Source: Candidatus Omnitrophota bacterium (GTDB lineage: Bacteria; Omnitrophota; Gorgyraeia; Gygaellales; Profunditerraquicolaceae). Taken from it: DNA of 64,000 bases. Positions 1-64,000 of the stretch are shown here, piece after piece. A model generated the notes under the pieces. That model saw only the letters and a list, made by a program, of their open reading frames with translations, was not told the origin of the DNA and did no database searches. The stretch spans positions 8,053 to 72,052 of the forward strand of contig JACQXK010000021.1 in the NCBI GenBank assembly GCA_016208765.1. Direction: 5' to 3'. Every line of letters begins with the position of its first letter. Positions within the stretch are counted from its first letter, which is position 1. Made by a program: the position numbers and the translations under genes.

Positions 1-1382
1 ATCCCTGCCACGAATATTGCGTTAATGTTATCACGCAAGTCAAATATACGCAGCCCTAAATATTCCGGCCTCAGCAGCACAGCAGTAATGCCGAATGACA
101 GAAATATTAAAAGCATGGTCAGATTCTCCAAACGGGTCATTATATAGGCAATGGGATTAAATAAACTCTCAGGCTCAAGATGGACAGCGGTAAGAAAAGC
201 CTGTATGTGGTCATAACCAAAATAAGTTTTCATACAAACATGCGTCATCAGCATGATAAGCAGAAGGATTGCCAGTGCAAGCAATACATTGAGCTTTCTA
301 TTGATAAAAAGTTCCCTCAGTGCAATGATCCCGGAAGCCGCAACCATAAAAAACCCCGTGAAAGTAAGTATATTCATCAGTAACAGTCCGCTTATAAAAA
401 ACAATACTCCAGAGAGGCCCCTTCTGTTTTTGACCATCATTATCACTCCCGATAGAAATAAAGTACAAAAACTTATGACCACTCCGTCCAGGCTGACAGC
501 GCTGTAGATGTTATAAGCAGGAACAACGGAAAAAAGCAGAGCAAACTGCGCGGATTGCTGCTTCGGCAAGTCAAGTCCTTTCATGATTTGATAGATCAGG
601 ATCATTGAAATACTGGACAGGAAGATAAAAGAGCCGGCAATAAACATAAGATTACCATGGAACAGCCTGATAAAAAAATAGTGAAGCAGAACAGCAAACG
701 GGGGATGAGTGCGCGTGTGCGACAGCAGGTGCGCCTGCTGTAAATTGAAGCTGCGAAGCCATTCGTGCCAATCTGTGATTTTAACCGCATCGTGGTAGTA
801 CTGCTGATAATGGGGCATGTTTAAATAGTAAAACGGAGCGCTGATGGGTTTGTAAAAAGCTTCTTCCACCCCGCCCTGCGCAAGGTTTCCGAGCAAAATT
901 AAACTGAGCCCGATTATCCATATTTGGAACACATTAAAATCCCCGCTATATTTAATTGACAGAAATAGGACTGCGAGAAACATAACTGAAAAAGGCAATC
1001 CGGCGATATGGATCCTTGGTCCGTCAAGTTCAGAAAAAGGGAACAGATCAGGCGTCCCGATACTCATGCCCATTTTTTTCATCAGATAATTCACAAAGGC
1101 CATTACCAGCCAGCCGATGATCAGCATGAGCACGGCGCCGGCAGGGCGCTTCAATAAATTCCTGGCACGTTCAGGAAAAATGAAAAACAAAGATCCAGCC
1201 GCTGTCAGTAAGCTGCCGAGAAGAAAAGCGAACAGACGCAACTGCTTAATGGCCTCATATCCTTCCGCCGTAACAATGCCGTCGGAAGACAGGTGTTTCA
1301 AAACGAAATCAGGCGAAAGAACTGTTGCGCCCAGAAGGCCTGCGATGCCGGCGGATGTGAGAAGAATTTTAAGAAAACGCAT
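1..1382 (-). CDS. Polytopic integral membrane protein of unknown function. The N-terminus is in the window and the C-terminus lies beyond the window start. Possibly a GT-C or polymerase-like protein.
   Basis: The minus-strand frame stays open for 460 codons, from ATG (plus 1380-1382) down to position 3. I checked it triplet by triplet and found no tta/cta/tca on the plus strand in that frame. An in-frame stop lies upstream at 1416-1418. The translation (MRFLKILLTSAGIAGLLGAT...HTRTHPPFAVLLHYFF...) is rich in hydrophobic helices. It is missing from the ORF track because its stop is outside the window. Confidence 0.55.
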   Translation of the reverse strand, partial: MRFLKILLTSAGIAGLLGATVLSPDFVLKHLSSDGIVTAEGYEAIKQLRLFAFLLGSLLTAAGSLFFIFPERARNLLKRPAGAVLMLIIGWLVMAFVNYLMKKMGMSIGTPDLFPFSELDGPRIHIAGLPFSVMFLAVLFLSIKYSGDFNVFQIWIIGLSLILLGNLAQGGVEEAFYKPISAPFYYLNMPHYQQYYHDAVKITDWHEWLRSFNLQQAHLLSHTRTHPPFAVLLHYFFIRLFHGNLMFIAGSFIFLSSISMILIYQIMKGLDLPKQQSAQFALLFSVVPAYNIYSAVSLDGVVISFCTLFLSGVIMMVKNRRGLSGVLFFISGLLLMNILTFTGFFMVAASGIIALRELFINRKLNVLLALAILLLIMLMTHVCMKTYFGYDHIQAFLTAVHLEPESLFNPIAYIMTRLENLTMLLIFLSFGITAVLLRPEYLGLRIFDLRDNINAIFVAG

Positions 1383-1392
1383 ATATATTTGT

Positions 1393-3045
1393 CTACTTAT
1401 ACTTATCAGTGATGACTAACAGGTCCTCATTGACAGGAAGCGGTTTGGCATTATATTTAGTCACAAGGGCCTTTGTAACAGGGTGATTTTTATCCGCAAC
1501 GATAAATATGCCTGCCCTGTGCCATTCTTCTCTCATAAAAAATTGATACTTATTGCAAATGGCAGGATTTTCCTTGCAAAAGGAAATAAACTTTTCATTA
1601 ATATTGCAGGCATTGAACACAAAAACGTCAAAAGGCGCAGAAAAAGAATACTTGTAATCCGTTCTTCCGCATACCCCGCCTTCTGAAGGAGCGCAAAAAT
1701 CCTCTCCGTACTTTGCGTTGTGAATGTCTGTCAGTCCAAAAAGGTCTCTGACATAGACACTCGGGCCTGCGTAGTAGGGCAACATGCCGGCCACATCAGT
1801 AAGCAAAACTGCCGGAACATGTAATTCATTTAAAAAAGTCCCTATCTGCCGCGTGTGAAAAGAGAGAGGTTTTACCCCGCGCTTCTTTAATATTTCAACA
1901 GGCTTCAAGAAAAAGCCTGTTGATAAAACCAATATCAACACCGTTGCCGTGTATACAAGCGCTTTGACTTTTACTTCTTTATCACGAACTCTGTAAATAA
2001 AGGAATCAATGCCCCATCCAACCAGTATAAGCATTAGTGGAAGTACAGGGATCAATTGCCTGTGAAACCGGAAGAAGTCCCCTCCGCCCAATAATAGAAC
2101 AAATGCATTAACGGCTATGCCCGATGCGATCAGCCACAATAAGAAATCATTCTTGTCTCTATTCCTGAAAAGCAATATGAAAGGTATCAACACTCCTGTA
2201 TAAAGCAAAGGGGCTTCATATTTTATGCCTTCGGATATAATCCATATCAATCCCTTCACCGCCTGAAGATCGCCATTAATAATTTTTTTAAGGGAATAGG
2301 ATGCGTACCCCTTTGCCATGACCGTTGCCGGGACCCATTCCTTATAAAAGCTGTGCCTTGCCAGAAATATCATGACGGTCAAAGCAATGAATACGGATAT
2401 CGTCATAATTAATTTTTTAGGAATGTATTTATATTCCAGAAACACAAACCAGGTTAATACGGAAAGCATAAAAAGCGCGTAGAGCGGTCCTTCAGCCCTC
2501 ACGATATTTAAGAGCAACAGGGAAGGCAATACAGTCAAATAATTACCCGATGCCCTGCTCTTATAGAGACTGATTATGCAATACAATAATGCCAAGGAAG
2601 ACAATAACATGTCCGTCCATCCTGAGGCGCCGTAATGATAAACTCCGTAAGAAAGTGTGTATAACATCAAAATGACAATCGTCATAACACGAGGGCGGGA
2701 GAACCGGATAAGGGTGCAAATATAGCTCATGAGCAAAATACACCCTATTCCAATGAACAGATTCAAGACAGGGGAAAACGTAACAAGATTAAAAGACAAA
2801 AAAGATGCGGCGGCATAAATAGCTACCGACAAAAAACTCGAATACCCTTCAACATATTCACCGATGTTGAATACCGGCCCATGTCCGGCTGCCCAGTTCT
2901 CGGCATAGCGGTAGGCTATATAAGGATCGTCAACAAAAGGGGTTCCCTGAATGAAGAAGATGAATAAATAGATTGCGGTAAATAATAAAACTGCCGGAAG
3001 CGCATCCCGGAAAAATACTTCAACTTTATTCTTATTTCTTGACAT
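1393..3045 (-). CDS. Putative GT-C fold membrane glycosyltransferase of the DDxY family. It has an N-terminal multi-TM domain and a C-terminal soluble domain.
   Basis: 550 aa. The first loop motif VDDPYIAYRYAENWAAGHGPVFNIGEYVEGYSS is shared with ORF 18959..20836 (DDAYILLRYIDN...GLVYNKGEYVDGLSS). There are about ten hydrophobic segments. An acidic DD motif in the first periplasmic loop is typical of ArnT, PMT and other GT-C enzymes. Confidence 0.55.
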   Translation of the reverse strand: MSRNKNKVEVFFRDALPAVLLFTAIYLFIFFIQGTPFVDDPYIAYRYAENWAAGHGPVFNIGEYVEGYSSFLSVAIYAAASFLSFNLVTFSPVLNLFIGIGCILLMSYICTLIRFSRPRVMTIVILMLYTLSYGVYHYGASGWTDMLLSSLALLYCIISLYKSRASGNYLTVLPSLLLLNIVRAEGPLYALFMLSVLTWFVFLEYKYIPKKLIMTISVFIALTVMIFLARHSFYKEWVPATVMAKGYASYSLKKIINGDLQAVKGLIWIISEGIKYEAPLLYTGVLIPFILLFRNRDKNDFLLWLIASGIAVNAFVLLLGGGDFFRFHRQLIPVLPLMLILVGWGIDSFIYRVRDKEVKVKALVYTATVLILVLSTGFFLKPVEILKKRGVKPLSFHTRQIGTFLNELHVPAVLLTDVAGMLPYYAGPSVYVRDLFGLTDIHNAKYGEDFCAPSEGGVCGRTDYKYSFSAPFDVFVFNACNINEKFISFCKENPAICNKYQFFMREEWHRAGIFIVADKNHPVTKALVTKYNAKPLPVNEDLLVITDKYK

Positions 3046-3120
3046 TTGCCCTTCGAATAAAATTAATCATCGCATTATTAGTCATAATTTGTATTTCAAA
3101 CCTATCATAATCATATGTCC

Positions 3121-4167
3121 TTACATTGTTTTTTTCTTAAGCCAAGAATATACAGGTGCTTCAATAAAGCAGTAAAATAAAACTCCGGCAAGCACGGCCA
3201 TCGTCGTCATAATAAAGTATATTAATGTATTCGAATTAATAATTTTCAGGTAATCAATAAAAGCACCTGTGAAAGGTATTCCAACTCCATGTATGAGATA
3301 AATAGAATATGAGGCAGTCCCAAGAAACAATATAAATTGATTTTTCTTAAATAGTGATTCAACCATGTTATCCATGGAACCTAAGACAATTAGAAATGAA
3401 GCAAATCCTGCCAATAGAACCCTTGAGTGAAAAAAAGGCAGGAATTCTTTGAGGAAACCCAATAATGCCGACAAAAATATCAGGTTACCAGTTAAAAAAA
3501 ACCATATCCCCCTTTTCTTAATTAATCCTTCGAATTTTAGAGCTAAAAAACATGCAATCATTCCAAAGCCAAAAAGCAAATTATTGCATGAGAAAAGAAA
3601 GCCGAATTCATTATATATATCTTGTGAAGGAATATTAAGTGTCAGTATTATAACTTGCCAAATAATAAATACAATGCTCCCAACCTTTTTCGAAAGTATT
3701 AACAAACCAAAGAACAAATAAAAAATGATTTCATGAACAAGAGTCCATGCTATAGTTATAGGAGGTTCTCCACCGATCAACAACAGGCCAGATATTAATG
3801 GCAGAAATTCTATTTTGAGACTATTGTAATTGTCGAACATAAATAACTTAAATGAATGTACAAGAACTGCAAGCCAATACACTGGATAAATTCTCATAAA
3901 TCTCTTTTTAATAAATATACTAATTTTCTTTGACACTCCTATATCATTTTTGTGATTATAATAAACGATAAAACCACTTAGAACGAAAAAAAATTGGACA
4001 GCAAAATTTCCAAATTCAAACAGCAAAGTTAACCTATTTGTATAAAAATGGTCATCCATGTACATATTTGCATGGAAAAATACGATTAATAAAGCAGCGA
4101 AGGCCCGATAAACATGTAGGGAGTAAATCATCTTGACCGTTAATTTCCTATGAGTTTGTCCAAGCAA
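3121..4167 (-). CDS. Acyltransferase family 3 (OafA/YrhL-like) membrane O-acyltransferase.
   Basis: The motifs YRAFAALLIVFFH and FFFVLSGF are present, and the protein is multi-TM across 348 aa. The real start may be the internal Met (MIYSLHVYRAF...) near 4131. Confidence 0.75.
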   Translation of the reverse strand: MLGQTHRKLTVKMIYSLHVYRAFAALLIVFFHANMYMDDHFYTNRLTLLFEFGNFAVQFFFVLSGFIVYYNHKNDIGVSKKISIFIKKRFMRIYPVYWLAVLVHSFKLFMFDNYNSLKIEFLPLISGLLLIGGEPPITIAWTLVHEIIFYLFFGLLILSKKVGSIVFIIWQVIILTLNIPSQDIYNEFGFLFSCNNLLFGFGMIACFLALKFEGLIKKRGIWFFLTGNLIFLSALLGFLKEFLPFFHSRVLLAGFASFLIVLGSMDNMVESLFKKNQFILFLGTASYSIYLIHGVGIPFTGAFIDYLKIINSNTLIYFIMTTMAVLAGVLFYCFIEAPVYSWLKKKTM

Positions 4168-4357
4168 AAACTATTTTCGAAATTTCCTGTGATATTTTTT
4201 CATACTGTTTTATGATTATTGAAAAAAAACCTCCGAACTTGATGAACCCTCTTTACCGAAGAAAACAACGCAAGCATTAACGCATAAAATACTTCCCTGT
4301 ATTTTAAACCTTTCAATTTTCAACCTTCGAATCAGACATTGTAGCAACCAATGAGTT

Positions 4358-4423
4358 CCTGAATGAAGAAGATGAATAAATAGATTGCGGTAAATAATAA
4401 AACTGCCGGAAACGCATCCCGGA
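4358..4423. repeat. 66-bp near-identical copy (one mismatch) of 2946..3011, the 5' coding end of gene 1393..3045. Degenerate homology extends to about 4330..4460. I read it as a pseudogene remnant of a paralogous N-terminus.
   Basis: I aligned the sequences directly: cctgaatgaagaagatgaataaatagattgcggtaaataataaaactgccggaa[g/a]cgcatcccgga. Weaker similarity continues on both flanks. Confidence 0.8.
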
Positions 4424-4616
4424 TGAAGTCAATGTTTACTTTCCTGGTCTTTAACATTATAAGATTGTTACTGTCTTTTAGTATAAATATTTTGATAGTC
4501 TTTTGGAAAGATTTAACTTTGAATAAAGATCAAGACTTGATTTTTGATGGGAAAGAAAATGCCAGCTTTCAATTTTCATTGAAATCGTGATTGTTAAACA
4601 CTCCCTATTCATTAAA

Positions 4617-6389
4617 CTACCGAATACCGTTTATTTTTGCTTCATTATTTTCCATTAATTGTATTTCAAAATCCAGATAGTCCATGGTAGTTATTGTTGC
4701 TGGGACTGTGTTAAGAAATATTGCCTTCACCTTATTAGCTGGATGAATTAAATCTAACCATGTCTTAATAATATCTTCAGAGAGACACAATTTATTGGGA
4801 ACATCTACATATATCGTAGTAGTGTTATTGGGTAAGGAATAAACAATTTCAGAAAATTTTTTAAAAAAAATGAATTCGGATTTTGTTTCTGGTCGCCATC
4901 CTTTGATTTTTGTAAAAGGAGAATTAAAAAAAAGAAGTAACATCAAAATACCCATAACTAATGGAATAGCTATAGGCTTGAATAAAAATAAACGGGAAGA
5001 ACAAGCCTCTTTGATAGATTGAAAGCTTTCAAAAAGAATAAACGAGAGAAGAATACTGAAGGGTATTACAGAAAAATACATGTGCCAATTGGCTAAATAC
5101 AGCGTTAATAAATAAAGACTTAAAAGCAGTGACAACCAGATAATAAGAAAAACTATCAATTTGTTCTTATATGAGAGCGGGAAAAATATCCTTTTTTGTT
5201 CATAACTACCTACACATATTAAGCAAATGAAAAAAAAGTATAGAAAAAAATAGAATCTATTTAAAAAACTTCCCCTTTCATCATTTAAATAATTTATCCA
5301 CGATGTAATATTTTTGCCTTCAAAAAGCTGATGAGCTATGCCCAAATAGTTATTTTCTGTTAGCCGCGCTATTAATTGTTCTACAATAAGATAAACAGGA
5401 ATGCTGATTGTAGATAATATAAGCCCAATTATTAGCAGCTTCCCTACTAATTTCAATTTCCCCTGATGTAATTTACTGTAAAGCATTAAAGAAATAATGA
5501 GTGGAGGTAGAATCGTTACAAAAAGCCCTAAAGTAGATGTATTTAAATTTATTAGGTTACCGGGAGTTAGTAAGTAATAGAAATATTCAAAAATAATACT
5601 TCGGAAACCTCTTACTAATGGCTCGTGATATCCACCAAGTAAGCTTTTTAGAATATATAACCGCCAGATAAACAATATGAAAGTTACAATAAAATATGGG
5701 GCAACCTTTTTGATAGCCTGAACTGTCCTGAACTTTGGAGATGCTTCCTCTGAAAATATTATTAGATATGCGAAAACTAATACAGGAAATATAATTGCGG
5801 TCTCTTTTGACCAAAATGCAAGGATATATAAAAATATGGAGGAAAGTAAAAAAAATCTTCTATAAGATGCTACAGAAAGATGCTTCAAAAATAACAATAA
5901 AGAAAGTATTGAAAATAACGGTGACATAAGATCAGCTCTCATACCAACAGCAGTAACGCTATACATATTAACAGGGTGAGTTGTAAAGATAACTGCACTG
6001 ATCCACGCTATGAACTGTTTACCACCTGTAAGCAGCCTCGCTAAGAAGAAAACGGAGATTGAAACTAAAATATGGATGAGCAGATTTGTCAGATGGTAAC
6101 CAAAAGGATTTAGTTTCCATATAGAGTAATCTATTGAAAAAGACAATATCATCACTGGGCGATATAGAAGATGGTAAATCCCTGTTGTCTCAAGAAACCT
6201 TTCAGTGAAAATACGGGAAATATCTCCAAGGTCATGAACTCTGCCTTGATGAATACATTGCAAATCATCACCCCTAAAAAAATATTGAAGCATGTCTTTA
6301 AAGCTAAAAAAGGCAATGAGGCTTATCGATAAAAGCGCAAAGACTGTAAAAAATTGTTGGCTGGTGCAGGCCTTGTGTCCCCTCTTCAA
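4617..6389 (-). CDS. GT-C membrane glycosyltransferase, PMT_2/TMTC-like (DUF1736-type), paralog 1.
   Basis: 590 aa. The motif WKLNPFGYHLTNLLIHILVSISVFF matches the NPxGYHLxNxxLH signature of ArnT/PMT-superfamily TMTC-like O-mannosyltransferase homologs. The protein is polytopic with a C-terminal soluble domain. Confidence 0.7.
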   Translation of the reverse strand: MKRGHKACTSQQFFTVFALLSISLIAFFSFKDMLQYFFRGDDLQCIHQGRVHDLGDISRIFTERFLETTGIYHLLYRPVMILSFSIDYSIWKLNPFGYHLTNLLIHILVSISVFFLARLLTGGKQFIAWISAVIFTTHPVNMYSVTAVGMRADLMSPLFSILSLLLFLKHLSVASYRRFFLLSSIFLYILAFWSKETAIIFPVLVFAYLIIFSEEASPKFRTVQAIKKVAPYFIVTFILFIWRLYILKSLLGGYHEPLVRGFRSIIFEYFYYLLTPGNLINLNTSTLGLFVTILPPLIISLMLYSKLHQGKLKLVGKLLIIGLILSTISIPVYLIVEQLIARLTENNYLGIAHQLFEGKNITSWINYLNDERGSFLNRFYFFLYFFFICLICVGSYEQKRIFFPLSYKNKLIVFLIIWLSLLLSLYLLTLYLANWHMYFSVIPFSILLSFILFESFQSIKEACSSRLFLFKPIAIPLVMGILMLLLFFNSPFTKIKGWRPETKSEFIFFKKFSEIVYSLPNNTTTIYVDVPNKLCLSEDIIKTWLDLIHPANKVKAIFLNTVPATITTMDYLDFEIQLMENNEAKINGIR

Positions 6390-6514
6390 GAATATCCCTC
6401 CAGAAATGTCTTGTTTTATTAGTCTAAGTTTTCATATTTTATAAATTATGTTATATTAATGCAACGTTTTTTTAGCGTAAACAACAAGCAGTTACCTGTC
6501 TTAACAAAATAATT

Positions 6515-7255
6515 GTGATCCAGGAAAAAAAGAAACTATCCATAGTCTCCCCGCTTGCAAACGAATCAGAGACCTTAGAGTCCTTTTATAAGGAAATAAT
6601 CAAACATATCTCCCCGTTTGAAGACAGAATACAGATTAAGATATTTTTTGTTGTAGACAACGCAAGCAAAGATAATACCCGCAAGATCGTGGAGTCTCTT
6701 CAAAAACAGGACAGCCGGGTTCAGCTTGTGTGGGCGCCACAGAACAGATGTGTAGTGGACGCATACCTTGCCGGTTTTAAAGCCGCCATTGAAGATACCA
6801 CTGACTATATTTTGGAAATGGACGGAGGCGGCACTCATTTACCAGGTGAGATACCTCATTTCATTAACAAACTATTTGAGGGATACGATTGTGTCTTCGG
6901 CAGCAGGTTTACAAAAGACGCTGAAATGGACGCAAGTTTAAGGCGGCATTTTTTCAGCAGAGGGGGCACTATTGTTGCAAGAATTCTGCTTGGCATGAAG
7001 ATGTCGGACGCAACATCAGGTTTTGAAGCTTTTAAAAAAGATATTCTAAAAGCTATCATCTCAAAAAAACTTGTCTCTATCGGGCATTTCTACCAGACGG
7101 AAATCCGGTTCAGGGCCAAAGATTTCAACTATGCCGAAGTCCCGATCCATTACAGCAATCCCGTCAATAAAATTCCTTCAAAATATATACGCAATGCTTT
7201 TTACGGGCTGTTAGTCTGCTTCTTCGAAAGGGTCAGGGGTGTTAAGTATGGGTAA
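6515..7255 (+). CDS. GT2 family glycosyltransferase, Dpm1/GtrB-like soluble polyprenol-phosphate sugar synthase.
   Basis: GTG start. The protein has a VVDNASKDNT-type nucleotide-sugar binding region, an EMDGGGTH DxD-like segment and GSRF. No C-terminal TM helix. Confidence 0.75.
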   Translation: MIQEKKKLSIVSPLANESETLESFYKEIIKHISPFEDRIQIKIFFVVDNASKDNTRKIVESLQKQDSRVQLVWAPQNRCVVDAYLAGFKAAIEDTTDYILEMDGGGTHLPGEIPHFINKLFEGYDCVFGSRFTKDAEMDASLRRHFFSRGGTIVARILLGMKMSDATSGFEAFKKDILKAIISKKLVSIGHFYQTEIRFRAKDFNYAEVPIHYSNPVNKIPSKYIRNAFYGLLVCFFERVRGVKYG

Positions 7256-8243
7256 ACAAGCTGTTGTAATAACAACAATTCAGAAGCCTACAAAGGCTAT
7301 TTTAAAAATCGGCAGGCAATTAGGCAAGACATTTGATATTGTAATCGTGGGCGACAAGAAATCACCTCCGGATTTTTCAGCCAGGAACGTAAGCTTCTAC
7401 GGCGTTGAACAACAAGTCAATGTCGGTTCCAGGCTTGCAAAACTTCTTCCATATAATCATTACGGAAGAAAAAATATCGGCTATATTATTGCGATACGAA
7501 ATGGCGCTGAACTGATTTTAGAAACAGATGATGATAATATCCCGTATCAGGATTTCGGGACTAATCTTAATCTTGAAGTTAAAGGGGAATTAATCGCGGC
7601 TAAAGGATGGTTTAATGTTTATAACGAATTTACAGCGGAATATATCTGGCCGCGGGGATTTCCGCTGGAGAAAATAAATCAGAAGGCAAGGACCAGTAAG
7701 GCCAATCGAATAACGAACTGTCATATACAGCAATTTTTGGCAGATAAAAATCCGGATGTTGACGCTGTATACCGGTTAACAAAACCTTACAAAGACATAA
7801 TTTTCAAGAAGCGCAAACCTGTCATATTGGGAAAAGGCACATGGTGCCCCTTCAACTCCCAGAATACCGTAACCTACAAAGAGGCCTTCCCTCTCCTGTA
7901 CCTGCCTTCATATGTCTCTTTTCGCATGACCGATATCTGGAGAAGTTTTATTGCGCAAGCCGTAATGTGGTCCATGGACTGGTTATTAAGTTTCCATTCA
8001 TCGACTGTTTATCAGGAGCGGAATATCCATAATCTGCTTAAGGACTTCGATCAGGAAATCCCCGGATACCTGAAAAACCAACTGATCATCGATATCCTGA
8101 ATACAGTTCACTTTTCAGGCTCTGTGGGAAACAGGCTGTATCAAGCCTATGAGTCCCTGTCTAAGGAAAGAATTGTTGAAAGGAAAGAGTTAAAGCTGGT
8201 GGAAGGCTGGTTGAAGGATTTGAAGAAAGCTCAAAGTTACTAA
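7248..8243 (+). CDS. Putative GT-A fold glycosyltransferase of the DUF288/STELLO-like type. Function uncertain.
   Basis: The ATG at 7248 overlaps the stop of the upstream GT2 (tATGggTAA), suggesting translational coupling. The N-terminal Rossmann-like strand is VVITTIQKPT and the acidic patch is ETDDDNIP. The ORF track starts it at 7239 (GTG). Confidence 0.4.
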   Translation: MGKQAVVITTIQKPTKAILKIGRQLGKTFDIVIVGDKKSPPDFSARNVSFYGVEQQVNVGSRLAKLLPYNHYGRKNIGYIIAIRNGAELILETDDDNIPYQDFGTNLNLEVKGELIAAKGWFNVYNEFTAEYIWPRGFPLEKINQKARTSKANRITNCHIQQFLADKNPDVDAVYRLTKPYKDIIFKKRKPVILGKGTWCPFNSQNTVTYKEAFPLLYLPSYVSFRMTDIWRSFIAQAVMWSMDWLLSFHSSTVYQERNIHNLLKDFDQEIPGYLKNQLIIDILNTVHFSGSVGNRLYQAYESLSKERIVERKELKLVEGWLKDLKKAQSY

Positions 8244-8264
8244 TTTTGCCGTAGCAAAGCTCTA

Positions 8265-9737
8265 TCATTGAGAGATTGTAATTCTGTCGTTCATTAACTT
8301 TATAACTAATTCCACTATCCCCTCATCTTTCTTATCTTTAATTTCAAACTTTATGTCCGAATTCACATTTAGAGGATAGTCCGTATCAATATTCCATATT
8401 GTGTAGTGCGGCACAAGTTTGACGCGATTATCAGGATAATAATAATTCAGGAATTTTTTATAATTACCGTTTTCAAAACAACTGCCATCAGTGATGGGAG
8501 TGGTTCCTTTCGGATAGACATTGACCGGCAGATTATAAATGTGAACAGTAGTCTCCGGTGGCAAGGCCGGAACTATTTCCATCAGCTTATTCAGAACTGT
8601 TTTGCATATCTTTCCGCAATTTTCCACCTCTCTATAATTTTTTATCAATGGAGAATATATAAAAAGATACGCTATAAGACCAAGTGTTATGGCAGACGCG
8701 GTAAAATTTTTAAGTGAAGATAACGGTGTTACCCGTATTTTATTAATAGCGGATTGCAGGTTTCTAACAAAAACAACAGATATTATCCCGCTAAAAGGAA
8801 TTGATGGGATATACGCCTGACGATTATCGATGAATCCAAGTGTGAATAGAAAAATCATAAGAGGCGCCAGCATCCAGATCAGCAATAAAGTTATTAATCT
8901 TCCATAAATTGAATCTGTAAAGGAACGCTTTATCTCCCCCCAGTAAAGCAAAGAAATTAAAACTAACAACGAGAGAATGTGTCGTATGTTTATATGTAAT
9001 CTCTCAACCGGATCAAGCAAGTAAGCAAAATAATTTCTGATGTTCTCAGATACAGATACCTGCAAGCTCTTGCCGTATCCGGCAATTCCATGCAATAGGT
9101 ATGTACGCCACGCAACGTAAAGAACAGCTATTAATAGAAATGGCAGGCATACTTTAACTGCCTTGAACAGCTTTTCTTTATAAGGTTGCCCATTTGAAAA
9201 AACTATCACATACGTGAAGATTATAAGAGGCGTTATGATCGCAGTCTCCTTTGAGCCTAACGCGGAGGCAAAAGAAAGAAGAGAGAGCATAAGACACCAT
9301 TTTTTTAAAGGCCCTGCCGAGGTATATACCAAGAACAAGAAGAATGACAGAAGCATAAAGAAGGCTGGAAGAATGTCCTGTCTGTATGGGATTACCTGTA
9401 CATCATTTGCAAGGATTGGGTGAGTAGTAAAGACAATAGCGCTGAGCCATGCTATAAATAAATTCCCTTTTGTCAAAGAAAACATGATCAAGAAGAAAAG
9501 CACGGAAACCAATACATGATAAATAAGATTGGTCAAATTATAGCCGAAAGGATTTAGCCCCCATATAATATAATCAATGCTGACAGACAAGGCAGTTATG
9601 GGCCTGTAAAATCCGGTGGCCCACGGCTCCATAAATATCTTCGCTATATCATGCAGTGATCCAATGCGCCAATAAAAGATCAGGTATGTAGTATCTATAT
9701 TGCTGAAAAAATAGTTAAGTATTTCCCTGTAAGTCAA
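8265..9737 (-). CDS. GT-C membrane glycosyltransferase, PMT_2/TMTC-like, paralog 2. Candidate ArnT-equivalent of the upstream aminosugar operon.
   Basis: 490 aa. The motif WGLNPFGYNLTNLIYHVLVSVLFF matches the family signature, and the protein is polytopic. Confidence 0.7.
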   Translation of the reverse strand: MTYREILNYFFSNIDTTYLIFYWRIGSLHDIAKIFMEPWATGFYRPITALSVSIDYIIWGLNPFGYNLTNLIYHVLVSVLFFLIMFSLTKGNLFIAWLSAIVFTTHPILANDVQVIPYRQDILPAFFMLLSFFLFLVYTSAGPLKKWCLMLSLLSFASALGSKETAIITPLIIFTYVIVFSNGQPYKEKLFKAVKVCLPFLLIAVLYVAWRTYLLHGIAGYGKSLQVSVSENIRNYFAYLLDPVERLHINIRHILSLLVLISLLYWGEIKRSFTDSIYGRLITLLLIWMLAPLMIFLFTLGFIDNRQAYIPSIPFSGIISVVFVRNLQSAINKIRVTPLSSLKNFTASAITLGLIAYLFIYSPLIKNYREVENCGKICKTVLNKLMEIVPALPPETTVHIYNLPVNVYPKGTTPITDGSCFENGNYKKFLNYYYPDNRVKLVPHYTIWNIDTDYPLNVNSDIKFEIKDKKDEGIVELVIKLMNDRITISQ

Positions 9738-9814
9738 AAAAGCGATAAGGATAATTGACAGGACTGCAATACCAGTGAAAGATGTATATGTTCTCTTTGG
9801 AATTGTCCGAGCCT

Positions 9815-10741
9815 CTACTCTAAGAACTCTTTTACTATAAATATTGGCCTGCCCTGAATCTCTTTATATATCCTGAAAATATATTCACCCATTATTCCGA
9901 GAAATAACAACTGTATTGAAGCTACCAGATATATACTAAGTAAAGTTGACGACCAGCCAAATGGGGCTATTCCAGAGAATTTGCCTATAATGGTATAGAC
10001 AGTTGCCAGAAAGAAAAGTATCACTCCTGCCAGGCCGGTAAAAAGACAAATTTTAATTGGAAAGTTGGAAAACGAAAAAAATGCATCTAATCCAAGGTTG
10101 AATAATTTACCGAAATTCATTTTTGCTTCTCCGGTCATTCTGTCAGGCCTGAAATATTCTATATATCCCTGTCTAAACCCGACAAAGGACCTCAAACCCG
10201 GCAGATATCTGTTTCTTTCCTTAAACGATAAAAGGGCGTTTAAGGCTTTACGGTTAAGCATTGAAAAATTCCCGGCGTCAGAATCTGTATCTATTTTTAT
10301 AATATTTTTAAAGAAAATATGGAACACTTTAATGAACAGATTCTTTGGAAACTTTTCCTGCCGCCCGGTTCTTTTGCCGTATACAATATCGTAGTCCCCG
10401 TTAATCAGTTTTTCATACATTTCCTTTATCAATTCAGGCGGGTCCTGCATATCTCCATCCATCATTGCAATATACTCGCCTTTGGCATATTCTAAGCCTG
10501 CGGTATAAGCTGCCTGATGACCAAAATTTCTGGCAAGCATTAGAACTTTAAAGCGGTTATCTTTCTTATGGCATTCAATTAATTTGCTTAAGCTCTTATC
10601 TGAACTCCCGTCATCAACGCAAATAATTTCAAACAAATCCGTTATTTCTTTTAGAGCATTAATGCTTCTTTCAAAAATCTCTTTAATCAGATCTTCTTCA
10701 TTAAAAACAGGTATGACTAAACTGATAAGAGGTTTCGACAT
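9815..10741 (-). CDS. GT2 polyprenol-phosphate glycosyltransferase (ArnC/GtrB-like) with C-terminal TM helices.
   Basis: The N-terminus is LISLVIPVFNEE, followed by VDDGSSD and MDGDMQDPPE (DxD). There are two C-terminal hydrophobic helices. 308 aa. Confidence 0.85.
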   Translation of the reverse strand: MSKPLISLVIPVFNEEDLIKEIFERSINALKEITDLFEIICVDDGSSDKSLSKLIECHKKDNRFKVLMLARNFGHQAAYTAGLEYAKGEYIAMMDGDMQDPPELIKEMYEKLINGDYDIVYGKRTGRQEKFPKNLFIKVFHIFFKNIIKIDTDSDAGNFSMLNRKALNALLSFKERNRYLPGLRSFVGFRQGYIEYFRPDRMTGEAKMNFGKLFNLGLDAFFSFSNFPIKICLFTGLAGVILFFLATVYTIIGKFSGIAPFGWSSTLLSIYLVASIQLLFLGIMGEYIFRIYKEIQGRPIFIVKEFLE

Positions 10742-10791
10742 AGGTTATTGTCTCATTTTCTAAATTTATTTTTCAATTTCAGTGAAATTGT

Positions 10792-11508
10792 CTATAATTT
10801 CCGGGCAATCAGCAGGACCGATTTGCCTACCCTGTAACATAGCAGAGGATCAAATAATTCTGACATTCTGATTATTACCCTGTCCCAAAATAAGATCTGT
10901 TTAATTGACGGATAACTCTGCCTCAAAAACAACTTATTGGCTAATGATGCTGTCAGGCCTACTGAATCTAAATAGATAGCCTTTATGATATTAAAACCAT
11001 GTGGTACGATGGACATGAGTTGTTTTCTTGTATAACGCCTGAGATGTCCTATCGCCCTGTCAAATGGAGTATAAAGAAACTGGTGCGCAGGCACAACAAT
11101 CATCAACACACCGTTTGCATCAAGGTATTTCTCAGCTAAACCAAGCTCTGCCTTATCATCTTCAATATGTTCCATTACATCGATATAAATTATAGCGTCA
11201 AATAATTGCCCTAACGGCATGTCCTTCAGTGTGCCAACCTTACATCTGCAGCATGGGGGCAGATTGCTTTCAGCTATCTGTTTATTTATATTTTGGGCCA
11301 GATTCGGGTCAGGTTCCAAACATACCCATTCATCCTGTGAACCGTCGCATAAAGACAATGTGGTGCCGCCGATGCCGGCGCCCACTTCCAGTATTCTTCC
11401 TTTTAAATATTCCCGTAAAAACCCGCCGTAGTATCTTTTCCAGTTTACCGCTTTATCAAAGATAGTGAGTTCATCCCCTATGTACTTGTCAGGACTCTCA
11501 TTTACCAT
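10792..11508 (-). CDS. Class I SAM-dependent methyltransferase. Candidate sugar N- or O-methyltransferase.
   Basis: It carries the LEVGAGIGGTT glycine-rich SAM motif. At 238 aa it matches the size of TylM1/DesVI-type enzymes. Confidence 0.75.
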   Translation of the reverse strand: MVNESPDKYIGDELTIFDKAVNWKRYYGGFLREYLKGRILEVGAGIGGTTLSLCDGSQDEWVCLEPDPNLAQNINKQIAESNLPPCCRCKVGTLKDMPLGQLFDAIIYIDVMEHIEDDKAELGLAEKYLDANGVLMIVVPAHQFLYTPFDRAIGHLRRYTRKQLMSIVPHGFNIIKAIYLDSVGLTASLANKLFLRQSYPSIKQILFWDRVIIRMSELFDPLLCYRVGKSVLLIARKL

Positions 11509-11511
11509 ATT

Positions 11512-12249
11512 TTATTTTCTTGCAATACAAAATACGGACAATCCGAAAGGGAATCTTATTCCAGACATTATTAAAAAGTTCTCAATAGATAGCACTCCCG
11601 TAAGTATTTTATTGAACACCCCCGGCAATGGTTTCAGGTCGGATTCTATATGTTCTGCACTCATAAAAAACATCTCTAAAATTCTCTTAATAAAAGCTGC
11701 TGGAAAGAGAACTGTATTCCTGTAGGTCAATTTTTCAATGCTAAATCCGGCTTTTTCAATTTTTACTAACAGTTCTTTGCAGGTATACCTCCGCCTGGTA
11801 TGAACAGCTATATCATGCCTTCCTCTAAGAAAATTATAAGCCGGCACATTCAAGACAACTATCCCGTTCTTATTTACAACCCTGTAAAACTCCTGTAATG
11901 CTTTCAAATCGCTATAGACATTTGCATGATACAAAACATCCAGCGATATAACTACATCAAAGGAGTTGTCGCTGAACGGGATATTGCAGATTGATCCTTG
12001 TACGATATTATTTAATCCTCTCTTTTGGCAAAATTGAATTGCCTCTTCTGAGAAATCCAGTCCGCTTGCATCATATGCCTTGCAGCTTTCCAATGTCTTT
12101 CCAGTACCGCAACCGGCGTCCAGTATTTTTAAATTTCTTTCTTTTGATGCAAACTTATCAATCGAGGAAAACACCAATTTTCTTAAGCCGACGTACCACC
12201 AGTAACTATCTTCAATTTGGTACATTACTTTATACTCTTCTTTTTCCAT
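11512..12249 (-). CDS. Class I SAM-dependent methyltransferase. Candidate sugar N- or O-methyltransferase.
   Basis: SAM motif ILDAGCGTGKT. 245 aa. Confidence 0.75.
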   Translation of the reverse strand: MEKEEYKVMYQIEDSYWWYVGLRKLVFSSIDKFASKERNLKILDAGCGTGKTLESCKAYDASGLDFSEEAIQFCQKRGLNNIVQGSICNIPFSDNSFDVVISLDVLYHANVYSDLKALQEFYRVVNKNGIVVLNVPAYNFLRGRHDIAVHTRRRYTCKELLVKIEKAGFSIEKLTYRNTVLFPAAFIKRILEMFFMSAEHIESDLKPLPGVFNKILTGVLSIENFLIMSGIRFPFGLSVFCIARK

Positions 12250-12256
12250 ATACCCT

Positions 12257-13366
12257 TTAATCTATCTGAGACAAGATATCATGTAATGAATCGGCCACTG
12301 TCTTTTGCTCCTTTTCCGTTAAAGAAGGATACATAGGCAAGGAAAAAATTTCGTTTGCAGCCTTCTCTGTATGCGGCAGGTCGCCTGTTTTATAGCCTAT
12401 GAACCCGTAGCCGGTCATTGTATGGATCGGCCATGGGTAACTGATATTAACAAGAATATCTCTTTTTTTCAGCTCTGCAATAATTTGATCTCTCTTTAAA
12501 TGACGGCAAACATATAAATAATAAGCGTGACTGTTTCCGGGCGATGTTTTGGGTAGGATGAGATTTGTATCTGACAACAACTGATCATATTGTTGAGCAA
12601 GAAAATCTCTGCGTTCTATGTATTTTTCAAGATGCTTAAACTTGCTCATAAGAATAGCGGCATGAAGCTCATCAAGTCTTGAATTGTATCCGTGTTCTAC
12701 CGAGTAATAAGCTTTTTCCATGCCATAAAAACGAAGACGGAGCAGTTTCTTGTATAGCGCTTCATCATTTGTCAATACCATGCCGCCATCTCCATAGCCG
12801 CCGAGAATCTTGGTCGGATAAAACGAGAAAGACGATATATCGGACATTGAACCAGCCTTTTTCCCGTTAAAGGCGGCTCCGTGACTCTGGGCGCAGTCTT
12901 CAAGGACTTTTAATCCGTAAGCGTCAGCCGCCTGTTTAACATCATCCATATTGACGCATTGGCCGTAGAGGTGAACCGGTAAAATACATTTTGTTTTTTT
13001 TGTAATCGCTTTTTTCAGCAAAGAGGTGTCCATGAGATAGGTTTCCGGATCTATGTCAACGAATCGTGGAACTCCTCCGGTAGAAACAATAGCTGATACT
13101 GTGGGCACGGCGGTATTAGACACGGTGATCACCTCATCTCCAGATCCTATATCTAATGCCTTAAGCCCGAGAAAAATGGCATCTGTGCCGCTGTTGACTC
13201 CTACTCCATATTTTACGCCACAGTATTTTGCAAATTCCTCTTCAAATTTCTTTACGTTCTCACCGAGTATTAATACTCCGGATTTTAATACTTTTTCAAT
13301 CGCAGCATGAATTTCGTCTTTTTCATTCTCATACTCGCTGAGGTAATTCCAAACTTTTATCGTCAT
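12257..13366 (-). CDS. DegT/DnrJ/EryC1/StrS family PLP-dependent NDP-sugar aminotransferase.
   Basis: The regions GVNSGTDAIFLGLKAL and DEVITVSNTAVPTVSAI are typical of the family, as is the overall architecture. 369 aa. Confidence 0.9.
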   Translation of the reverse strand: MTIKVWNYLSEYENEKDEIHAAIEKVLKSGVLILGENVKKFEEEFAKYCGVKYGVGVNSGTDAIFLGLKALDIGSGDEVITVSNTAVPTVSAIVSTGGVPRFVDIDPETYLMDTSLLKKAITKKTKCILPVHLYGQCVNMDDVKQAADAYGLKVLEDCAQSHGAAFNGKKAGSMSDISSFSFYPTKILGGYGDGGMVLTNDEALYKKLLRLRFYGMEKAYYSVEHGYNSRLDELHAAILMSKFKHLEKYIERRDFLAQQYDQLLSDTNLILPKTSPGNSHAYYLYVCRHLKRDQIIAELKKRDILVNISYPWPIHTMTGYGFIGYKTGDLPHTEKAANEIFSLPMYPSLTEKEQKTVADSLHDILSQID

Positions 13367-13367
13367 T

Positions 13368-14330
13368 TTACTCCTTCCCTAAAGCGGTGCACCGCAGTTT
13401 ATGCAGAATGACTGCATCTGAAAGCAGATTTTCAGTGAGATATTTATAATTCCCCCCCTGCACTGCTCCTAATACTTGCTGAATATAAATTGAAAAACTG
13501 TCGGCCTTCGGAGCTTTTATAACGCCGGGAGTATTACACAGCTTAAAATGTATCTCGTTCTCCATATCTGCTGGGGTTGTGAAAACTCGTTCAACGGTAA
13601 CGGATACATCAGGGCCTAATAAACTGAGATAATTTTGATATCCCGTATCAAACCCGAAATGTCCTACCATCGCTCTTCCGCCTGGATATGATGCAAGCAT
13701 GCTGAAAGACGTATCTATGTTGTCGCTTCCGCCCCAACTGCAAATCCTGCAAAAAATTTCTTCAGGCTCTTCACCGAAAAACAATCTGCCGGCTGACACT
13801 GCATATGGGCCAAGGTCCCAAAGCGCTCCCCCGCCGAGATTTACTTTATATCTGAAATCTCCGGGGGATAACGGGGGGAAAGAAAATATAACCGTCAACC
13901 TTGTCGGGCTGCTTCTTGCTTTTAAAAAGATATCCCCGGCAGCCTGTATTTGTGGATGAAAGGCATAGACCGTGGCCTCGGACAAACATAAGCCGGATTT
14001 TTGAGCCAATTCCGATAAACGTTCCGCAGTATTAAAGCCAGTAAATGCCGGCTTGTCGACAATTACATGAAAACCTCTTACTAACGCTTTTTCAGCCCAT
14101 TTTGAGTGATCGCTGTTAACGGTTGAAATATAAACCAGATCTGCCTTACTTTTTGAAAGCGCAGTATCATAGTCGTTGTATATATCACCCTGAAATTTGT
14201 CGGGTAATGCTATCTTTGAAGCAAATGACTGTGACGCGATATCAATCCGGGTAATGGAGGGTATTTCTAACAGGGCGGGAATGACGCGCTTTTGCACTAT
14301 CCTTGAATATCCGATAATTAATATTTGCAT
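13368..14330 (-). CDS. Gfo/Idh/MocA family NAD(P)-dependent oxidoreductase. Candidate NDP-sugar 3-ketoreductase.
   Basis: It has an N-terminal Rossmann segment (MQILIIGYSRIVQKRVIPAL). It sits directly downstream of the 2,3-dehydratase, as in the KijD10/OleW-type arrangement. Confidence 0.75.
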   Translation of the reverse strand: MQILIIGYSRIVQKRVIPALLEIPSITRIDIASQSFASKIALPDKFQGDIYNDYDTALSKSKADLVYISTVNSDHSKWAEKALVRGFHVIVDKPAFTGFNTAERLSELAQKSGLCLSEATVYAFHPQIQAAGDIFLKARSSPTRLTVIFSFPPLSPGDFRYKVNLGGGALWDLGPYAVSAGRLFFGEEPEEIFCRICSWGGSDNIDTSFSMLASYPGGRAMVGHFGFDTGYQNYLSLLGPDVSVTVERVFTTPADMENEIHFKLCNTPGVIKAPKADSFSIYIQQVLGAVQGGNYKYLTENLLSDAVILHKLRCTALGKE

Positions 14331-14341
14331 TTAAACAGATC

Positions 14342-15793
14342 TCAAATAAAACTCAAACAAGAAAGTATGTTTCGTGCTTCGATATTGAAATAATTGTTAT
14401 ATCTTGTAAACTCCATAATTTGACCCAGAGTCATCCATTTATAATTTTCCGGAATATCTATTGATTCGGCATCTCCAAGCTCGACAATCATATTTTTGTT
14501 TTGCCAATGATAAAACCGCCCTCCTTCTTCGGACTGAATAGAAGAGTATCTTATCCTGTTTGGGGCGGCTTTCATAAAAAGATCCAGAAACAGCGGTTTA
14601 ATCGCGAGCTGCATTCTGTATTCGGCATCGGCGCATGATACCGTAGGGGCCATTTCCACAACGTCAAGATTACCGGGTTCCGGCTTTCCCTGAACCAGAA
14701 AATGGAGCACGCCGTTTATTTTTTTAGTTAGAAACCCTATTAGACCGTAGGAATAATGCTTCAATAGAGGCTGGGTCCAGCTTAACACCTCGCGGCTCCC
14801 TGCAATTACCGAAACCGCAATCACGGAAAAGAAATGTCCTGACTCATGATAAATCTCTCTGTCCGTATGTATCCAGCCTGATACCGCTTTTAAAGGAATG
14901 CTCCCGACCTTTATTTCATATCTCGTTTTTAATTCCGTAAACCAGCTTATTATCTCATCCGTGCTGTGAAGTGCGTGTCCTCTATCAAGCATTGAAAGAA
15001 ATATATCTTTGCAAAACCCTTTGAGTCTGTGGTCAAACAATTTTATCTCGTCGGGTTCGTTTGACAGCAGATATTCATGATCCTGCCTCAGTTCATCATC
15101 GATAAAGGGTATTCTTGATATTACCGATCTGGCATCCATGTTCACGAAATTGTCAGAGGCCAGAAGCTTCTTGATTTGTCCCAGTGTCAGCCATTGGAAG
15201 TCGTCATGCAAATAAATATCATCGTCTACCTCTATGATCATGTTCCGATTTCTTTTGCGTAAAAATCTGGAACCCTGTTCTGACTGCAGTTGGTCTATCA
15301 GTATTTTTGATTTTGATCTGTCCAAGAAATACTCGAGATAAGCAGGCAGCTTGCCTTGATGCACCTGGGTGTAATTGCTTTTGGTGGCTTGAACGGTGGG
15401 CGATAACTGATTGATATTTATATTGCCAGGCTCCATCTTGGCCTGCATGAGAAAATATCTGCAGCCGTCGAATTTCTTCGTTATTATCCCGAGAATTCCA
15501 ATCTCCGGTTGACTGATAATGGGTTGTTCCCATTCCCTGACGGACCCGCAATTAGTATGCACCCTTATTCCTTCAACCGTGAAAAATTTCCCGGAATCAT
15601 GAATAAGATTTTGCGAATCTTTCGCGAAGCGCCATTTGTCAAGCTTATCAAACGGAATCTGTTCAACTGAAAAGCGGTTTGCCGTTTCTCTGGAGTGAAA
15701 CCAAGAGATAAAGGCTTCCGACTTCCGGAAACGGTTTTCTTCCGTGAGAGCTGAAAACAAAAAACTTGATTCTTTAGATTCAGCGAAACGCAT
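14342..15793 (-). CDS. NDP-hexose 2,3-dehydratase (EvaA/TylX3/OleV family).
   Basis: 483 aa with an internal duplication. Two copies of the QAKxEPGN-type motif are present (LMQAKMEPGNINI and LVQGKPEPGNLDV), matching the two-domain Hexose_dehydrat architecture. Confidence 0.75.
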   Translation of the reverse strand: MRFAESKESSFLFSALTEENRFRKSEAFISWFHSRETANRFSVEQIPFDKLDKWRFAKDSQNLIHDSGKFFTVEGIRVHTNCGSVREWEQPIISQPEIGILGIITKKFDGCRYFLMQAKMEPGNININQLSPTVQATKSNYTQVHQGKLPAYLEYFLDRSKSKILIDQLQSEQGSRFLRKRNRNMIIEVDDDIYLHDDFQWLTLGQIKKLLASDNFVNMDARSVISRIPFIDDELRQDHEYLLSNEPDEIKLFDHRLKGFCKDIFLSMLDRGHALHSTDEIISWFTELKTRYEIKVGSIPLKAVSGWIHTDREIYHESGHFFSVIAVSVIAGSREVLSWTQPLLKHYSYGLIGFLTKKINGVLHFLVQGKPEPGNLDVVEMAPTVSCADAEYRMQLAIKPLFLDLFMKAAPNRIRYSSIQSEEGGRFYHWQNKNMIVELGDAESIDIPENYKWMTLGQIMEFTRYNNYFNIEARNILSCLSFI

Positions 15794-15827
15794 TTTTATA
15801 CAAATATTTCATCTCGGTTTTTGTCTT

Positions 15828-16256
15828 TTACGTCAAGTTTTTCTTCACGACGTTAAGGTATTCTTCCCAGCTTCTGATGGATTTTGAAATATTGTAATGA
15901 GTGTCAGCCAATACCATACACACAGCATCAGCGGAAAAATCAAAGATATTAATGAAAATCATCTTTGGAATAAATAGCCCCCGCTTAGCGTCATTCATCT
16001 CAAAAACCCTTGACTCCCTTCCATCACAGAGCTCCATTTTAAACGAGCCGGAAGAAGCTATAACGACCTGGTCAGTTTCAGTATGCGCATGGCCGCCTCT
16101 GGGCGAAACGATATGGTGCATGTAGAAAACCCTCTTTATGGTAATGGGGATATCCCTCTCACTCTCTATGGCCGTCAGGAAGCCCCTGGAATCATTTATA
16201 GAAGGCAAATCAATCCATTTTATATATTTGAAATTCGATTGTATTTCTTGCATCAT
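15828..16256 (-). CDS. FdtA/QdtA/Tyl1a-like cupin, NDP-4-keto-6-deoxyhexose 3,4-ketoisomerase.
   Basis: 142 aa. The motifs are SRGFLTAIE...IKRVFYM...PRGGHAH, and the small-cupin size fits. Confidence 0.65.
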   Translation of the reverse strand: MMQEIQSNFKYIKWIDLPSINDSRGFLTAIESERDIPITIKRVFYMHHIVSPRGGHAHTETDQVVIASSGSFKMELCDGRESRVFEMNDAKRGLFIPKMIFINIFDFSADAVCMVLADTHYNISKSIRSWEEYLNVVKKNLT

Positions 16257-16337
16257 GTTTATTATATGTCTGTTTTGATTCGTGCTGCAGCTCAGTTATC
16301 AGCCGGATAATATTAATCGTGACATTAAACGCTCTTG

Positions 16338-17300
16338 CTATAAATCGCTTTTATTCCGGCATTCAAAATATTTCTTTATGATAAATTGCGGCTTCTTATT
16401 AAGAGATAAGAAAATCCTTCCAATGTATTCACCAAGCATACCGAGCGCTATCAATTGTATACCGGAAAAAATCGAGATTGAGACGGATAGAGTTGCAAAG
16501 CCAACAGGCAGGGTTGGGTCCAGTATTTTTTCTATTATATAATAAACTCCAAGCGCCATCCCGAATAACGCAAATACAAATCCGAATATTACCGCTCCTC
16601 TTAGCGGTAATATAGAAAAGTTGGTAAACATATTAAGCCATAATGAGATCAATTTTCTCAAAGTATATCCTGAGCGTCCGTGCTGACGCGCATGGTGTTC
16701 CACTTTAACCTTTCCGATTTTATCTGTGAATTGCAATATTAATCCGTCAATATAAGGAAAGGGGGCCTGATATTGAATGATTTCGTTTATTAAAAATCTG
16801 TTTAAAATCTTGAAACTCGAAAGATACAGATCCTTTGGTTTTCTCAGCATAACATTGGCGACTTTATCATTAAACCAGCTGCCGATATTTTTAAATAGAG
16901 AATCTTTCTTCTTTTCATAATATGAGTAAACAACATCATAATCATTTTCCTGTGCTTTGTGAACAAGTTTAGTGACCTCTTCTACCGGATTCTGAAAGTC
17001 GTCGTCCATAATGACCGCATAATCACCTGTTGCTTTGTTTAAGCCTGCCATTACCGCGCTATGCTCTCCAAAGTTTTTTGACAGAGAATAAAACCTTACA
17101 ATACTGCGATATCTCTCAAACAGTGATACACAAACTTCTTCTGAGCGGTCTTTTGAATTATCATTGATAAGTACTATTTCAAGTTTATACTGTTGGTTGA
17201 GGGTATTGATCAGAACTTCTACCAGCTTACCTATGGTCTTTTCCGCATTATAAACAGGGATAATAACAGATAAAGCAATCGACGGTGTTTTAACGTTCAT
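16338..17300 (-). CDS. GT2 polyprenol-phosphate glycosyltransferase (GtrB/ArnC-like) with C-terminal TM helices.
   Basis: LSVIIPVYNAEKT, INDNSKDRS and MDDDFQNP (DxD) are present, with a C-terminal hydrophobic pair. 320 aa. Confidence 0.85.
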   Translation of the reverse strand: MNVKTPSIALSVIIPVYNAEKTIGKLVEVLINTLNQQYKLEIVLINDNSKDRSEEVCVSLFERYRSIVRFYSLSKNFGEHSAVMAGLNKATGDYAVIMDDDFQNPVEEVTKLVHKAQENDYDVVYSYYEKKKDSLFKNIGSWFNDKVANVMLRKPKDLYLSSFKILNRFLINEIIQYQAPFPYIDGLILQFTDKIGKVKVEHHARQHGRSGYTLRKLISLWLNMFTNFSILPLRGAVIFGFVFALFGMALGVYYIIEKILDPTLPVGFATLSVSISIFSGIQLIALGMLGEYIGRIFLSLNKKPQFIIKKYFECRNKSDL

Positions 17301-17369
17301 ATTATTTTATATGCAAGATGTTAAATTTATTTTAATTATTATTTTATTGAGACCACTTTGTCAAGGAAC

Positions 17370-17393
17370 TGTTTATTAAAATGTTTATTAAAA
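17370..17393. repeat. Perfect tandem direct repeat, 2 x 12 bp (tgtttattaaaa), in an AT-rich intergenic region.
   Basis: Read directly from the sequence. It lies 70-93 bp upstream of the start of GT2 gene 16338..17300 on the minus strand. Confidence 0.8.
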
Positions 17394-17414
17394 TCACGAT
17401 GTTCAGATAAACTA

Positions 17415-18962
17415 TTATTTCCGGGGGACATAAATGAATTCTGGTCTAATGGCAAGCCCTGAGACCGGCCAAAATACATTTTCATCTTCAAAAGCTGTGT
17501 CTTGTTTTATATAATATTTCTTGATATATCTTAAACCCGGCCCTCTATCCTCAGCGCCGTTATTCGAAGAAAGAACAATGGCACTGAATCTTTTTTCCTG
17601 TAAGGCATTTTCTATTTCACTTAATAATCCCTCTTTGGGTTTGCCTTCATCCCACATTAAAATATCTCGAATTGCTGCTCCATGAGCATAACTTTTTTTT
17701 CCAGCCATAATTGACAGGTAGCCTGAATCAGGAATAAAAACCTCACCTTCTATTTGTTTTATTTTCCTAACCAATTCTTTGCCGGCTTCCAAATCCCTTT
17801 GATTAGGAATGTATAAAGCGGTATTATACCTAATAGGCTCAAGACAAAACTGCATAACACAAATAAGACACAAGAAAATTTTTATTAAAGACTGTCCTCT
17901 TTCAGACACAGTATGTATAGATTCTAAGATCATATTAAATGCCATACCAAATAAGATAGCCATACTAGCGAAAACCATTAATAAAGAATTCTGCCCGCCT
18001 CCCGGATTAACCCGGGATAAACATGATATCCCTACCATATCGATGAATACAATGGAGTAAAAAAGAAAATTCTTCTTGTTTGCATTGAAGAATTGAGCAA
18101 GTATGAAGAATATGGACAAAGCCAACGCAATGGGCATCGTAGGCAATATGTCTTTTTTCCAGAAATGAGCAAACATTTGATCTTTAAAAAAAGAGGAGGT
18201 CATTAACGGCGTCTTTGCCATTGAGAAAAAGAAATAATTATACCAGCCGTCGTGAATATAATTTAAAAGAAATAGTACACTGCCACCGACAATAATTGTA
18301 GTACCAATAAAATAAATAGACCGTCGTAAGTCCCACAGAAGACAATAAAGCATTATAGGCAATGAAACCAATAATGCACTTTGTTTAGTCAGGAAAGCAA
18401 GTACCATCACTATACCGGCGAGAATATACATTATGCTTGAACTTGCAAATTTTACCAGATAAACAACCAGTAGCAAAAATAGCAAAAAAAGTACATCAAC
18501 CCTGCCCATGTCAAACCAACCACCTGTCAGAGGGTATGATGCAGCAAATAAACACGAGGCAAGAATCCCTGCATATTTACTTCTTGTTTCTTTATAGACT
18601 ATAAGGAATATAACGTAAAAACAACCAAGAGATGAAATAAAAGATACAAGTCTTTGTGCTGTGAAGGTTAAACCGATAATAGTTGAGGCAGCGGCTGAAA
18701 TATAGAAATAAAGAGGTGCATAAAGCAAAGGAACATATTCTAATGATGGACTAACATATAATTTCTGTCCCGATCTTATCCTTGTTATTTCAGTTAGTAT
18801 CCCTCCCTCCATCCACTCTAATTCAAATGGATAGTTAATACGGGAAAAAACAATATACAAATATTTTACAACATATAAGATGCCGACTAATATTAATATG
18901 TATTTTGCAAACTTAGCTGTCCAGTTTAAAATAGTTTGATTCAAAACTGTCTGTTTCATCAA
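17415..18962 (-). CDS. Polytopic membrane protein of the YPFELEW family, paralog 1. Putative GT-C-like glycosyltransferase with a C-terminal periplasmic domain.
   Basis: 515 aa. The N-terminal region INYPFELEWMEGGILTE...SPSLEYVPLLYAPLYFYISAA is strongly similar to ORF 24064..25560. It has many TM helices followed by a roughly 150-aa soluble C-terminus. Confidence 0.6.
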   Translation of the reverse strand: MMKQTVLNQTILNWTAKFAKYILILVGILYVVKYLYIVFSRINYPFELEWMEGGILTEITRIRSGQKLYVSPSLEYVPLLYAPLYFYISAAASTIIGLTFTAQRLVSFISSLGCFYVIFLIVYKETRSKYAGILASCLFAASYPLTGGWFDMGRVDVLFLLFLLLVVYLVKFASSSIMYILAGIVMVLAFLTKQSALLVSLPIMLYCLLWDLRRSIYFIGTTIIVGGSVLFLLNYIHDGWYNYFFFSMAKTPLMTSSFFKDQMFAHFWKKDILPTMPIALALSIFFILAQFFNANKKNFLFYSIVFIDMVGISCLSRVNPGGGQNSLLMVFASMAILFGMAFNMILESIHTVSERGQSLIKIFLCLICVMQFCLEPIRYNTALYIPNQRDLEAGKELVRKIKQIEGEVFIPDSGYLSIMAGKKSYAHGAAIRDILMWDEGKPKEGLLSEIENALQEKRFSAIVLSSNNGAEDRGPGLRYIKKYYIKQDTAFEDENVFWPVSGLAIRPEFIYVPRK

Positions 18963-20836
18963 GGCTTAATCCGTGGTGGAAATGTAAAGGCAAGTTTTAA
19001 GTTTTCTGATAAATCATGATTATTAAATATCTTGCGTTCAAGGATCTCGATAGTATTTATATTTCTTACTATCCACTCAGAGGCCCTGCCATCATCAACA
19101 GCTTTTCTGTACATGCCTCTGCCGATAAGGTCAGACGATTTATATAGATTTAGTATGTCTTTTGCATAAGGATATACGGGATTATGCCCTGACATTGTCT
19201 CGCTATTTATCAGCAAGCGAGCAAGAACTGCATCTGTTAAACCCCAGCCATGTATAATCCTCTTGGAAAAATGTTCATAATCAGTCTCACACCATATGCC
19301 AATTTCTATGTCATCATATTTAAATTCCGTCTTTTTATTAACTTTTTTAATCTGGTCTCTCATGTCGGTTATATACCCCAAATGGATATGCTGCCCGGCC
19401 TGCATAAGAGATGCTGCTTCCGTTATTTTGACTTTATCAAAAAGCAGTTCTCTTTTAACTTTCTCCTCGGGTATCGAGTTATTATAAGTTGAGCTGAGAA
19501 AAATCGGATGTCTCTTTAGCTGGACAGGGTAAAATGAAAAAAACAAAAGTATAATGACCATCGTTATTGAAGGCACTGCTGATCTGTATTTCGATATATT
19601 AAACTGCTGCATAAAGTTGCCCAGAATGCCTGAGAAAGAACACGTTATAAGGATAAAGGGAAAGGCAAGATAGCGGTAATGGGTCCAGTCCCCGCCGATC
19701 TTAATTACATAAAGCAAAACAGGCAACGCCGTAATGACCATCATCACTCTCTTTGAAAGCTCCAATTCAATGCTTTTCTTTTTTAGAAAATAAATAAAAA
19801 ATAAAAATAGAACTGCTACTTCATAAAAATGATAAGTCCCGAATGTGTCATGAACATAAATAAGCCCCTGCTTTATATTGATCTTATTTTTGTAGTAAAA
19901 CGTGTTAGGAAATATATCGGCATAATAATAAATTCTGAATAAAACCCATGAACCTAAAGAAGTTATCATCAGCAAGACCATCTTTAATGGAAATTTCTTG
20001 TCATGCAGCCAGGTCCACACAGAGCAAAAAACAAAAGGGATGATCAGCTCATGCCTCACTAACGGTGACATAGCCAGCATGACTTGCAGGGTTCTTGATC
20101 CTGGGTTGAGTATGTATAATGCATATGCAACTGCAAGAACCTGAACGATCGACGTCTCCATCCAGGATGAAAAATGACAAAGCACAGCATAATTAAATGT
20201 AAGATACACCAAGGGGAAATTGATGCCGATTACAGGGGGAGAAAGCCTCCTGTCAAGTTTCACCAGCATTAACCAGAATAAAATAAAACTCAGTGTAGTT
20301 ATTAAACGGAAAATATTAGCCCAGTTAGCGCCTGTAGTCCTTAAAAAAGAAGCAAGAATTACCATAAATGGACTGCTCAGCCCATCAACATATTCGCCTT
20401 TATTGTAGACAAGACCATTTCGTAGAAATAACATGTTATCAATGTATCTTAATAAAATATAGGCGTCATCCATCACCCAAAAATACCATTGAATCAGAAA
20501 TAAACCCGCCACCAGGCAACACCACTCTATTGAGTGAATTTTGAGATATTCTCCTTTTTTGTATCTTGAAATGGAAACAAGAAGAAAAATAAAAAAGAAC
20601 ATGGTAACAAACAGGTTTTTTATCACTCCATAAAGCAACCAGTGCGCCTCCTTGTGATAATCTATTACCTGGTTTTCCATCGTTTGGAAAATGCCAAGAT
20701 CATACAGCGTCTTAATAAACTGGCTGCCGTAAAACTTATAAACTGCAAATGTCACAGGAATGCTTACTAATAACACCGCAATAAACAAAAGAGGAAGCTT
20801 GTTATCCCAAATCCATTTATTATTTTTCAATCCCAT
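18959..20836 (-). CDS. Putative GT-C fold membrane glycosyltransferase of the DDxY family, paralog of 1393..3045.
   Basis: 625 aa. The motif DDAYILLRYIDNMLFLRNGLVYNKGEYVDGLSSPF is present. The protein is polytopic with a C-terminal soluble domain. Confidence 0.55.
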   Translation of the reverse strand: MGLKNNKWIWDNKLPLLFIAVLLVSIPVTFAVYKFYGSQFIKTLYDLGIFQTMENQVIDYHKEAHWLLYGVIKNLFVTMFFFIFLLVSISRYKKGEYLKIHSIEWCCLVAGLFLIQWYFWVMDDAYILLRYIDNMLFLRNGLVYNKGEYVDGLSSPFMVILASFLRTTGANWANIFRLITTLSFILFWLMLVKLDRRLSPPVIGINFPLVYLTFNYAVLCHFSSWMETSIVQVLAVAYALYILNPGSRTLQVMLAMSPLVRHELIIPFVFCSVWTWLHDKKFPLKMVLLMITSLGSWVLFRIYYYADIFPNTFYYKNKINIKQGLIYVHDTFGTYHFYEVAVLFLFFIYFLKKKSIELELSKRVMMVITALPVLLYVIKIGGDWTHYRYLAFPFILITCSFSGILGNFMQQFNISKYRSAVPSITMVIILLFFSFYPVQLKRHPIFLSSTYNNSIPEEKVKRELLFDKVKITEAASLMQAGQHIHLGYITDMRDQIKKVNKKTEFKYDDIEIGIWCETDYEHFSKRIIHGWGLTDAVLARLLINSETMSGHNPVYPYAKDILNLYKSSDLIGRGMYRKAVDDGRASEWIVRNINTIEILERKIFNNHDLSENLKLAFTFPPRIKP

Positions 20837-20887
20837 TTTTGTCGCCTACGATCCTCATTCATCGTTTATATTGATGTCAAAAATAAA

Positions 20888-22156
20888 TTAATAACCCTGA
20901 TGACAATAATTGAAGCTCTCGTTCGTCTTATTACTGTAATAGGATAAGAAAGTTTCGGCTATCAGTCTGTTACCATTTTCATTCCAATGCATGTCTCTTT
21001 CAAGAAAATATTCGTCAAGTGTCTTCAATGGGCGATCTTTATTCAACTTCAGAAAGCAAGGAAAATAATTTATAAACCCGATATTCTCTTCTGCCGCGAA
21101 TTTCTTCCAAAATAAAACTTGCCTGGAGTCAAAATCGTTATGAAATATTTGGGCAGGCCATGGATAAACAGCGATTGTCATTTTTATATTGTGTTTCCTT
21201 GCAAGCTCAGCCAGTTTTTCCATGTATAATCTTGATTTCTCTAAGCCCCTCCTGCCAAATTCTTCATACAGTTTGTCATCCAAGCTCCACATACCCCTCT
21301 TTCCTGCAATCATATATTTTGGCATATTTTCATAATCATACACAGGATGCTCTTCCTTTTGCAGTAGAACATCATGAAGCTTATTTAGAAAAAAATAGCT
21401 TATTATGGTGTTATTTTTTAAAAAATACTTCATCCCGTGCTGAGGATCAGCTTGTTGCAAGCCACGTTGCTTGAGATCCGCTTCGTTCTGTCCCAAACAC
21501 ACCTTTTCATTTAGGTAAATGACTGTTTCATCCTCTCCGGAAGTATAACAGTATGCTTCGTCATATATGTCCGACATATCTATAAACACAATGAGTTCGT
21601 TAAACTTAAGCCCTAACTCTTCTATCAAGTGTTTTGTTTTTCTCCAATAGATCATTGGAGAATATGTAGCAACACCGGCATTCAAAACTTCAATATTCTC
21701 CAATAATAATTTGTCAGAAACGATACCCACAAAAGAGTCTTCAAAATTCATACCCACTCCTTCAGTGAAAGAATCTCCAATAAATAGTATTCTATATTTA
21801 TCCGACACAAGCGATGTCTCCTTCACTGAGTTGCTCTTAAAGCCAAGAGAATCTGTAAATAGATTGTACTGCCTATTGTCCCACATCGTTGTCTTCAAAG
21901 AGACAGAAGCCCGGATCTTCAAATCATGATGGTATATCTCGGATGGAATCCTGTATGACTTTTCGGTTGCGGTCAAGTCCTCTATCCAGCGGCGTCTCTT
22001 CTCTTCATACAAAAATTTAGAAAATGGTTCTCCTTTAATGTAGTTAAATGTGATAGCACAAATTACGTCAAGTAGAATAATAATAATTACAAATATTATA
22101 AACGTAAATATCTTCCCGCGTCTTTCAAAGATATTTTTTTGCGTTCCGCTGCTCAT
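20888..22156 (-). CDS. SGNH/GDSL hydrolase-fold protein with an N-terminal TM anchor. Putative glycan O-acetyl esterase or transferase.
   Basis: GDSL block I is FIGDSFTEGVG. Block V is DMHWNENGNRLIAE. The N-terminus has a hydrophobic helix. Confidence 0.7.
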   Translation of the reverse strand: MSSGTQKNIFERRGKIFTFIIFVIIIILLDVICAITFNYIKGEPFSKFLYEEKRRRWIEDLTATEKSYRIPSEIYHHDLKIRASVSLKTTMWDNRQYNLFTDSLGFKSNSVKETSLVSDKYRILFIGDSFTEGVGMNFEDSFVGIVSDKLLLENIEVLNAGVATYSPMIYWRKTKHLIEELGLKFNELIVFIDMSDIYDEAYCYTSGEDETVIYLNEKVCLGQNEADLKQRGLQQADPQHGMKYFLKNNTIISYFFLNKLHDVLLQKEEHPVYDYENMPKYMIAGKRGMWSLDDKLYEEFGRRGLEKSRLYMEKLAELARKHNIKMTIAVYPWPAQIFHNDFDSRQVLFWKKFAAEENIGFINYFPCFLKLNKDRPLKTLDEYFLERDMHWNENGNRLIAETFLSYYSNKTNESFNYCHQGY

Positions 22157-22232
22157 TGTCTTCTTAAGCGTAACATAACTATAATTCTCTCATGATTATG
22201 GTTACGATCAATTCCTCTCATATAGGCTCTGT

Positions 22233-24029
22233 CTAATCCATCCTTAACGACTTCGTGATAACATTAAGTTTAATTTGATTATCATCTTTTATCATTACAA
22301 AATCTAATGCCTCCCTGCTGACAAAAGCAGGTGGCCCGGTATTAATATTGACTTTTTTAACATAGTTGGTTTTAGAGTTCAAGTTTAACCATGACTTAAT
22401 GCTATCAGCGTTAGGCATAACAAAGTTTTTGGGGTAATTTTCTATGTTAATGGTAACGTTATTTGATAATTCCGGCAGGACTTTCAAGATTTTCATCAGA
22501 AACAACTCCCTCTTTCTCATAGAGTCCTTTAACTGTAAGTTAAAATCGATTATGACATAAGAGCACATTAGAACACTCAGTATAAATATTCCCATACCAA
22601 ACAAACGCTTGACAGGCTTCAGATAGGGGGTCTCAAACCATTCAATAAATATGACGGAAAGAATAATACTAAGCGGAACTAATGGATTGTATAGATAGCA
22701 ATACACAAAATTGGAAATAGCTACATATATACAAAGAGGCAGCAATATCCATATAAGTAAAAAAACTTTTAATTTATTCTTGTATAAAACCGGGAAAATA
22801 GATTTACCGCTACTGCCATAGTTGGCAATCACTACCAGAAAAAGGGTAAAGAAAAAAAGCAACGAATAAAATACATTCAGCAAGAAGAGCCTGGTTATCT
22901 CTAAAAAATTGATTAATGGATGCTCCCGTCCCTGCATTAGCCACTTAAAGAACTGCAAAAGTGGTTTCGGCCCTTTACCGTAATATGCATTTTCCGATAT
23001 TTGTTCTATCAACGGGTAGGCAAAAATAGCACATGAACTTAATATAACGACTGCAATTAAAAATATTATTATTAATTTTATACCACGACCGCATAACAAT
23101 ATTTTCTTGTACAACAAAGAAGAAATCAAAAGAGGAATTAGAGGGATAAAATAAACTATTTGTTTGTTATAGAAATAAAATGATTTAAACAAACTGATAG
23201 GATCTATCAAGTAATCGAAATATTTTAGAACAATGATATCATCCGGATTAAGTTTGTACCCATAATATCCACGCGCTGCATGACCCAGAAGGTATTGACG
23301 CCATGAAAAAATTAATATAGTCAATAGAACATAAGGAGCAACTATCTTTAAAGCGCGCACTATTCTGACACCGGCAGATTCCTCATCTGAAAAAATAATT
23401 AAATATACTAAAACCAAAAATGGCAGAATAATAGCCACCTCTTTTGAACCGGACGCCAGAACATAAAAAAATAACGAGGCAATTAGCAGGCCTTTACGAT
23501 AAGTCCTTGATGGAAGATATTTAAGGAAGGATAAAAAAGAAAGCGCTAAGAACAATGTACTTAAAGTATCCTCTCTGGTATCAATCAGAAGCACAGTATA
23601 TCTGTTAGTAGGATGAACAGCAAAAACAATAGCACTGATCCACGCAATTGACCGCCGCCCACCTGTCAGCTTCATCGCGATAAAAAAAACAAGGATGGAA
23701 GTCAATATATGAATAAGCATGTCTGTTAAATGGTAACCAAATGGATTTAGTCCCCATATATAATATTCTAAACTGAAGAATATTCCAGCTACCGGGCGCA
23801 AAAATACACCCTGGAATGAAGTATCTGCTAAAAGTGGTTTGGTGAAAATATTGAAGACATCCTTTAACGACTTAATTTGGTAAAGTTCAATCAATGAAAA
23901 GATATCGGAAGATGTAAAAAAAGAGCTGAGAATGTGCCGAAAGGTAATATAAATAAGCAGGATTACAGATAAAACCATGAAGGCAGTGGTATAAGGTTTA
24001 TTGGAACTTATCTCTTTTTTATCGTTCAT
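22233..24029 (-). CDS. GT-C membrane glycosyltransferase, PMT_2/TMTC-like, paralog 3.
   Basis: 598 aa. The motif WGLNPFGYHLTDMLIHILTSILVFF is present. Confidence 0.7.
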   Translation of the reverse strand: MNDKKEISSNKPYTTAFMVLSVILLIYITFRHILSSFFTSSDIFSLIELYQIKSLKDVFNIFTKPLLADTSFQGVFLRPVAGIFFSLEYYIWGLNPFGYHLTDMLIHILTSILVFFIAMKLTGGRRSIAWISAIVFAVHPTNRYTVLLIDTREDTLSTLFLALSFLSFLKYLPSRTYRKGLLIASLFFYVLASGSKEVAIILPFLVLVYLIIFSDEESAGVRIVRALKIVAPYVLLTILIFSWRQYLLGHAARGYYGYKLNPDDIIVLKYFDYLIDPISLFKSFYFYNKQIVYFIPLIPLLISSLLYKKILLCGRGIKLIIIFLIAVVILSSCAIFAYPLIEQISENAYYGKGPKPLLQFFKWLMQGREHPLINFLEITRLFLLNVFYSLLFFFTLFLVVIANYGSSGKSIFPVLYKNKLKVFLLIWILLPLCIYVAISNFVYCYLYNPLVPLSIILSVIFIEWFETPYLKPVKRLFGMGIFILSVLMCSYVIIDFNLQLKDSMRKRELFLMKILKVLPELSNNVTINIENYPKNFVMPNADSIKSWLNLNSKTNYVKKVNINTGPPAFVSREALDFVMIKDDNQIKLNVITKSLRMD

Positions 24030-24063
24030 ATTAAAATCAGGCCTCTTAACTTAAAGACAGTAA

Positions 24064-25560
24064 TTATCTGGGCGTATAAATAATCTCCGGTCTTGTTCTC
24101 ATACCGGTAACTGAGAAGAAGATATTATCTTTGTCGAAAATGCGCTCATTTTCTATGTAATATTCCTTCATGCCACGAGGGTACCAGGGTTCTGAATCAA
24201 TAATGATAGCGCTGAATTTTCGCTCTTTCATAGCTTGCTTGATTTCTTCAATAAGCTTAGACTTAATATGCGCATGTTTTTCACTACTTGTCGTTAAGAC
24301 ATCCCTCATCCCCATCTGGTGGGCATACCCTTTTTTACCGTTGAAAGAATTCAGATAACCGTGAAATGGAATATAGATCTCACCATCTATTTTAGCCAGT
24401 TTGCCTACGAGATCCCACCCGGCTTCAAGGTCTTCTTTTGATGGAATTTGATTCATGGGATTATAAATCAGAGAACCAAACTGCAATATGCAAACAAAAT
24501 ATAAAATACATTTCATCAAATCCTGTTTTCTCGCAGGCAGTGATTGACTGATCATCGATAGTTTATTTACTCCCAAACCAAACAGGATTGACGTAAAGGC
24601 ATAAGCAGGAAGCAACACATTATAATATCCCCCGCCCCTGTAACGGGAAAACCACGATGCACCAAACATTCCAACCGCGGTCAGAAGGTAAAAGGAAAAC
24701 ATCTGTTTCTTTGATACGTTTGTCAGCGATACTATATAGAATATCGCTATGAAAATCGCAATATAGAACGGCAACACTATATCTTTTATCCAGAAATGCA
24801 TTATTGGTCTTGTATCAAGAGGGGTTGTTTTCGGCAATTCAAACACATAAAAGTTGAACCAGCCATCGGACATATAATTGAATAATACGCTCCCGATGCC
24901 GATAATAGAAGCCAACGGGATTATAAAAAATAAAGCAGAACGCCTGTCTGATAAAATAAAATAAAGCATAATCGGCAAAGAAATCACCAATGCAGTCTGC
25001 TTTGTAAAAAAAGAGATGGAAAAAAATATTGCCGCAACGACGCGCGAAGCCGGGGAAGTTCTGCATTTCAACAGGTAAATCCCAACAAGCAAGCTAAAGA
25101 GAAAAAAAGAATCAACACGTCCGATATCAAACCATGAACCGCTTAATTGGAATGTAGCAGCGAATAAACAAGATGCCAGCATCGCTGATAAATTGTCCTT
25201 TGTTTCATGATTTACCATAAGGTAAATCATAATGAATGAACCTATCGAGGACACAAAAGAAATTATTCTAAGCGGAAGAAATCCGACACCGAGGATCTTG
25301 GACATAACGGCCGAGATATAAAAGAATAATGGCGTATAAATAGACGGTACAAATTCCAATGAAGGTGCTACATAATAGTTATGATTTGAAAGGACCCATC
25401 TTACATGTTCCAAAGATGCGCCTTCCTCCCATTCCAGTTCAAACGGATATTGTATACGAAAAAACACCATAATAAGGTAAGCAGCAATATATAATATCCC
25501 CCCTGCTAATAGAGTATATTTTAAAAATTTTGCTAACCGGTCCAAGGAATTACTTTCCAT
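24064..25560 (-). CDS. Polytopic membrane protein of the YPFELEW family, paralog 2.
   Basis: 498 aa. It carries the region IQYPFELEWEEGASLE...APSLEFVPSIYTPLFFYISAV. Confidence 0.6.
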   Translation of the reverse strand: MESNSLDRLAKFLKYTLLAGGILYIAAYLIMVFFRIQYPFELEWEEGASLEHVRWVLSNHNYYVAPSLEFVPSIYTPLFFYISAVMSKILGVGFLPLRIISFVSSIGSFIMIYLMVNHETKDNLSAMLASCLFAATFQLSGSWFDIGRVDSFFLFSLLVGIYLLKCRTSPASRVVAAIFFSISFFTKQTALVISLPIMLYFILSDRRSALFFIIPLASIIGIGSVLFNYMSDGWFNFYVFELPKTTPLDTRPIMHFWIKDIVLPFYIAIFIAIFYIVSLTNVSKKQMFSFYLLTAVGMFGASWFSRYRGGGYYNVLLPAYAFTSILFGLGVNKLSMISQSLPARKQDLMKCILYFVCILQFGSLIYNPMNQIPSKEDLEAGWDLVGKLAKIDGEIYIPFHGYLNSFNGKKGYAHQMGMRDVLTTSSEKHAHIKSKLIEEIKQAMKERKFSAIIIDSEPWYPRGMKEYYIENERIFDKDNIFFSVTGMRTRPEIIYTPR

Positions 25561-25601
25561 ATCTGTATGAAATCCTTATTTGTGTTAACGGGATATTTTG
25601 A

Positions 25602-27578
25602 TCAGTATGCATTAGATCGCTTAATGCTTTTATTTGCACGGGAGAGTTCATTTTCAATTAACGCAGCGAGACGCTGCGCTATTTGAGGTTCCTCCTTCGA
25701 TATATCTCTTGTTTCATTAGTATCAGACTTGAGGTCAAAAAGAAGTGATTTATTCTTCTCCAGATAATTAACAAGCTTATAGCCTCCGTCCCAGACAGCT
25801 ATTGTGCCTTTATCGATAAAATAATTTCCAAGGATGCGGTTCTTCATCAATTGCATGGAAAATACCGGCCTCGGCTCATGCGTCTTGCCCTCAAGTACCG
25901 GAACCAATGAACGCCCTTCCATCCATTCTGGGACAGGGATATCTGCGAGCTCAAGAATAGTTGGAGCTATGTCTATTTGCTCTACAGGCATTTCTGCAGT
26001 CAGGGTCTTGGTTGTCCGTGGTGTCTTTATCACCAGAGGAACACGGACCAGAGATTCGTAAAGCTCAAACTCGCCATGGCTCACATATCCATTTGAAAAG
26101 CTCTCACCATGATCTGAAGTGAAAATAATAACCGTGTTGGACATGTCGGTTTTTTCACTGAGCCGTTCCATAAATATTTTAAATTCATTGTCTGCATCGA
26201 GAATAAACTCATCATACCGTTTTCTTAGAATATTCACCTTTCTCTGGGTGTCCGGTTTGTAATATGTCCCAATCAAGCTGCTGTTGATCTGTTTTTCGGG
26301 TGTATTCAATTCTTCTGCATCTCCGAATGCGCCCATATAAGTGGCACGGGGGTTATAAGGGAAATGAGGCGGATAAACATGTATGTATGCAAAGAACGGC
26401 TGTTCAGTCTTGCCGGCAATGACATCAAGAAAGCGGTTATACACCGTCTCAGGCCGTATTGAAGTTATATAGTAAGGGAAGCGAAAGAGCTTTATATTAA
26501 AAGGAGAAACAAGCGGGTTATCTATGAAAATCCATTTTGCTACAATAGGTCTTTTGAGATAAAATTCCACGCTCTTGTCAATCAGCCACGTCGGTGATAT
26601 CCAAAATGTGTCTACCTCATCTCTTATAATAAATGCATCTTTCATTCCCAAAGTCTTCGGATGCGCATAGTTATTTTGCGCAAAACCATATACAGCATAA
26701 CCATGCTCTCTTAAGATATCAGGCAAATTGTTTTTATAAAAACTGACGGGATGATTCTCCGCCAGATACCATACCCTGTGTGTCCATGGTCTTTGGCCCG
26801 TCAGGATGCTCATGGTTGAAGGAGTGGTCCAGTTAGATGTTGAATACGCGCGGTTAAAAACAATGGCGTCCTTTGCCCATTCAGCTATAAATGGTGTTGT
26901 AGGACGGTGGTAGCCGTATAACTGCATATCAAGTGCGGTCAAGGCATCCATTACAACAACTATAATATTAGGGCGCTTATTATTGCCGATAAATACTCCC
27001 TGAGCAGTTTTAGTTGATGGTTGAGAATGATATCCTGCCTTTGAATCAGAGGTGCTTTTTTTAATCATGGAAAAAGGGACGGCAAGAATTAACAGAACGG
27101 TAAAGATCCAGAACAGCGGGGCAATCCTTATGTCTATTCCAACAAGGGCTTTTTCAAAATTTATATACTTACTTGCCAACCAGAAGAGCACAAGAACAAG
27201 TAACCCGGATGAGATTAAAAACAAATAATAATTTATACCGATAGAATCGCTTATCGAAATATCCAGGAAAGTCTTTTTTAGGATGAACGCTATTATACCC
27301 AGTAAAAAATAAATCAGAACTTGCTCAAAACAATTTATCTTCAAATATCTTAGAGACACTTTTGACAAACCATAGGTGACTATCCAAAAAAGAAATGCAG
27401 CTATAACTCCAAGCAATGTCCATAAAATGAATGATAAAGACAAATCAGGCAGGAAATCTTTAAAGCCCATATAATAGGAATATCCGTCCCACTTGTAAAA
27501 AGCATCCCTTATAAACATCAGGGAAAATAAAATAAAAAATATCCTCAATGTTACAACTAAAGATTTTTTAGCTGACAT
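25602..27578 (-). CDS. Membrane-anchored sulfatase/alkaline-phosphatase superfamily protein (LtaS/EptA/OpgB-like), paralog 1.
   Basis: The N-terminus has about 5 TM helices. The C-terminal domain carries NIIVVVMDALTALD (metal-site motif) and TSDHGESFSNG (sulfatase DHGE motif). 658 aa. Confidence 0.8.
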   Translation of the reverse strand: MSAKKSLVVTLRIFFILFSLMFIRDAFYKWDGYSYYMGFKDFLPDLSLSFILWTLLGVIAAFLFWIVTYGLSKVSLRYLKINCFEQVLIYFLLGIIAFILKKTFLDISISDSIGINYYLFLISSGLLVLVLFWLASKYINFEKALVGIDIRIAPLFWIFTVLLILAVPFSMIKKSTSDSKAGYHSQPSTKTAQGVFIGNNKRPNIIVVVMDALTALDMQLYGYHRPTTPFIAEWAKDAIVFNRAYSTSNWTTPSTMSILTGQRPWTHRVWYLAENHPVSFYKNNLPDILREHGYAVYGFAQNNYAHPKTLGMKDAFIIRDEVDTFWISPTWLIDKSVEFYLKRPIVAKWIFIDNPLVSPFNIKLFRFPYYITSIRPETVYNRFLDVIAGKTEQPFFAYIHVYPPHFPYNPRATYMGAFGDAEELNTPEKQINSSLIGTYYKPDTQRKVNILRKRYDEFILDADNEFKIFMERLSEKTDMSNTVIIFTSDHGESFSNGYVSHGEFELYESLVRVPLVIKTPRTTKTLTAEMPVEQIDIAPTILELADIPVPEWMEGRSLVPVLEGKTHEPRPVFSMQLMKNRILGNYFIDKGTIAVWDGGYKLVNYLEKNKSLLFDLKSDTNETRDISKEEPQIAQRLAALIENELSRANKSIKRSNAY

Positions 27579-27593
27579 AATTAGAATCTCGAA

Positions 27594-28811
27594 TCAATCA
27601 ACATAAAGAAGTTTTTTAACTCTATGGAAAACGTCCTGCGGCATAATACCTTTCAGACAAGCCCCTTCCTCACAAGGAGTTATTCTATGATTAAAAACAT
27701 TAACGCAAGGAGAGCAAACCAAATTCGGAACAATAACAGTGGTATTTTGGCTTAGCGGCCCATAAAGTAAAGGAGTTTCAGGGCCAAAAAGGATTACTGA
27801 TTTAATTGATGTTAAGGTTGAAAAATGGGCTGGGCCGCTGTCATTTGTTATTAAAAGATCCCCTATACAATACAGAACAAGCAATTCCCTCAGAGATGTA
27901 TGCCCTGCTAAAGAAACGGCATTCCTTATGTGAGAAGCTATTATATCGGCTTTCTCTTTTTCTTTGTGGGCTCCCGTTATTATTATGGAGGAACCGGGGA
28001 ATTCCTCTGCCAGCATCCTGCCGAGTTCAATAAAGTTTTCTTCCTTCCATCTTCTAATGGGCAGCATATCGCTTGCGTTAGGATTTAAGATGATTATCGG
28101 TTTGCTTAATTTCGCTTTTATTAATTTTTCGATTTTTTCTATCAATAATTGCTTTTCTTCTCTGGATGGAGAAAAGGTAGGATGGGCGCTCATTTCTTCA
28201 GGCACATTGAAAATCATAGGACTGTTTCCATGCGGAACATGATTTAATGCCTCCACTAAACTCAAAAAAAATCGCGACGTATGTATGTAAGGGTTATATA
28301 ATAATTTGTGAGTTAGAAGGTCGCCTCTATATGGGCCTTCACAAGTAAATAAATGAAGGCCCACCCTTTTATATGCACCAGACAGGTAAGAAAAAATAGC
28401 TGATGCTCTCGAAAAGAATTCCATATCTATTACAGCGTCTATCTTTTCCTTCCTTATTCTGAAAATAGTTTTTATTGATGAAAAAGAGAATTTCTTTAAA
28501 TCATCGAAGTCAATCTCAAAGACATTGGATGAAGGGATAATATTCAGCACATCCAATATAAAGCGATTCTCCTTAAAAACAGCAAAGTAAACATTTTCTT
28601 TTCCCACCATTTCTACTGCCCTTTTCAGAGCTGAATAAGCCAACACAGTAGATCCCTGCTCCACTAATTTTATAAATAATATTTTAGATATTTTGTTGTT
28701 GTGAATATTATTTTTTTTGAATAAATCAAAAAATCTTTTATGCAAAGTTAGAATAAGGCATATCGGGCGTCCAAAATTTCTATCAATCCAGCAAACGACT
28801 GATGGCTTCAC
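27594..28811 (-). CDS. GT9 family glycosyltransferase (ADP-heptose:LPS heptosyltransferase-like).
   Basis: PIRRWKEENF...LAGHTSLRELLVLYCIGDLLITNDSGPAHFSTLTSIKSVILFGPETP matches the GT9 C-terminal signature. Confidence 0.85.
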   Translation of the reverse strand: MKPSVVCWIDRNFGRPICLILTLHKRFFDLFKKNNIHNNKISKILFIKLVEQGSTVLAYSALKRAVEMVGKENVYFAVFKENRFILDVLNIIPSSNVFEIDFDDLKKFSFSSIKTIFRIRKEKIDAVIDMEFFSRASAIFSYLSGAYKRVGLHLFTCEGPYRGDLLTHKLLYNPYIHTSRFFLSLVEALNHVPHGNSPMIFNVPEEMSAHPTFSPSREEKQLLIEKIEKLIKAKLSKPIIILNPNASDMLPIRRWKEENFIELGRMLAEEFPGSSIIITGAHKEKEKADIIASHIRNAVSLAGHTSLRELLVLYCIGDLLITNDSGPAHFSTLTSIKSVILFGPETPLLYGPLSQNTTVIVPNLVCSPCVNVFNHRITPCEEGACLKGIMPQDVFHRVKKLLYVD

Positions 28812-30445
28812 CTCTTCACCTCCTCTTTTTCACCCAAATCATATAGATAAACTGAAGAATCTGCACTCTTCAAGAAATCAAGTTTTGATCCGATGCTGTT
28901 TAAATAATATACAAAAAATGATTCGTCCTTAATTCCTGCACGGGGAGGCGGGATGTGAGCAAAAAGTATCCAGAGCCTCTTACTACCGCGTAGCTTGTCA
29001 AGGTCGCTGGTAAACTCATTAAGGTTATCTACTGTGAACTCAAAGAAATCATTTTTATCGCCTGCAAAAGCCCCAACAATATAGTCTTTATCTGTAAAAC
29101 CATATCTATCTGCATAATATTTAAATGCCGGCTTTGAGCCGTAGTGAAGATACAAAATATCACCTTCCTGCCAGTTCTTTCTAACATAGCTCAAAAGAGG
29201 TTTAATTTCCTCCCTGACTATCGGTTTGTTAAGTAAATGATTGGCAGCGGAAATCAATGGATAAGATAATAGTAAACAAATGAATACGGTACCCATTACA
29301 GGTAATTTTCGTGAGGTGCTGTCCCTTATCTCTTCGGTTCCTTCCGCAATAATAAGTATGAATGCTGGTGCAAGAAACAATAAGGTCCTTTCCAGAAAGG
29401 GATACAAATGAAGCCCAGATGCCAATAAGGTAACAACAGCAGGAGCTATAAGAATAAAAAAAATTTCTCTTCTCTCTCTAAAAATTGAGATACAACCCAT
29501 TATAAAAGCAAATGCCGCTATACCGCCGACAGCCATCATTGAAGTATTCTGCGAGATCGTTAATGTTGGTTTTGCAAAGATTGAAAAGAATGTGTCAATA
29601 AACCATGCGATATCAGAAGGTGAAAGTGGCGGGAAAGGCATAAAAGCGCCCTCGTCTTTCCATTGCTCTACTATTGGTGACTTGTTTATGTTACCGATAT
29701 AAATTAGATAATAAGAGATAAAAGCTACTATCCAAAGTAAATAGGCAATTGAAAGATTACGAACTCTCATCCATTCCTTTCTAATTAAAGAGAACAAGAA
29801 AAGGCTTGCACCAATACCTGCTAAGGCAAACGGAGAGGAATGCGAAAACCACACCACTATGCCCCCTATTCCAAAAACAATATAATGAAGCAGCGCCGGT
29901 TTTTTGGACTGAGTATAAGTTGTTAATATTAACAGCAGCAATACAATTGTTATATCACTTGAATAAGAATGAACTTCCGACGAGTAATAAATTAATGAAT
30001 CCGAAACTGCAAACAATGCGAGGGCGATTGGAACGGCTTTGGGCTTGATATAATGCCTGGCAACAAAGCAGAAAAGAAATAAGGAGATTATCCCGCATAT
30101 GAGAGGAAAAAGTCTTAATGCATATTCAGTATTTCCAAATACTGAAACCATTAACTTTTCAACTACAAAAAAACCCAGAGGCGAAGAAGACTTCCAATGT
30201 CCCAAATAATCCGGATCTGTGACAGTAGGATTAAAAATATCTGAAAAGCTACCAAGAATACTCCCTGTAATATTTGCTTCGTCTATCCACAGAGAACGAT
30301 TATACAGATACTGGGCGACTCTAAGGATTATTCCAAAACAAATAATAGTCCATGTAAGCTTATTTGAGCTGAAATAACTATTCTCTTTGTATTTAAATGA
30401 TTTTTCTGATAATTCTCTATTCATATCATATAAAAAATAAAACAA
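28808..30445 (-). CDS. ArnT/PMT-superfamily GT-C membrane glycosyltransferase (GT39/GT83-like).
   Basis: 545 aa. The first loop is LWIDEANITG, matching the D/E motif of the ArnT family. It has about 12 TM helices and a roughly 150-aa soluble C-terminus. It overlaps the GT9 gene by 4 nt. Confidence 0.6.
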   Translation of the reverse strand: MFYFLYDMNRELSEKSFKYKENSYFSSNKLTWTIICFGIILRVAQYLYNRSLWIDEANITGSILGSFSDIFNPTVTDPDYLGHWKSSSPLGFFVVEKLMVSVFGNTEYALRLFPLICGIISLFLFCFVARHYIKPKAVPIALALFAVSDSLIYYSSEVHSYSSDITIVLLLLILTTYTQSKKPALLHYIVFGIGGIVVWFSHSSPFALAGIGASLFLFSLIRKEWMRVRNLSIAYLLWIVAFISYYLIYIGNINKSPIVEQWKDEGAFMPFPPLSPSDIAWFIDTFFSIFAKPTLTISQNTSMMAVGGIAAFAFIMGCISIFRERREIFFILIAPAVVTLLASGLHLYPFLERTLLFLAPAFILIIAEGTEEIRDSTSRKLPVMGTVFICLLLSYPLISAANHLLNKPIVREEIKPLLSYVRKNWQEGDILYLHYGSKPAFKYYADRYGFTDKDYIVGAFAGDKNDFFEFTVDNLNEFTSDLDKLRGSKRLWILFAHIPPPRAGIKDESFFVYYLNSIGSKLDFLKSADSSVYLYDLGEKEEVKR

Positions 30446-30467
30446 GAATGGTTACGATAAATAAATT

Positions 30468-32429
30468 TTAACTCGACGTTGATTTTAGACTTCTAATATT
30501 TGCGCGGGCAAGCTCATCTTCGACCAATTTTAAAAGACGCTGTCTAACTTCGGGATTTTCATTTGAGATATCATTTCTCTCATTAGGGTCGCTTCTCAGG
30601 TTAAAAAGAAGTGCTACTTTATTCTCAAGATAATATATAAGCTTGTAGTCGCCGTCCCAAACGGCTATTGTCCCTTTAGTAATCGGATAGTCGCCGATAG
30701 TACGATTCTTAATCAGTTCCATAGAGAAAATAGGCTTTGGCTCAAGCGTTTTGCCTTCAAGTAAAGGAAATAATGAGCGCCCCTCCATCCATCCCGGTAC
30801 AGGTATACCGGCAAATTCAAGGATGGTTGGAGCTATGTCTGTTTGTTCCACGGGCATATCCGTTGCATGCGTCGTTGCTTTCCATGGCGTCTTTATTATC
30901 AAAGGGACATGAACAAGTGACTCGTAGAGCTCATAATACCCATGCCCTGCAAAGCCGTGCGAAAAACTTTCACCGTGATCCGACGATAAAATAACGATCG
31001 TGTTAGACATATCTACAGTTTTCGAAAGGCGAATAAAAAATTCCTTGAACTGCTGGTCAGAATATAGCACAAACTCATCGTAGCGTCTTCTGAGGTCATC
31101 CACGTCGTTTTGCCTCTGAGGCTGGTAATTGTCATCAATTAATTTACTTTTCAATTGCTTTTCATCTGTATTAAATTTTTCTGAATTTCCAAACGTACCC
31201 AGATAAGGTTTTGGCGGCAAATACAGGGCATGTGGCGGATAAACATGAATATATGCGAAGAATGGCTTTTCGGGTCTGCGGGAAATAGTTTCAAAAAAAC
31301 GATCATAAACAATTTCGGGACGAATTGATGAAGTCAGGATCGGATGGCGAAAAAATCTCGGATTGAATAAGCTGAGCAAAGGATTATTTTCAAAGATCCA
31401 TTCTGCGACTATGTGCCTGCTCGTAAAGAAACCCGCATACTTTTCATACCACAGATTCCGGGTTATCCAGAAAGTATGCGCCCTGTCTTTTGTAGTAAAA
31501 GCGTCTTTAATTCCTAAAGTATCGGGATGTGCATTATGATTTTGCACAAAGCCATAGACAGCATAGCCGTAATCCTTCAGTATCATAGGTAAATTATTCT
31601 GATAATTATTGACCGGGTTGGACTCTGCCCGATACCATACTTTATGTGTCCATGGCATTTGACCGGTCAATAAACTCATCGTTGCGGGGGTAGTCCAATT
31701 GGATGCTGAGTATGTCCGGTTAAAAACAGTGGCGTCCCAGGCCCATTCGGTTATGAATGGTGTTGTTGGACGGTTGTACCCGTATAACTGCATATCCTCC
31801 GCTGTCAATGCATCCATGATTACCAATATTATGTTAGGACGATTTATATAATTAGTGCTATTGACCGATGCAGAATCATCATGAGAAGATTCAACCTGGG
31901 CAGAGCTTTCTCTGATTACTGATAAGGGCACAGCAATAATTAACAATAATACAAATACCCAGAGTAAAGGCGTAATACGGACATTCACTTCCATCAGTAA
32001 CTTTTCATAATTAATGTATTTATGCATCAACCTGATAAAAATCAATGCTAATGCAAGGCCGATTATTAAAGTAAAAAAATGATCCAAACCAACCGCTTCG
32101 CTTAAGGAAATGTTCAGAAAAGTTTTTTTTATGAACAATATAATTACGATAAAAGTGAACCACGTAATTATATGTTCATAACGAATGTCCTGAAAAGGCT
32201 TGGGAAGCCACTTAGACAGTCCATTTCCGCTTAACCAGAAGGTAACCGCAAGGATAATACCGAAGACAGTCCATAATAAATAGGCCAGTGAAAGTTCGGG
32301 CAAAAAATCAATAAAGCGCATATGATAGGAATAGCCATCCCATTTATAAAAAGCATCTCTGACGAATCGGAGAGAGAAAAGAATGAAAAAAAACCTCAGG
32401 GTTATAAGGAGAGTCTTTTTAGCTGTCAA
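30468..32429 (-). CDS. Membrane-anchored sulfatase superfamily protein (LtaS/EptA-like), paralog 2.
   Basis: 653 aa. The N-terminus is near-identical to paralog 1 (MTAKKTLLITLRFFFILFSLRFVRDAFYKWDGYSY). It carries NIILVIMDALTAED and SSDHGESFSHG. Confidence 0.8.
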   Translation of the reverse strand: MTAKKTLLITLRFFFILFSLRFVRDAFYKWDGYSYHMRFIDFLPELSLAYLLWTVFGIILAVTFWLSGNGLSKWLPKPFQDIRYEHIITWFTFIVIILFIKKTFLNISLSEAVGLDHFFTLIIGLALALIFIRLMHKYINYEKLLMEVNVRITPLLWVFVLLLIIAVPLSVIRESSAQVESSHDDSASVNSTNYINRPNIILVIMDALTAEDMQLYGYNRPTTPFITEWAWDATVFNRTYSASNWTTPATMSLLTGQMPWTHKVWYRAESNPVNNYQNNLPMILKDYGYAVYGFVQNHNAHPDTLGIKDAFTTKDRAHTFWITRNLWYEKYAGFFTSRHIVAEWIFENNPLLSLFNPRFFRHPILTSSIRPEIVYDRFFETISRRPEKPFFAYIHVYPPHALYLPPKPYLGTFGNSEKFNTDEKQLKSKLIDDNYQPQRQNDVDDLRRRYDEFVLYSDQQFKEFFIRLSKTVDMSNTIVILSSDHGESFSHGFAGHGYYELYESLVHVPLIIKTPWKATTHATDMPVEQTDIAPTILEFAGIPVPGWMEGRSLFPLLEGKTLEPKPIFSMELIKNRTIGDYPITKGTIAVWDGDYKLIYYLENKVALLFNLRSDPNERNDISNENPEVRQRLLKLVEDELARANIRSLKSTSS

Positions 32430-32650
32430 TCTTTTTTCTTTGTGAATTTATTCTTAATAAAATTAACTATCCGCTTCCAGAAAATGACTACAACGCCAAG
32501 CATTCCATATACAAAAGGGAGCACCGTTGTGAAGAAAAAGCCTCCTGTATTTGGGTCAACATATGCCCAACCACTATAAGGAATAGTTAATAAAACTATT
32601 TCACAGCTTACAAACATCATAAGCAGTTGAAGTTGTTTTGATTTAAACAT
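32426..32650 (-). CDS. Small membrane protein (74 aa), hypothetical.
   Basis: The ribosome-binding site is strong: AAAGGAG sits 7 nt upstream of the ATG (the reverse complement of 32651..32670 is ctcaagaaaggagtaagaat). The protein has an N-terminal hydrophobic segment, YVDPNTGG, a second TM segment and a lysine-rich tail. Its last codons overlap the downstream sulfatase gene by 4 nt. Confidence 0.55.
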   Translation of the reverse strand: MFKSKQLQLLMMFVSCEIVLLTIPYSGWAYVDPNTGGFFFTTVLPFVYGMLGVVVIFWKRIVNFIKNKFTKKKD

Positions 32651-32826
32651 ATTCTTACTCCTTTCTTGAGTTGAATTTGATAACGGTAATAATAAAAAAT
32701 TATACCATAATTAACACATCTTTAATAAATAAATCCAAAAAAGAGACCAGTATTTATCATCGAGTCCATAATTATATGAACACAAATCTTTTTGCCAGTA
32801 GAAATATTTTATTGATAATTCAGAGC
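32651..32826 (-). promoter_or_regulatory. AT-rich 176-bp intergenic region. Likely a promoter or operon boundary for the sub-operon from 32650 down to about 25602.
   Basis: This is the longest clean intergenic gap in the central part of the island. It is very AT-rich and lies directly upstream of a small ORF with a strong ribosome-binding site. Confidence 0.35.
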
Positions 32827-33588
32827 TCAATATTTCAGCTTAGAGCCTTTGATATTAAATATTTTACTTTTTAACAGGTTTAATTTTTGAAGCTTGTATT
32901 GGAGCGAAGTGGCTATGACCCCGACACCATATTTTATGCTACGGGAGAAGTTTATTGAAGAGGCTTCTTCAAAGTATTTTGTAGGACAGGATATCTCGCC
33001 AATAGAAAAATTAAAAAAACTCACCTGTGCAAGCATTTGATTATCAAATACGAAATCATCAGAGTTTTCATTTAGTGGCAGGGTTTCAATTACTTTTCTG
33101 GAAAATGCCCGGTATCCCGTGTGATATTCTGAAAGTTTTTTGTTCAATAATAAGTTCTGAATAAAGGTAAGCACTCTGTTAGATATGTACTTGTATACAG
33201 GCATACCGCCTTTCAATGCACCTTCGGACAAAACTCTTGATCCCAATACGACATCATATTGACCTATCGCCACTAAGGAAGCCATTGCGACCAGAAGCTT
33301 GGGTGTATACTGATAGTCAGGATGTATCATAACGACAACATCCGCGCCAAGTTTTAATGCCTCTGTGTAGCAGGTTTTCTGGTTAGCTCCGTAGCCCTTG
33401 TTCTCGCTGTGTACAAATGTTTTTATGTTCAGTTCCTTAGCTATCTGAACAGTCCTGTCAATACTGTTATCGTCCACTAATATAATATCATCTATGTACT
33501 CAAGAGGTATTTCCTCATAGGTCTTCCTCAATGTTTTCTCTGCATTATAAGCAGGCATGACAACGACTACTTTTTTCCCGTGAATCAT
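32827..33588 (-). CDS. GT2 family glycosyltransferase (Dpm1-like, soluble).
   Basis: [23 protein letters not shown] and GSRV are present. 253 aa. Confidence 0.8.
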
Positions 33589-33684
33589 ATTGCTTTAGTC
33601 ACTTTCAATTTTTTGAATTTAGGACACTATCAATTTTCTCACTTATTTATTATGTCCATTTCTTATGTTATGTGAGAATCTGTT

Positions 33685-35586
33685 TCAAGCCTTTCGATAA
33701 ATAAAGAAATCACCAAATTGAACTGCCAGATTATAATCTTCCTTTAATATTTTTTGCAGCCTTGGCATTAACAAAAGACTTTTAGACGGATCGTCAGTAT
33801 TGGTATATGGATACATAATGATAAACTTGGGAGACTCCCTGATTATCTCATCAGTATCAGGATCGAGTTGATTGAATGTTAATTTATAGGATAACCACAG
33901 ATAAACATTCCTAAAACTTTCCACGCCTAATATCCCGTATAAAGATGTCCCGTGGGGGAAAACATAAATTCCTGTTCCATTTTTTAAAGAAGGGTCTGCC
34001 TCTATTTTCGGTCGGAACCACCTGACAAGTTTTTCAATCTCATTGACCATTTTGGGGTCTGCGTAAACACCGTCAAGAACAGGAATATCTTTAAATTCTA
34101 CAGATTTTACCAATCCAGTATTTTTTAAAACGGGCATCATCAGTCTTGTCACGGCTGTCTTGTACGGACTTCCTGCATATTCAAAATAAAGAATCGGCGA
34201 AACTGCGATCAATATAACAAATATCTTAGCGCCAATGAAAATGTTTTTCAAAGAATGTAAAGGCTTTTCTTTATCCTTCTGATATATAAAACCTGCAGCA
34301 AGAAGCATGATTGCAACTGTCAGCATTATTGCAAGGAAAGGTATATCTGCTACTTTTGTTCTGCCCGGAGTAGTTGCTCCCTTCAGCTTTACTATATCCG
34401 CAAAATCCGTAAGATACGTTGCAAACCACAGCAAAAATGTTGATAAGGCAATGGCCCCTGTAACTATGCAAAAGTTTGAAAGCCGTTTAGAATCCACCTT
34501 TGAATAATCTGACATTTCCTTGAATTTTGAAAGCATTGAATATAGTAATCCAAGCAATAAGGCAAATAATTCAAATGCAGGCAATGCGCCGCTCTCGCTT
34601 GTCAGATGTCCAAAATAACTCACGGTTATTAAAGAAATAATAGAAAAAATAAGAACGCGCTCTCTGAGAAGTTCTTTTAGACTTAGCCTTAGCACATATA
34701 CAAAGCCTGCAATCAATGTCGCTGCTGTTACATATACTATAAAAACTATCCTTCCCCAATCTCTCAACAGCCATTCTTTCATGGCAGCATTTGGCAATAA
34801 TACGGATAGCCTGTGAAGCATACCAGCGCTCTGGGTTATGTCGGAAAAGAAGCTGCCATTACTTTCAAAGTAAGCAATTAATAACAGTGTAGAAAATATA
34901 GTTGAAAACAGGCAAATGAGAAATACCTTCACCCTGCTGATCAACTTATCATTTTTTTCTGATGATAGAAGCAGCCAGAGTGGCGCAGTAACTGTAAACG
35001 CGGTAAGACCAATATTATGTTTTGAGAAAATAGATGCTGTCATTGACAGACCGGAAAGCGCAGACAAACAGGAGATTTTCACAGAGCTGAATCTATCTTT
35101 ATATCTATAGGCAAAACTGAAAGCGGTCAAGCTTAATATGTAAAACAAAATAGCCGGTTCATCCTTCCAGGGGTGCGCCCTCGGCATACAAAGCGTCATA
35201 GAGCTAATACCGGCAAAGACAAGTGCCGCTATGCTGCCTGTATAAAGTCTCAAAATGTAATAAACCGCAATAGTGCCGATTGCACCTATGACTGCAGAAT
35301 ATAAGGCAACTGCTTTAAATGAAAAACCTCCCAGTAAATAGAAAAAACCCGCCAGGGTATAGAACAGAGTAAAACCTGCCGGTGTATGAAAATCGCGAGA
35401 CGGCACTTGACCTGAGTAAATCCTGTACGCTCCGTCTGCCGGTAACGATATATGGGCTAAATCAATACCGTAAAGAACCCTGTTGTATGTGAATATTACT
35501 TCAAAAATAAGAATGGCAATCAATCCAACAACTTCCCAACTTAATGTCTTATTTTGATATTTTTCAGTTGCACCAGAAAAACTCAT
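33685..35586 (-). CDS. Large polytopic membrane protein (633 aa) with a C-terminal soluble domain. Putative GT-C-like or polymerase-like protein, function unknown.
   Basis: It has at least 12 hydrophobic segments and a roughly 200-aa C-terminal hydrophilic domain. It sits downstream of a soluble GT2. Confidence 0.45.
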   Translation of the reverse strand: MSFSGATEKYQNKTLSWEVVGLIAILIFEVIFTYNRVLYGIDLAHISLPADGAYRIYSGQVPSRDFHTPAGFTLFYTLAGFFYLLGGFSFKAVALYSAVIGAIGTIAVYYILRLYTGSIAALVFAGISSMTLCMPRAHPWKDEPAILFYILSLTAFSFAYRYKDRFSSVKISCLSALSGLSMTASIFSKHNIGLTAFTVTAPLWLLLSSEKNDKLISRVKVFLICLFSTIFSTLLLIAYFESNGSFFSDITQSAGMLHRLSVLLPNAAMKEWLLRDWGRIVFIVYVTAATLIAGFVYVLRLSLKELLRERVLIFSIISLITVSYFGHLTSESGALPAFELFALLLGLLYSMLSKFKEMSDYSKVDSKRLSNFCIVTGAIALSTFLLWFATYLTDFADIVKLKGATTPGRTKVADIPFLAIMLTVAIMLLAAGFIYQKDKEKPLHSLKNIFIGAKIFVILIAVSPILYFEYAGSPYKTAVTRLMMPVLKNTGLVKSVEFKDIPVLDGVYADPKMVNEIEKLVRWFRPKIEADPSLKNGTGIYVFPHGTSLYGILGVESFRNVYLWLSYKLTFNQLDPDTDEIIRESPKFIIMYPYTNTDDPSKSLLLMPRLQKILKEDYNLAVQFGDFFIYRKA

Positions 35587-35675
35587 TATGTCAATTCCTC
35601 CTCAACACAGCTCTCGCGGGATAAAATGAAGAATGCAATCCCTTGATTTGAGAAATTTGTAAGCAATCCAAAGAA

Positions 35676-36347
35676 TCAGTTTTTTATACACACATATAAT
35701 ATGTGTGGATGTAAATATCCCTTATCTATACGGACTGCAGTAACTTTAAATCCTATATGCGCCAGTTCCTCACAAAGCTCATCTTGTCCCTTGAAATAAA
35801 AAGATCTATTTGAGCGGAAACTGCTCCCCGATGTAACCTTGAAGATCTTGACTGACAGTGTCTCCTGAAAGTTATTCCAGCGAAATTTCCAGGAAGGTTC
35901 TTTATCCATTTCCTTAAGAAGAAAAATTCCGCCGTTGCTCAACAGACTATGGCATCTTTCAAAAATTATACGCCATTCTTCAAGAGGCACCAAATATAAG
36001 ACGTCTATTATAGAAATGCAATCAAAGCTCCCGTTGTCCAGACGGTCTGCGGTTCCTGTATAAAATTTCATATTCTTGTTATTCACTACAGTTTTTGCCG
36101 CCTGTGTTATTTTATCTTCTGCGGTATCGCAGGCAACTATAGTTCTTCCGGATGAGGTCAAATGCAGGTAATGCGCAAAACAACCGTATCCGCATCCGAA
36201 GTCAAGAACTACTCCCTTTTTAGGCATAAATTTTTCAATTTCTGAAAAAGGACATGTAAGCAATCTCACAATAACATGCAATTTCACTCGTAATGGGTTC
36301 TGGCGATAGATAACAAGATATTTCCTGAAAAGATCAATATTAAACAT
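35676..36347 (-). CDS. Class I SAM-dependent methyltransferase.
   Basis: VLDFGCGYGCFAHYL motif. 223 aa. It overlaps the upstream GT2 by 8 nt. Confidence 0.75.
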   Translation of the reverse strand: MFNIDLFRKYLVIYRQNPLRVKLHVIVRLLTCPFSEIEKFMPKKGVVLDFGCGYGCFAHYLHLTSSGRTIVACDTAEDKITQAAKTVVNNKNMKFYTGTADRLDNGSFDCISIIDVLYLVPLEEWRIIFERCHSLLSNGGIFLLKEMDKEPSWKFRWNNFQETLSVKIFKVTSGSSFRSNRSFYFKGQDELCEELAHIGFKVTAVRIDKGYLHPHILYVCIKN

Positions 36348-37077
36348 CAGGCCGCTCTATCTTTTTCTTTCCATTCTTCAACTCCCACCACAACCTGATC
36401 AAATCGGTAACTGCTTCCGGTACACGCTTTATAATTGACTTGGTAGGGGAAGGCCTGCCCTCTGCAATTGCCATGGGCAGCTCAATAATATTCAGGCCCT
36501 TTGTCTGACACCGGAGCACCAGCTCAGTGTCAAAGATATGCCTGCTGAATTTTGTTTCTTTAATCAATTGCTGCAGCTTCTCATCATTCCTAAATGCCTT
36601 GACCCCATGTGTATCGCTTACCTTAAGTCTGAAGAAAAAGAAAAGAAACAACCTGAACCCCTGAGAAATAATACGCCTGGGCAAGTGTCTTTCATCTTTT
36701 GAAAGAAGCATATTCTTTGATCCAATTATCACATTGTACTCAAATTCCTTCATCAGGAGAAATGTTTTTCGGAGGAACGAAACGTCCCAGTAATCGAGAT
36801 CATACTGTACTATGTAGTTACCCCGTGCCGCGATCATGCATTCTTTCAAGGCAGCTCCGTAATCCGCCTTTTCAAGGACTATCAACCTGACACTGTTGAA
36901 TTTTCCCATTAGATCCCTGGCAAGCTCCCGGGTTTTATCCGTACTGCCGTTTTCACAAAGAACAATTTCATAATCCAAGACCTTTGCCTTCTCAAGCTCT
37001 GAAGTCAATTGAGTTATATTATTCAGCAGATACTTTTCTTCGTTATGAATTGGGATGACGATAGAAATTTCCGGCAT
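36340..37077 (-). CDS. GT2 family glycosyltransferase (soluble).
   Basis: ISIVIPIHNEEKYL, CENGSTDKT and DLDYWD are present. Confidence 0.75.
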   Translation of the reverse strand: MPEISIVIPIHNEEKYLLNNITQLTSELEKAKVLDYEIVLCENGSTDKTRELARDLMGKFNSVRLIVLEKADYGAALKECMIAARGNYIVQYDLDYWDVSFLRKTFLLMKEFEYNVIIGSKNMLLSKDERHLPRRIISQGFRLFLFFFFRLKVSDTHGVKAFRNDEKLQQLIKETKFSRHIFDTELVLRCQTKGLNIIELPMAIAEGRPSPTKSIIKRVPEAVTDLIRLWWELKNGKKKIERPDV

Positions 37078-37124
37078 GGTTTTTCTTTACTTTCTCCAGG
37101 TAACACATAGGTTATGATTTACTT

Positions 37125-38777
37125 TCATTTCTGTGCTTTAAGAGAATAGATTCTAAGGCCTGACACTTTTCCGCTTAATATATCTTTATATGATATTCCC
37201 CCTGTAATTTCCCTGCACTTGGACATATACTGAGGCATTGCTGCGGCAGAATCGTTCCAGACAAGATAATAGTCAATATCATGTTTGTTCAATTCATTCT
37301 GCAGATCCTCATCGCTGATATTTTTCTTGGCTTGTCCATAATAGTTCACATTCATATCAGAATAAAACAGTATCTTCAGTGTCTCTGAAAATCTATCGTT
37401 TGAAGCGATCTTCTTCCCTGCCATCTCGCTGTACACTCGTAATGTTTTGCCAAATATTCCAAAGGCCTTATCAGCGTTTTGGGTTGCAACAACCTCCTTT
37501 ATAGGCATTAAGACAAATGATAATGCCATGAACGTCATCAATAGATTTCTTCTCGCCCCGATAAAGAATGCATTCTGAAATAATATGTTGAGTATATGTC
37601 CTCCCATTAAAAGAACCAGGATACCGTTCACCCACAGATATCTCACATTGGGAAAGACCAGAAGGTACCCTCCGCAATACAAAAGTACTGTCAGTAGCGG
37701 GTAAAGTCTGTGATCTTTGAACATCTGTAACCTGACGGGCAGAAGATAGAGCAGTATATACCCTGCAATGATAACGCCTGAAAATATCGAGAAATACGTT
37801 TCAAAGATGCCTAAAGTATAATAGACGTTTTTTGCCATAATACCTAACTGATATTTAAGATTTCCCCATGAGTCAAAGGGGCTCCATGGTTTCAGGTATG
37901 GCGTTAATAACGTAAAATCCTCCCAGATGCTTATCGCGGTATCATTAGGTGGGGGGAAAAAACCCTTGTCATAAACCGGATGCCCCATTCGTATATAATT
38001 CCTCCAACCTTCCCATCCATAATATTCATTTATCTTTGGCACCTCCGGTCCCCTGATCCGGTTGTTATAAGCTCCTGATACATCAAATGTAATTGTGTTG
38101 TATTTGCTGCTCAATGCAATCATCCACGGTGCACTAATAATGCAAAACAAAACAAATCCCAGTGCCGCATTCCGTACCACCCTTTTGTCCTTCGTTCTGT
38201 AGTAGTGAAGAATATTCAGCATTATGAAGTGCGAGATAAAGAAAGGGAACATAAAAGACTTGCCAAAATATCCGATTGCGCCTATAACACCGCACAAAAC
38301 TCCCTGGTATGCCCTTCCCGGATAATCGGCCCTGAATATAACAGCTAAATAATATATGACAGCGCATGTTATTAACAGATCTGGTATATGCTCTGTCAAT
38401 GTGAACTGCAATACAACCGGAACAGATGTAAACGAAACCACATTCCTGATATTATCGGTCATTTCAAACCTGTATGATAACAACCTCACCCCTATCAGGG
38501 TAAGCAGTCCTACAAGCAGTTTAACTATACTCAGGGAAGCTATAGCCCCGATGCCCAGCTTCAGGAACGGGATCAACAGCCAGGAGGAAAGGGGCGTAAA
38601 GCCGCCGACAACAGCATTGTGAAGATCACCCCTGATATATTTCTGGGCGATTGTGATGAAAGCGATCGTACCTGTATTTACACCGTAAACATGTATTTCA
38701 TTGTGAATTGTAAAATAGATATTCAAAACCATGTATGCGATTAAAGATAAAATGAAGTATATCTTATTTCTTTTCAT
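37125..38777 (-). CDS. Polytopic membrane protein (550 aa). Putative GT-C-like protein, function unknown.
   Basis: It has many TM helices and a C-terminal hydrophilic domain of about 130 aa. Confidence 0.45.
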   Translation of the reverse strand: MKRNKIYFILSLIAYMVLNIYFTIHNEIHVYGVNTGTIAFITIAQKYIRGDLHNAVVGGFTPLSSWLLIPFLKLGIGAIASLSIVKLLVGLLTLIGVRLLSYRFEMTDNIRNVVSFTSVPVVLQFTLTEHIPDLLITCAVIYYLAVIFRADYPGRAYQGVLCGVIGAIGYFGKSFMFPFFISHFIMLNILHYYRTKDKRVVRNAALGFVLFCIISAPWMIALSSKYNTITFDVSGAYNNRIRGPEVPKINEYYGWEGWRNYIRMGHPVYDKGFFPPPNDTAISIWEDFTLLTPYLKPWSPFDSWGNLKYQLGIMAKNVYYTLGIFETYFSIFSGVIIAGYILLYLLPVRLQMFKDHRLYPLLTVLLYCGGYLLVFPNVRYLWVNGILVLLMGGHILNILFQNAFFIGARRNLLMTFMALSFVLMPIKEVVATQNADKAFGIFGKTLRVYSEMAGKKIASNDRFSETLKILFYSDMNVNYYGQAKKNISDEDLQNELNKHDIDYYLVWNDSAAAMPQYMSKCREITGGISYKDILSGKVSGLRIYSLKAQK

Positions 38778-39555
38778 ACCTATCTCTGCCTTCCTGTTTC
38801 AGTAATGAAAAGTATTCAATATGTCTCCCCCGATAACCATCGCCGTTACCGGTCATTGTTTCCAGTCCGGGATGCACGACTATTTCAACATCTTTATCGT
38901 AGAATTTTTCTAAAATTTTTTGTAGTAACCCGGTATAATTCCCCTTACCTGCCAATGGCATTAGAATAAGGTTCTTGCAATAATTAATGTGAGCATTGTC
39001 AAGTTTCAATTTCATGACTTTTCCCATCGCATAAAGCAAAATCATTTTCGGCACTTGGGCAAAAAAGCCGAAACGCATGAGAGAGTAAAAATAGAATATC
39101 AAATATTTACCTTCCATTGTAATACAGCGTATAGAGAAAACGTCCTTTTTTTTTGCAAAAGTCACAATTGCCTTCAATATTTTGGGCACTACATGAACGT
39201 GCTGATGAGTATCAAGATGTGAAACTTTAAAACCCTTGCTTGTCAGGATGTTATATTGCCGATCGATACTATCTAATATACTACCGCTATTCATCCTCCC
39301 GGTGTAGATGAGATAAAGGAGTTTCAGTAAAGATGCCTTCTTGCTGCTTTGATTCATCCCGCCACATCCAGTCTCATGAACAAGATTTATGTGTAAGCCA
39401 GTTTCAACACGATTACTGATATCACTTGAATATCTAATTGATTCATTTGCCATCACGCTTACCTTAGACAAAATGTTTTTTTTAGATAGTTCGGATATGG
39501 CCTGATTAACTTCCGGACACATTCCATAATCATCTGCCACGATTTTACATCCCAT
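38764..39555 (-). CDS. YdjC/ChbG/HpnK-like carbohydrate deacetylase.
   Basis: The N-terminus is ADDYGMCPEVNQAI, followed by GLHINLVHETG and HLDTHQHVHV, which together are the YdjC family signature. Confidence 0.6.
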   Translation of the reverse strand: MGCKIVADDYGMCPEVNQAISELSKKNILSKVSVMANESIRYSSDISNRVETGLHINLVHETGCGGMNQSSKKASLLKLLYLIYTGRMNSGSILDSIDRQYNILTSKGFKVSHLDTHQHVHVVPKILKAIVTFAKKKDVFSIRCITMEGKYLIFYFYSLMRFGFFAQVPKMILLYAMGKVMKLKLDNAHINYCKNLILMPLAGKGNYTGLLQKILEKFYDKDVEIVVHPGLETMTGNGDGYRGRHIEYFSLLKQEGRDRYEKK

Positions 39556-39560
39556 AATAT

Positions 39561-40637
39561 TTATGGTACAAGACCAGCCTTTGTTAACTCAGAAAACAGT
39601 GTATCAGCAACTACTTGGTAACCCGCACTGTTACAATGCCCGTCTATTTTCCAGTAAAGTTTGGCTTTCTTGGAAGCCGCCTGCATCGCAGGTGTAATAT
39701 CAATAAATGGCGCCTCTTTGCTGCGGGCCCAAGCCGATAATCTTTGAGGAGGATAAGTGGAAGGCGGCGTCGCCCATGACGCATCCTGTGGAATATTAAA
39801 AAAAACTATCTTAGAGTTATTCCGGTGAGACAACTCTATCATCTTGTCGTACTCTTGTTCGATCTTTCCCCACTCCTTCTCTAAGAAACCGTTGTCTCTG
39901 TATTTTTCAGTATCGGCAACTTTTTTCAAGAAATCTTCTTTATCCCTATACCGTTGAACAACAATACGAAACAAGTGAGAATGAGAATAAAGCCAACTGC
40001 TAACCTCATTTATTTGCCCCAATTTATTCCCGGATAATAAATATCCGTCTTTTGCTACTCCTACTCCGTCAATTCCATAAAATGTATCAATTACATCATT
40101 ACGCACGAATCCGACTATAATCAGATCGGGTTTAAAGTTGAGTCCATAATGTTCAAGTAAAAGGCGCTCAGTTTCCGGATAAAAGCGGGGAATGCCCGCT
40201 TTTATAATCTCCACTTTGGGATGTTGACCACTTCTTTTATTCAACATTTGTTCTAATTTTAATAGATACGTATCTTCAAAAAAGACCCCTGCGCCGTATG
40301 TAAAACTGTCCCCCAAGCCTAAGATGCGAAAGACACCATCAGGCTTATTCACAGAATGTTCTATATCTCTGAAACCAAGGCTGTTATGCTGAAAATCAAT
40401 AGCAAATTCTCTGGAGGCGGACAGTCCTGTGAACCTGCTGAGAGGACGCGTTTTAAAACGCATGTACGGGTCCTCTACAAACCTGACCACCGGCAGAAGA
40501 GGAGCAAGATGAAGTAAACGCACAAAGCATTCAAGGGCTGCAAAGATAAAGATAACTGAAAACAGCATATAAAGAAAGAAAAACCTTATCTTACCGTGTG
40601 AGCTCTTCAACATTAAGGCTCCACTGTACAATTGCAT
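39561..40637 (-). CDS. SGNH/GDSL hydrolase-fold protein with an N-terminal TM anchor.
   Basis: Block I is ILGLGDSFTYGAGV. Block V is DGHCNSAGYQVVAD. Confidence 0.7.
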   Translation of the reverse strand: MQLYSGALMLKSSHGKIRFFFLYMLFSVIFIFAALECFVRLLHLAPLLPVVRFVEDPYMRFKTRPLSRFTGLSASREFAIDFQHNSLGFRDIEHSVNKPDGVFRILGLGDSFTYGAGVFFEDTYLLKLEQMLNKRSGQHPKVEIIKAGIPRFYPETERLLLEHYGLNFKPDLIIVGFVRNDVIDTFYGIDGVGVAKDGYLLSGNKLGQINEVSSWLYSHSHLFRIVVQRYRDKEDFLKKVADTEKYRDNGFLEKEWGKIEQEYDKMIELSHRNNSKIVFFNIPQDASWATPPSTYPPQRLSAWARSKEAPFIDITPAMQAASKKAKLYWKIDGHCNSAGYQVVADTLFSELTKAGLVP

Positions 40638-41404
40638 GTTGTTTTCATACGGTAATGCCCAGTAACTCTTTTAAAAAAAATGCGTAATAAATCAAAAGTC
40701 ATAACAAAGGTTTGTCTGATAAAATTTATAGTGCTCATCTCATGTTCATAATTAAACTCTACAGGGATGCTTGTTATTTTTTTGTTATTTACTTTTGCAC
40801 AAACTAAAACATCAACATCGAATCCAAAACCTTTAATAGTCATCTTGTCAAAAATCAGTTTAGCTGTCTCAGCGTCAAATCCTTTTAACCCGGCCTGGGT
40901 ATCCTCAATATATAAATTGGTAAATACATTTATTAGGTAGTTATAAATCCGTCCGGATGTATGTCTTATATAAATCCAAGAAAGGTTTGATGATCTTATT
41001 GTGTAAATGCTTTCCTTATGCATTCGGCTTGCTATTACAACATTGAAATTATTATTAAGCAGGTTATTAACTACATCCCTAATATTTTTAAATGAATATT
41101 GCAAATCACAATCAGTAAATACAATATACTGCCCTTCAGCAGCCTGGATACCTGTTTTGATTGCTGAACCCTTTCCGCTATTTTTGGTGTGGTTGATATA
41201 TTTTATAGAACGATTTTTATTTTCCTGTAAATAATTTTTTATTATTTTATCTGTGCTGTCAGTGCTACCGTCATTTACTATTATAATTTCACTGCTCAGA
41301 CCTGAATCAGAACAATATTCCGAAAAGCGGTTCATCGTATTACGAATAAATGACGCAGCCTGATATGTAGGCAAGATGTAAGAGATCAGAGGTTTGTTAT
41401 TCAC
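40613..41404 (-). CDS. GT2 family glycosyltransferase.
   Basis: ISYILPTYQAASF, VNDGSTDSTD and TDCDLQ (DxD) are present. 263 aa. Confidence 0.8.
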   Translation of the reverse strand: MNNKPLISYILPTYQAASFIRNTMNRFSEYCSDSGLSSEIIIVNDGSTDSTDKIIKNYLQENKNRSIKYINHTKNSGKGSAIKTGIQAAEGQYIVFTDCDLQYSFKNIRDVVNNLLNNNFNVVIASRMHKESIYTIRSSNLSWIYIRHTSGRIYNYLINVFTNLYIEDTQAGLKGFDAETAKLIFDKMTIKGFGFDVDVLVCAKVNNKKITSIPVEFNYEHEMSTINFIRQTFVMTFDLLRIFFKRVTGHYRMKTTCNCTVEP

Positions 41405-41462
41405 TCAATAACGCTCTTTAAGCAATTAAAATAAACCTTGTTGTTTCCACGGACCACATATT

Positions 41463-42578
41463 CTAACGAACTTCCAAAAACCTTTTTCTGATTTCCGGGT
41501 AAGTGAGCAATTTCTTGTAGATGGTGTCTGCTAAATAGCTGTTGCCATACTCCGAATAGTGATCTCGAAACATAACGTGCACAGGCCGTTTGACAACTTC
41601 GTCAGTTAAATCAATAAATATTATACCCCTTTTTGCCAATTCAACAGATAGAAATTTTCGCCACGGTACTTCATATGTATAATCATAGGCGGTGGGTATG
41701 TATAAGGCTACCTGGATACTCCCTTTTTCTTCTTGAGCTCTGTGCAAAGATTCGAATATTTTTAATGCGATTCGACAAATCTCTTCATCAAATCCTTTAT
41801 ATGTAATTAGTTGCAAACCTCCTTTGTTTTTTATTCTTTTCAGCAAGTCAAATACTTGCAGCTTTCTCCAGTTTCTAACAAAACGTGTTAATAGCGACAT
41901 ATTATTGCTCTGTGATTTAGGCACAGGAACATTATCAAGAACAAGGTTATTATCTACTAATCTGAAAACAGGCTTCTGATAGCTCCAGAATTTTCCTGAC
42001 ATTGCACGCCTGAAATCGTCATCTATGAACGCAAATATGTGGATGTCATGGTCCAATTTTCTGCCATCTCGCATGTACCGAAGGTAAGCCTGGTCAACAC
42101 CATAGCCCCCCTGCCCCATATTGACAGTCTCCAGCTTATTATCAATTGAAGAAAGTATCTGACACCACGTGTTGTCATTACTTACTCCATCACCCTGAGT
42201 ATGAGAATCTCCTGAACAAATAATGCGTATTTTACCCGGAGGTATATTTACAGTAAAATCTTTTGTGTTACGAAATCCCTGTGAATTAGTTTTGAAATCA
42301 CAACCGGGGCCAAACAAATCTTTAATGTTTAAATTTGGTTTACTGACCCATCCCAACATATCATCATATTGCACGTATGGCTGCTGAAAAACCTGTTGCG
42401 GGGTAAAAATATCAATAAAGAACAATGTAATGCTGGCTAAACCTTCTATAACTATGAAAATAAAAACAGTCAAAAAGAAATACGCGATAGCTGATTTAGC
42501 GATCTTTCCAACACCAAGATTCCTAAACAACCTGCTTGAAAACATACTACCTGTCACCTCCGAAAATATACTCCACAT
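41463..42578 (-). CDS. SGNH/GDSL hydrolase-fold protein with an N-terminal TM anchor.
   Basis: Block I is IICSGDSHTQGDGV. The C-terminal DHYSEYGNSYLAD is block V-like. Confidence 0.65.
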   Translation of the reverse strand: MWSIFSEVTGSMFSSRLFRNLGVGKIAKSAIAYFFLTVFIFIVIEGLASITLFFIDIFTPQQVFQQPYVQYDDMLGWVSKPNLNIKDLFGPGCDFKTNSQGFRNTKDFTVNIPPGKIRIICSGDSHTQGDGVSNDNTWCQILSSIDNKLETVNMGQGGYGVDQAYLRYMRDGRKLDHDIHIFAFIDDDFRRAMSGKFWSYQKPVFRLVDNNLVLDNVPVPKSQSNNMSLLTRFVRNWRKLQVFDLLKRIKNKGGLQLITYKGFDEEICRIALKIFESLHRAQEEKGSIQVALYIPTAYDYTYEVPWRKFLSVELAKRGIIFIDLTDEVVKRPVHVMFRDHYSEYGNSYLADTIYKKLLTYPEIRKRFLEVR

Positions 42579-43200
42579 TTTCTCCAGGGAATGCCATACT
42601 CATTGTATTGATAAAATCTTCGGCGATCGCCATGGCATCCTTGACCTTCGCTTCTGTGGTTGGTACATCAATTCTGACCATAAGCCCTACCCTTTTTTTG
42701 TTAAATAAAGAAAAATACAGCTGTTTGAATTTTTGTTCTATCCACTCATGCGCAACATTTTTATCAATAACTATCCAGTAAAAGCTCAAAAAACTTTCTC
42801 CCTCTTTTTCGGTGAAGAGAGCGTGGGCCTTTATAGTCCTACCCATAACATTAAACTCTTTGTCCTCAAGCTCTTTAATAGTATAACCTGCACTTGTAAA
42901 GCATACCTTGGGGTGATGGAAGTTCCCGGCATCCAAAATAATAAACAAAAGTTTATTCCCATGCTTATTAATATATTGATAAGCCAGGACATCGCTGATA
43001 AAATCGAAATTGCCTTCACCAGGCTGAATGTTTAATTCCCTGCTTATATCTGCTCCTGCCCAATCAGCCAGCGAAATGGGGATCCTTAACTTTGGAATAA
43101 ATCCGGCGCCTTCGTATGTTATCTTTGGAAAAGCAAAGCTTAGCGTTACAGTCAATATAAGCAGTATAACAACAATCCATTCCCTCAATTTATAATTCAT
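42547..43200 (-). CDS. EpsI-like exosortase-associated protein (N-terminal TM plus periplasmic domain).
   Basis: 217 aa with a single N-terminal TM helix. It lies immediately downstream of, and 4-nt overlapping, the exosortase gene. This arrangement is typical of the separate-EpsI form of XrtA-type systems. Confidence 0.55.
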   Translation of the reverse strand: MNYKLREWIVVILLILTVTLSFAFPKITYEGAGFIPKLRIPISLADWAGADISRELNIQPGEGNFDFISDVLAYQYINKHGNKLLFIILDAGNFHHPKVCFTSAGYTIKELEDKEFNVMGRTIKAHALFTEKEGESFLSFYWIVIDKNVAHEWIEQKFKQLYFSLFNKKRVGLMVRIDVPTTEAKVKDAMAIAEDFINTMSMAFPGENVEYIFGGDR

Positions 43201-44063
43201 ACACCCTTGCTTTTCCCCTCCAGTAAAGACTCTAATCCTATTATCCCCAATATGGTAATTACAAACACCATAATTCCGCTAAAATTATGAAAAAAACCCT
43301 GACCGGTTTCTTCGCCAAAATAAAAAGTGACCAGGCAGAGAGTTATTACCCGGATAAGATTTCCAAGCAGTGCAAAAGGGATTATAAATAAAGTAAGTAT
43401 TATTTTTTTATTTAAACTGCTTTTATTAATATATACATAGACAAGAACCAATGAAAACATAGTAATTAACGAACGAAAACCGCTGCATGGCTGTCCCATA
43501 AAAATATCATTATACCCTATAGTCAGAAGAAGCCCTTCTCTGGTAATCGGATAGTCTAAGAACCTCAGAATTTTTTCAGCTAAGAATGAAATGCCGTGAC
43601 GCATTGGCAATGTTATACTGTCTAAGATGCCCATAGGCGGTGGCACAAGAAGTAAAAGATAAAGAATAGGAAAAGATAATACCTTGACCACGTTCCATCC
43701 GTAAATATAGCTTATCAAGCCAACCAGCATAGGCACAAGAGAAAGAGTAGCAATAAATAAATAATCCTGACGCCATCCAAAGATAAACATCGATATGCCT
43801 GCAAAAAGTGTTAAAAAAGCACTAAGGCTTTTTTCCGATGTTTTTTTACCGGCAAGTTCTCTTATCTTGATACGATTGCGCCATGCCAGCCACAGAGATA
43901 TTGGAAATATGAAATACGCATGTGTGTAATCAACTGTTTCCCAACGGTTATGATAAAGTTGCCAGAGTATCGGAGAATACAGTACCGCTACCAAAATCCA
44001 TATAAAAGGATGCAGTATTTTCAGGCCAGAATGAAATGGATTGAACGTAGTTAGCTTATTCAT
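43197..44063 (-). CDS. Exosortase (Xrt family; EpsH-like transpeptidase).
   Basis: 288 aa with 8 TM helices. The active-site-type motif GQPCSGFRSL is present; its Cys codon is at 43485..43487. A conserved Arg lies in the N-terminal region (DYTHAYFIFPISLWLAWRNR). Confidence 0.75.
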   Translation of the reverse strand: MNKLTTFNPFHSGLKILHPFIWILVAVLYSPILWQLYHNRWETVDYTHAYFIFPISLWLAWRNRIKIRELAGKKTSEKSLSAFLTLFAGISMFIFGWRQDYLFIATLSLVPMLVGLISYIYGWNVVKVLSFPILYLLLLVPPPMGILDSITLPMRHGISFLAEKILRFLDYPITREGLLLTIGYNDIFMGQPCSGFRSLITMFSLVLVYVYINKSSLNKKIILTLFIIPFALLGNLIRVITLCLVTFYFGEETGQGFFHNFSGIMVFVITILGIIGLESLLEGKSKGV

Positions 44064-44962
44064 AGTTTCTTTCTAATGATGAAAAGAGCGGTCCTTGTCA
44101 GCAAGTCTTCCCGCGTATATCCTTTATTTGTTAATTCATCCTCAATCTCTCTGGTTAAAAATCTCTCCCCCTCGGTAACAGTCTGCTCCTCAATAACATT
44201 TGTATGCGTCCTGAATATTTCCCGGTATTGATTTATTGTCATTTTATTCAGGTGTATGTTTACAGGATAGTTATTCTCTCGCAAATGGTCCCAAGGCGGC
44301 ACCTTTGCTGAAGGAGACTGTTCAGGATGAAGCCATTCAAGGCAGATTCCGCCTGAGAGGCTCGGGAACAAATGTATATTAATTGTCGCGATTCCTGCAG
44401 GTTTTAATACTCGATTCACTTCCCTGACGGCTTCCTCCACATTATCTATATGCTGAAAAACGACATTTGAATAGATAAAATCAAAACTATCTGATTGAAA
44501 TGCCGTACGGGTAGCGTCCATTATCCTGGTATCAAGTTTGTCAAATGTAACTTTCTGTCCGTATTCCCTTGATAAATCCCTGAAGTATTTTTTATCAAAC
44601 AGGAAATGTCTTATCAAAGATTTTACTGCTCGTTCAAAACCATTTGTCCTGATAATCTTTAAGAATATAGGAACTGTTATTCTATAAGTAGGCACATCAA
44701 TGTCTATCCCAATAATATTAGCGCCCTCTTTATGAAAAAGAGCAACTTGTTTCGGAATCTGCCCGCATCCAATCTCAAGGATGTCCGCTGTGTTAACAGG
44801 TATGCCTACATACTTAGTTAAGTAACCCATTAATCGCTTGTGGTGAAGAATGGTGCGGGTGGCATCTGCGAATCCTTTGTTTTTATATGCGTCATACAAA
44901 TATAAAGCCGATTTAAGCTTACTGCTTATCGAAACACCTTTTTCACTCATGACTGTTTTCAT
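44060..44962 (-). CDS. Class I SAM-dependent methyltransferase.
   Basis: ILEIGCGQIP and IDIDVP motifs. 300 aa. Confidence 0.75.
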   Translation of the reverse strand: MKTVMSEKGVSISSKLKSALYLYDAYKNKGFADATRTILHHKRLMGYLTKYVGIPVNTADILEIGCGQIPKQVALFHKEGANIIGIDIDVPTYRITVPIFLKIIRTNGFERAVKSLIRHFLFDKKYFRDLSREYGQKVTFDKLDTRIMDATRTAFQSDSFDFIYSNVVFQHIDNVEEAVREVNRVLKPAGIATINIHLFPSLSGGICLEWLHPEQSPSAKVPPWDHLRENNYPVNIHLNKMTINQYREIFRTHTNVIEEQTVTEGERFLTREIEDELTNKGYTREDLLTRTALFIIRKKL

Positions 44963-45009
44963 TATTGTTGATCCTTAAACCCGTTGTTATATTAGTATCA
45001 AATATGTCA

Positions 45010-45399
45010 TTAGAACATCACGTATATATAAGGCGGGATATCCTCTGCTCCCTGCTTCGTGCTGTGCAGTTTCCACCCCAAGCGGGCAAGTCCCTCAGCA
45101 TAAGATGCGATATCACTATCTCCCCTCTCCTGCCAAAACATTATTAATACAGATTGTAACTGCTCCGGCGTTTCATAATGCGGCAGCTCAAAATCTTGCC
45201 GCGTCAAACTGCTCTGCTTACACTGATTAAAATAAGATACTTCATCCGGTTCCGGTTTAAGAGGAAACCACTTGTTCCCCATATTGTTTATGCCGCAAAC
45301 AATTTTCTCACGAAAGAACCGGCCTGCTGCTTCTTCGTTTTCATCATCCGGACGATTTTTATCAGTCAAGTTCATATTGCTTCCTCCAATCATGATCAT
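45010..45399 (-). CDS. Hypothetical protein (129 aa).
   Basis: The ORF is open and co-directional between the methyltransferase and the carbamoyltransferase. I recognise no motif. The start is ambiguous (M1, M3 or M9). Confidence 0.4.
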   Translation of the reverse strand: MIMIGGSNMNLTDKNRPDDENEEAAGRFFREKIVCGINNMGNKWFPLKPEPDEVSYFNQCKQSSLTRQDFELPHYETPEQLQSVLIMFWQERGDSDIASYAEGLARLGWKLHSTKQGAEDIPPYIYVMF

Positions 45400-47206
45400 C
45401 TTTAAATCTGGGCTGATCCTCTTTCACAAGTATATAGCTTTCAAGCATTAACAAATCCATATCTGTCCTCATAAAACATCTATACGCATCCTGCGGAGAG
45501 CACACGATCGGCTCGCCGCGAACATTAAAAGACGTATTAACAACCAGGCCAATACCGGTCAGTTCTTTGAAAAAGCTGATCACGCGATAGAAGAAGGGAT
45601 TGTCATCCGTGCTTACGGTCTGTATGCGCGCACTGTAATCAACATGTGTGACAGCGGGAATATCGGAGCGCGGCATATTTACTACCTGAATCATATCTTC
45701 GCCAGCCTGCAAGATCTCATTTTCGTCCATCTGAATCTGATGTTCCTTCTTTACCGGAGCCACAAGAAGCATATACGGGCTCTCTGTATTTAGTTCAAAA
45801 TATTTGGATGTTTCTTCGACAATGCAGGACGGGGCGAAAGGCCGGAAGGATTCACGATATTTGATCTTGAGATTCATTACCGATTGGGTTTCCTTGCGTC
45901 GCGGATCACCAAGAATGGACCGTGCCCCCAAGGCCCTGGGTCCGTATTCCATGCGGCCGGAAAAGAAACCGACTATCTTCCCCTGAGCAAGAGCATCTGC
46001 AATAGCAGACGCTCTCTCATTAAAATCCTGAAGCTGTCTGAATGGATATCCGTGACGTTCAAGAAAAGCGCCAATCTCTGCGTCACTGTAAGCCGGACCC
46101 AGATAGCTGCCTTTTTGGCGGTCACGGTTATTTGTGCCCTTCGCCCTATGGTCATTAAAATAAACATGTGATCCCATAAGGGCCGCTCCAAGAGCTCCGC
46201 CAGCATCACCTGCGGCGGGCTGTATCCACATGTGTTCGAAAATATCTTCCGAGAGGATCTTTCCGTTGGCTACGCAATTCAGGGCGACACCTCCAGCCAG
46301 ACAGAGATTTTTCATTCCGATTTCCTTGCGGGCATAGCGGGCAATCCTGAGCATCACATCCTCGGTAACACGCTGTATTGACGCGGCAAGATTCATTTCA
46401 CGTTTTGTAATCCTGGATTCCGGCGTTCTTGGAGGTCCAAGCAAGGTATGCATCTTGTCGTTAGTCATAGCAAGACTGTCAAGGTATCCAAAATACTCAG
46501 TGTTTAGTCGGTAAGACCCGTCTTGTTTAATATCTATGAGATGCTCTCTGATAAGAGATTCAAAAACTGGCTCCCCGTATGGGGCAAGTCCCATTAATTT
46601 ATATTCCCCGGAGTTTACTTTAAATCCACAGAGATAAGTAAAAGCGCTATAAAGAAGGCCAAGGGAATGAGGATAATTGATCTCCTGCAGAAGTCCAATA
46701 TTGTTGTCGCGGCCGAAACCGATTGTAGTTGTTTGCCATTCTCCAACACCATCAACAGTAATTATGGCCGCTTCATCAAACGGCGACGGGAAAAAAGCCG
46801 ACGCCGCATGGGACATATGATGTTTTGAATACAACAGGCGGCCTCTCTTGCCTAACGACCCAATACACTTCCGCACCTCATCCTCGACCCAGAGCTTCGT
46901 GCCAAGGGTCGACCGCGCGGCCTTTTTAAACTGAACCTCACCATGTGGGCCTGCAGCTATGCAGTTTTTGATCACTCTGTCCAGTGTAAGGAGCGGATGA
47001 TCATAAAAAATGACAGCATCTATATCCTGAGGCTCAATAAGAGCTTCTTCCAGACAATAGTTGATTGCCGACTTCGGAAACCTCGGATCATGTTTCTTCC
47101 GCGAAAACCTCTCTTCCTGTGCGGCGGCAATAATCTCCCCCCCACGCACCAGAGCAGCGGCTGAATCGTGATAATAAGCGGATATTCCAAGAACTGTATG
47201 ACTCAC
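45362..47206 (-). CDS. NodU/CmcH/TobZ-family carbamoyltransferase.
   Basis: The N-terminus is VLGISAYYHDSAAALVRGGEIIAAAQEERFSRKKHDPRFP. The 614-aa two-domain architecture fits. Confidence 0.85.
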   Translation of the reverse strand: MSHTVLGISAYYHDSAAALVRGGEIIAAAQEERFSRKKHDPRFPKSAINYCLEEALIEPQDIDAVIFYDHPLLTLDRVIKNCIAAGPHGEVQFKKAARSTLGTKLWVEDEVRKCIGSLGKRGRLLYSKHHMSHAASAFFPSPFDEAAIITVDGVGEWQTTTIGFGRDNNIGLLQEINYPHSLGLLYSAFTYLCGFKVNSGEYKLMGLAPYGEPVFESLIREHLIDIKQDGSYRLNTEYFGYLDSLAMTNDKMHTLLGPPRTPESRITKREMNLAASIQRVTEDVMLRIARYARKEIGMKNLCLAGGVALNCVANGKILSEDIFEHMWIQPAAGDAGGALGAALMGSHVYFNDHRAKGTNNRDRQKGSYLGPAYSDAEIGAFLERHGYPFRQLQDFNERASAIADALAQGKIVGFFSGRMEYGPRALGARSILGDPRRKETQSVMNLKIKYRESFRPFAPSCIVEETSKYFELNTESPYMLLVAPVKKEHQIQMDENEILQAGEDMIQVVNMPRSDIPAVTHVDYSARIQTVSTDDNPFFYRVISFFKELTGIGLVVNTSFNVRGEPIVCSPQDAYRCFMRTDMDLLMLESYILVKEDQPRFKDDHDWRKQYELD

Positions 47207-48216
47207 GTCTTCAGCCCCCCAGTTTTTCCGTCTATCATAAGTTTTTCAATAGCCGGCCTCAATGAATCAGCAAGCGCCTCATGTCCCTGGGGTGTTGGAT
47301 GCACGTCGTTCTTAAATCGGAAGCCGCGCCTTTTTTCTGGTGAATAAGCCGTTAAATCAGGCAACGGATCGTGAAGAATGCATCCTGCTTCTTCTGCCAG
47401 TTCGCGGAAACGGGCCTGATAATGTCTGGGATCGCTCATACATTCAACGTAGTGATAAATCGGAATGGGCATCAGGACCACAGGTTTTGCACAACTTCGG
47501 ATCCATTCCAGCAGAATGGCCCTCATCACGCGCCATGACGAATTTTGCGGATCTTTGTATTCCGGCATCGGCTGATAACGACTCAGTCGCCGCGCCATAT
47601 TAAGAAATCCAAGCTGGTCGGCAACATTACGCAAGGTCAGAAACCTTCCGCCCCAATCTACCAGTCGTTCATCTTCCTTGGAAAGTTCAGATTCAGGAAT
47701 CGGCTCCCGCGGAACTGGGGTATTACGTAAAACCAGTTGTCCGTTATCAAATTCAAAGTACGGTTTCGCATACAACACGTCCCGCCCCTGATCGTCCTGA
47801 TAAAGACGATATCTGGAGCCAACCCTGCGAACATTTTCAACCCACACGGCGATAACCGCAGCGTTGTATTCAATATGCGCTGCGTATTCTTTAAAAATCA
47901 GATAATGCTGATCAGTCCCCGTCCCTGGGAGGGCGAAATTGAGAAACTCTAATTGTGGAATACGTTGTTCCAGTAGATCGCTGTAACGGAATTGATTGGA
48001 AACGCCGTCTCCGGCAGTGAAAGAGTCGCCGAACAAAATAACGCGGAATACGGACTCCCTCTTTTTTTCCGTAACATCATGCGTACAACGAAAGCCTTTG
48101 TTATTTGTTTGAATCAAATATCCTCCACCCTCATGCGGAACTCGAGCCTTGATTACCGGGATAAAGCGGTAACCAATAACCGGGTGATATTCAAATATCT
48201 GGCGCATTCCCAGCAT
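47203..48216 (-). CDS. SGNH/GDSL hydrolase-fold protein (no obvious TM anchor).
   Basis: Block I is ILFGDSFTAGDGV. Block V is DVHPTPQGHEALAD. Confidence 0.7.
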   Translation of the reverse strand: MLGMRQIFEYHPVIGYRFIPVIKARVPHEGGGYLIQTNNKGFRCTHDVTEKKRESVFRVILFGDSFTAGDGVSNQFRYSDLLEQRIPQLEFLNFALPGTGTDQHYLIFKEYAAHIEYNAAVIAVWVENVRRVGSRYRLYQDDQGRDVLYAKPYFEFDNGQLVLRNTPVPREPIPESELSKEDERLVDWGGRFLTLRNVADQLGFLNMARRLSRYQPMPEYKDPQNSSWRVMRAILLEWIRSCAKPVVLMPIPIYHYVECMSDPRHYQARFRELAEEAGCILHDPLPDLTAYSPEKRRGFRFKNDVHPTPQGHEALADSLRPAIEKLMIDGKTGGLKT

Positions 48217-48337
48217 ATTTAGCCCTTGGGCATCCTGCCGACATCTTGTGTGCCATCAATTGACACCGTAACCGAATGAAAAGACCAGCCACCGGGGTTC
48301 CTTCTTCCAGCCTTGATCCAAACAGATTTGAAATAAT

Positions 48338-49783
48338 TCATTTTGCTCCCCTTGCTAACAATACAACCGGAACGGTCTTTAATAAAATTTTAAAGTCAAG
48401 CCAGAGAGACCAATTATCAATATACTCCAAATCAAGCTTCATCCATTCAGTAAAATCAGCAATATCGCTCCTTCCGCTGATCTGCCATAAACACGTAATA
48501 CCGGGGCGCATGCTCAATTTCCTCCTCTGCCAATTATCATATTTCTCCACCTCTGATGGCAATGGGGGCCTTGGGCCGACAAGGCTCATATCCCCTTTGA
48601 ACACATTCCATAATTGCGGCAATTCATCGAGGCTGTATTTCCTTAGTAACTTCCCAATGGTTGTTATTCTTGGGTCATTAGTCATTTTAAAAACTGGCCC
48701 GTCCATTTCATTGAATTCCAAAATTTCTTTAAGTCTTGACTCCGCATCGATGACCATTGTCCTGAATTTATAAAAAGTAAATTGTCTGCCGTACACACTG
48801 CATCTTTTCTGCTTGAATAAAACCGGGCCTTCAGATGTCGACTTGATAAGAACAGCCACGAGCAGAAAAACCGGGGCAAACAATATAAGTGCAATTGAGG
48901 AGGCGGTGAAATCAAAAATCCTTTTGATGAATAAATGCTCTAACTTGTATGTCGCGCCTTCAAACGTGAGCAGCGGAAATCCATGAAGGTCTGTCTGCTT
49001 GGCCTTTAACATCTTTAACTCGAAGAAGTCAGTCGCAAGATGTATGGCCAGCCCCTCGCTTTCGCAAAAATGCATTATATCATCTATCTTGTTAAGCCAG
49101 GACCGCGGGACAATAAACACAATCTCATCAACAATGTTGTTATGGATTATGTCCGGAATATCATCAAAAACACCGAGCACCCTATACCCGTCAATTTCTT
49201 TTCCTTTTTTATTCTTATCGATATCTATGAGGCCGATAATCTTTATCCCCCACTGGGGGTTATTATCTATCAAATCAATAAATGTAGCTGCTCTTTTGCC
49301 GGTTCCAACAATTAAAATGCTCCGGAATGTGAATAATGCGCCTTTGAAACTTATGCCCATTTTACTGACATGCCTGAATATTGCAATGAAAACGATCTTC
49401 TCCGAAATTATTAAGACGGTAGAAAGAGTGAATATAATGCCTATCATTAGTCTCGTGACTTGCTCTTGCAAATGAAGTACAAACACATAGCTGCCAAATA
49501 AGACAAATCCTAAAAGAGCTGTTTTGATTGTTATGATCACGACTTCAGAGATTTGTCTCAGTCCGACTCTTTTGTACATGCCGAAGTAATACAAAAGAAG
49601 GCCCCATATAAACAGCAGGACAGGTAAAAGCCCTATATAAACATTGAGCGACAATACCTTGTAGAATCCGGTGCTTTCTATCCCGGCTCTTATAACATAG
49701 CCAATAAAAAACGAAATAGTTACTATACACAAATCGGCCGACAACAAGAATTTTCTCAATGTCCTGCTCTGCTCTTTTACCAT
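48338..49783 (-). CDS. Polyprenyl-phosphate hexose-1-phosphate transferase (WbaP/WcaJ-like bacterial sugar transferase), initiating enzyme.
   Basis: The N-terminus has 4-5 TM helices. The C-terminal region is FKFRTM...DPRIT.IGKLLRKYSLDELPQLWNVFKGDMSLVGPRP. Confidence 0.9.
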   Translation of the reverse strand: MVKEQSRTLRKFLLSADLCIVTISFFIGYVIRAGIESTGFYKVLSLNVYIGLLPVLLFIWGLLLYYFGMYKRVGLRQISEVVIITIKTALLGFVLFGSYVFVLHLQEQVTRLMIGIIFTLSTVLIISEKIVFIAIFRHVSKMGISFKGALFTFRSILIVGTGKRAATFIDLIDNNPQWGIKIIGLIDIDKNKKGKEIDGYRVLGVFDDIPDIIHNNIVDEIVFIVPRSWLNKIDDIMHFCESEGLAIHLATDFFELKMLKAKQTDLHGFPLLTFEGATYKLEHLFIKRIFDFTASSIALILFAPVFLLVAVLIKSTSEGPVLFKQKRCSVYGRQFTFYKFRTMVIDAESRLKEILEFNEMDGPVFKMTNDPRITTIGKLLRKYSLDELPQLWNVFKGDMSLVGPRPPLPSEVEKYDNWQRRKLSMRPGITCLWQISGRSDIADFTEWMKLDLEYIDNWSLWLDFKILLKTVPVVLLARGAK

Positions 49784-49831
49784 AATTTACTTACAATTTT
49801 AATAAAAACCGAGTTATGTTCTTATCATCGA

Positions 49832-50947
49832 TCAAACCGGATATAATTCTCCATATAGTTTGTATATTGATCGGGCGATTTCGTCCCAATTATAATGCTT
49901 CTTCAACATTTCCAATCGGTTTATTTTTTCCTTCTCCGGAGTATCAGTTTTCAGGTAGAACAGCATCTTCTTGCTTAGCTCTTCAATATCTCCCAGCTTA
50001 AAATAGCTATCTTCACTCAAATCAATCTGAAGGTTTGCTTCAATATTGCTTGCAAGCACCTCAATCTTGAAGCTTACTGCTTCCAGAAGTACGTGCGGCA
50101 GCCCTTCAAATTTTGAAGGCAACACAAAAAGCTTCGCATTTGCAAATAAAGTCTGTAACTCTTTACCTGTCAAAAAACCAGTTAAGATGATGTTGTTAAC
50201 TTTTTTTGCCATTGATTTTATCATCTTACTGTAACTGTCTTCATGGTCAGCATCACCTGTCAAAACGAGTTTCCATCTATCGTCCCTCATGCGCTCATAT
50301 GCGCGAATAAGATCTTCTATTGCCTTTTCTGGCGTAAAACGCCCTGCGAAAAAAATATAGCCCTTCCTTTTCAGCCCATAGTTATTAAGACACTGCTCCA
50401 TTTCCTTCTCCGAAACTTCCGAATGATTGAACTCAACCCCATTTGGTATCCGAACCACCTTGTCAGTATACTGTTTCAAATATTCAAGATGTGCATTTGA
50501 AACCGCTATTATCAGATCGGCTTTAATAGCGGCTTTCTCGGAGAGTCTCCAGACGCTTTTTGCAAGCTTGCCCCATTTAGGGTATAAATAATCACGAGAT
50601 TGAAAAGTCAAAATGACCTTTATGCCAAACAGCCTGACCAGCGGTATATACAAGCCGCAGCTTAATCCATGAAAATGCGCAATATCGGGTCTCTTCAGAA
50701 TCGTGATGAGAGAGGCTATAAATCCATAGAATATTTTTTCGAGGTTTTTGGACTTCAGGGATTTAATATATATATATTTGATGTTTTCCCAGTTTTTTAT
50801 TTTTTCCTTATAATATGCAGTGATGACCAAGGCGGTGATTTCAATATTATTACGTTTAGACAGTCTACGGTATAATTCTTCACAATATTTTTCTATCCCC
50901 CCCTGAACGTTCGGAAAGCCGCGAGCCCCAATCACAAAAACTCTCAT
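49832..50947 (-). CDS. GT4 family (GT-B fold) glycosyltransferase.
   Basis: The C-terminal region FAGRFTPEKAIEDL...LPSKFEGLPHVLLEAVSFKIEVLASN is typical of GT4 enzymes. Confidence 0.85.
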   Translation of the reverse strand: MRVFVIGARGFPNVQGGIEKYCEELYRRLSKRNNIEITALVITAYYKEKIKNWENIKYIYIKSLKSKNLEKIFYGFIASLITILKRPDIAHFHGLSCGLYIPLVRLFGIKVILTFQSRDYLYPKWGKLAKSVWRLSEKAAIKADLIIAVSNAHLEYLKQYTDKVVRIPNGVEFNHSEVSEKEMEQCLNNYGLKRKGYIFFAGRFTPEKAIEDLIRAYERMRDDRWKLVLTGDADHEDSYSKMIKSMAKKVNNIILTGFLTGKELQTLFANAKLFVLPSKFEGLPHVLLEAVSFKIEVLASNIEANLQIDLSEDSYFKLGDIEELSKKMLFYLKTDTPEKEKINRLEMLKKHYNWDEIARSIYKLYGELYPV

Positions 50948-50992
50948 CTGGATTTATCGCCCGTCATCATTGAAATCTATCCACAGGTGAAA

Positions 50993-51838
50993 TTAATTAA
51001 TATGTAAAACATCCCTCAAGATCCGGATCCATTTATTTTCAAATATCCCGGAAACACGCACTTTAAATACAAACATTGGGAAGTTCCTGACCCCCACTCT
51101 TTCCAGAGCAAAAATATCGCTATCACTGGTAATGCATCCATTATTTGTTGAAAAGGCAGCAGAATATCCTGTCTCCTTTACTATATTCACTGATGTATCA
51201 TTGAAATCAAGTCCCCTTTTACCATATGGATAAGCAAAATATTTAACTTTCTTTTGAAGAATATTTTCTATTTTCAGCTTTGAACTCTCAATTTCAAATT
51301 TTGTGTTTTCATAATCAATTTCTGATAATGCCTTATGAGATACTGTATGAGCTCCGAAAGCAACTTTGTTCTCGCGCATTATTCTAATTTCCTCTTCTGT
51401 TAGTCCATAATCTTTTCCAACAAAATCTGTAGCTATAAATATCGTAACTGGGAAACCATACACTTTTATTATCTGAAATGCGCTAGTATAGTTGTCTTTC
51501 CAGCCATCATCAAAAGTAATCGCAATAACATCATTTCTTAAACAAGCTCTGTTTCTCAATATATCAATAAGATCATCCAGCGACACAACATCAAAGTTTT
51601 TCCTTAAGTAAGCCATTTGGTTTTTAAAGGTTTCTAATTTGACTGATATAGGCGCATCCTCATTGCCGTCATGAATACGATGGTATGTCAGTACAAGGAT
51701 GATATAGCGTTTTAAAAGATGTTTGCGCAGATAACTATAGAGCGGAACCGTGCCGGAACAATACAATAATAATGAAAGCAGCGCACCAATATTCCACGCT
51801 ATCTTATATCTTATTTCTGTGTACTTTCTGCTTCTCAA
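50993..51838 (-). CDS. CE4 polysaccharide deacetylase (NodB homology domain).
   Basis: AITFDDGWKDNY and an HTVSH-like region are present. There is an N-terminal TM anchor. Confidence 0.8.
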   Translation of the reverse strand: MRSRKYTEIRYKIAWNIGALLSLLLYCSGTVPLYSYLRKHLLKRYIILVLTYHRIHDGNEDAPISVKLETFKNQMAYLRKNFDVVSLDDLIDILRNRACLRNDVIAITFDDGWKDNYTSAFQIIKVYGFPVTIFIATDFVGKDYGLTEEEIRIMRENKVAFGAHTVSHKALSEIDYENTKFEIESSKLKIENILQKKVKYFAYPYGKRGLDFNDTSVNIVKETGYSAAFSTNNGCITSDSDIFALERVGVRNFPMFVFKVRVSGIFENKWIRILRDVLHIN

Positions 51839-51891
51839 GTCTCTTGGTTATTCAAATCATCAAACCTAAATTTCAGATCGATCGAAGCTGG

Positions 51892-52854
51892 CTAATACCC
51901 TTTGTAATGTGCTATGACATCTTTAATAATGTCGTCAAGCGAGTATTTGGGACTGAACCCGATCAGCCTTTTTATTTTTGTAAGGTCAGGAGCCCGTCTC
52001 ATCATATCTTCAAAGCCTTCTTCGTAAGCTTCATCATACGAGATATACTGTATCTCAGATTTACTGCCCGTAACTTTTTTGATTTTTCTTGCAAGATCTT
52101 CAATAGATACTTCCTCGTCATTTCCGAGATTAATAACTTCCCCTACAACGTCTTTTATCTGATTAATCTTAACGAGTGCTTCAACCGCATCTTTAACATG
52201 AGTGAAACACCTTGATTGTTTTCCGTCGCCGAAAATCGTTATCGGCTTGTTCTGCAGCGCCTGTTTGACAAAACGTGGAATAACCATACCATACCTGCCC
52301 GTCTGCTTCGGCCCTACAATATTAAAAAACCTTACCACCACCACCGGAAGCTCTTTCTCCTTCCAGTAAGCTAATCCCAAAAATTCATCCAACGCCTTTG
52401 AACACGCATAGCTCCATCTGCCTTTTGTAGTAGAGCCCAAAACAAGATCGCCGTCTTCACTAAATAATTTCTGTGAGCTTTTGCCATAAACTTCAGATGT
52501 TGACGCTATAATAACTTTTTTATTTTTCTTGTTCGCATGTTTAAGAACCTCCTCCGTGCCTTTTACATTAGTCTCGATAGTACGGACGGGGCTTTCGACA
52601 ATAAGCATAACGCCTACAGCAGCTGCAAGATGAAACACGGTATCACATTTATCGATAAGCTCTGCAAGAACAGGTGAGTTCATTATGGTATCGATTACAT
52701 AATGAAAACCTTTGCGTTTTTTTAAATGTTCTATATTCTCAATACTGCCGGTTGAGAGGTCATCAATGACATAGACTTGATGTCCCTCTTCAAGCAGTTT
52801 CTCTGCAAGATGAGAGCCTATAAATCCGGCCCCGCCTGTAATGAGTATTTTCAC
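51892..52854 (-). CDS. NAD-dependent epimerase/dehydratase (extended SDR; UXS/ArnA-C-terminus-like or 4-epimerase).
   Basis: KILITGGAGFIGSHL, STSEVYGK and YACSKALDE (YxxxK) are present. Confidence 0.85.
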   Translation of the reverse strand: MKILITGGAGFIGSHLAEKLLEEGHQVYVIDDLSTGSIENIEHLKKRKGFHYVIDTIMNSPVLAELIDKCDTVFHLAAAVGVMLIVESPVRTIETNVKGTEEVLKHANKKNKKVIIASTSEVYGKSSQKLFSEDGDLVLGSTTKGRWSYACSKALDEFLGLAYWKEKELPVVVVRFFNIVGPKQTGRYGMVIPRFVKQALQNKPITIFGDGKQSRCFTHVKDAVEALVKINQIKDVVGEVINLGNDEEVSIEDLARKIKKVTGSKSEIQYISYDEAYEEGFEDMMRRAPDLTKIKRLIGFSPKYSLDDIIKDVIAHYKGY

Positions 52855-54173
52855 GTTGTTCCCCTTTCCAATTTTGAGCTTTCAGATATTTGTTTATATA
52901 TTACCATTAATCTCTGATAATGCCTTTCCTGATTCAGTTCTTCCTCATAAAATTCTCTGGCTTTTTTACCCATTTCGCCGGCCATGCCAGGATGATCCAT
53001 AAAATATTCAATTACTGAGCTCAATTCATTTGCATCTCCTGGTTGAAAGAGCAAGCCTCTTTCATGATCTCTAACAAGTTCCGGAATGCCACCAATTCTT
53101 GAACCGATCACGGGCCTGCCCAATGCGAATGCCTCTATCACTGACATGGGATTATTTTCATACCACTCCGATGGAAGTACAACTGCAAGGCTATTTCTAA
53201 TCTCCCGGTATACATCCTTACGCTTTAAGTATCCTGCAAAGTTAACATTATTGATCTGTTCCGCTTTGACTTTTTCCTGAAGCTTTTCCATCAAGGGGCC
53301 GTCCCCTATAATATTGATCCGCACCTTACTGCCCCTGTCCAAGAGGGATTTTGCAGCATCGAGAAGAGTAATCAGTCCTTTTTCCTGAGATAGTCTTCCA
53401 ATATAGGAGATTGCGTTTTTCATATTATCGCTGCAACTTTCTCCAGCAATATCATCCTGCTCATTAATATCCAAAAAATTATATAGCTGCACTATATTTT
53501 TGTTAAAGCCAGCTCCTTCAAGTTTTTCTTTAAGAAAAAGACTTGGTGTAATAAAGACATCCACGCTGTCGTATATACCAAGGATTCCATGATGAAGATA
53601 CATTTCCAGGAATGCAATAGCGCTTTTGGCAAGTGAATCTTTCACGCATCTTTTTTTAATTGCCATATAATAACTTCCTTGACGACAGGCCTCGCAAATC
53701 TTCCCTTCAGCAAACATGTAATATGAAGTGCAAACCATCTTAAAATCATGAAGCGTCATAACAACAGGTATTGCTCTTTTCTTTAATTCATGGAGAATCG
53801 AAGGGGAAATATGATAACAAATATCATGAAGATGGGCTATATCTACGGGATATCTGTCTAATAATTTGGATAGGTTTCTCCTTGCCTTTAACGAATAAAG
53901 GATTCTCCATGCGATTCTGAACTGGTTTAATATGCTGTGCTGATCAGTTAATTCCACATAAGGCACAAAATACTCTTCTGTACTACAGGAGAGGTTTTCG
54001 GGATGATGCATTGAGAAAAACAAAACATTATGACCGTGTTTTCTTAAAAGTTCTGCAGACTTTAAATACACTGTTTCCGGCCCAGCCCTGTAATAATGAT
54101 ATTTGTTAATCAGAAGAACGTTCATTTTTATGTTATCGTTATCTAAATAATCTATGCATTGGTTCCATTTCAA
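52851..54173 (-). CDS. GT4 family glycosyltransferase.
   Basis: The C-terminal region is VLPSEWYENNPMSVIEAFALGRPVIGSRIGGIPELV. The probable true start is the internal Met (MNVLLINKYHYY). Confidence 0.85.
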   Translation of the reverse strand: MKWNQCIDYLDNDNIKMNVLLINKYHYYRAGPETVYLKSAELLRKHGHNVLFFSMHHPENLSCSTEEYFVPYVELTDQHSILNQFRIAWRILYSLKARRNLSKLLDRYPVDIAHLHDICYHISPSILHELKKRAIPVVMTLHDFKMVCTSYYMFAEGKICEACRQGSYYMAIKKRCVKDSLAKSAIAFLEMYLHHGILGIYDSVDVFITPSLFLKEKLEGAGFNKNIVQLYNFLDINEQDDIAGESCSDNMKNAISYIGRLSQEKGLITLLDAAKSLLDRGSKVRINIIGDGPLMEKLQEKVKAEQINNVNFAGYLKRKDVYREIRNSLAVVLPSEWYENNPMSVIEAFALGRPVIGSRIGGIPELVRDHERGLLFQPGDANELSSVIEYFMDHPGMAGEMGKKAREFYEEELNQERHYQRLMVIYKQISESSKLERGTT

Positions 54174-54211
54174 TTAATGAAAAACCAGGTTGAAGAGATT
54201 GACTGACATGA

Positions 54212-55489
54212 TTACAACCGAAGATCAGGGGTATTAGCTGCAATGGTTGCGACTTTTTTCAATGCATTTGCGCATTGCCGAATATACTTTTCAGATACTT
54301 TTGTGAATGCCGGAAGACTCAATAATCTGTCAGCGACCTTCTCTGCAACCGGGAACGTACCAGCACTGTAGTTTTTTTGTCGAGTGCTGTTTACTCGCCC
54401 AACGCATCCGCCAAACCGGGAATAGTCCAGGTCCGCAAACAATGCGGCTTGAGGTAAAATCCTTCCAGGCGTTCCGCCAATTGAACTATAACGGTCAACA
54501 GCCACAGGCACACCTTCCGCCTGCGCAGCTTTAGCAAACGCCGCATGATTCCATCCTCCTGCGTGTTCAGGATAATAACACAGTATAAATTCCAGAAAGC
54601 CGCCACGTTCGGCTTCAGGATACGATTCGATTAAATGCACAGCCTTGCATCCTTTTAGTTCATCATTGAGTATTTGGTAATTGCGCTTCCTTCTCTCGTT
54701 AAGCTCTTGCAAACGGTCTAATGAGCCGAGCGCAAGCAAAACACCGAAAAGATGAGGACGATACTTCAATCCAAGGCAAAGCCCGTCTGTTTGAAAAGAT
54801 TTCTCTTTCTGATCAGTATCGATCCTGCCATAGTGGCCCAGAATAAGCATCCGGTCATATAATTTCGGATCATTAGTCACGGCAATTCCAAGCTCTCCGC
54901 CACTGACTGGCTTATCGCCCTGCATGCTGAAACAACCGATATCCCCCCAACTGCCAACCGGTTTCCCTTTATAGACGGCCCCGTGAGCATGCGACGCATC
55001 CTCAATCAGCGCTACCTTATGCTTTCTTGCAATCTCGACAAATCTGTCCATTTTTGCCGGATTGCCCCATACGTGTACAACACAAATTGCCCGTGTCCGT
55101 TCCGTGATCCTCCGCTCCACATCATCCGGGTCAGCAGTCAAAGTACGTTCGTCAATATCGCAAAATACAGGAGTACCGCCCAATTGCAAAACCGGCGCAG
55201 CCGAAGCAAAAAACGTGTAAGCAGGCACAATCACTTCATCCCCGGGCTGAACTCCGACAGCAAAGAAAGCACTGTGGAGCGTCGCGGTCCCACTATTCAT
55301 TACCAGAGCATATTCAGTACCGGTAAGACGGCAAAAGCCTTCTTCAAGCCTGGAAACCGGGCCGCCTGACTCTGCCTGCGTGGTTTTCCCCAAAGCAGCA
55401 TATATCGCAATTTTTAGAATATCTTTAACTCCAACCTTGCGCCAACGATCAAGGGACATTCCCCTTACAAGCCGCTGTCCGCCAAACAT
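54212..55489 (-). CDS. DegT/DnrJ/EryC1/StrS family aminotransferase. The start is assigned to the internal Met.
   Basis: MNSGTATLHSAFFAVGVQPGDEVIVPAYTF and DASHAHGAVYKGKPVGSWGDIGCFS are present. The longest ORF (to 55738) overlaps the upstream gene by 200 bp. I prefer Met84, whose codon is at 55487..55489. Confidence 0.8.
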   Translation of the reverse strand: MFGGQRLVRGMSLDRWRKVGVKDILKIAIYAALGKTTQAESGGPVSRLEEGFCRLTGTEYALVMNSGTATLHSAFFAVGVQPGDEVIVPAYTFFASAAPVLQLGGTPVFCDIDERTLTADPDDVERRITERTRAICVVHVWGNPAKMDRFVEIARKHKVALIEDASHAHGAVYKGKPVGSWGDIGCFSMQGDKPVSGGELGIAVTNDPKLYDRMLILGHYGRIDTDQKEKSFQTDGLCLGLKYRPHLFGVLLALGSLDRLQELNERRKRNYQILNDELKGCKAVHLIESYPEAERGGFLEFILCYYPEHAGGWNHAAFAKAAQAEGVPVAVDRYSSIGGTPGRILPQAALFADLDYSRFGGCVGRVNSTRQKNYSAGTFPVAEKVADRLLSLPAFTKVSEKYIRQCANALKKVATIAANTPDLRL

Positions 55490-55538
55490 AGCTAATTGTC
55501 TGGCACTGTAAGCAGCTCCGTTTTTCTGCTCCGTTGAT

Positions 55539-56732
55539 TTAGTATGATTTACGTTTTTGGTATTCACTGGCAGTAATCCCTTTATAAAATGGAGTAGATT
55601 TCTGAAGAGGCAACGATACGCTCTCTCCCATAATTGCTGATGTGTATATAGCTGTGCATAATTCCAGCGACCTGCGCGCATCTTCCGCAGAAACAGGCAC
55701 TTCACCGTCTTCATCCAACGCATCCAGGAAAGCCTCAATTAAAGTTTTGTGCAGTGGGGGTTCTCCAACTATTTGAAAATTGATTCCTAATTTCGGCAAA
55801 ATCTTTCTCAGCACTTTTGCTGGAATGCCGTCAGCGCCGAACTGACTTCTTATTTTTCCGGTCAAAGAGGACACCAATCCCTGATTCTGGAATCCAGAAA
55901 TCAGCTTCGCCTCAACCATTGCTCTTGTCATTGCGCGCAAATGCCTGCTGTCCTTGGAGCAGAGCGTCCATGGAAAGTGCGCAGAAGCCATGTCTCCAAT
56001 CACATCAAACTGGGTCTTAAGCCTGTGAGCATTAATCGTGGCAGAACAATTTACAAGAGCTCCGTTTTCAAATTCAACTGTAGCAACAAAAGAGTCCTCT
56101 GATTCGATGTTCTGTTGAAATGTGTCCATCCTTGCATAAACTGATACCGGTTTGCCAAAGATGTTAAGCATGATATCCAACTGATGGATAAACTGTGTCA
56201 TTACCACGCCGCCTCCGGCAATGTCCCATTTACCCCACCAGTCACTTACGGCGCTCATCGGCGTCACGCGCAGGAAATTGCCGCTCTGCAGTTTACCCAT
56301 CATGCCCCTGTCACGCAGCCATATAACCCGTTGAACCGCCGGCATATACCGGACCTGATAACATACCGCAAGTTTATTCGGGCGCTTCGCCGCGTACTCG
56401 ATTATCCGGTCTGCCGACTCCAGTGTGTGCGCAAGCGGTTTCTCACAGATGACGTGCTTGCCGGCATTAAGCGACTCAAAGACTAATTCTTCATGTGTTG
56501 AAGGAGGAGTAGCGACCACTATAATGTCAATGTCAGACCTCTTAAGCAACTCCTTATAATCAGTATATGTAAATGGCACGAAAAAACGGTTGCTCGCACG
56601 CTTCAGTCTGGCACTGTCAATATCCGACAGACCAATAAACCTGGCACGGCTTTTCAAAGCTTGAAGTGACAGCGCGTGATCGCTCAGTATCTCTCCGGCG
56701 CCGATGATACCAAATCCATATACTTTTTTCAT
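55539..56732 (-). CDS. Gfo/Idh/MocA family NAD-dependent oxidoreductase (WbpB/GnnA-like sugar 3-dehydrogenase candidate).
   Basis: FGIIGAGEI and EKPLA are present. 397 aa. Confidence 0.8.
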   Translation of the reverse strand: MKKVYGFGIIGAGEILSDHALSLQALKSRARFIGLSDIDSARLKRASNRFFVPFTYTDYKELLKRSDIDIIVVATPPSTHEELVFESLNAGKHVICEKPLAHTLESADRIIEYAAKRPNKLAVCYQVRYMPAVQRVIWLRDRGMMGKLQSGNFLRVTPMSAVSDWWGKWDIAGGGVVMTQFIHQLDIMLNIFGKPVSVYARMDTFQQNIESEDSFVATVEFENGALVNCSATINAHRLKTQFDVIGDMASAHFPWTLCSKDSRHLRAMTRAMVEAKLISGFQNQGLVSSLTGKIRSQFGADGIPAKVLRKILPKLGINFQIVGEPPLHKTLIEAFLDALDEDGEVPVSAEDARRSLELCTAIYTSAIMGESVSLPLQKSTPFYKGITASEYQKRKSY

Positions 56733-56776
56733 TGTCTTCCTTTCAATAAGATTTCCACCAAACTTACTTTATGTGA

Positions 56777-57661
56777 TTATGCACAGTTACAGCGTCCAAA
56801 AATTCGCTGCTTCAAGGCTCCTGCATTGGCGCGAGCCTTAACAGGCAATCCTGCAAACCAGCGCTTTAGTCTTAATGATAGACCTGCCTCGTCAGGCTGT
56901 TCTGTGTCTATCTTCCTCCATACGCCTTTGTCGGTCCTCCATTCAGGAAACCAGCGGTCCATATCCGCTCCGCAAATCAGCTCAAAAGATTTTCTCATTT
57001 CCTCATCCCATCCCTCCCAGTACCTTACCGGCTGATAGGCGATATTCAGTTTCTCGACCAACACCTTGCGTTCACCCCGCAGATCGAGGAACTTCGCAAT
57101 CTGCGGCATTGTTGTCTTTAACCTGTCGAGCCGCACCTTCATCCATCGCCCGCTGTCAAGGCTATGTATATGCGTCTCTATAACAAGGTTATATTTCTTC
57201 CAAAGCCAGCAGCATTTTTCAAAACGATTCATCTGTTCCCATTCCTGAAGGGGAAAATCTCCGGTCCGGTCGCCTTGAAGACGGCCTTTTTTCCATTCCT
57301 CCGGGACCTTTGGATCATCGGGATCGAACCAGCCGCGATAATACATTGATGCCACCACATCACGTCCGTCACGTATAAGCCATATGTATTTAGCAGACGG
57401 AAATACCTTCTCAATAACAGGGACAAGCAAACTCAATTGAAGATTTACTTCGCCGTATATTTTATTGATTGATTTCTTAACCCGGGTTGAACGAAGCACT
57501 TCGGCGACTTGTTCTTCAGGGTATTCGCCATAATAGTACTGTGTCGCTTCAATAACAAGTTCAGGTTCAGGATGATGGAAACATGTACAATTACTGAAGC
57601 TGTTAAGAGCAGTGGCAATTGTCCTGCTGCCGCTCCGTCCGGAACTTAGTACAAAAAACAT
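56777..57661 (-). CDS. Stf0-like sulfotransferase (P-loop sulfotransferase domain).
   Basis: The N-terminus is FFVLSSGRSGSRTIATAL (5'-PSB-like). The RDGRDVVASMYYRGW region is 3'-PB-like. Confidence 0.55.
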   Translation of the reverse strand: MFFVLSSGRSGSRTIATALNSFSNCTCFHHPEPELVIEATQYYYGEYPEEQVAEVLRSTRVKKSINKIYGEVNLQLSLLVPVIEKVFPSAKYIWLIRDGRDVVASMYYRGWFDPDDPKVPEEWKKGRLQGDRTGDFPLQEWEQMNRFEKCCWLWKKYNLVIETHIHSLDSGRWMKVRLDRLKTTMPQIAKFLDLRGERKVLVEKLNIAYQPVRYWEGWDEEMRKSFELICGADMDRWFPEWRTDKGVWRKIDTEQPDEAGLSLRLKRWFAGLPVKARANAGALKQRIFGRCNCA

Positions 57662-57787
57662 GCATGCCTCTCTTTGGTCAGATATATTTTGAATGGCAAT
57701 AAATTGTTATAGAGCATATGTAAGAATACCAGTCCCAGGAAACAATTTCAGCCCATCTGTCACTTTCACATTAAGAGTGTTCAACGG

Positions 57788-59350
57788 TCACTTCCTTACA
57801 AGCAACGTAAAGCTGCCTATTTTTTGTGTCGGCCCATAATGTTCCATTATATACTGGTCTAAAACAGGGGCCCATAATGTGCGTTTCCCTGTTTCGGAGA
57901 GATCTGATATTATCAGTCTTACATTTTTTTCTTCCAGTAATCTCATCACTTCTTCCTGACGCTTCGTCGATTTCATATATTCAGGAATGGATGCATATTT
58001 CTCCAGGGCCCTCCTGCCGGTCACAAAATTAAACATCTGGGAATTATTCGGAAAAGTAAAGACATATTCGCCTTCTTGTGTTGTCTTCTTAATTGCGTCG
58101 ACCACTTTGTTAAATTCGTCCGCGTATTTCTCTTTAGTATAAACTTTCAATTTCGGGTCTGATAAAAATGTTCTGTTAAAAACCCGCATGAATATGGAAC
58201 CATTTATATAGGGATCGGAGATTGAGCAGCTTGCAATGATGTTTACTGCAAGCAACAGGTTCAACCCTATGAGACCCGCCCTGTAAGCAAGTCCGGTTTT
58301 GGGAGAAGGTTTTCCAATTGAATTGCTGAAATATCTTGAAATCAGGTACACGTCGGCAATCAAAACAGGAGGCAGTATTTGATTAATACGGCTTATTCCA
58401 GGATACGATATGGCCTGATTTAACGTTAAGCATCCAAACAGAAACACTATGAAGAGCTTAATGTCTTTATCATTAATCTCTCTTTTAATGATAATTAAAG
58501 CAAGCAGGATAAAAACAAGAAGGTAAAATATGAAAGGAAGGGTCAACCCTATGAATTTATATATTGCCAATAAATCAAAGGACAGCAGTTGTTTCATTGG
58601 TAAAAGGTAAAACCAAACGCTTTTCATGGCCGCTGTATAATCCATTGTTTGACGGAAAGCCTCAGCAAGTGCATCATGAAATAAAAGATACAGCAGTAAT
58701 GGGGCAACACTCACGGCAGAGCCACATATAAAAATCAAAATGTTCTTCAAAGAAACATTAATTTCAGTGCTGTCAAAAACTGCTTTGGCATATTTTGTCG
58801 TCCTTGCCATCTGAACTATAAAGAAGCCTGTAACAAAGAACCCGCAAATGTCGACTCTGAACAGCAAAATAACACCAACAGCCAGCCCGGCGAGAAAATA
58901 AAACCGGTTACTCTGAAGGTATCTTAGTTTGACCAATATTAAGATGCTCAGGAGAACGCAAAAGACAAAAAAACCTTTGTGCGGGTCACCGGGAATCAGC
59001 CAAAGTAATAACGGCAATACAAATGCCGCCCTCCGGGATACGAATTCAATACCTACAAGATAAATGAGAAGACAATTGAGCGCCCGGATTACGCTCCAGC
59101 TGATTGTGGCAGCATAGAGGGAGACACCAAAAAGCTTAAAAGCCAAAGCAGTGTAAACATATATCCCCGGCGTGTACAATATGCTGAAATCCTTATAGAA
59201 AACACCTCCATACAGAAACCGCTCGGTTGCTACCAGTATCATTCCCCAATCGCTTATTATAAAACCATAATTAGCATAACTCAGATAATAAAGAAGTGAT
59301 ATAAAAAATACTACGACAGGGGTATAAAATTGACTGTTCTTAACCGACAA
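57788..59350 (-). CDS. Polytopic membrane protein (520 aa). Candidate Wzy-like polymerase or GT-C.
   Basis: It has at least 12 TM helices. It sits directly downstream of the Wzx-like flippase gene. Confidence 0.4.
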   Translation of the reverse strand: MSVKNSQFYTPVVVFFISLLYYLSYANYGFIISDWGMILVATERFLYGGVFYKDFSILYTPGIYVYTALAFKLFGVSLYAATISWSVIRALNCLLIYLVGIEFVSRRAAFVLPLLLWLIPGDPHKGFFVFCVLLSILILVKLRYLQSNRFYFLAGLAVGVILLFRVDICGFFVTGFFIVQMARTTKYAKAVFDSTEINVSLKNILIFICGSAVSVAPLLLYLLFHDALAEAFRQTMDYTAAMKSVWFYLLPMKQLLSFDLLAIYKFIGLTLPFIFYLLVFILLALIIIKREINDKDIKLFIVFLFGCLTLNQAISYPGISRINQILPPVLIADVYLISRYFSNSIGKPSPKTGLAYRAGLIGLNLLLAVNIIASCSISDPYINGSIFMRVFNRTFLSDPKLKVYTKEKYADEFNKVVDAIKKTTQEGEYVFTFPNNSQMFNFVTGRRALEKYASIPEYMKSTKRQEEVMRLLEEKNVRLIISDLSETGKRTLWAPVLDQYIMEHYGPTQKIGSFTLLVRK

Positions 59351-59413
59351 GTTTAAAGTTTATTTGCTTTTTAATGATTTTTTAGCCCTTCGTGTACGCG
59401 ACAACTAAAGTGG

Positions 59414-60937
59414 CTATGCTTTTGAAACATTCAGAAGCTTCCGGTAGATTAGTTGCAGAATGTAGGTGTCATCTTTATCCAATTTAAACAGATATATAAA
59501 AATACTGTATAAGACTACGAACAGTAAAGCGAGGAACGCTGTTGCAACCAGGTGGATAGACGCAAGGTTATAAATTATCGGAGCAACTATCAGAGATGAT
59601 AAAAGACCGGCTATACAGGGTTTCAGGTAGTCCAATTTATAAGGATGAAATCCTAAAAAAAGGTAGACTTCTATTAATCTTAAAATATTTATTGCAGCCA
59701 GCGAGAGACCTGTTGCCGTTGCCGCGCCAATGATACCGTATTGGGGAATCAATACATAATTAAGACCAATATTCGAAAAACAAAATATGATGGAATTCAG
59801 AAGCACAATCCTTGATCTTCCGGTCATCATGAGCATATATCCCACTGAACCGGAACCGGCATTAACCAATTCGCCTCCGCCAAGGATCATTAGAGCAACA
59901 GCTCCAGCGGCAAAACCCTGGCCGAATATTCCCATGATCGGTTCAGCAAGCAAAATACACAAAAGAAAGACCGGAAAGCTCAGTATAAAAACCCACTTTG
60001 TTGTGGTCTTAAACAATTCTTCCAATTTCCCCATCTCGTTCTTACTGTAAATTTCAGAAATCATAGGCGCAAAAATGGTGTTGAAAGAACTTAGCGGCAG
60101 CAAGATCAAAATCGCCACCCTGCCGACTGCATTGTATATTCCAACATCGCTTGCCGTCTTGAAATATCCCAACATTAAAGAGTCAATATAAAATGTTAGA
60201 ACTCCGAAAAATTGGTTTAAGGACAACGGGAGTGAAAAAGCTATTATCTCTTTTTTTTCATAAACAGGCTCTGGCAGTTTTTTGTGAACAGGGAATATTT
60301 TGACAAGGTAAAACAGTGAAAAGAAAAAGCCGGTCAGAATGGAAATAATGCTTGCTATCAAAATACCGCCCAGTTTCATTCCGATCAGAAACAAAGATAT
60401 TAGAACGACAAGTTTTACCACCGGTTGATAAAACTTCTGTATGTATATTTGATATTTTATAACCTGGAACGACTGTATGACTCTCAACCAAAGCTCTCCA
60501 AGTGTCAGGAAGGGCAGTGATATAATTAAAACCTTTAATGGCAATTCTAAACTGCTGTCATGGAAAAATCGCACTGCTATATAATCAGCGTAAAAAAATA
60601 TTATTCCCGTTAATAAAAGACTCAGGGATAGTGTTATCTTTGTGCCAAATATTATCGTGCCCTTCAACCTCTGAGTGTCCCCCTTGGCCTTGTAAAAAGC
60701 AACAAATCTAAGCAAGCCATCATTCAACCCGAAACTTGAAAATATCTGTGCAATCCATGTGATAATATTTGCGAGATTGAAGATCCCGAATATGGCAGGT
60801 CCAACATGCCTCGTCATAACAATGTTTGTTATGTATCCAAATACATTAAAAACAACCTCGCCTATCCCGCTGATGCTGGCGTTTTTTGCTATCTTGGACA
60901 AATCTGCATCATATGTCTGATCTTCTTTCATCTCCAA
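59414..60937 (-). CDS. Wzx-like oligosaccharide flippase (MOP/PST family polysaccharide biosynthesis protein).
   Basis: 507 aa with about 14 TM helices. The N-terminus (KNASISGIGEVVFNVFGYITNIVMTRHVGPAIFG) is typical of the PST family. Confidence 0.65.
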   Translation of the reverse strand: MEMKEDQTYDADLSKIAKNASISGIGEVVFNVFGYITNIVMTRHVGPAIFGIFNLANIITWIAQIFSSFGLNDGLLRFVAFYKAKGDTQRLKGTIIFGTKITLSLSLLLTGIIFFYADYIAVRFFHDSSLELPLKVLIISLPFLTLGELWLRVIQSFQVIKYQIYIQKFYQPVVKLVVLISLFLIGMKLGGILIASIISILTGFFFSLFYLVKIFPVHKKLPEPVYEKKEIIAFSLPLSLNQFFGVLTFYIDSLMLGYFKTASDVGIYNAVGRVAILILLPLSSFNTIFAPMISEIYSKNEMGKLEELFKTTTKWVFILSFPVFLLCILLAEPIMGIFGQGFAAGAVALMILGGGELVNAGSGSVGYMLMMTGRSRIVLLNSIIFCFSNIGLNYVLIPQYGIIGAATATGLSLAAINILRLIEVYLFLGFHPYKLDYLKPCIAGLLSSLIVAPIIYNLASIHLVATAFLALLFVVLYSIFIYLFKLDKDDTYILQLIYRKLLNVSKA

Positions 60938-61014
60938 TATATCCTGATCATTGCCAGCTTACTTCCTCTCAGATCTTATGCCACTCCTAAGCATATAATT
61001 CTCTCAGATTGTCG

Positions 61015-61938
61015 CTAACCTTCTTTATTCATTTGCATGATGTGCCGTATTCCGTCTAATATGCCAAGTATCGGCCGGGCGTCCAGGGCTTTAATGCTTT
61101 TAATCGTATTCAATATTACTTCGCCAACAACACTCCAGCAATATGCAATATGGTTCTTCAGCTTTCCCGGCGTATGCTTTCTGTGAAGATTATATGCATT
61201 AATTAGCATCTTCCTGTTAAAGTCTCTGGCAGGCAAATGAGTGCTTTCAGAATGGTTGTGAGTAAGCAGTGCAAACGGCGTTTGATATAATTTATAGTTT
61301 CTTGATACACGATAGGATATCTCAAGGTCGGTACACCTGTCAAAGTCCTCATCGAATTTAAATTTATTAAATACCTTTTTGTAAAAACTGCATAAACCCG
61401 CCGGCATAGCCTCAACTTCTATAATCCCTTTTGGCTCAAGGATATATACATATCCTAAAGAAGGCAGGAACCTGCCCTTTTCATTTTTGGAAGCTCGGGT
61501 CATGAAGAAGAATTTTTTAAAGACTCCGTTTATCCAATTTGGATTGTAATAATTAAAGAGGCTCCCCTGAACACCACCCAATTTCGCGTCATCTTTCAAT
61601 TTATAAACTTCGAGTATCTTCTCAATGTAGTCTGCGTGAAGAACAACATCATCATCAAGAAATAAAATTATCTCGCCACTTGCTTTTTCCGCTCCGAGAT
61701 TACGCTGTTTATTAACACCAGGTGAACTTCTCAAATAAATCAGCCCAATCTTATCCCCAACAATATTTTCGCAATTTATCTGATTTTCACTGCTGATACC
61801 AGTGGAACTCGAATCAACTATTATCAACTCATCCGGTAAAACTGTTTGGACAATAATGGAACCTACACACTTTTGGATATCCGCAGGCCTGTCTTTAGTA
61901 GGGATAACAACAGAGCTTGTCATCTTACTTATCTGCAC
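61015..61938 (-). CDS. GT2 family glycosyltransferase.
   Basis: SVVIPTKDRPADIQKCVGSI and FLDDDV (DxD) are present. 307 aa. Confidence 0.75.
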   Translation of the reverse strand: MQISKMTSSVVIPTKDRPADIQKCVGSIIVQTVLPDELIIVDSSSTGISSENQINCENIVGDKIGLIYLRSSPGVNKQRNLGAEKASGEIILFLDDDVVLHADYIEKILEVYKLKDDAKLGGVQGSLFNYYNPNWINGVFKKFFFMTRASKNEKGRFLPSLGYVYILEPKGIIEVEAMPAGLCSFYKKVFNKFKFDEDFDRCTDLEISYRVSRNYKLYQTPFALLTHNHSESTHLPARDFNRKMLINAYNLHRKHTPGKLKNHIAYCWSVVGEVILNTIKSIKALDARPILGILDGIRHIMQMNKEG

Positions 61939-62026
61939 TCTTTAAATAGGACTTCTCTAAGGATGGAGATAGGTCAGTGGTTGATGTCCCGGCACTAATC
62001 CGTGGAACCCTGACGACCGTATGGAG

Positions 62027-62719
62027 CTACTTAAAAATTCCGTACTTAAAGATAACATATAATGCTCTAACACCATCTTTCCAGCCAATCTTTTTACCCT
62101 CAAAATATGTACGGCCATAGTAAGATACGCCCGTTTCGAATATTCTGCACCTGAGCTTACTGATTTTGGCGGTGAATTCCGGTTCAAATCCGAACCTGTC
62201 TTCCTTCAATTCTATTTTACTCAATATCTCTTTCCGGAAGACTTTATAGCATACCTCCATATCAGTCAGGTTCAGATTTGTAAACATATTTGAAACCAGG
62301 GTCAGAAATCTGTTCCCGAGGTAATGCCAGAAAAATAATACACGATGCGACTCGCCGCCAATAAATCTGGAGCCATATACTACATCAGCTTTATCCTCAA
62401 TAATTGGCTTTATAAGCTTAGGATATTCTTGTGGGTCATATTCAAGGTCTGCATCCTGAATTATTATAATGTCCCCGGTAGCAGCTCTAAACCCGCTTTT
62501 AAGAGCAGCTCCCTTACCCATGTTGTTAGCATGATATACAACTTTTGTACCATTACGGCCATCTATGGATTTTAAATATTCCCTTGTCCCATCAACAGAA
62601 CAATCATCAACAACAATAATCTCCCGCTCAAATTCTAAAGGAACACTCTGGACCTTTTCTAAAATTGTTCCAATAGTTTTATTTTCATTGAAGCATGGCA
62701 CTACAATAGAAATTTTCAA
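62027..62719 (-). CDS. GT2 family glycosyltransferase, Dpm1-like soluble polyprenol-phosphate sugar synthase.
   Basis: ISIVVPCFNENKTI, VDDCSVDGT and QDADLEYDP are present. 230 aa. Confidence 0.8.
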   Translation of the reverse strand: MKISIVVPCFNENKTIGTILEKVQSVPLEFEREIIVVDDCSVDGTREYLKSIDGRNGTKVVYHANNMGKGAALKSGFRAATGDIIIIQDADLEYDPQEYPKLIKPIIEDKADVVYGSRFIGGESHRVLFFWHYLGNRFLTLVSNMFTNLNLTDMEVCYKVFRKEILSKIELKEDRFGFEPEFTAKISKLRCRIFETGVSYYGRTYFEGKKIGWKDGVRALYVIFKYGIFK

Positions 62720-62836
62720 TTCCTCACCTCGTCCGGGAATTTATGACGCACCGCCTTCAGTTTTGATTTAATTCTAAAATGATTCAGTCTGGGCGACTGA
62801 GCTCTTTTGTAAAACAAAATGTCCCTGAAATATACT

Positions 62837-64000
62837 TCAGTCATTTTCCTTTACTTCTATTATTTGATCAGCATTAATATTTGTTAACACCGACCGCTTA
62901 CTGCTTGGCCAAACAATTTCTATTTTATCTACAACGATTGACTTGGCAAGTCCGAAATGGATAATGCTACTGTGCTGGCTGTACCCTTCCATTCCTCCTG
63001 TACTCTGCCGATATTGCATCATGTTCCCGGCATATAGTCTTATTTGAGCGCCGATTGCGTCTCTGTTACTCGTTGTTCCGAATAATTTTAATTTAAGCCA
63101 GTGGTTCATGTTACCCTTGTTTTCATACAATACGTTTGAACCCGCTTTAGCTTCATATTTATCGTCCCAAATCCTTCTACCGTTAGTTAAAAACAAATCC
63201 AGAAAACCATCATTATTGTAATCAGCATTTGTAACACTGCATCCCTTGCCGTTAAAGTCCTGTATCAAGCCTATTTTTTTAACAACATTCGTAAACGTTT
63301 TATCTCCATTGTTTTCAAAGATGATATCATTAAGATTAGCGCCCGACGGGTCATCAACAAGGAGGTAAATATCCAAGTCTCCGTCGTTATCATAATCAAA
63401 AAAAACCGCTTTATTCCCGCCCATTTCTATTCTGAATCCGGTTTTGTCTGATACGTCTATAAACTGTCCACCTCCTGTATTTTCATATAGTTTATCGAAC
63501 CCTCTGAAAATGTACGGGAATACGCTGAAGTCGTATTTCCCAATATACATCCTTGGCGGAGCAGTGATAAACAAATCATAGTCACCATCGTTGTCATAAT
63601 CACCCCATGCATACCTCAGGCCATTAAATGTCATAACCTTTTTGAACGTACCATCGCGCATGTTTCTGAAAATAGAAATCTCCCATGTATCCCTGTGCCC
63701 CCGGTTAAAAGATACTGTCAAATCCATATATCCATCATTGTCATAATCTGTCCAGCTTGCCTCGACAGGTTCATCCACAAAATCTAATCCGGCTTTAACT
63801 GTGACATCAGAAAACGTGCCATCTCCGTTATTTCTGAATAAGACGGAAGGGGCATCACTGCGTTTGCCGTTTGCCATAAATAAATCTAAAAATCCATCGT
63901 TGTCATAGTCGACCCATGAAACGGACCTTCCCCTGCCCTTCGGGTTTGTAACGCCTGCTTTTACAACAACGTTAACAAATCTACCTGTTCCGTCATTCTG
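62837..64000 (-). CDS. FG-GAP/VCBS (ASPIC-UnbV-like) repeat protein. The C-terminus is in the window; the N-terminus lies beyond the window end.
   Basis: It carries repeated NNGDGTFSDVT, DYDNDGYMDL and DYDNDGDLDI beta-propeller calcium-binding-type motifs. The frame stays open upstream of the listed Met to position 64000 (…SWVDYDNDGFLDLFMANGK…). Confidence 0.7.
   Translation of the reverse strand, partial: QNDGTGRFVNVVVKAGVTNPKGRGRSVSWVDYDNDGFLDLFMANGKRSDAPSVLFRNNGDGTFSDVTVKAGLDFVDEPVEASWTDYDNDGYMDLTVSFNRGHRDTWEISIFRNMRDGTFKKVMTFNGLRYAWGDYDNDGDYDLFITAPPRMYIGKYDFSVFPYIFRGFDKLYENTGGGQFIDVSDKTGFRIEMGGNKAVFFDYDNDGDLDIYLLVDDPSGANLNDIIFENNGDKTFTNVVKKIGLIQDFNGKGCSVTNADYNNDGFLDLFLTNGRRIWDDKYEAKAGSNVLYENKGNMNHWLKLKLFGTTSNRDAIGAQIRLYAGNMMQYRQSTGGMEGYSQHSSIIHFGLAKSIVVDKIEIVWPSSKRSVLTNINADQIIEVKEND

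Follow-up and report, generated by a model that had tools for sequence, protein, structure and literature searches.

The DNA considered here is a minus-strand block (25602-32429) from a Candidatus Omnitrophica MAG, lying within an analysed stretch of 64,000 nucleotides, the window. The block holds four real, co-directional open reading frames (ORFs), all on the minus strand, and its surroundings form an exosortase-linked surface-glycan cluster. The earlier note described two sulfatase-domain proteins bracketing a GT9 gene and a membrane glycosyltransferase gene; this order stands, but the note omitted a 74-amino acid (aa) ORF whose end runs into the start codon of paralog B, so that the block begins upstream of these limits. 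The features are as follows.

32426-32650, minus strand: small membrane protein, 74 aa, 5' of paralog B
30468-32429, minus strand: paralog B, 653 aa, TTG start
31899-32429, minus strand: transmembrane (TM) domain of paralog B, residues 1-177
31692-31694, minus strand: predicted nucleophile of paralog B, Thr246
30471-31856, minus strand: S1-sulfatase-fold domain of paralog B, residues 192-653
28808-30445, minus strand: GT-C candidate, 545 aa
27594-28811, minus strand: GT9 gene, 405 aa
25602-27578, minus strand: paralog A, 658 aa
27054-27578, minus strand: TM domain of paralog A, residues 1-175
26826-26828, minus strand: predicted nucleophile of paralog A, Thr251
25605-26990, minus strand: S1-sulfatase-fold domain of paralog A, residues 197-658
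24064-25560, minus strand: downstream GT-C, 498 aa, PMT_2 match at 3.5e-8

The junctions are tight, with a 22-nt gap between paralog B and the GT-C candidate, a 4-nt overlap between the latter and the GT9 gene, and a 15-nt gap between the GT9 gene and paralog A. The 498-aa GT-C follows after a 41-nt gap and is probably co-transcribed with the block; its WS5 ortholog (633 bits) is syntenic, occupying the same relative position. A scan for promoters and terminators returned counts not above those of shuffled sequence.

The product of the 545-aa gene is polytopic, with ∼9-11 hydrophobic segments, and is a probable GT-C glycosyltransferase judged from these segments and from matches to PMT_2 (21.5 bits against a cut-off of 26.1, E 3e-4) and Agl23 (31.7 bits against 126, E 8e-8). 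Both matches fall below threshold, and searches with profile models and against PDB sequences gave no ArnT match and no PDB match, respectively; the earlier assignment to the ArnT family is weaker than was stated. The protein has an ortholog in the WS5 locus L001 (891 bits) and no paralog within the window. The 405-aa protein is heptosyltransferase-like and belongs to GT9, as had been proposed, with PF01075 scoring 78.5 bits (cut-off 22, E 6.5e-22). Orthology to the LPS heptosyltransferases I, II, or III was not found, the best score among these models being 76.9 bits for an RfaF-type model with a cut-off of 134.6; the match to PDB 1psw (RfaF) is 4e-9. The protein is predicted to be soluble and to lack a TM segment, since its maximum 19-residue hydropathy is 1.27. 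Its WS5 ortholog scores 704 bits, and HddC/HddA-like genes lying nearby in that locus give a hint of a heptose donor.

Both outer proteins have the architecture ascribed to them in the earlier note, namely five TM segments followed by a sulfatase domain. Before residue 175, each shows five hydrophobic stretches and the same number of long helices, and Pfam Sulfatase (E 2.6e-50 in paralog A, 3.5e-47 in paralog B) and SGSH_C match both. The AlphaFold2 (AF2) model of paralog A has a pLDDT of 90 and a pTM of 0.90, and the catalytic domain of the paralogs displays the S1-sulfatase fold including its C-terminal subdomain. Residues 1-36 of paralog B agree with the family consensus, which supports its TTG start; the NCBI call (P0009) is 617 aa long and loses TM1. 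The charge balance favours an N-in/C-out topology (net +4.2 versus -0.2), a modest bias when counted as K+R (7.3 versus 6.3). Lipoprotein or secretory signals, or polytopic N-termini, are found in Thr-type relatives and suggest that these act outside the cytoplasm; the catalytic domain of the paralogs most likely faces the periplasm.

The active site distinguishes the paralogs from the sulfatases whose fold they share. The motifs MDALTA, NWTTP, and SDHGESF occur in both paralogs and C/S-x-P-x-R in neither, which bears out the intact metal site, the MDALT and DHGE motifs, and the missing formylglycine motif of the earlier note. The metal ligands are conserved (D211, D489, and H490 in paralog A). 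Across 107 family sequences, the nucleophile column contains Thr in 105, Ser in two, and Cys in none; the +4 column, which holds the Arg of C-x-P-x-R, is never Arg, and T-[TS]-P-x-[TVMSA] emerges as the family motif. The sulfate-binding Arg is replaced by Thr, Val, or Met, the sulfate-binding Lys by Gln301 in 103 of the sequences, and the position of the second sulfatase Lys aligns beside H501/G502. The residues D211, H267, H405, D489/H490, and H501 vary little or not at all, and the Thr nucleophile with its Asp-His metal site (T251, D211, D489, and H490) is conserved in 105-107 of the 107. The same note had set its reading against a grouping with true arylsulfatases that carry C/S-x-P-x-R; the proteins do group with true sulfatases, but the motif is missing.

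The S1-sulfatase fold, together with a sulfotransferase-like gene in the cluster (56777-57661; Sulfotransfer_3, 1.7e-7), could suggest true sulfatases that act on a sulfated exopolysaccharide with Thr in place of formylglycine. We know of no Thr-type sulfatase, and no FGE, anSME-type, or radical-SAM/SPASM maturase was detected among all window ORFs of at least 150 aa. Formylglycine cannot be obtained from Thr (PMC5066984), so that a site with Thr at this position cannot be matured. With the sulfate-binding Arg and Lys also replaced, the site is poorly suited to sulfate, and sulfatase activity is hardly credible; by their residue pattern the paralogs are not formylglycine sulfatases. A second alternative, very unlikely, is that the paralogs have no catalytic activity and act in lipid or glycan sensing or regulation. 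PbgA/YejM/LapC, with its 5-TM and alkaline-phosphatase (AP) fold design, is mainly a signal transducer; against such a role here stand the full catalytic set of metal ligands, Thr, and three His, invariant in 107 sequences, and the occurrence of two to four tandem paralogs in biosynthetic clusters.

The probable function of the paralogs is to attach phosphate-linked groups to a surface glycan or to take them off. The favoured but still tentative reading of the sequence evidence is that of a periplasm-facing phospho-group transferase or hydrolase working through a phospho-threonine intermediate and passing a phospho-linked group to a glycan hydroxyl or to water. Each paralog would be an inner-membrane enzyme in which five family-specific TM helices carry an AP-superfamily domain of the S1-sulfatase fold. 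The metal-activated Thr (T251 in paralog A, T246 in paralog B) would attack a phosphodiester, as in EptA, LtaS, and NPP enzymes, to form a covalent phospho-threonine intermediate from which the group is handed on, the recipient being either a hydroxyl on the glycan made by the neighbouring GT9 and GT-C proteins or water. A membrane-lipid head group is the most likely donor because the cluster has no dedicated donor pathway, and the two paralogs may serve two sites or two donors. The cationic nature of the modification, proposed in the earlier note, is neither supported nor contradicted.

Among characterised proteins, those closest to the catalytic domain are hydrolases rather than transferases. 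Membrane-anchored periplasmic phosphodiesterases or phosphatases that trim or release phosphate-linked groups or lipid-linked intermediates of the glycan pathway are an alternative to consider, albeit a rather unlikely one. A simple hydrolase has no need of a conserved polytopic TM domain whose predicted periplasmic loop bears an invariant motif (W30, D31, and G32), a feature typical of enzymes that draw their substrate from the membrane.

The prevalence and neighbours of the family bear on a further alternative. In a GTDB scan, the matches listed were mostly ordinary sulfatases, and only loci L004-L006 were informative. In the loci examined, the paralog genes always lie in glycan loci rich in GT-C proteins and polyprenyl-phosphate-sugar synthases, and they occur as tandem arrays of two to four. 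The partnership with GT-C and GT9 genes is seen only in Omnitrophica and WS5 loci; paralogs of Nitrospirota have other neighbours, among them a decaprenyl-phosphate phosphoribosyltransferase (259.5 bits, cut-off 234), a DprE1-like protein (370 bits), a DprE2-like protein, and a HAD phosphatase. This proximity to genes of a polyprenyl-phosphate pentofuranose donor pathway, and the presence in the window of several polyprenyl-phosphate-sugar synthase-like GT2s and at least 10 GT-C-type proteins, would fit a new ligase-like role in which sugar-1-phosphate or glycan-1-phosphate is transferred from a polyprenyl-(pyro)phosphate-linked donor to an acceptor, in place of a phospholipid head group. Such a role is improbable: it is read from the neighbourhood alone, the window has no DprE1, DprE2, or UbiA genes, and to our knowledge no AP-superfamily enzyme performs this transfer.

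The history of the two paralogs differs from that first proposed. Their identity, put at about 60%, was measured at 57% (372/658; BLASTP E = 0), but the first 60 residues, described as nearly identical, are 70% identical (42/60). The third codon positions of these 60 codons match at 43-50%, near saturation, and the N-terminal motif of both proteins is conserved family-wide. In a syntenic WS5 locus, paralog A pairs reciprocally with P0002 (69.5%) and paralog B with the other WS5 paralog (67.4%), A and B matching each other at 61.1%. Near-saturated third positions, a family-wide motif, and a separate WS5 ortholog for each paralog indicate, on sequence grounds, that the duplication is old and carries no sign of gene conversion; the recent duplication or gene conversion suggested in the earlier note is rejected.

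The 74-aa protein starts with a signal-peptide-like N-terminus, followed by the segment A-Y-V-D-P-N-T-G-G, a single TM helix, and lastly a basic tail. An aaggag ribosome-binding site precedes its ORF, whose stop codon shares bases with the TTG start of paralog B (ATTGA). The NCBI record is hypothetical protein HY761_04795, no Pfam or NCBIfam family was found for it, and its at least 518 homologs (67-86 aa) are without annotation. Homologs lie directly 5' of sulfatase-like genes in loci L002, L004, L093, L098/99, and L100/101. An exclusive partnership with sulfatase-like proteins was rejected since homologs also precede PF01663 enzymes and carbamoyltransferase/SxtJ pairs. A PEP-CTERM-type sorting signal was likewise discarded, as no PEP-CTERM model matched even at E = 10.

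The combination of five TM helices with a Thr-nucleophile AP domain is known from enzymes of colistin resistance (EptA/MCR) and teichoic acid synthesis (LtaS); here it recurs on a scaffold derived from sulfatases, joined to a membrane domain unrelated to theirs. A bolder and doubtful extension is that these Thr-type, S1-sulfatase-derived 5-TM enzymes are a convergent EptA/LtaS design and, with the 74-aa DPNTGG protein, a new membrane phosphotransferase class in Omnitrophota, WS5, and Nitrospirota. They would attach substituents through phosphodiester links, possibly sugar- or glycan-phosphates taken from polyprenyl-linked donors, to arabinan-like or heptose-containing glycans assembled in the periplasm. 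The current labels of these genes, "arylsulfatase A-like" and "sulfatase", are almost certainly wrong, and through this mislabelling metagenomic surveys of Nitrospirota and Omnitrophota count too many sulfatases. Together with its small-protein companion, the family flags a large, unexplored type of envelope-glycan locus with many GT-C proteins, polyprenyl-phosphate-sugar donors, and, in Nitrospirota, DprE1/DprE2.

No description of this 5-TM Thr-type family was found in the literature, and several known systems offer comparisons. EptA, MCR-1, and EptC have the Thr nucleophile and the metal site in common with the paralogs, which lack the EptA_B_N domain (the EptA-type 5-TM domain) and family-level scores: EptA-family models reach 45 bits against 500 (NF028537), 29 against 561 (EptA PRK09598), and 17-28 against 404 (CptA). 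The LtaS model matches paralog B only (14.8 bits against 970), and the family HMM gives E. coli OpgB a score of 5 bits. LtaS/LtaP and OpgB/GacH carry the nucleophile motif T-x-N-x-E, the paralogs N-W-T-T-P. On these scores and motifs the paralogs fall outside the EptA and LtaS families, although their tandem arrays resemble the paralog sets of EptA/B/C and LtaS. The phospho-transferase architecture claimed earlier is present in the five TM segments, AP-superfamily domain, and Thr nucleophile, but no relative of the TM domain was detected in EptA, EptB, EptC, OpgB, BcsG, or LapC, and it shows no recognisable resemblance to the TM domains by which EptA, LtaS, and PbgA bind lipid. The best reading is an EptA/LtaS-like architecture on a different branch of the superfamily.

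The S1 sulfatases (choline sulfatase BetC, E. coli YidJ/YdeN/AslA, and BT1918) and the phosphonate monoester hydrolases are further comparisons. Sulfatases lack the 5-TM domain of the paralogs; relative to S1 sulfatases, the replaced Lys is that of G-K-x-x-H. The E. coli pEtN-cellulose pair BcsF-BcsG is similar in that a gene for a small single-pass membrane peptide overlaps the start of that for an AP-superfamily membrane enzyme, by 4 nt in bcsF/bcsG. The 74-aa protein, whose homologs also precede genes of other kinds, is unrelated to BcsF in sequence; BcsF recruits cytosolic BcsE without contacting BcsG (PMC11470070). In three-component periplasmic glycosylation, a GT2/UbiA-type polyprenyl-phosphate-sugar synthase acts with a flippase and a GT-C (PMC11127046), and such synthases and many GT-C proteins are also present in this cluster and related loci. 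The Nitrospirota loci add a DprE1/DprE2/UbiA/HAD pentofuranose branch. We know of no AP-superfamily enzyme in three-component systems; the sulfatase-like proteins add to this pattern a layer that has not been described.

Paralogs A and B lie in a run of four minus-strand genes. The contig, 106,161 bp long, comes from a Candidatus Omnitrophica MAG.

30468-32429, minus strand: paralog B, 653 aa, TTG start
28808-30445, minus strand: polytopic protein, 545 aa
27594-28811, minus strand: GT9 protein, 405 aa
25602-27578, minus strand: paralog A, 658 aa

The junctions are so tight (22 nt between the first two genes, a 4-nt overlap of the second and third, 15 nt between the last two) that the four genes are taken as one transcription unit. 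Both paralogs match Pfam Sulfatase (A, 2.6e-50; B, 3.5e-47) and SGSH_C, the sulfatase C-terminal subdomain, both have five hydrophobic segments N-terminal to residue 175, and they are 57% identical (372/658; BLASTP, E = 0); the block and its two 5-TM sulfatase-domain paralogs, described in an earlier note made from the sequence, are thus real. That note placed an ArnT-family GT-C and a GT9 gene between them. The GT9 assignment stands (78.5 bits; cut-off 22). The ArnT-family one is weaker than stated: the 545-aa protein, a probable GT-C, matches PMT_2 (21.5 against 26.1) and Agl23 below threshold. Paralog A is present in the database at 100% identity (P0001) under the NCBI name 'sulfatase-like hydrolase/transferase'. 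The NCBI call for B (P0009, 617 aa) begins at an internal ATG and loses the conserved TM helix 1; starting at the TTG at 32429 regains the family-wide N-terminus.

By every sequence measure, the catalytic domain of A and B is nearest to the S1 formylglycine sulfatases and not to the EptA/LtaS family, to which the paralogs had been assigned. The best 60 PDB matches by phmmer, led by 7oz8 (8e-29), comprise sulfatases and phosphonate monoester hydrolases and nothing else. The NCBIfam matches, all of which fall far under the family cut-offs, run from arylsulfatase (1e-45) and choline sulfatase (5e-34) to the EptA-type domain (5e-12), YejM (3e-7) and LtaS (8e-3). A family HMM built for this analysis and limited to the catalytic domain scores the Escherichia coli sulfatases YidJ, YdeN and AslA at 106, 84 and 60 bits, against 26 for EptA, 23 each for EptB and LapC, 18 for EptC, 6 for OpgE, 5 for OpgB and -2 for BcsG.

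The active site argues against sulfatase activity. On alignment with 7oz8, T251 of A takes the place of the formylglycine precursor (Ser/Cys), and T255 that of the Arg in C/S-x-P-x-R. Across 107 full-length members, the nucleophile column holds T in 105 and S in two, never C; the Arg column holds T, V, M, S or A; and Gln301 replaces the signature II Lys in 103. D211, H267, H405, E457, D463, D489/H490, H501 and K601 show little or no variation. Such a combination of a metal site, a Thr nucleophile and several His characterises the phosphoryl-transfer enzymes of the superfamily (EptA, LtaS, NPP). No FGE/anSME-type gene occurs among window ORFs of at least 150 aa, and with both the Arg and the Lys replaced, the earlier view that A and B are not sulfatases is upheld. 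According to the SulfAtlas authors, formylglycine cannot be made from Thr, and the name sulfatase is inappropriate for PF00884 proteins of the Thr type (PMC5066984). The sole hint of a sulfate-related role is a sulfotransferase-like gene in the glycan cluster of the window (56777-57661, minus strand; Sulfotransfer_3, 1.7e-7), because of which the glycan may be sulfated.

A and B are filed here as putative Thr-nucleophile, membrane-anchored AP-superfamily enzymes on an S1-sulfatase scaffold with a TM domain of their own. Their design does recall lipid-dependent phospho-group transferases, as had been noted, and that activity is tentatively predicted; that they are instead hydrolases is considered less likely, the two activities not being separable computationally. 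The label 'cationic' for the modification has no evidence behind it.

The family is one tight subclade of an uncharacterised Thr-type S1-like group. Among the matches listed in a GTDB scan, mostly ordinary sulfatases, the nucleophile column revealed a broad group from many phyla with T-L-P-S-H for C-x-P-S-R (L007, L010-L015, L018, L021, L026, L033, L047, L074 and L081), scoring 150-200 bits with the family HMM. In a neighbor-joining tree these proteins adjoin the A/B family and are separated from the Cys-type sulfatases. The clade has no known member that is characterised or has a solved structure. They are 450-1200 aa long and annotated as sulfatases. Their N-termini differ, some bearing a signal peptide of lipoprotein or secretory type and others an unrelated polytopic region.

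The membrane domain, five long helices in residues 1-175 of A, matches neither the PDB by sequence nor the membrane domains of E. coli EptA/B/C, OpgB/E, BcsG and LapC. A search of 1.84 billion cluster representatives returned just 71 proteins; since every full-length carrier is 630-1014 aa, the domain is exclusive to the TM plus catalytic architecture. Family charge counts (K+R 7.3 versus 6.3; net charge +4.2 versus -0.2) lend modest support to an N-in/C-out topology.

The first 60 residues of A and B, said to be nearly identical, share 42 positions (70%), and third positions of these codons match in 43-50%, no higher than in the rest of the genes. The N-terminal consensus ..F..DAFYKWDGYSYYM.F.DFLPDLSLAFILWT is kept throughout the family. 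Gene conversion of the N-termini is rejected, and their likeness is attributed to purifying selection. Nor is the duplication recent, as had been proposed. A candidate-division WS5 contig (L001), syntenic with window positions 16338-32429, carries both paralogs; the catalytic regions of A and WS5 P0002 share 69.5% identity and those of B and the other WS5 paralog 67.4%, against 61.1% between A and B, and the neighbor-joining tree gives the same pairing. Because each paralog is closer to its own WS5 counterpart, the duplication is older than the Omnitrophica/WS5 divergence or transfer.

The family's loci share the theme of building glycans in the periplasm from lipid-linked sugars; GT9 and GT-C occur as partners in two loci only. 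The order B/GT-C/GT9/A/GT-C is kept in L001, which differs in having an acyltransferase between GT9 and A' and, between B' and GT-C, a set (2177-6051) of HddC-like (190 bits), HddA-like (138 bits), GDP-mannose-dehydratase-like and RmlD-like genes. This set, absent from the window, suggests that the GT9 enzyme draws on a GDP-(deoxy)heptose donor. Nitrospirota loci carry 2-4 family paralogs in tandem, beside DprE1-like (370 bits), DprE2-like, HAD phosphatase and decaprenyl-phosphate phosphoribosyltransferase (259.5 bits; cut-off 234) genes (L093 2176-9955; L095 1450-4431; L002 20438-21962; L003 16084-18160). Other neighbors are GT2 and YdjC genes, an MBOAT with a carrier protein, and PF01663 enzymes. 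The DprE1/DprE2 set represents, outside Actinobacteria, a donor pathway of the polyprenyl-phosphate arabinofuranose type and matches the pentofuranose donor logic of Kelly et al. 2024 (PMC11127046).

The window itself is a single long minus-strand glycan cluster. It comprises a priming Bac_transf enzyme, GT4s, a Wzx-like flippase, amino- and deoxy-sugar enzymes, methyl-, carbamoyl- and acyl-transferases, the sulfotransferase-like gene, several Dpm1/PpgS-like GT2s and at least 10 GT-C-type polytopic proteins of five or six subfamilies, with the following features embedded.

4617-6389, 8265-9737 and 22233-24029, minus strand: three paralogous polytopic proteins, 490-598 aa, no Pfam match, probably GT-C-like
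37125-38777, minus strand: GT-C
38764-39555, minus strand: YdjC-like deacetylase, in a block (37125-41404) with an SGNH protein
40613-41404, minus strand: GT2
42547-44063, minus strand: exosortase EpsH (PF09721, 2e-58) and EpsI (DUF3485)

Homologs of the three polytopic paralogs adjoin sulfatase-like genes in L093, L094 and L095, and a fourth family (1393-3045) is likewise found in L093 and L095. The block at 37125-41404 is probably the 'first' cationic module of the earlier note; we take it to resemble the Francisella FlmF2/NaxD/FlmK or Bordetella LgmABC sets for amino-sugar modification of lipid A. The Nitrospirota loci L003 and L098 also combine its GT2, YdjC and GT-C genes.

Upstream of B lies a further small gene, whose TGA stop overlaps the TTG start of B in the sequence ATTGA.

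32426-32650, minus strand: small membrane protein, 74 aa, aaggag RBS

The product has a variable signal-peptide-like segment, A-Y-[IV]-D-P-N-T-G-G-F-F-F, a single TM helix and a basic tail, with 22 positions invariant across 15 aligned sequences. It matches no Pfam or NCBIfam family, yet its homologs, 67-86 aa long and mostly from Nitrospirota, number at least 518. Directly downstream is a sulfatase-like gene in L002 (twice; small-protein genes at 12058-12294 and 14255-14491), L004 (469-708), L093, L098/99 (8001-8237 in L098) and L100/101, a signal-less PF01663 enzyme in L096 (8001-8231), and a carbamoyltransferase with SxtJ in L102-L104. The small-protein genes often overlap the downstream partner. 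In L094 (18638-20764) a PF01663 enzyme carries an equivalent module (AHA-YIGPGAG, TM helix, basic tail) as a fused N-terminal part. Given this fusion and the variety of downstream enzymes, the best guess is that the small protein would be a membrane tether or partner of tailoring enzymes. The arrangement is analogous to E. coli bcsF-bcsG, in which bcsF overlaps bcsG; there, the cytosolic tail of BcsF recruits a cytosolic protein and BcsG is not contacted (PMC11470070).

Follow-up and report, generated by a model that had tools for sequence, protein, structure and literature searches.

An exosortase–EpsI gene pair within an exopolysaccharide biosynthesis island of a Candidatus Omnitrophota bacterium

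The window analyzed here, a 64-kb stretch of one contig from a Candidatus Omnitrophota bacterium, is a glycan-biosynthesis island that lies nearly entirely on the minus strand. Its genes encode a priming transferase, glycosyltransferases of the GT4, GT2, and GT9 families, a flippase, a deacetylase, and nucleotide-sugar enzymes. The priming transferase, which scores 423.7 bits against TIGR03025 (cutoff 295.55), marks the region as an assembly locus for exopolysaccharides (EPSs). A first-pass annotation of this DNA had placed an exosortase gene (xrt) and an epsI gene in an EPS setting. The Pfam and NCBIfam matches confirm that the pair is located among EPS biosynthesis genes, and the coordinates given for it correspond exactly to two minus-strand open reading frames (ORFs) (Table 1). 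Such a setting is typical, as epsH is nearly always found among EPS genes (Haft 2006, PMC1569441).

Table 1. The exosortase–EpsI gene pair, its flanking genes, and the priming transferase, with positions in the window.
Feature	Coordinates	Strand	Basis
Exosortase (EpsH/Xrt family), 288 aa	43197..44063	-	PF09721, TIGR02602
EpsI (DUF3485), 217 aa	42547..43200	-	TIGR02914, PF11984
Class I SAM methyltransferase, directly upstream of xrt	44060..44962	-	PF08241 E=1.3e-15
SGNH/GDSL-like protein, directly downstream of epsI	41463..42578	-	GDS motif, paralogy
Priming polyprenyl glycosylphosphotransferase (EPS pathway)	48338..49783	-	TIGR03025, PF02397 E=1e-70

The genes surrounding the pair are tightly packed. 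The stop codon of xrt and the start codon of epsI share an ATGA, which gives an overlap of 4 bases, and an ATGA overlap also joins the methyltransferase stop to the xrt start. Because of the latter overlap, the methyltransferase and xrt are probably translationally coupled. Both flanking genes had been named before as a methyltransferase and an SGNH hydrolase. The former is supported by its Pfam match; the latter reaches only 17.2 bits against PF13472, which is under the cutoff, and is recognized by its GDS motif and by paralogy to two GDSL_2 proteins of the island (47203-48216, E=3e-17; 39561-40637, E=2e-8). This SGNH-like gene, for which the Logan gene call is 360 aa, has an alternative ATG at 42545, one base past the epsI stop.

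The assignment of the xrt product to the exosortases is well supported. The protein matches PF09721 with E=2e-58 and 198.2 bits (cutoff 25.7) over residues 23-278 of 288, and scores 155.8 bits against NCBIfam TIGR02602 (cutoff 105.55) with the whole model aligned. The signature of exosortases consists of Cys-x-Gly, Asn-x-x-Arg, and His-x-x-x-Gly (Haft 2006, PMC1569441). All three motifs are intact here as C193-S-G, N235-L-I-R238, and H259-N-F-S-G263 and are invariant in an alignment of 18 sequences sampled across several phyla, in which mean column identity is about 63%. The CSGxRS motif reads P-C193-S-G-F-R-S. The protein already carries the label "exosortase" at NCBI. It had been proposed that the exosortase call would fail if the CSGxRS protein aligned instead to a CAAX-protease-like family. 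An identity as a CAAX/CPBP-type intramembrane protease, or as some other polytopic membrane protein, is highly improbable, given that PF09721 covers its full length and is the only Pfam family matched at E<=0.01, that all 19 NCBIfam matches are exosortase/archaeosortase models, and that the three signature motifs are present.

Exosortases are polytopic membrane proteins with about eight helices and catalytic residues near the outer face. Simple hydropathy analysis of the window protein finds six strong hydrophobic segments. An AlphaFold2 model based on the 18-sequence alignment is all-helical with a mean pLDDT of 68.7; the active-site geometry is not readable from this model because pLDDT falls below 50 around residues 177-196, which include the catalytic Cys. 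Sequence searches of the PDB with Xrt and EpsI returned no relatives.

The EpsI call made for the adjacent gene also stands. Its product scores 52.4 bits against TIGR02914 (cutoff 42.8) and 59.9 bits against PF11984/DUF3485 (E=3.6e-16; cutoff 26.1), and hydropathy indicates a single membrane helix at the N terminus (residues 9-27) with a soluble domain after it. For both proteins of the pair, the family matches are well outside what chance would give. The gene is placed directly after xrt in 67 of 70 related loci, and the contigs of the remaining three end no more than 300 bases past xrt. The adjacency of xrt and epsI is thus near-obligate across relatives.

Classification by HMM, which had been suggested as a check on the exosortase subtype, assigned no named subtype (XrtA to XrtZ) at cutoff. 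The closest models are XrtV (NF035943; 207.8 bits against a cutoff of 313) and XrtB (TIGR03113; 203.0 against 275), and XrtA (TIGR03109) is missed as well (153.7 against 208). Likewise, EpsI stays below the cutoffs for type B (NF045609; 63 against 220) and type V (NF045608; 52.2 against 228). Relatives of the exosortase score 182-199 bits against the XrtV model, and the group members tested, which come from four lineages, all stay under the XrtV and XrtB cutoffs. These shared patterns suggest that the proteins form a separate, unnamed exosortase group. The group is large and strongly conserved (matches at E<=1e-10 to more than 700 proteins in the database), has no NCBIfam subtype model, and is distributed among Omnitrophota, Nitrospirota/Thermodesulfovibrionia, and Brocadiia/Planctomycetota. 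The literature searched held nothing relevant on XrtV/exosortase V, mentioned exosortase B only in passing, and offered nothing useful tying exosortases to Omnitrophota.

For the substrates of this exosortase, the absence of PEP-CTERM proteins from the window, as previously noted, is borne out. Two regex scans of six-frame ORFs of at least 40 aa found no PEP-CTERM tail in real genes of the 64 kb. A tail HMM, built from 85 PEP-CTERM tails in the relatives' loci and run on six-frame ORFs of at least 25 aa, gave a best score of 6.3 bits (E=0.92) in the window, and with the same HMM no PEP-CTERM gene was found in the 5 kb past its right edge (L083). The FG-GAP/UnbV_ASPIC ORF (62837..63877) terminates in ...IIEVKEND, as had been described. 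PEP-CTERM genes were also not found near xrt in two relatives whose exosortases are 77% (L003) and 73% (L086) identical. Among more distant relatives, a nearby PEP-CTERM gene is present in only one of the 16 loci at 63-70% identity, and at 45-62% identity such genes accompany xrt in 34 of 49 loci, with a total of 91 PEP-CTERM ORFs within 10 kb. In a relative at 76% identity (L137/L087), xrt is immediately preceded by three PEP-CTERM genes in tandem, and a Thermodesulfovibrio locus at 70% identity (L013) has one about 3 kb from xrt. TIGR02595 is above cutoff in five of the 10 neighboring ORFs tested at relatives' loci. The PEP-CTERM proteins of relatives include a small xrt-adjacent family, for which a profile search returned 88 database proteins, most of them about 155-190 aa long, with no Pfam family on record. 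Since relatives in the group carry such genes beside xrt, the substrate class is likely that of canonical PEP-CTERM proteins.

One possible explanation for the missing substrates is that the genome has no PEP-CTERM proteins at all, and that the Xrt/EpsI pair acts elsewhere, on a non-canonical signal or in a polysaccharide anchoring step, or is a remnant that travels with the island. That no PEP-CTERM gene was found in the 64 kb or the 5 kb beyond, and that such genes are rare at 63-70% identity, is consistent with this explanation, as is a 2025 preprint reporting that many exosortase-containing genomes have no TIGR02595 match. Also in line with it, none of the 88 members of the xrt-adjacent PEP-CTERM family is encoded on a contig of 106,161 bases, the length of the NCBI contig to which the window belongs. 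However, the catalytic motifs and the high column identity kept across phyla point to strong selection on the exosortase, and canonical PEP-CTERM genes are found close to xrt in the 76%- and 70%-identical relatives. Moreover, most PEP-CTERM genes are single-gene operons, and scattered substrate genes are the norm in such systems (Haft 2006, PMC1569441), which agrees with the earlier expectation that the sortase targets lie elsewhere. An exosortase pair lacking PEP-CTERM partners is therefore unlikely here; most likely, the substrate genes are scattered elsewhere in this genome, as in comparable systems. The first-pass annotation also held that the exosortase call would fail if the genome had no PEP-CTERM genes. 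That rule is too strict, because the preprint describes many exosortase genomes that lack TIGR02595 matches.

A further proposal was that PEP-CTERM proteins are glycosylated by the GT-C enzymes of the island during sorting. Under this scenario, PMT_2-type GT-C enzymes would act in the periplasm, glycosylating PEP-CTERM proteins as these are sorted by the exosortase, and the island would in effect be a system for protein glycosylation and sorting. The window has three PMT_2 proteins above cutoff and two more weak ones. Two close relatives, L003 and L137, also have PMT_2 genes no more than 10 kb from xrt, and L086 has a tblastn homolog of a window PMT_2 protein. The idea was already raised in 2006, in a paper that also notes an abundance of Ser, Thr, and Asn in PEP-CTERM proteins (PMC1569441), and possible glycosylation is mentioned in the study of cyanoexosortase B (CrtB) as well (PMC12188702). 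Nevertheless, co-location is the one line of evidence for glycosylation by these enzymes, and the window holds no candidate acceptor protein. A tblastn search (E<1e-8) of the 79 related loci that span 10 kb or more placed homologs of the window GT-C proteins no farther than 10 kb from xrt in just two, suggesting that the linkage is confined to one lineage; a search of this kind would overlook strongly diverged GT-C genes, among them the one in L137. A general association of GT-C genes with xrt in the group was rejected on this count. In addition, several of the GT-C genes adjoin GT2 genes, and such pairs could equally fit the decoration of polysaccharide side chains. Taken together, glycosylation of PEP-CTERM proteins by the island enzymes appears quite improbable.

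The organization of the locus is similar to that of the XrtA/EpsH systems with EpsI, such as the eps cluster of Methylobacillus sp. 12S (Haft 2006) and the floc systems of Zoogloea and Aquincola. In these systems, a separate EpsI gene is likewise located directly downstream of the exosortase gene, the pair lies within an EPS operon that also encodes a priming sugar transferase, GT4 enzymes, and a deacetylase, the Cys/Arg/His motifs are identical, and canonical PEP-CTERM substrates, as used by the relatives here, are usually encoded elsewhere in the genome. However, the window exosortase is below the XrtA cutoff, and the priming transferase belongs to the generic TIGR03025 rather than the XrtA-associated TIGR03013 (226.5 bits against a cutoff of 393.35). 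Also unlike XrtA loci, no histidine-kinase, response-regulator, or TPR family was found among the Pfam matches of the window ORFs, which leaves no PrsK/PrsR/PrsT candidates among them. In the complete Nitrospiraceae chromosome CP070788.1, whose exosortase shares 66% identity, a sigma-54 regulator and a histidine kinase are located near xrt and were considered as possible PrsR and PrsK. The hosts differ as well, with Omnitrophota, Nitrospirota, and Brocadiia on the one side and Proteobacteria on the other.

The exosortases V and B, which are the best-scoring subtypes and align over the full length, each have a dedicated EpsI type, and their EpsI partner stands alone as it does in the window, but both window proteins are far below the curated cutoffs of these subtypes. 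The gene for CrtB of Nostoc punctiforme likewise belongs to a Wzx/Wzy-type polysaccharide locus and is followed directly by the gene for an associated protein. Deletion of crtB alters the PEP-CTERM exoproteome, and the genetics link the enzyme to PEP-CTERM protein export and to adhesion between polysaccharide and cell (PMC12188702). Nevertheless, CrtB is distant in sequence (the window exosortase scores 54 bits against TIGR04156, cutoff 300) and has a different partner protein. Overall, this is the textbook association of an exosortase and EpsI with an EPS locus, described since 2006, and the case is an ordinary one.

Based on the sequence features above, we consider it likely that the pair encodes a functional exosortase together with its partner EpsI. 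The two genes would be transcribed along with the exopolysaccharide island, which is of the Wzx/Wzy type, and translational coupling to the island is probable. [quoted passage not shown] The cleaved proteins may then be released, or transferred to an acceptor, and join the polysaccharide matrix made by the island. We infer the steps of recognition, cleavage, and release from the established PEP-CTERM/exosortase model (Haft 2006) and from the CrtB genetics in Nostoc. A more far-reaching interpretation is that this exosortase–EpsI group of Omnitrophota, Nitrospirota, and Brocadiia is a distinct exosortase type worth its own name, and that in the lineage of the window the enzyme has parted from the PEP-CTERM genes and come to reside in an island where GT-C and sulfatase-family genes abound. 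There it would attach sorted proteins covalently to the island glycan or couple their glycosylation to sorting; this combination is improbable. For annotators, the unnamed subtype provides a handle by which the group can be named. Finally, studies of aggregation in anammox bacteria and Omnitrophota could take the PEP-CTERM proteins encoded next to xrt in relatives as candidate matrix proteins.

The interval 42547–44063 comprises two minus-strand ORFs encoding proteins of 288 and 217 aa, which correspond to the exosortase (Xrt) and EpsI pair proposed in the first-pass annotation. Both assignments are real, with HMM scores far beyond chance. The 288-aa protein, identical to the NCBI entry "MAG: exosortase [Candidatus Omnitrophica bacterium]", matches Pfam Exosortase_EpsH (PF09721; E = 2e-58, residues 23–278) and exceeds the cutoff of NCBIfam TIGR02602 (155.8 vs. 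105.55 bits), and all 19 of its NCBIfam matches are exosortase or archaeosortase models. A CAAX/CPBP family was ruled out, with none present among the Pfam and NCBIfam matches. The 217-aa protein exceeds the cutoff of the EpsI model TIGR02914 (52.4 vs. 42.8 bits) and matches PF11984/DUF3485 (E = 3.6e-16). When Xrt was aligned with 17 homologs (60–76% identity), all three exosortase signature motifs (Haft et al., 2006; PMC1569441) were invariant, namely P-C193-S-G-F-R-S, G-N235-L-I-R238, and H259-N-F-S-G263. Simple hydropathy indicates six strong membrane segments in Xrt and one N-terminal helix in EpsI (residues 9–27); because this helix is the only one, the remainder of EpsI is presumably periplasmic. 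The AlphaFold2 model of Xrt (18-sequence alignment) is all-helical and weak, with a mean pLDDT of 68.7 and values below 50 at residues 177–196, including the catalytic Cys. Sequence searches of the PDB found no chain related to either protein.

The gene context had also been described correctly as an EPS-type island. Nearly all genes of the window are on the minus strand and involved in glycan biosynthesis; those around xrt-epsI are listed first in the table, in downstream order. ATGA overlaps join the methyltransferase stop to the xrt start and the xrt stop to the epsI start, and an ATG of the following gene lies one base past the epsI stop. These junctions point to tight coupling; the pair is intact and coupled to the EPS operon, with which it is probably co-translated. 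Elsewhere, the island encodes two GT4, one GT9, and further GT2 enzymes, one STELLO-like glycosyltransferase, PMT_2 (GT-C) proteins (three above cutoff and two weak), two sulfatase-family paralogs, a sulfotransferase, a deacetylase, an Acyl_transf_3 protein, a Wzx-like flippase, two DegT aminotransferases, an NDP-hexose 2,3-dehydratase, an FdtA-like protein, and several methyltransferases. On two Logan contigs past the right window edge, it continues with a full FG-GAP/UnbV_ASPIC protein (536 aa), another PMT_2 protein, and a Wzy_C protein.

A single glycan island spans all 64 kb of the window, and parts of it are duplicated internally. It also has nine GT2 genes, several of which adjoin a GT-C gene. 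Because G+C content varies widely, from 0.31 at 4–6 kb to 0.48 at 46–48 kb (carbamoyltransferase and GDSL genes) and 0.46 at 54–58 kb (aminotransferase and sulfotransferase genes), the pattern suggests that the island was pieced together from parts of different origin. The widest gap between its minus-strand ORFs of at least 100 aa may mark the boundary of an operon or serve as a promoter region.

Features of the window and of related loci (locus named where outside the window)
Feature	Coordinates	Strand	Details
Priming polyprenyl glycosylphosphotransferase	48338-49783	-	TIGR03025, 423.7 vs. 295.55 bits
GDSL_2 hydrolase	47203-48216	-	
Carbamoyltransferase	45362-47206	-	
ORF, no family match	45010-45399	-	129 aa (121 aa in Logan gene call); overlaps carbamoyltransferase end by 38 bases
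Methyltransferase	44060-44962	-	
xrt	43197-44063	-	
epsI	42547-43200	-	
SGNH-like protein	41463-42578	-	Pfam 17 bits; paralogous to GDSL_2 proteins, E = 3e-17
GT2	40613-41404	-	
GDSL_2	39561-40637	-	
YdjC	38764-39555	-	
Weak PMT_2	37125-38777	-	
Two sulfatase-family proteins	25602-27578, 30468-32429		57% identical
Two PMT_2 GT-C proteins	17415-18962, 24064-25560		43% identical
Three large proteins	4617-6389, 8265-9737, 22233-24029		490-598 aa; mutually 36-40% identical; no Pfam family
GT2, then STELLO-like glycosyltransferase	6515-8243	+	sole plus-strand gene pair of window, opposite to rest of island
Gap	55739-56776		about 1 kb; only a 100-aa plus-strand ORF, no family match
xrt-adjacent PEP-CTERM family (alignment A2)	L137 1674-3576; L087 2-1008; L042, L040, L049, L055, L114		
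Brocadiia small PEP-CTERM ORFs read	L015 2608-2859; L016 1080-1334; L017 9404-9691; L020 9642-9860; L026 6634-6903; L032 7269-7544		73-96 aa
Sigma-54-dependent response regulator and HAMP/HisKA kinase	CP070788.1 (L002/L006) 282-1631, 5506-7227		

Subtype classification, suggested in the first-pass annotation, reached no named subtype. Xrt scores below every cutoff (XrtV, 207.8 vs. 313; XrtB, 203 vs. 275; XrtA, 153.7 vs. 208; the rest much lower), as does EpsI for types B (63 vs. 220) and V (52 vs. 228). More than 700 homologs of Xrt were found at E ≤ 1e-10, with 63–77% identity among the 120 matches listed. A scan of species-representative genomes identified 77 related loci, which by record labels include Nitrospirota/Thermodesulfovibrionia (63–70% identity), Omnitrophota (45–62%), and Brocadiia and other Planctomycetota (47–62%); more distant loci have 30–35% identity. 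All seven relatives tested, five at 50–70% identity (two Omnitrophota, Brocadia, Planctomycetia, and Thermodesulfovibrio) and two at 33–34% (Geobacteraceae and Planctomycetia), show the same pattern, with all scores under the subtype cutoffs. Xrt and its relatives thus form a coherent group that lacks its own NCBIfam subtype model. EpsI directly follows xrt in 67 of 70 related loci, and the other three contigs end less than 300 bases past xrt.

The window Xrt, labeled Omnitrophica by NCBI, is nearer to the Nitrospirota/Thermodesulfovibrionia-labeled genomes than to other Omnitrophota representatives. Such a mismatch points to horizontal transfer of the pair, to an unsampled lineage, or to a binning problem. 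On the complete Nitrospiraceae chromosome CP070788.1, xrt-epsI lies outside any EPS locus, a few kb from a response regulator and a kinase reminiscent of PrsR and PrsK, which regulate PEP-CTERM systems; the two are candidates only.

The absence of a PEP-CTERM protein from the window was confirmed. Two regular-expression scans of its six-frame ORFs of at least 40 aa, one for a PEP-like motif with helix and basic tail and the other for any C-terminal helix with basic tail, found none in real genes, and the FG-GAP protein indeed ends in ...IIEVKEND. An HMM built from 85 distinct PEP-CTERM tails of relatives' loci was also run on all stop-to-stop ORFs of at least 25 aa in the window, the edge contigs L083 and L084, and the syntenic relative L003. 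No PEP-CTERM protein was found there (best score, 6.3 bits at E = 0.92); scores of true tails in relatives range from 20 to 80 bits, the top ones being 54–80.

Among related loci, a PEP-CTERM ORF occurs within 10 kb of xrt in 34 of the 49 with 45–62% Xrt identity (91 ORFs, often in tandem arrays), 8 of 10 with 29–44%, and 1 of 16 with 63–70%. The canonical tail form is ..[VT]PEP[VI]S..LFLLGG..L...R[KR]LRKK, and five of ten neighboring ORFs tested independently exceed the TIGR02595 cutoff. The closer relatives of the window differ among themselves. Three tandem PEP-CTERM genes lie directly upstream of xrt in L137 (same region as L087; 76% identity), and in Thermodesulfovibrio L013 (70%) a single one, at a distance of about 3 kb, encodes a product ending in VPEPISSVLFVAGGVLLAGRVYLGRKKRA; L003 (77%) and L086 (73%) have none within 10 kb. 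Since flanks of related loci carry such genes, canonical PEP-CTERM proteins are the substrate class of this group. Whether substrate genes adjoin xrt varies by lineage.

The PEP-CTERM family encoded beside xrt in relatives has a conserved N-terminal domain (..TPWLYL.LP..W..W.V.A.Y..); most of its members are about 155–190 aa long, and for none is a Pfam family on record. All nine anammox (Brocadiia) loci have one very small PEP-CTERM ORF upstream of xrt (48–96 aa stop to stop), within about 400 bases in four loci and up to 3 kb in others. Its layout is a signal peptide, a short Gly/Pro-rich linker, the PEP-CTERM signal, and an unusual extension of about 10–20 residues past the basic cluster.

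A profile search with the xrt-adjacent family recovered only 88 matches in a 5.8-billion-protein collection (where named, mostly hypothetical), none attributable to the source genome. An orphan exosortase, encoded in a genome without PEP-CTERM proteins, is one conceivable reading, albeit an improbable one; substrates of this Xrt are most likely encoded elsewhere in the genome. According to Haft et al. (2006; PMC1569441), EPS genes nearly always surround epsH, and PEP-CTERM genes mostly form operons of one gene; therefore, the lack of a nearby substrate is expected and not anomalous. The earlier rule that a genome without PEP-CTERM genes has no exosortase is too strict, because many exosortase-positive genomes lack TIGR02595 matches according to a 2025 preprint.

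From proximity only, it had also been proposed that the island's GT-C enzymes glycosylate PEP-CTERM proteins during sorting; that PEP-CTERM proteins are glycosylated had already been raised in 2006 from their Ser/Thr/Asn enrichment (PMC1569441). PMT_2 genes also neighbor xrt in the closest relatives (Pfam matches in L003 and L137, a tblastn match in L086). Of 79 related loci at least 10 kb long, only 2 were found to have homologs of the window GT-C proteins, and the adjoining GT2/GT-C gene pairs may equally well serve to decorate polysaccharide. The proposal is not supported.

Under the PEP-CTERM/exosortase family model (PMC1569441), which has genetic support from CrtB in Nostoc (PMC12188702), Sec-exported PEP-CTERM proteins would be anchored in the inner membrane via the C-terminal helix and cleaved by Cys193, with Arg238 and His259 assisting. 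The cleaved proteins would then be released, or passed to some acceptor, and become part of the polysaccharide matrix. Taken together, the observation is correct and ordinary in kind: it adds a new member to the known exosortase/EpsI-in-EPS-locus system, one from an exosortase group without an NCBIfam subtype model of its own.

Follow-up and report, generated by a model that had tools for sequence, protein, structure and literature searches.

The 64,000-nt stretch of DNA analyzed here (the window) comes from the MAG of an uncultured Omnitrophota bacterium and carries a glycan island of ∼55 kb; its sulfotransferase and carbamoyltransferase have 100% identical counterparts on a 106-kb ‘Candidatus Omnitrophica’ MAG contig. 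Genes between 9.8 and 63.9 kb all lie on the minus strand, and all are glycan-related. A Wzx-dependent pathway and an exosortase/EpsI pair occur together in the island, which also contains at least six GT-C (PMT_2) genes partnered by GT2s, a GT9 gene, a dTDP-deoxysugar block and two LtaS/EptA-like transferases. From Wzx to the exosortase, the genes are co-directional, with gaps that are short or replaced by overlaps (Table 1). The first-pass annotation had placed a sulfotransferase, a carbamoyltransferase, a CE4 de-N-acetylase and a methyltransferase in this segment; all four ORFs are there, on the minus strand, with domain, motif or fold support. Within the window we found no PAPS-synthesis gene, PCP/OPX export gene, recognizable Wzy or PEP-CTERM substrate.

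Table 1. Genes of the segment running from the flippase to the EpsI-family protein (positions in the window)
Feature	Position	Strand	Support
Wzx-type flippase	59414..60937	(-)	Polysacc_synt 95.4 bits; Polysacc_synt_3, MatE
520-aa polytopic membrane protein; candidate polymerase or GT-C-like enzyme	57788..59350	(-)	≥8 hydrophobic segments
Cassette A gene 1, soluble PAPS-type sulfotransferase	56777..57661	(-)	PAPS motifs, fold
Cassette A gene 2, Gfo/Idh/MocA NAD-dependent sugar dehydrogenase	55539..56732	(-)	GFO_IDH_MocA 106 bits + C-terminal domains
Cassette A gene 3, DegT-family PLP aminotransferase	54212..55489	(-)	DegT_DnrJ_EryC1 266 bits
GT4 glycosyltransferase	52851..54173	(-)	Glycos_transf_1 124.8 bits
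SDR nucleotide-sugar epimerase, dehydratase or decarboxylase	51892..52854	(-)	Epimerase 184.7 bits
CE4 de-N-acetylase, N-terminal hydrophobic helix	50993..51838	(-)	Polysacc_deac_1 95.7 bits
GT4 glycosyltransferase	49832..50947	(-)	Glycos_transf_1 83 bits; Glyco_transf_4 69 bits
Initiating polyprenyl-phosphate glycosylphosphotransferase, WbaP/WcaJ type	48338..49783	(-)	Bac_transf 237 bits + CoA_binding_3
Cassette B gene 1, cytoplasmic SGNH/GDSL hydrolase-fold protein	47203..48216	(-)	Lipase_GDSL_2 40.2 bits; no TM segment
Cassette B gene 2, ATP/carbamoyl-phosphate O-carbamoyltransferase (CarbT), TobZ/NovN type	45362..47206	(-)	Carbam_trans_N 318.8 + Carbam_trans_C 237.7 bits, both full length
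Cassette B gene 3, 121-aa soluble protein	45010..45375	(-)	Conserved C-terminus PxIYVMF; annotated as 121-aa protein in source MAG
Class I SAM methyltransferase	44060..44962	(-)	Methyltransf_11 58.2 bits; SAM motif LEIGCG
Exosortase, closest to XrtV/XrtB	43197..44063	(-)	Exosortase_EpsH 198 bits
EpsI-family exosortase partner	42547..43200	(-)	DUF3485 59.9 bits; TIGR02914 52.4 bits (cut-off 42.8)

The initiating transferase, Wzx, the exosortase and EpsI all score above their own family cut-offs. The initiating transferase, which has five hydrophobic segments, reaches 423.7 bits on TIGR03025 (cut-off 295.55); both this enzyme and the two GT4s had been recognized earlier, correctly. The exosortase reaches 155.8 bits on TIGR02602 (cut-off 105.55), and its XrtV and XrtB scores (207.8 and 203 bits) are both below their own cut-offs. 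Orthologs of Wzx, 58–64% identical, occupy an equivalent relative position in three other loci (L001, L003 and L004). The 520-aa membrane protein gave no match in the Pfam scan and a weak LA_3751/LA_3752 match in NCBIfam; its orthologs immediately precede the sulfotransferase in L003 (63%) and L004 (59%), and the L003 protein matches PMT_2 weakly. In the same two loci, orthologs of the larger GT4 (65–70% identity) lie downstream of cassette A, and the SDR gene is 77–86% identical. The LegB-like and UDP-xylose-synthase-like NCBIfam matches of the SDR fall below cut-off.

Two three-gene groups, cassettes A and B, stand out from this background. Their GC content is 0.45–0.49, compared to 0.32–0.41 in all remaining genes between 37 and 64 kb, and the two largest intergenic gaps of the region (126 and 121 nt) lie one before each cassette. 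No transmembrane segment is predicted in the sulfotransferase, MocA, DegT, SGNH, CarbT or methyltransferase proteins, consistent with cytoplasmic chemistry.

The first gene of cassette A matches Sulfotransfer_3 weakly and over part of its length (32.1 bits, residues 60–108). In an alignment of 31 family members, the PAPS-binding residues are kept, both in the 5′-phosphosulfate loop (G8-R9-G11, ‘SGRSGS’) and in the 3′-phosphate motif (R97/G99/D101/S105, ‘RDGRDvvaS’). With the AlphaFold model (pLDDT 93) as query, the top of both fold searches consisted of PAPS sulfotransferases only. The enzyme had been called Stf0-like, but its fold is closest to tyrosylprotein (TPST) and heparan-sulfate sulfotransferases, not Stf0. 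A rival reading is that the enzyme, like RaxST, is a protein tyrosine sulfotransferase and acts on secreted or exosortase-sorted proteins rather than sugars. Several observations make this very improbable. Sequence identity to TPSTs is 14–18%, with heparan-sulfate and polyketide sulfotransferases close behind in fold, and the window contains no candidate peptide substrate, PEP-CTERM or other. Fusions to GT2 glycosyltransferases and to LbH acetyltransferase domains recur in the family and link it to sugar substrates. These fusions, and the conservation of a sugar dehydrogenase and an aminotransferase as neighbors, favor carbohydrate acceptors.

The MocA protein (GC 0.469) contains the GxGxxG and EKP motifs, and among PDB structures it matches 3q2i and 3q2k best (WlbA, a UDP-GlcNAcA 3-dehydrogenase). 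Moving the start of DegT (GC 0.490) to M84 of the long ORF gives a protein of 425 aa, in which the PLP lysine context, FSMQGDKPVSGGE, is retained. Neither MocA nor DegT comes near the cut-off of any equivalog model. The top NCBIfam models for MocA, UDP-GlcNAc 3-dehydrogenase (121.6 bits) and inositol 2-dehydrogenase (117.7 bits), do not reach their cut-offs, and good PDB matches of DegT include scyllo-inositol and 2-deoxy-scyllo-inosose aminotransferases. Given these nearly equal scores and inosose-aminotransferase matches, a cyclitol or free sugar is a possible substrate.

The order sulfotransferase-MocA-DegT recurs in eight distinct loci, with sulfotransferase orthologs 52–66% and DegT orthologs 55–73% identical. 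Carriers include Omnitrophota, WS5, Deltaproteobacteria and unclassified MAGs. The association is not strict, since two close sulfotransferase orthologs (L001, 67%; L035, 50%) have no MocA or DegT gene within 10 kb; distant homologs (≤39% identity) have no adjoining cassette A. In three deltaproteobacterial loci (L005, L006 and L009), cassette A occurs by itself, away from glycan genes. Together with the inositol-related matches, this would fit a cassette that makes a small soluble metabolite, such as a sulfated aminocyclitol or amino sugar, with its location in the island incidental or regulatory. We consider that improbable. In the window, L003, L004 and L034, cassette A keeps a fixed order between Wzx and the conserved GT4 or other glycan genes, with a UDP-sugar 6-dehydrogenase near it in L034, and members of the sulfotransferase family are fused to GT2 enzymes; for the standalone cassettes, glycosyltransferases may be encoded elsewhere. 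The most promising lead of the locus is a possible N-sulfated sugar as the product of cassette A.

Cassette B is built around CarbT (GC 0.475). Its closest relatives are NovN (1.5e-88), then GdmN and TobZ, which places it in the O-carbamoyltransferase branch and not the HypF maturation branch. Of the Pfam assignments suggested for the two enzymes, that of CarbT matches over the full length and that of the sulfotransferase weakly and in part. More than 8000 homologs were found at E<1e-50, with 63–70% identity across phyla. An SGNH gene (GC 0.481 here) lies upstream of all close CarbT homologs for which upstream DNA is available; between Omnitrophota and Planctomycetota (Phycisphaerae RAS1), identity is 58% for SGNH and 66% for CarbT. 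The 121-aa protein, which drew no match in Pfam or NCBIfam scans, aligns with the products of 119-aa genes placed just after CarbT in L036 and L037, where the 14-nt overlap is identical, and 10 related loci have the small-protein gene downstream of CarbT. Contexts of cassette B include Wzx, Wzy, Gmd and further nucleotide-sugar genes.

CE4 and the methyltransferase are singletons, outside both cassettes. CE4 has the lowest GC content of the block (0.345) and contains the motifs TFDD, HTVSH and YPYG. The methyltransferase, whose stop overlaps the exosortase start by 4 nt, shows no homology to the methyltransferases that adjoin CarbT or the sulfotransferase elsewhere.

The first-pass annotation treated the four decorating genes as one toolkit, which these data argue against. 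The companions of the sulfotransferase are MocA and DegT, and those of CarbT are SGNH and the small protein; cassettes A and B recur independently across phyla, neither accompanying the other elsewhere, and none of 82 CarbT loci contains a homolog of the sulfotransferase. The four-way clustering is not conserved in other loci, and hence there is no unit beyond the content expected of a large glycan island. With several glycan pathways in the window, the four decorations may fall on different polymers (e.g. LPS core, O-antigen and EPS), a scenario to which compositionally foreign, independently mobile cassettes also lend themselves. We consider this less probable than not; the close, co-directional packing from Wzx to the exosortase speaks against it, as does L003, a second Omnitrophota locus, in which cassette A shares a 13-kb operon-like block with a carbamoyltransferase and a CE4 gene. 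On balance, we favor a Wzx-dependent, exosortase-linked heteropolysaccharide locus (EPS or O-antigen-like) decorated by independently evolved modules.

In the pathway we envisage, the WbaP-type transferase would prime polyprenyl phosphate, GT4 and GT2 enzymes would build the repeat unit on the cytoplasmic face, and Wzx would flip it, with the 520-aa protein as candidate polymerase. Cassette A would oxidize a sugar hydroxyl to a keto group and transaminate it, probably at C-3 of UDP-HexNAc or UDP-HexNAcA, in the manner of the WlbA/WbpB-WbpE pair. PAPS-dependent sulfate would then be added in the cytoplasm, and the adjoining conserved GT4 would install the sulfated amino sugar. Cassette B would O-carbamoylate a sugar hydroxyl from carbamoyl phosphate and ATP via carbamoyl-AMP, CE4 would strip N-acetyl groups, and the SAM methyltransferase would add methyl groups. 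The product is likely a sulfated, O-carbamoylated amino-sugar polysaccharide. The domains, motifs, sulfotransferase fold, synteny of both cassettes across phyla and their GC contrast are observed; substrates, step order, modified positions and the action of all modules on one glycan are what we infer.

The four tailoring superfamilies lie together within 13.6 kb, and the earlier comparison, offered as an analogy, was with Nod factors, in which a chitin-oligomer backbone is tailored (de-N-acetyl, N-acyl, carbamoyl, sulfate, methyl); taken literally, NodB/U/H/S analogs here would make a lipochitooligosaccharide signal. This idea is close to refuted. CE4 scores 34.1 bits on the NodB model (cut-off 240) and CarbT 134.1 bits on the NodU model (cut-off 1000), and no scanned ORF has a Pfam match to NodS, NodA or NodC. 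As previously noted, a NodC-like processive GT2 is lacking: the GT2s are 230–320 aa, and the PgaC/IcaA model gives 57.9 bits (cut-off 422). The polyprenyl-phosphate initiator and Wzx indicate instead that a lipid-linked repeat-unit polymer is made. Because the sulfotransferase and CarbT sit in separate cassettes that recur in many non-symbiotic phyla, the resemblance to Nod factors does not go below the surface. It was reasonable to predict a glycan that is carbamoylated, sulfated, de-N-acetylated and methylated, but the Nod parallel is supported by shared superfamilies and nothing more. CE4 resembles the polymer deacetylases PgaB, IcaB and a streptococcal enzyme (best PDB matches 6dq3, PgaB and IcaB), not NodB. 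The claim that O-carbamoylated and sulfated glycans are rare in bacterial envelopes needs softening, as O-carbamoyl heptose is a conserved component of Pseudomonas LPS cores (PMC8005017) and sulfotransferases occur in Wzx/Wzy EPS clusters of Synechocystis, Actinoplanes and Pontiella (PMC8205485, PMC13390465, PMC7356697). The locus is an ordinary surface-polysaccharide cluster, and its decorating enzymes are real.

The window is a glycan island, with a minus-strand gene run that is unbroken in the ORF listing from ∼9.8 kb to 63.9 kb; its main features are collected in the table below. An initiating transferase and a Wzx flippase mark a Wzx-dependent pathway, and an exosortase is accompanied by its EpsI partner. 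The locus is a decorated repeat-unit polysaccharide cluster, a variant of a type of system already known. What makes it most useful are two decoration cassettes of three genes each, both conserved and uncharacterised. Cassette A encodes a sulfotransferase, a Gfo/Idh/MocA-type dehydrogenase (MocA) and a DegT aminotransferase, while cassette B encodes a cytoplasmic SGNH protein, a carbamoyltransferase (CarbT) and a 121-aa protein. Two GT2s, further SGNH proteins, a YdjC-family protein and one GT-C are also nearby. Wzy_C, Wzz and Poly_export (PCP/OPX) had no match in the 64-kb window, and such genes may lie outside it. The exosortase is closest to XrtV/XrtB, falling under both subtype cut-offs, and 4-nt overlaps link its gene and that of EpsI to the methyltransferase gene by translational coupling. 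A motif scan for PEP-CTERM substrates among window ORFs of at least 60 aa returned one spurious antisense match only; substrates may be encoded elsewhere.

Principal features of the glycan island (window positions; bit scores are followed by model cut-offs where available)
Feature	Coordinates	Strand	Evidence or remark
GT2	6515-7255	+	
STELLO-like glycosyltransferase domain	7239-8243	+	45.6 bits
dTDP-deoxysugar block	10792-16256	−	NDP-hexose 2,3-dehydratase (510 bits), FdtA-like 3,4-ketoisomerase, DegT aminotransferase (382 bits), MocA-type reductase, two SAM methyltransferases
GT-C (PMT_2/ArnT-like) paralogues, at least six	17415-18962, 24064-25560, 28808-30445, 33685-35586, 37125-38777, possibly others	−	
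Paralogous 650-aa proteins	25602-27578, 30468-32429	−	Sulfatase + SGSH_C domain
YdjC-family protein	38764-39555	−	115 bits; just outside the interval of the four enzymes compared with Nod proteins
Membrane-anchored SGNH proteins (two)	39561-40637, 41463-42578	−	Near the YdjC-family gene
EpsI partner	42547-43200	−	TIGR02914, 52.4 vs 42.8
Exosortase	43197-44063	−	TIGR02602, 155.8 vs 105.55
Methyltransferase	44060-44962	−	Methyltransf_11, 58.2 bits
121-aa protein (cassette B)	45010-45375	−	
CarbT (cassette B)	45362-47206	−	Carbam_trans_N (Kae1-like), 318.8 bits, profile 2-346/346; Carbam_trans_C (YrdC-like), 237.7 bits, profile 1-170/170
Cytoplasmic SGNH protein (cassette B)	47203-48216	−	
Initiating transferase	48338-49783	−	Bac_transf, 237 bits; TIGR03025, 423.7 vs 295.55
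GT4	49832-50947	−	
CE4	50993-51838	−	Polysacc_deac_1, 95.7 bits
GT4	52851-54173	−	
DegT (cassette A)	54212-55489	−	
MocA (cassette A)	55539-56732	−	
Sulfotransferase (cassette A)	56777-57661	−	Sulfotransfer_3, partial: 32.1 bits, residues 60-108
520-aa polytopic protein	57788-59350	−	No family assignment; polymerase candidate only
Wzx flippase	59414-60937	−	Polysacc_synt, 95.4 bits

The first-pass annotation had described the sulfotransferase as Stf0-like and had made its case depend on PAPS-binding residues. A homologue search gave 73 relatives, the best of them 100% identical and encoded on a 106-kb contig of a 'Candidatus Omnitrophica bacterium' MAG. In an alignment of 31 family sequences these residues are kept: G8, R9 and G11 of the 5′-phosphosulfate loop 'SGRSGS' are at least 90% conserved, and R97, G99 and S105 of the 3′-phosphate motif 'RDGRDvvaS' are invariant. 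An AlphaFold model built from the same alignment (pLDDT 93.2) has the fold of the PAPS-dependent superfamily, and all of its best 50 Foldseek matches in the PDB are PAPS sulfotransferases. Motifs, model and structural matches therefore identify a genuine PAPS-type sulfotransferase, though not an Stf0-like one, since neither its sequence family nor its closest fold is that of Stf0. No PAPS-synthesis genes were found within the 64-kb window. A literature search found no paper on Omnitrophota sulfotransferases or on PDB 8GYH.

Among 1.84 billion representatives, a profile search found 459 family members (representative clusters) at E ≤ 1e-30. Many, P0209, P0232 and P0244 among them, are fusions, and dozens of these carry an N-terminal hexapeptide acetyltransferase (LbH) domain ahead of the sulfotransferase. 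Others join the sulfotransferase to a GT2, sometimes with TPR as well, and some contain two or three sulfotransferase repeats. The LbH and GT2 fusions tie this family to sugar-modifying chemistry. By eye, a fragment upstream of the fusion protein P0209, on a 1.9-kb contig, resembles the C-terminus of the ABC-transporter subunit Wzt, a hint that the fusion may act in chain termination where O-antigen is exported by an ABC transporter.

Both cassettes stand out in base composition. Per-gene GC is 0.470, 0.469 and 0.490 in cassette A and 0.481, 0.475 and 0.448 in cassette B, compared to 0.32–0.41 for the remaining genes at 37–64 kb and a window mean of 0.391. The two largest intergenic gaps (126 and 121 nt) each precede one cassette in the direction of transcription. 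This pattern fits two self-contained, possibly acquired modules.

To follow cassette A, we compared ORFs around sulfotransferase homologues, on public contigs and in 27 genome loci, with the window proteins. The order sulfotransferase-MocA-DegT occurs in eight distinct loci, with sulfotransferase orthologues 52–66% identical: L003 (Omnitrophica), L004 (WS5), one Deltaproteobacteria locus (L005/L006/L009), L007, L008, L010, L034 and the window itself. L003 and L004 share a wider order (Wzx, 520-aa protein, sulfotransferase, MocA, DegT, variable insert, GT4, epimerase), and identities to the window across this block are 59–86%. In L005, the cassette is isolated, with unrelated genes on either side. 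MocA and DegT are absent beside sulfotransferase homologues of at most 39% identity, and also beside two closer ones, in L001 (67%) and in L035 (50%), the latter an ABC-transporter O-antigen-type locus. In L034, Sulfate_transp gene fragments (positions 1-1380) lie ∼9 kb upstream of the cassette, and a UDP-sugar 6-dehydrogenase gene lies directly downstream.

The two partner enzymes retain their characteristic motifs, GxGxxG and EKP in MocA and the PLP lysine context in DegT. The best solved relatives of MocA are 3q2i/3q2k (7.5e-26), and its NCBIfam assignment is ambiguous between UDP-GlcNAc 3-dehydrogenase (NF040723, 121.6 bits against a cut-off of 450) and inositol 2-dehydrogenase IolG (117.7 bits). 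DegT matches WbpE in the PDB at 5.7e-31, with other subfamilies scoring higher. The listed DegT ORF overlaps MocA by 200 nt; a start at M84 (55489) gives 425 aa, in agreement with the orthologues. The predicted product of cassette A is most likely a sulfated amino sugar, for which the steps would be oxidation, then transamination and then cytoplasmic PAPS-dependent sulfation.

A precedent for the gene order is the WlbA/WbpB-WbpE pathway (UDP-GlcNAcA 3-dehydrogenase and 3-aminotransferase, leading to 2,3-diamino uronic acids), in which a MocA dehydrogenase likewise comes directly before DegT, although the window MocA and DegT score well under the equivalog cut-offs. The usual third partner there is an LbH N-acetyltransferase (WbpD/WlbB). 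In cassette A, the sulfotransferase takes its place, and other members of the sulfotransferase family fuse both domains. Cassette A might be imagined as a way for bacteria to make N-sulfated (sulfamino) sugars, in which MocA and DegT would equip a nucleotide sugar with a free amine and the sulfotransferase would cap it with sulfate. Sulfamate would in that case enter with the monomer, before polymerisation, unlike the polymer-level NDST route of animals.

The phyla of the Omnitrophota and of the Kiritimatiellae are commonly counted among the PVC bacteria or their neighbours. What brings N-sulfation into consideration is a report on a member of the Kiritimatiellae, Pontiella sulfatireligans F21, whose EPS is reported, from a dye-binding assay, to be 75–80% N-sulfated (PMC7356697), together with a gene cluster resembling L034, L004 and the window. 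This Pontiella cluster, assigned to a putative sulfated glycosaminoglycan, has a flippase (tuaB), a methyltransferase, a PF13469 sulfotransferase and a DegT-type transaminase in a row (PMC7356697). This arrangement, with SCARR_03099 as the sulfotransferase, matches that of L034 and L004 and is similar to that of the window, a likeness drawn from gene descriptions. The best characterised match of this Pontiella sulfotransferase is of the protein tyrosine sulfotransferase (TPST) class, as it is for ours, whereas the legend to the cluster figure names no MocA gene (PMC7356697). Against N-sulfation, three observations favour ordinary O-sulfation: the dozens of LbH-sulfotransferase fusions, the formyltransferase-like gene (L003) and FemAB-like genes (L001, L004) nearby, and the two close orthologues (L001, L035) that lack the amine-forming pair. 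We consider N-sulfation improbable. If true, it would provide a gene marker for N-sulfated glycosaminoglycan-like polymers of the kind dye-assayed in Pontiella; sulfated glycosaminoglycan-like compounds have been reported from granular sludge and anammox granules (reports cited in PMC7356697).

Turning to cassette B, CarbT aligns with NovN over residues 10-596 (1.5e-88), followed by GdmN and TobZ. These matches place it in the O-carbamoyltransferase branch and not with HypF, the alternative that the first-pass annotation had named; both Carbam_trans domains are full length, and a Pfam scan reported no HypF-specific domains. More than 8000 homologues were found at E < 1e-50, with 63–70% identity across phyla. 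In L036 (Phycisphaerae RAS1), the gene order is GDSL, methyltransferase, CarbT, 119-aa protein and CE4; in L037, a Spirochaetota contig, it is GDSL, CarbT and 119-aa protein, and the surroundings contain no glycan genes. The window SGNH protein is 58% identical to its L036 counterpart. The ORF downstream of the window CarbT, listed as 129 aa, aligns with the 119-aa proteins, C-terminal PxIYVMF included. When restarted at M9 (45375), it encodes 121 aa with the same 14-nt CarbT overlap, which agrees with the MAG annotation. A structure model of this protein from a two-sequence alignment (pLDDT 52.6) is too poor for use, and a PDB sequence search gave no match.

A metagenome scan supplied 80 further CarbT loci, which ORF comparison separated into two types. 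In type 1 (at least 60% identity), an SGNH gene lies upstream of CarbT in every locus for which that sequence is available, and in 10 loci CarbT is followed by the small protein. Type 2 (54–58% identity) instead has SxtJ- and DUF5989 (SxtK)-like genes, which follow CarbT in ∼50 of the 80 loci (within the range L051-L116) and likewise in L003 (8656-11090). We rejected SxtJ as an identity for the small ORF of the window, which belongs to a different, soluble family. Type 1 cassettes adjoin Wzx, Wzy, Gmd, nucleotidyltransferase and DegT genes in L038 and L043, and from these neighbours they are glycan-decoration cassettes. A literature search found no paper on SGNH-carbamoyltransferase pairing. 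Cassette B would O-carbamoylate a sugar through the carbamoyl-AMP mechanism established for the TobZ family.

Our ORF listing recovered, with identical boundaries, the four ORFs that the first-pass annotation had likened to NodB, NodU, NodH and NodS, and their enzyme classes (CE4, CarbT, sulfotransferase, methyltransferase) were confirmed by Pfam or, for the sulfotransferase, by motifs and fold, as were the two GT4s and the initiating transferase. The interpretation fared less well: the classes hold, while the Nod analogy is uninformative, no Nod-specific model having been satisfied. The NodB model TIGR04243 scores 34.1 bits on the CE4 against a cut-off of 240, with PgaB and IcaB models scoring higher, and the NodU equivalog NF041651 scores 134.1 bits on CarbT against 1000. 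Pfam found no NodA, NodC or NodS domain among the window ORFs scanned. A processive NodC-like GT2 is missing, as had been anticipated: the GT2 ORFs are all 230–320 aa, and the best processive model, PgaC_IcaA, reaches 57.9 bits in them against a cut-off of 422.3, over its N-terminal part only. Nor do the four enzymes form one conserved toolkit. None of 82 CarbT loci has a sulfotransferase homologue nearby; the two are neighbours only in the window, in L003 (where CarbT is of another subtype) and in L026 (30% identity). CE4 and methyltransferase genes recur beside type 1 CarbT in L036, L045, L047 and L060, non-orthologous to those of the window. The decorations are real, yet there is no co-evolved 'Nod-like toolkit', and nothing here speaks to Nod signalling. 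Rhizobial nod tailoring genes share four enzyme superfamilies with the window; the window, however, lacks NodC and NodA, and its backbone machinery is that of a Wzx-dependent lipid-linked repeat-unit pathway.

The CE4 and methyltransferase are locus-specific singleton additions. The CE4 has intact TFDD, HTVSH and AYPYG motifs, corresponding to the Asp-Asp, His-x-x-x-His and RxPY-type motifs of its family, and a hydrophobic N-terminal helix whose Kyte-Doolittle mean (∼1.55, by hand) is just below the scan threshold of 1.6. Its closest sequences are polymer-level enzymes with the same full set of metal and catalytic motifs, namely a Streptococcus pyogenes deacetylase (6dq3, which we take to be PplD), PgaB and IcaB, although all equivalog models fall far under their cut-offs. 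In the methyltransferase, the SAM motif is of the usual form, and Pfam gave no match to NodS.

Elsewhere in the island, the paralogous 650-aa proteins carry ∼5 N-terminal TM helices and a nucleophile motif, NWTTPSTMSILTG, in which Thr replaces the formylglycine Cys/Ser-x-P-x-R. We rejected them as sulfatases partnering the sulfotransferase; motif and helices make them look, by sequence, like LtaS/EptA-type phosphoglycerol or phosphoethanolamine transferases. The deoxysugar block, of a kind known from antibiotic pathways but set here in an envelope-glycan island, suggests a 2,6-dideoxy or 3-amino-2,3,6-trideoxy cell-surface sugar, possibly N-methylated. The GT-C paralogues alternate with small GT2s resembling polyprenyl-phosphate sugar synthases, with a GT9 also present, and this set points to extensive periplasmic glycosylation. 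The YdjC family includes the chitooligosaccharide deacetylase ChbG, and the window member is a possible second de-N-acetylase. Just one gene pair of the window is on the plus strand; it consists of a GT2 and a STELLO-like gene, whose family is most familiar from Golgi proteins of plants.

For a long time, cyanobacteria were believed to be the only bacteria with sulfated polysaccharides. To our knowledge, the substrate is known for very few of the sulfotransferases that act on glycans of bacteria. Cassette A, portable and conserved across phyla, is a small testable unit. With its help, sulfated amino-sugar polymers could be sought out and engineered, and strongly anionic surfaces could be predicted for particular uncultured lineages. 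Cassette B and its SxtJ/SxtK-bearing sister group span thousands of uncharacterised carbamoyltransferases, and neither accessory set has been characterised to date. Omnitrophota include ultra-small, possibly host-dependent cells, for whose attachment a heavily decorated envelope glycan may matter.

Among known systems, CarbT shares its full-length, two-domain Kae1-like/YrdC-like architecture with TobZ, NovN, GdmN, CmcH, NodU and WapO (PA5005), and differs in belonging to a subgroup marked by the upstream SGNH and downstream 121-aa genes. In the sister subgroup, CarbT and the SxtJ- and SxtK-like genes form a trio that saxitoxin clusters also have, as sxtI-J-K, where SxtJ and SxtK remain uncharacterised (PMC2885083). 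That the TobZ-type family O-carbamoylates envelope glycans is clear from WapO, the O-carbamoyl heptose being conserved in Pseudomonas LPS cores (PMC8005017). For the sulfotransferase, the nearest counterparts are the synechan (xss) cluster of Synechocystis PCC 6803, where sulfotransferases in a Wzx/Wzy EPS cluster are established (PMC8205485), and the Actinoplanes wps-1 cluster, where they are inferred (PMC13390465). In the cluster descriptions consulted, both are of Wzx/Wzy type and, like the window, have cytoplasmic PAPS-type sulfotransferases (PF13469/PF00685 class) amid glycosyltransferases, a methyltransferase and export genes; XssA/E and WpsB/H are likened to ours by class. Unlike the window locus, which is exosortase-linked, neither cluster is described there with a dehydrogenase-aminotransferase partner or a carbamoyltransferase.
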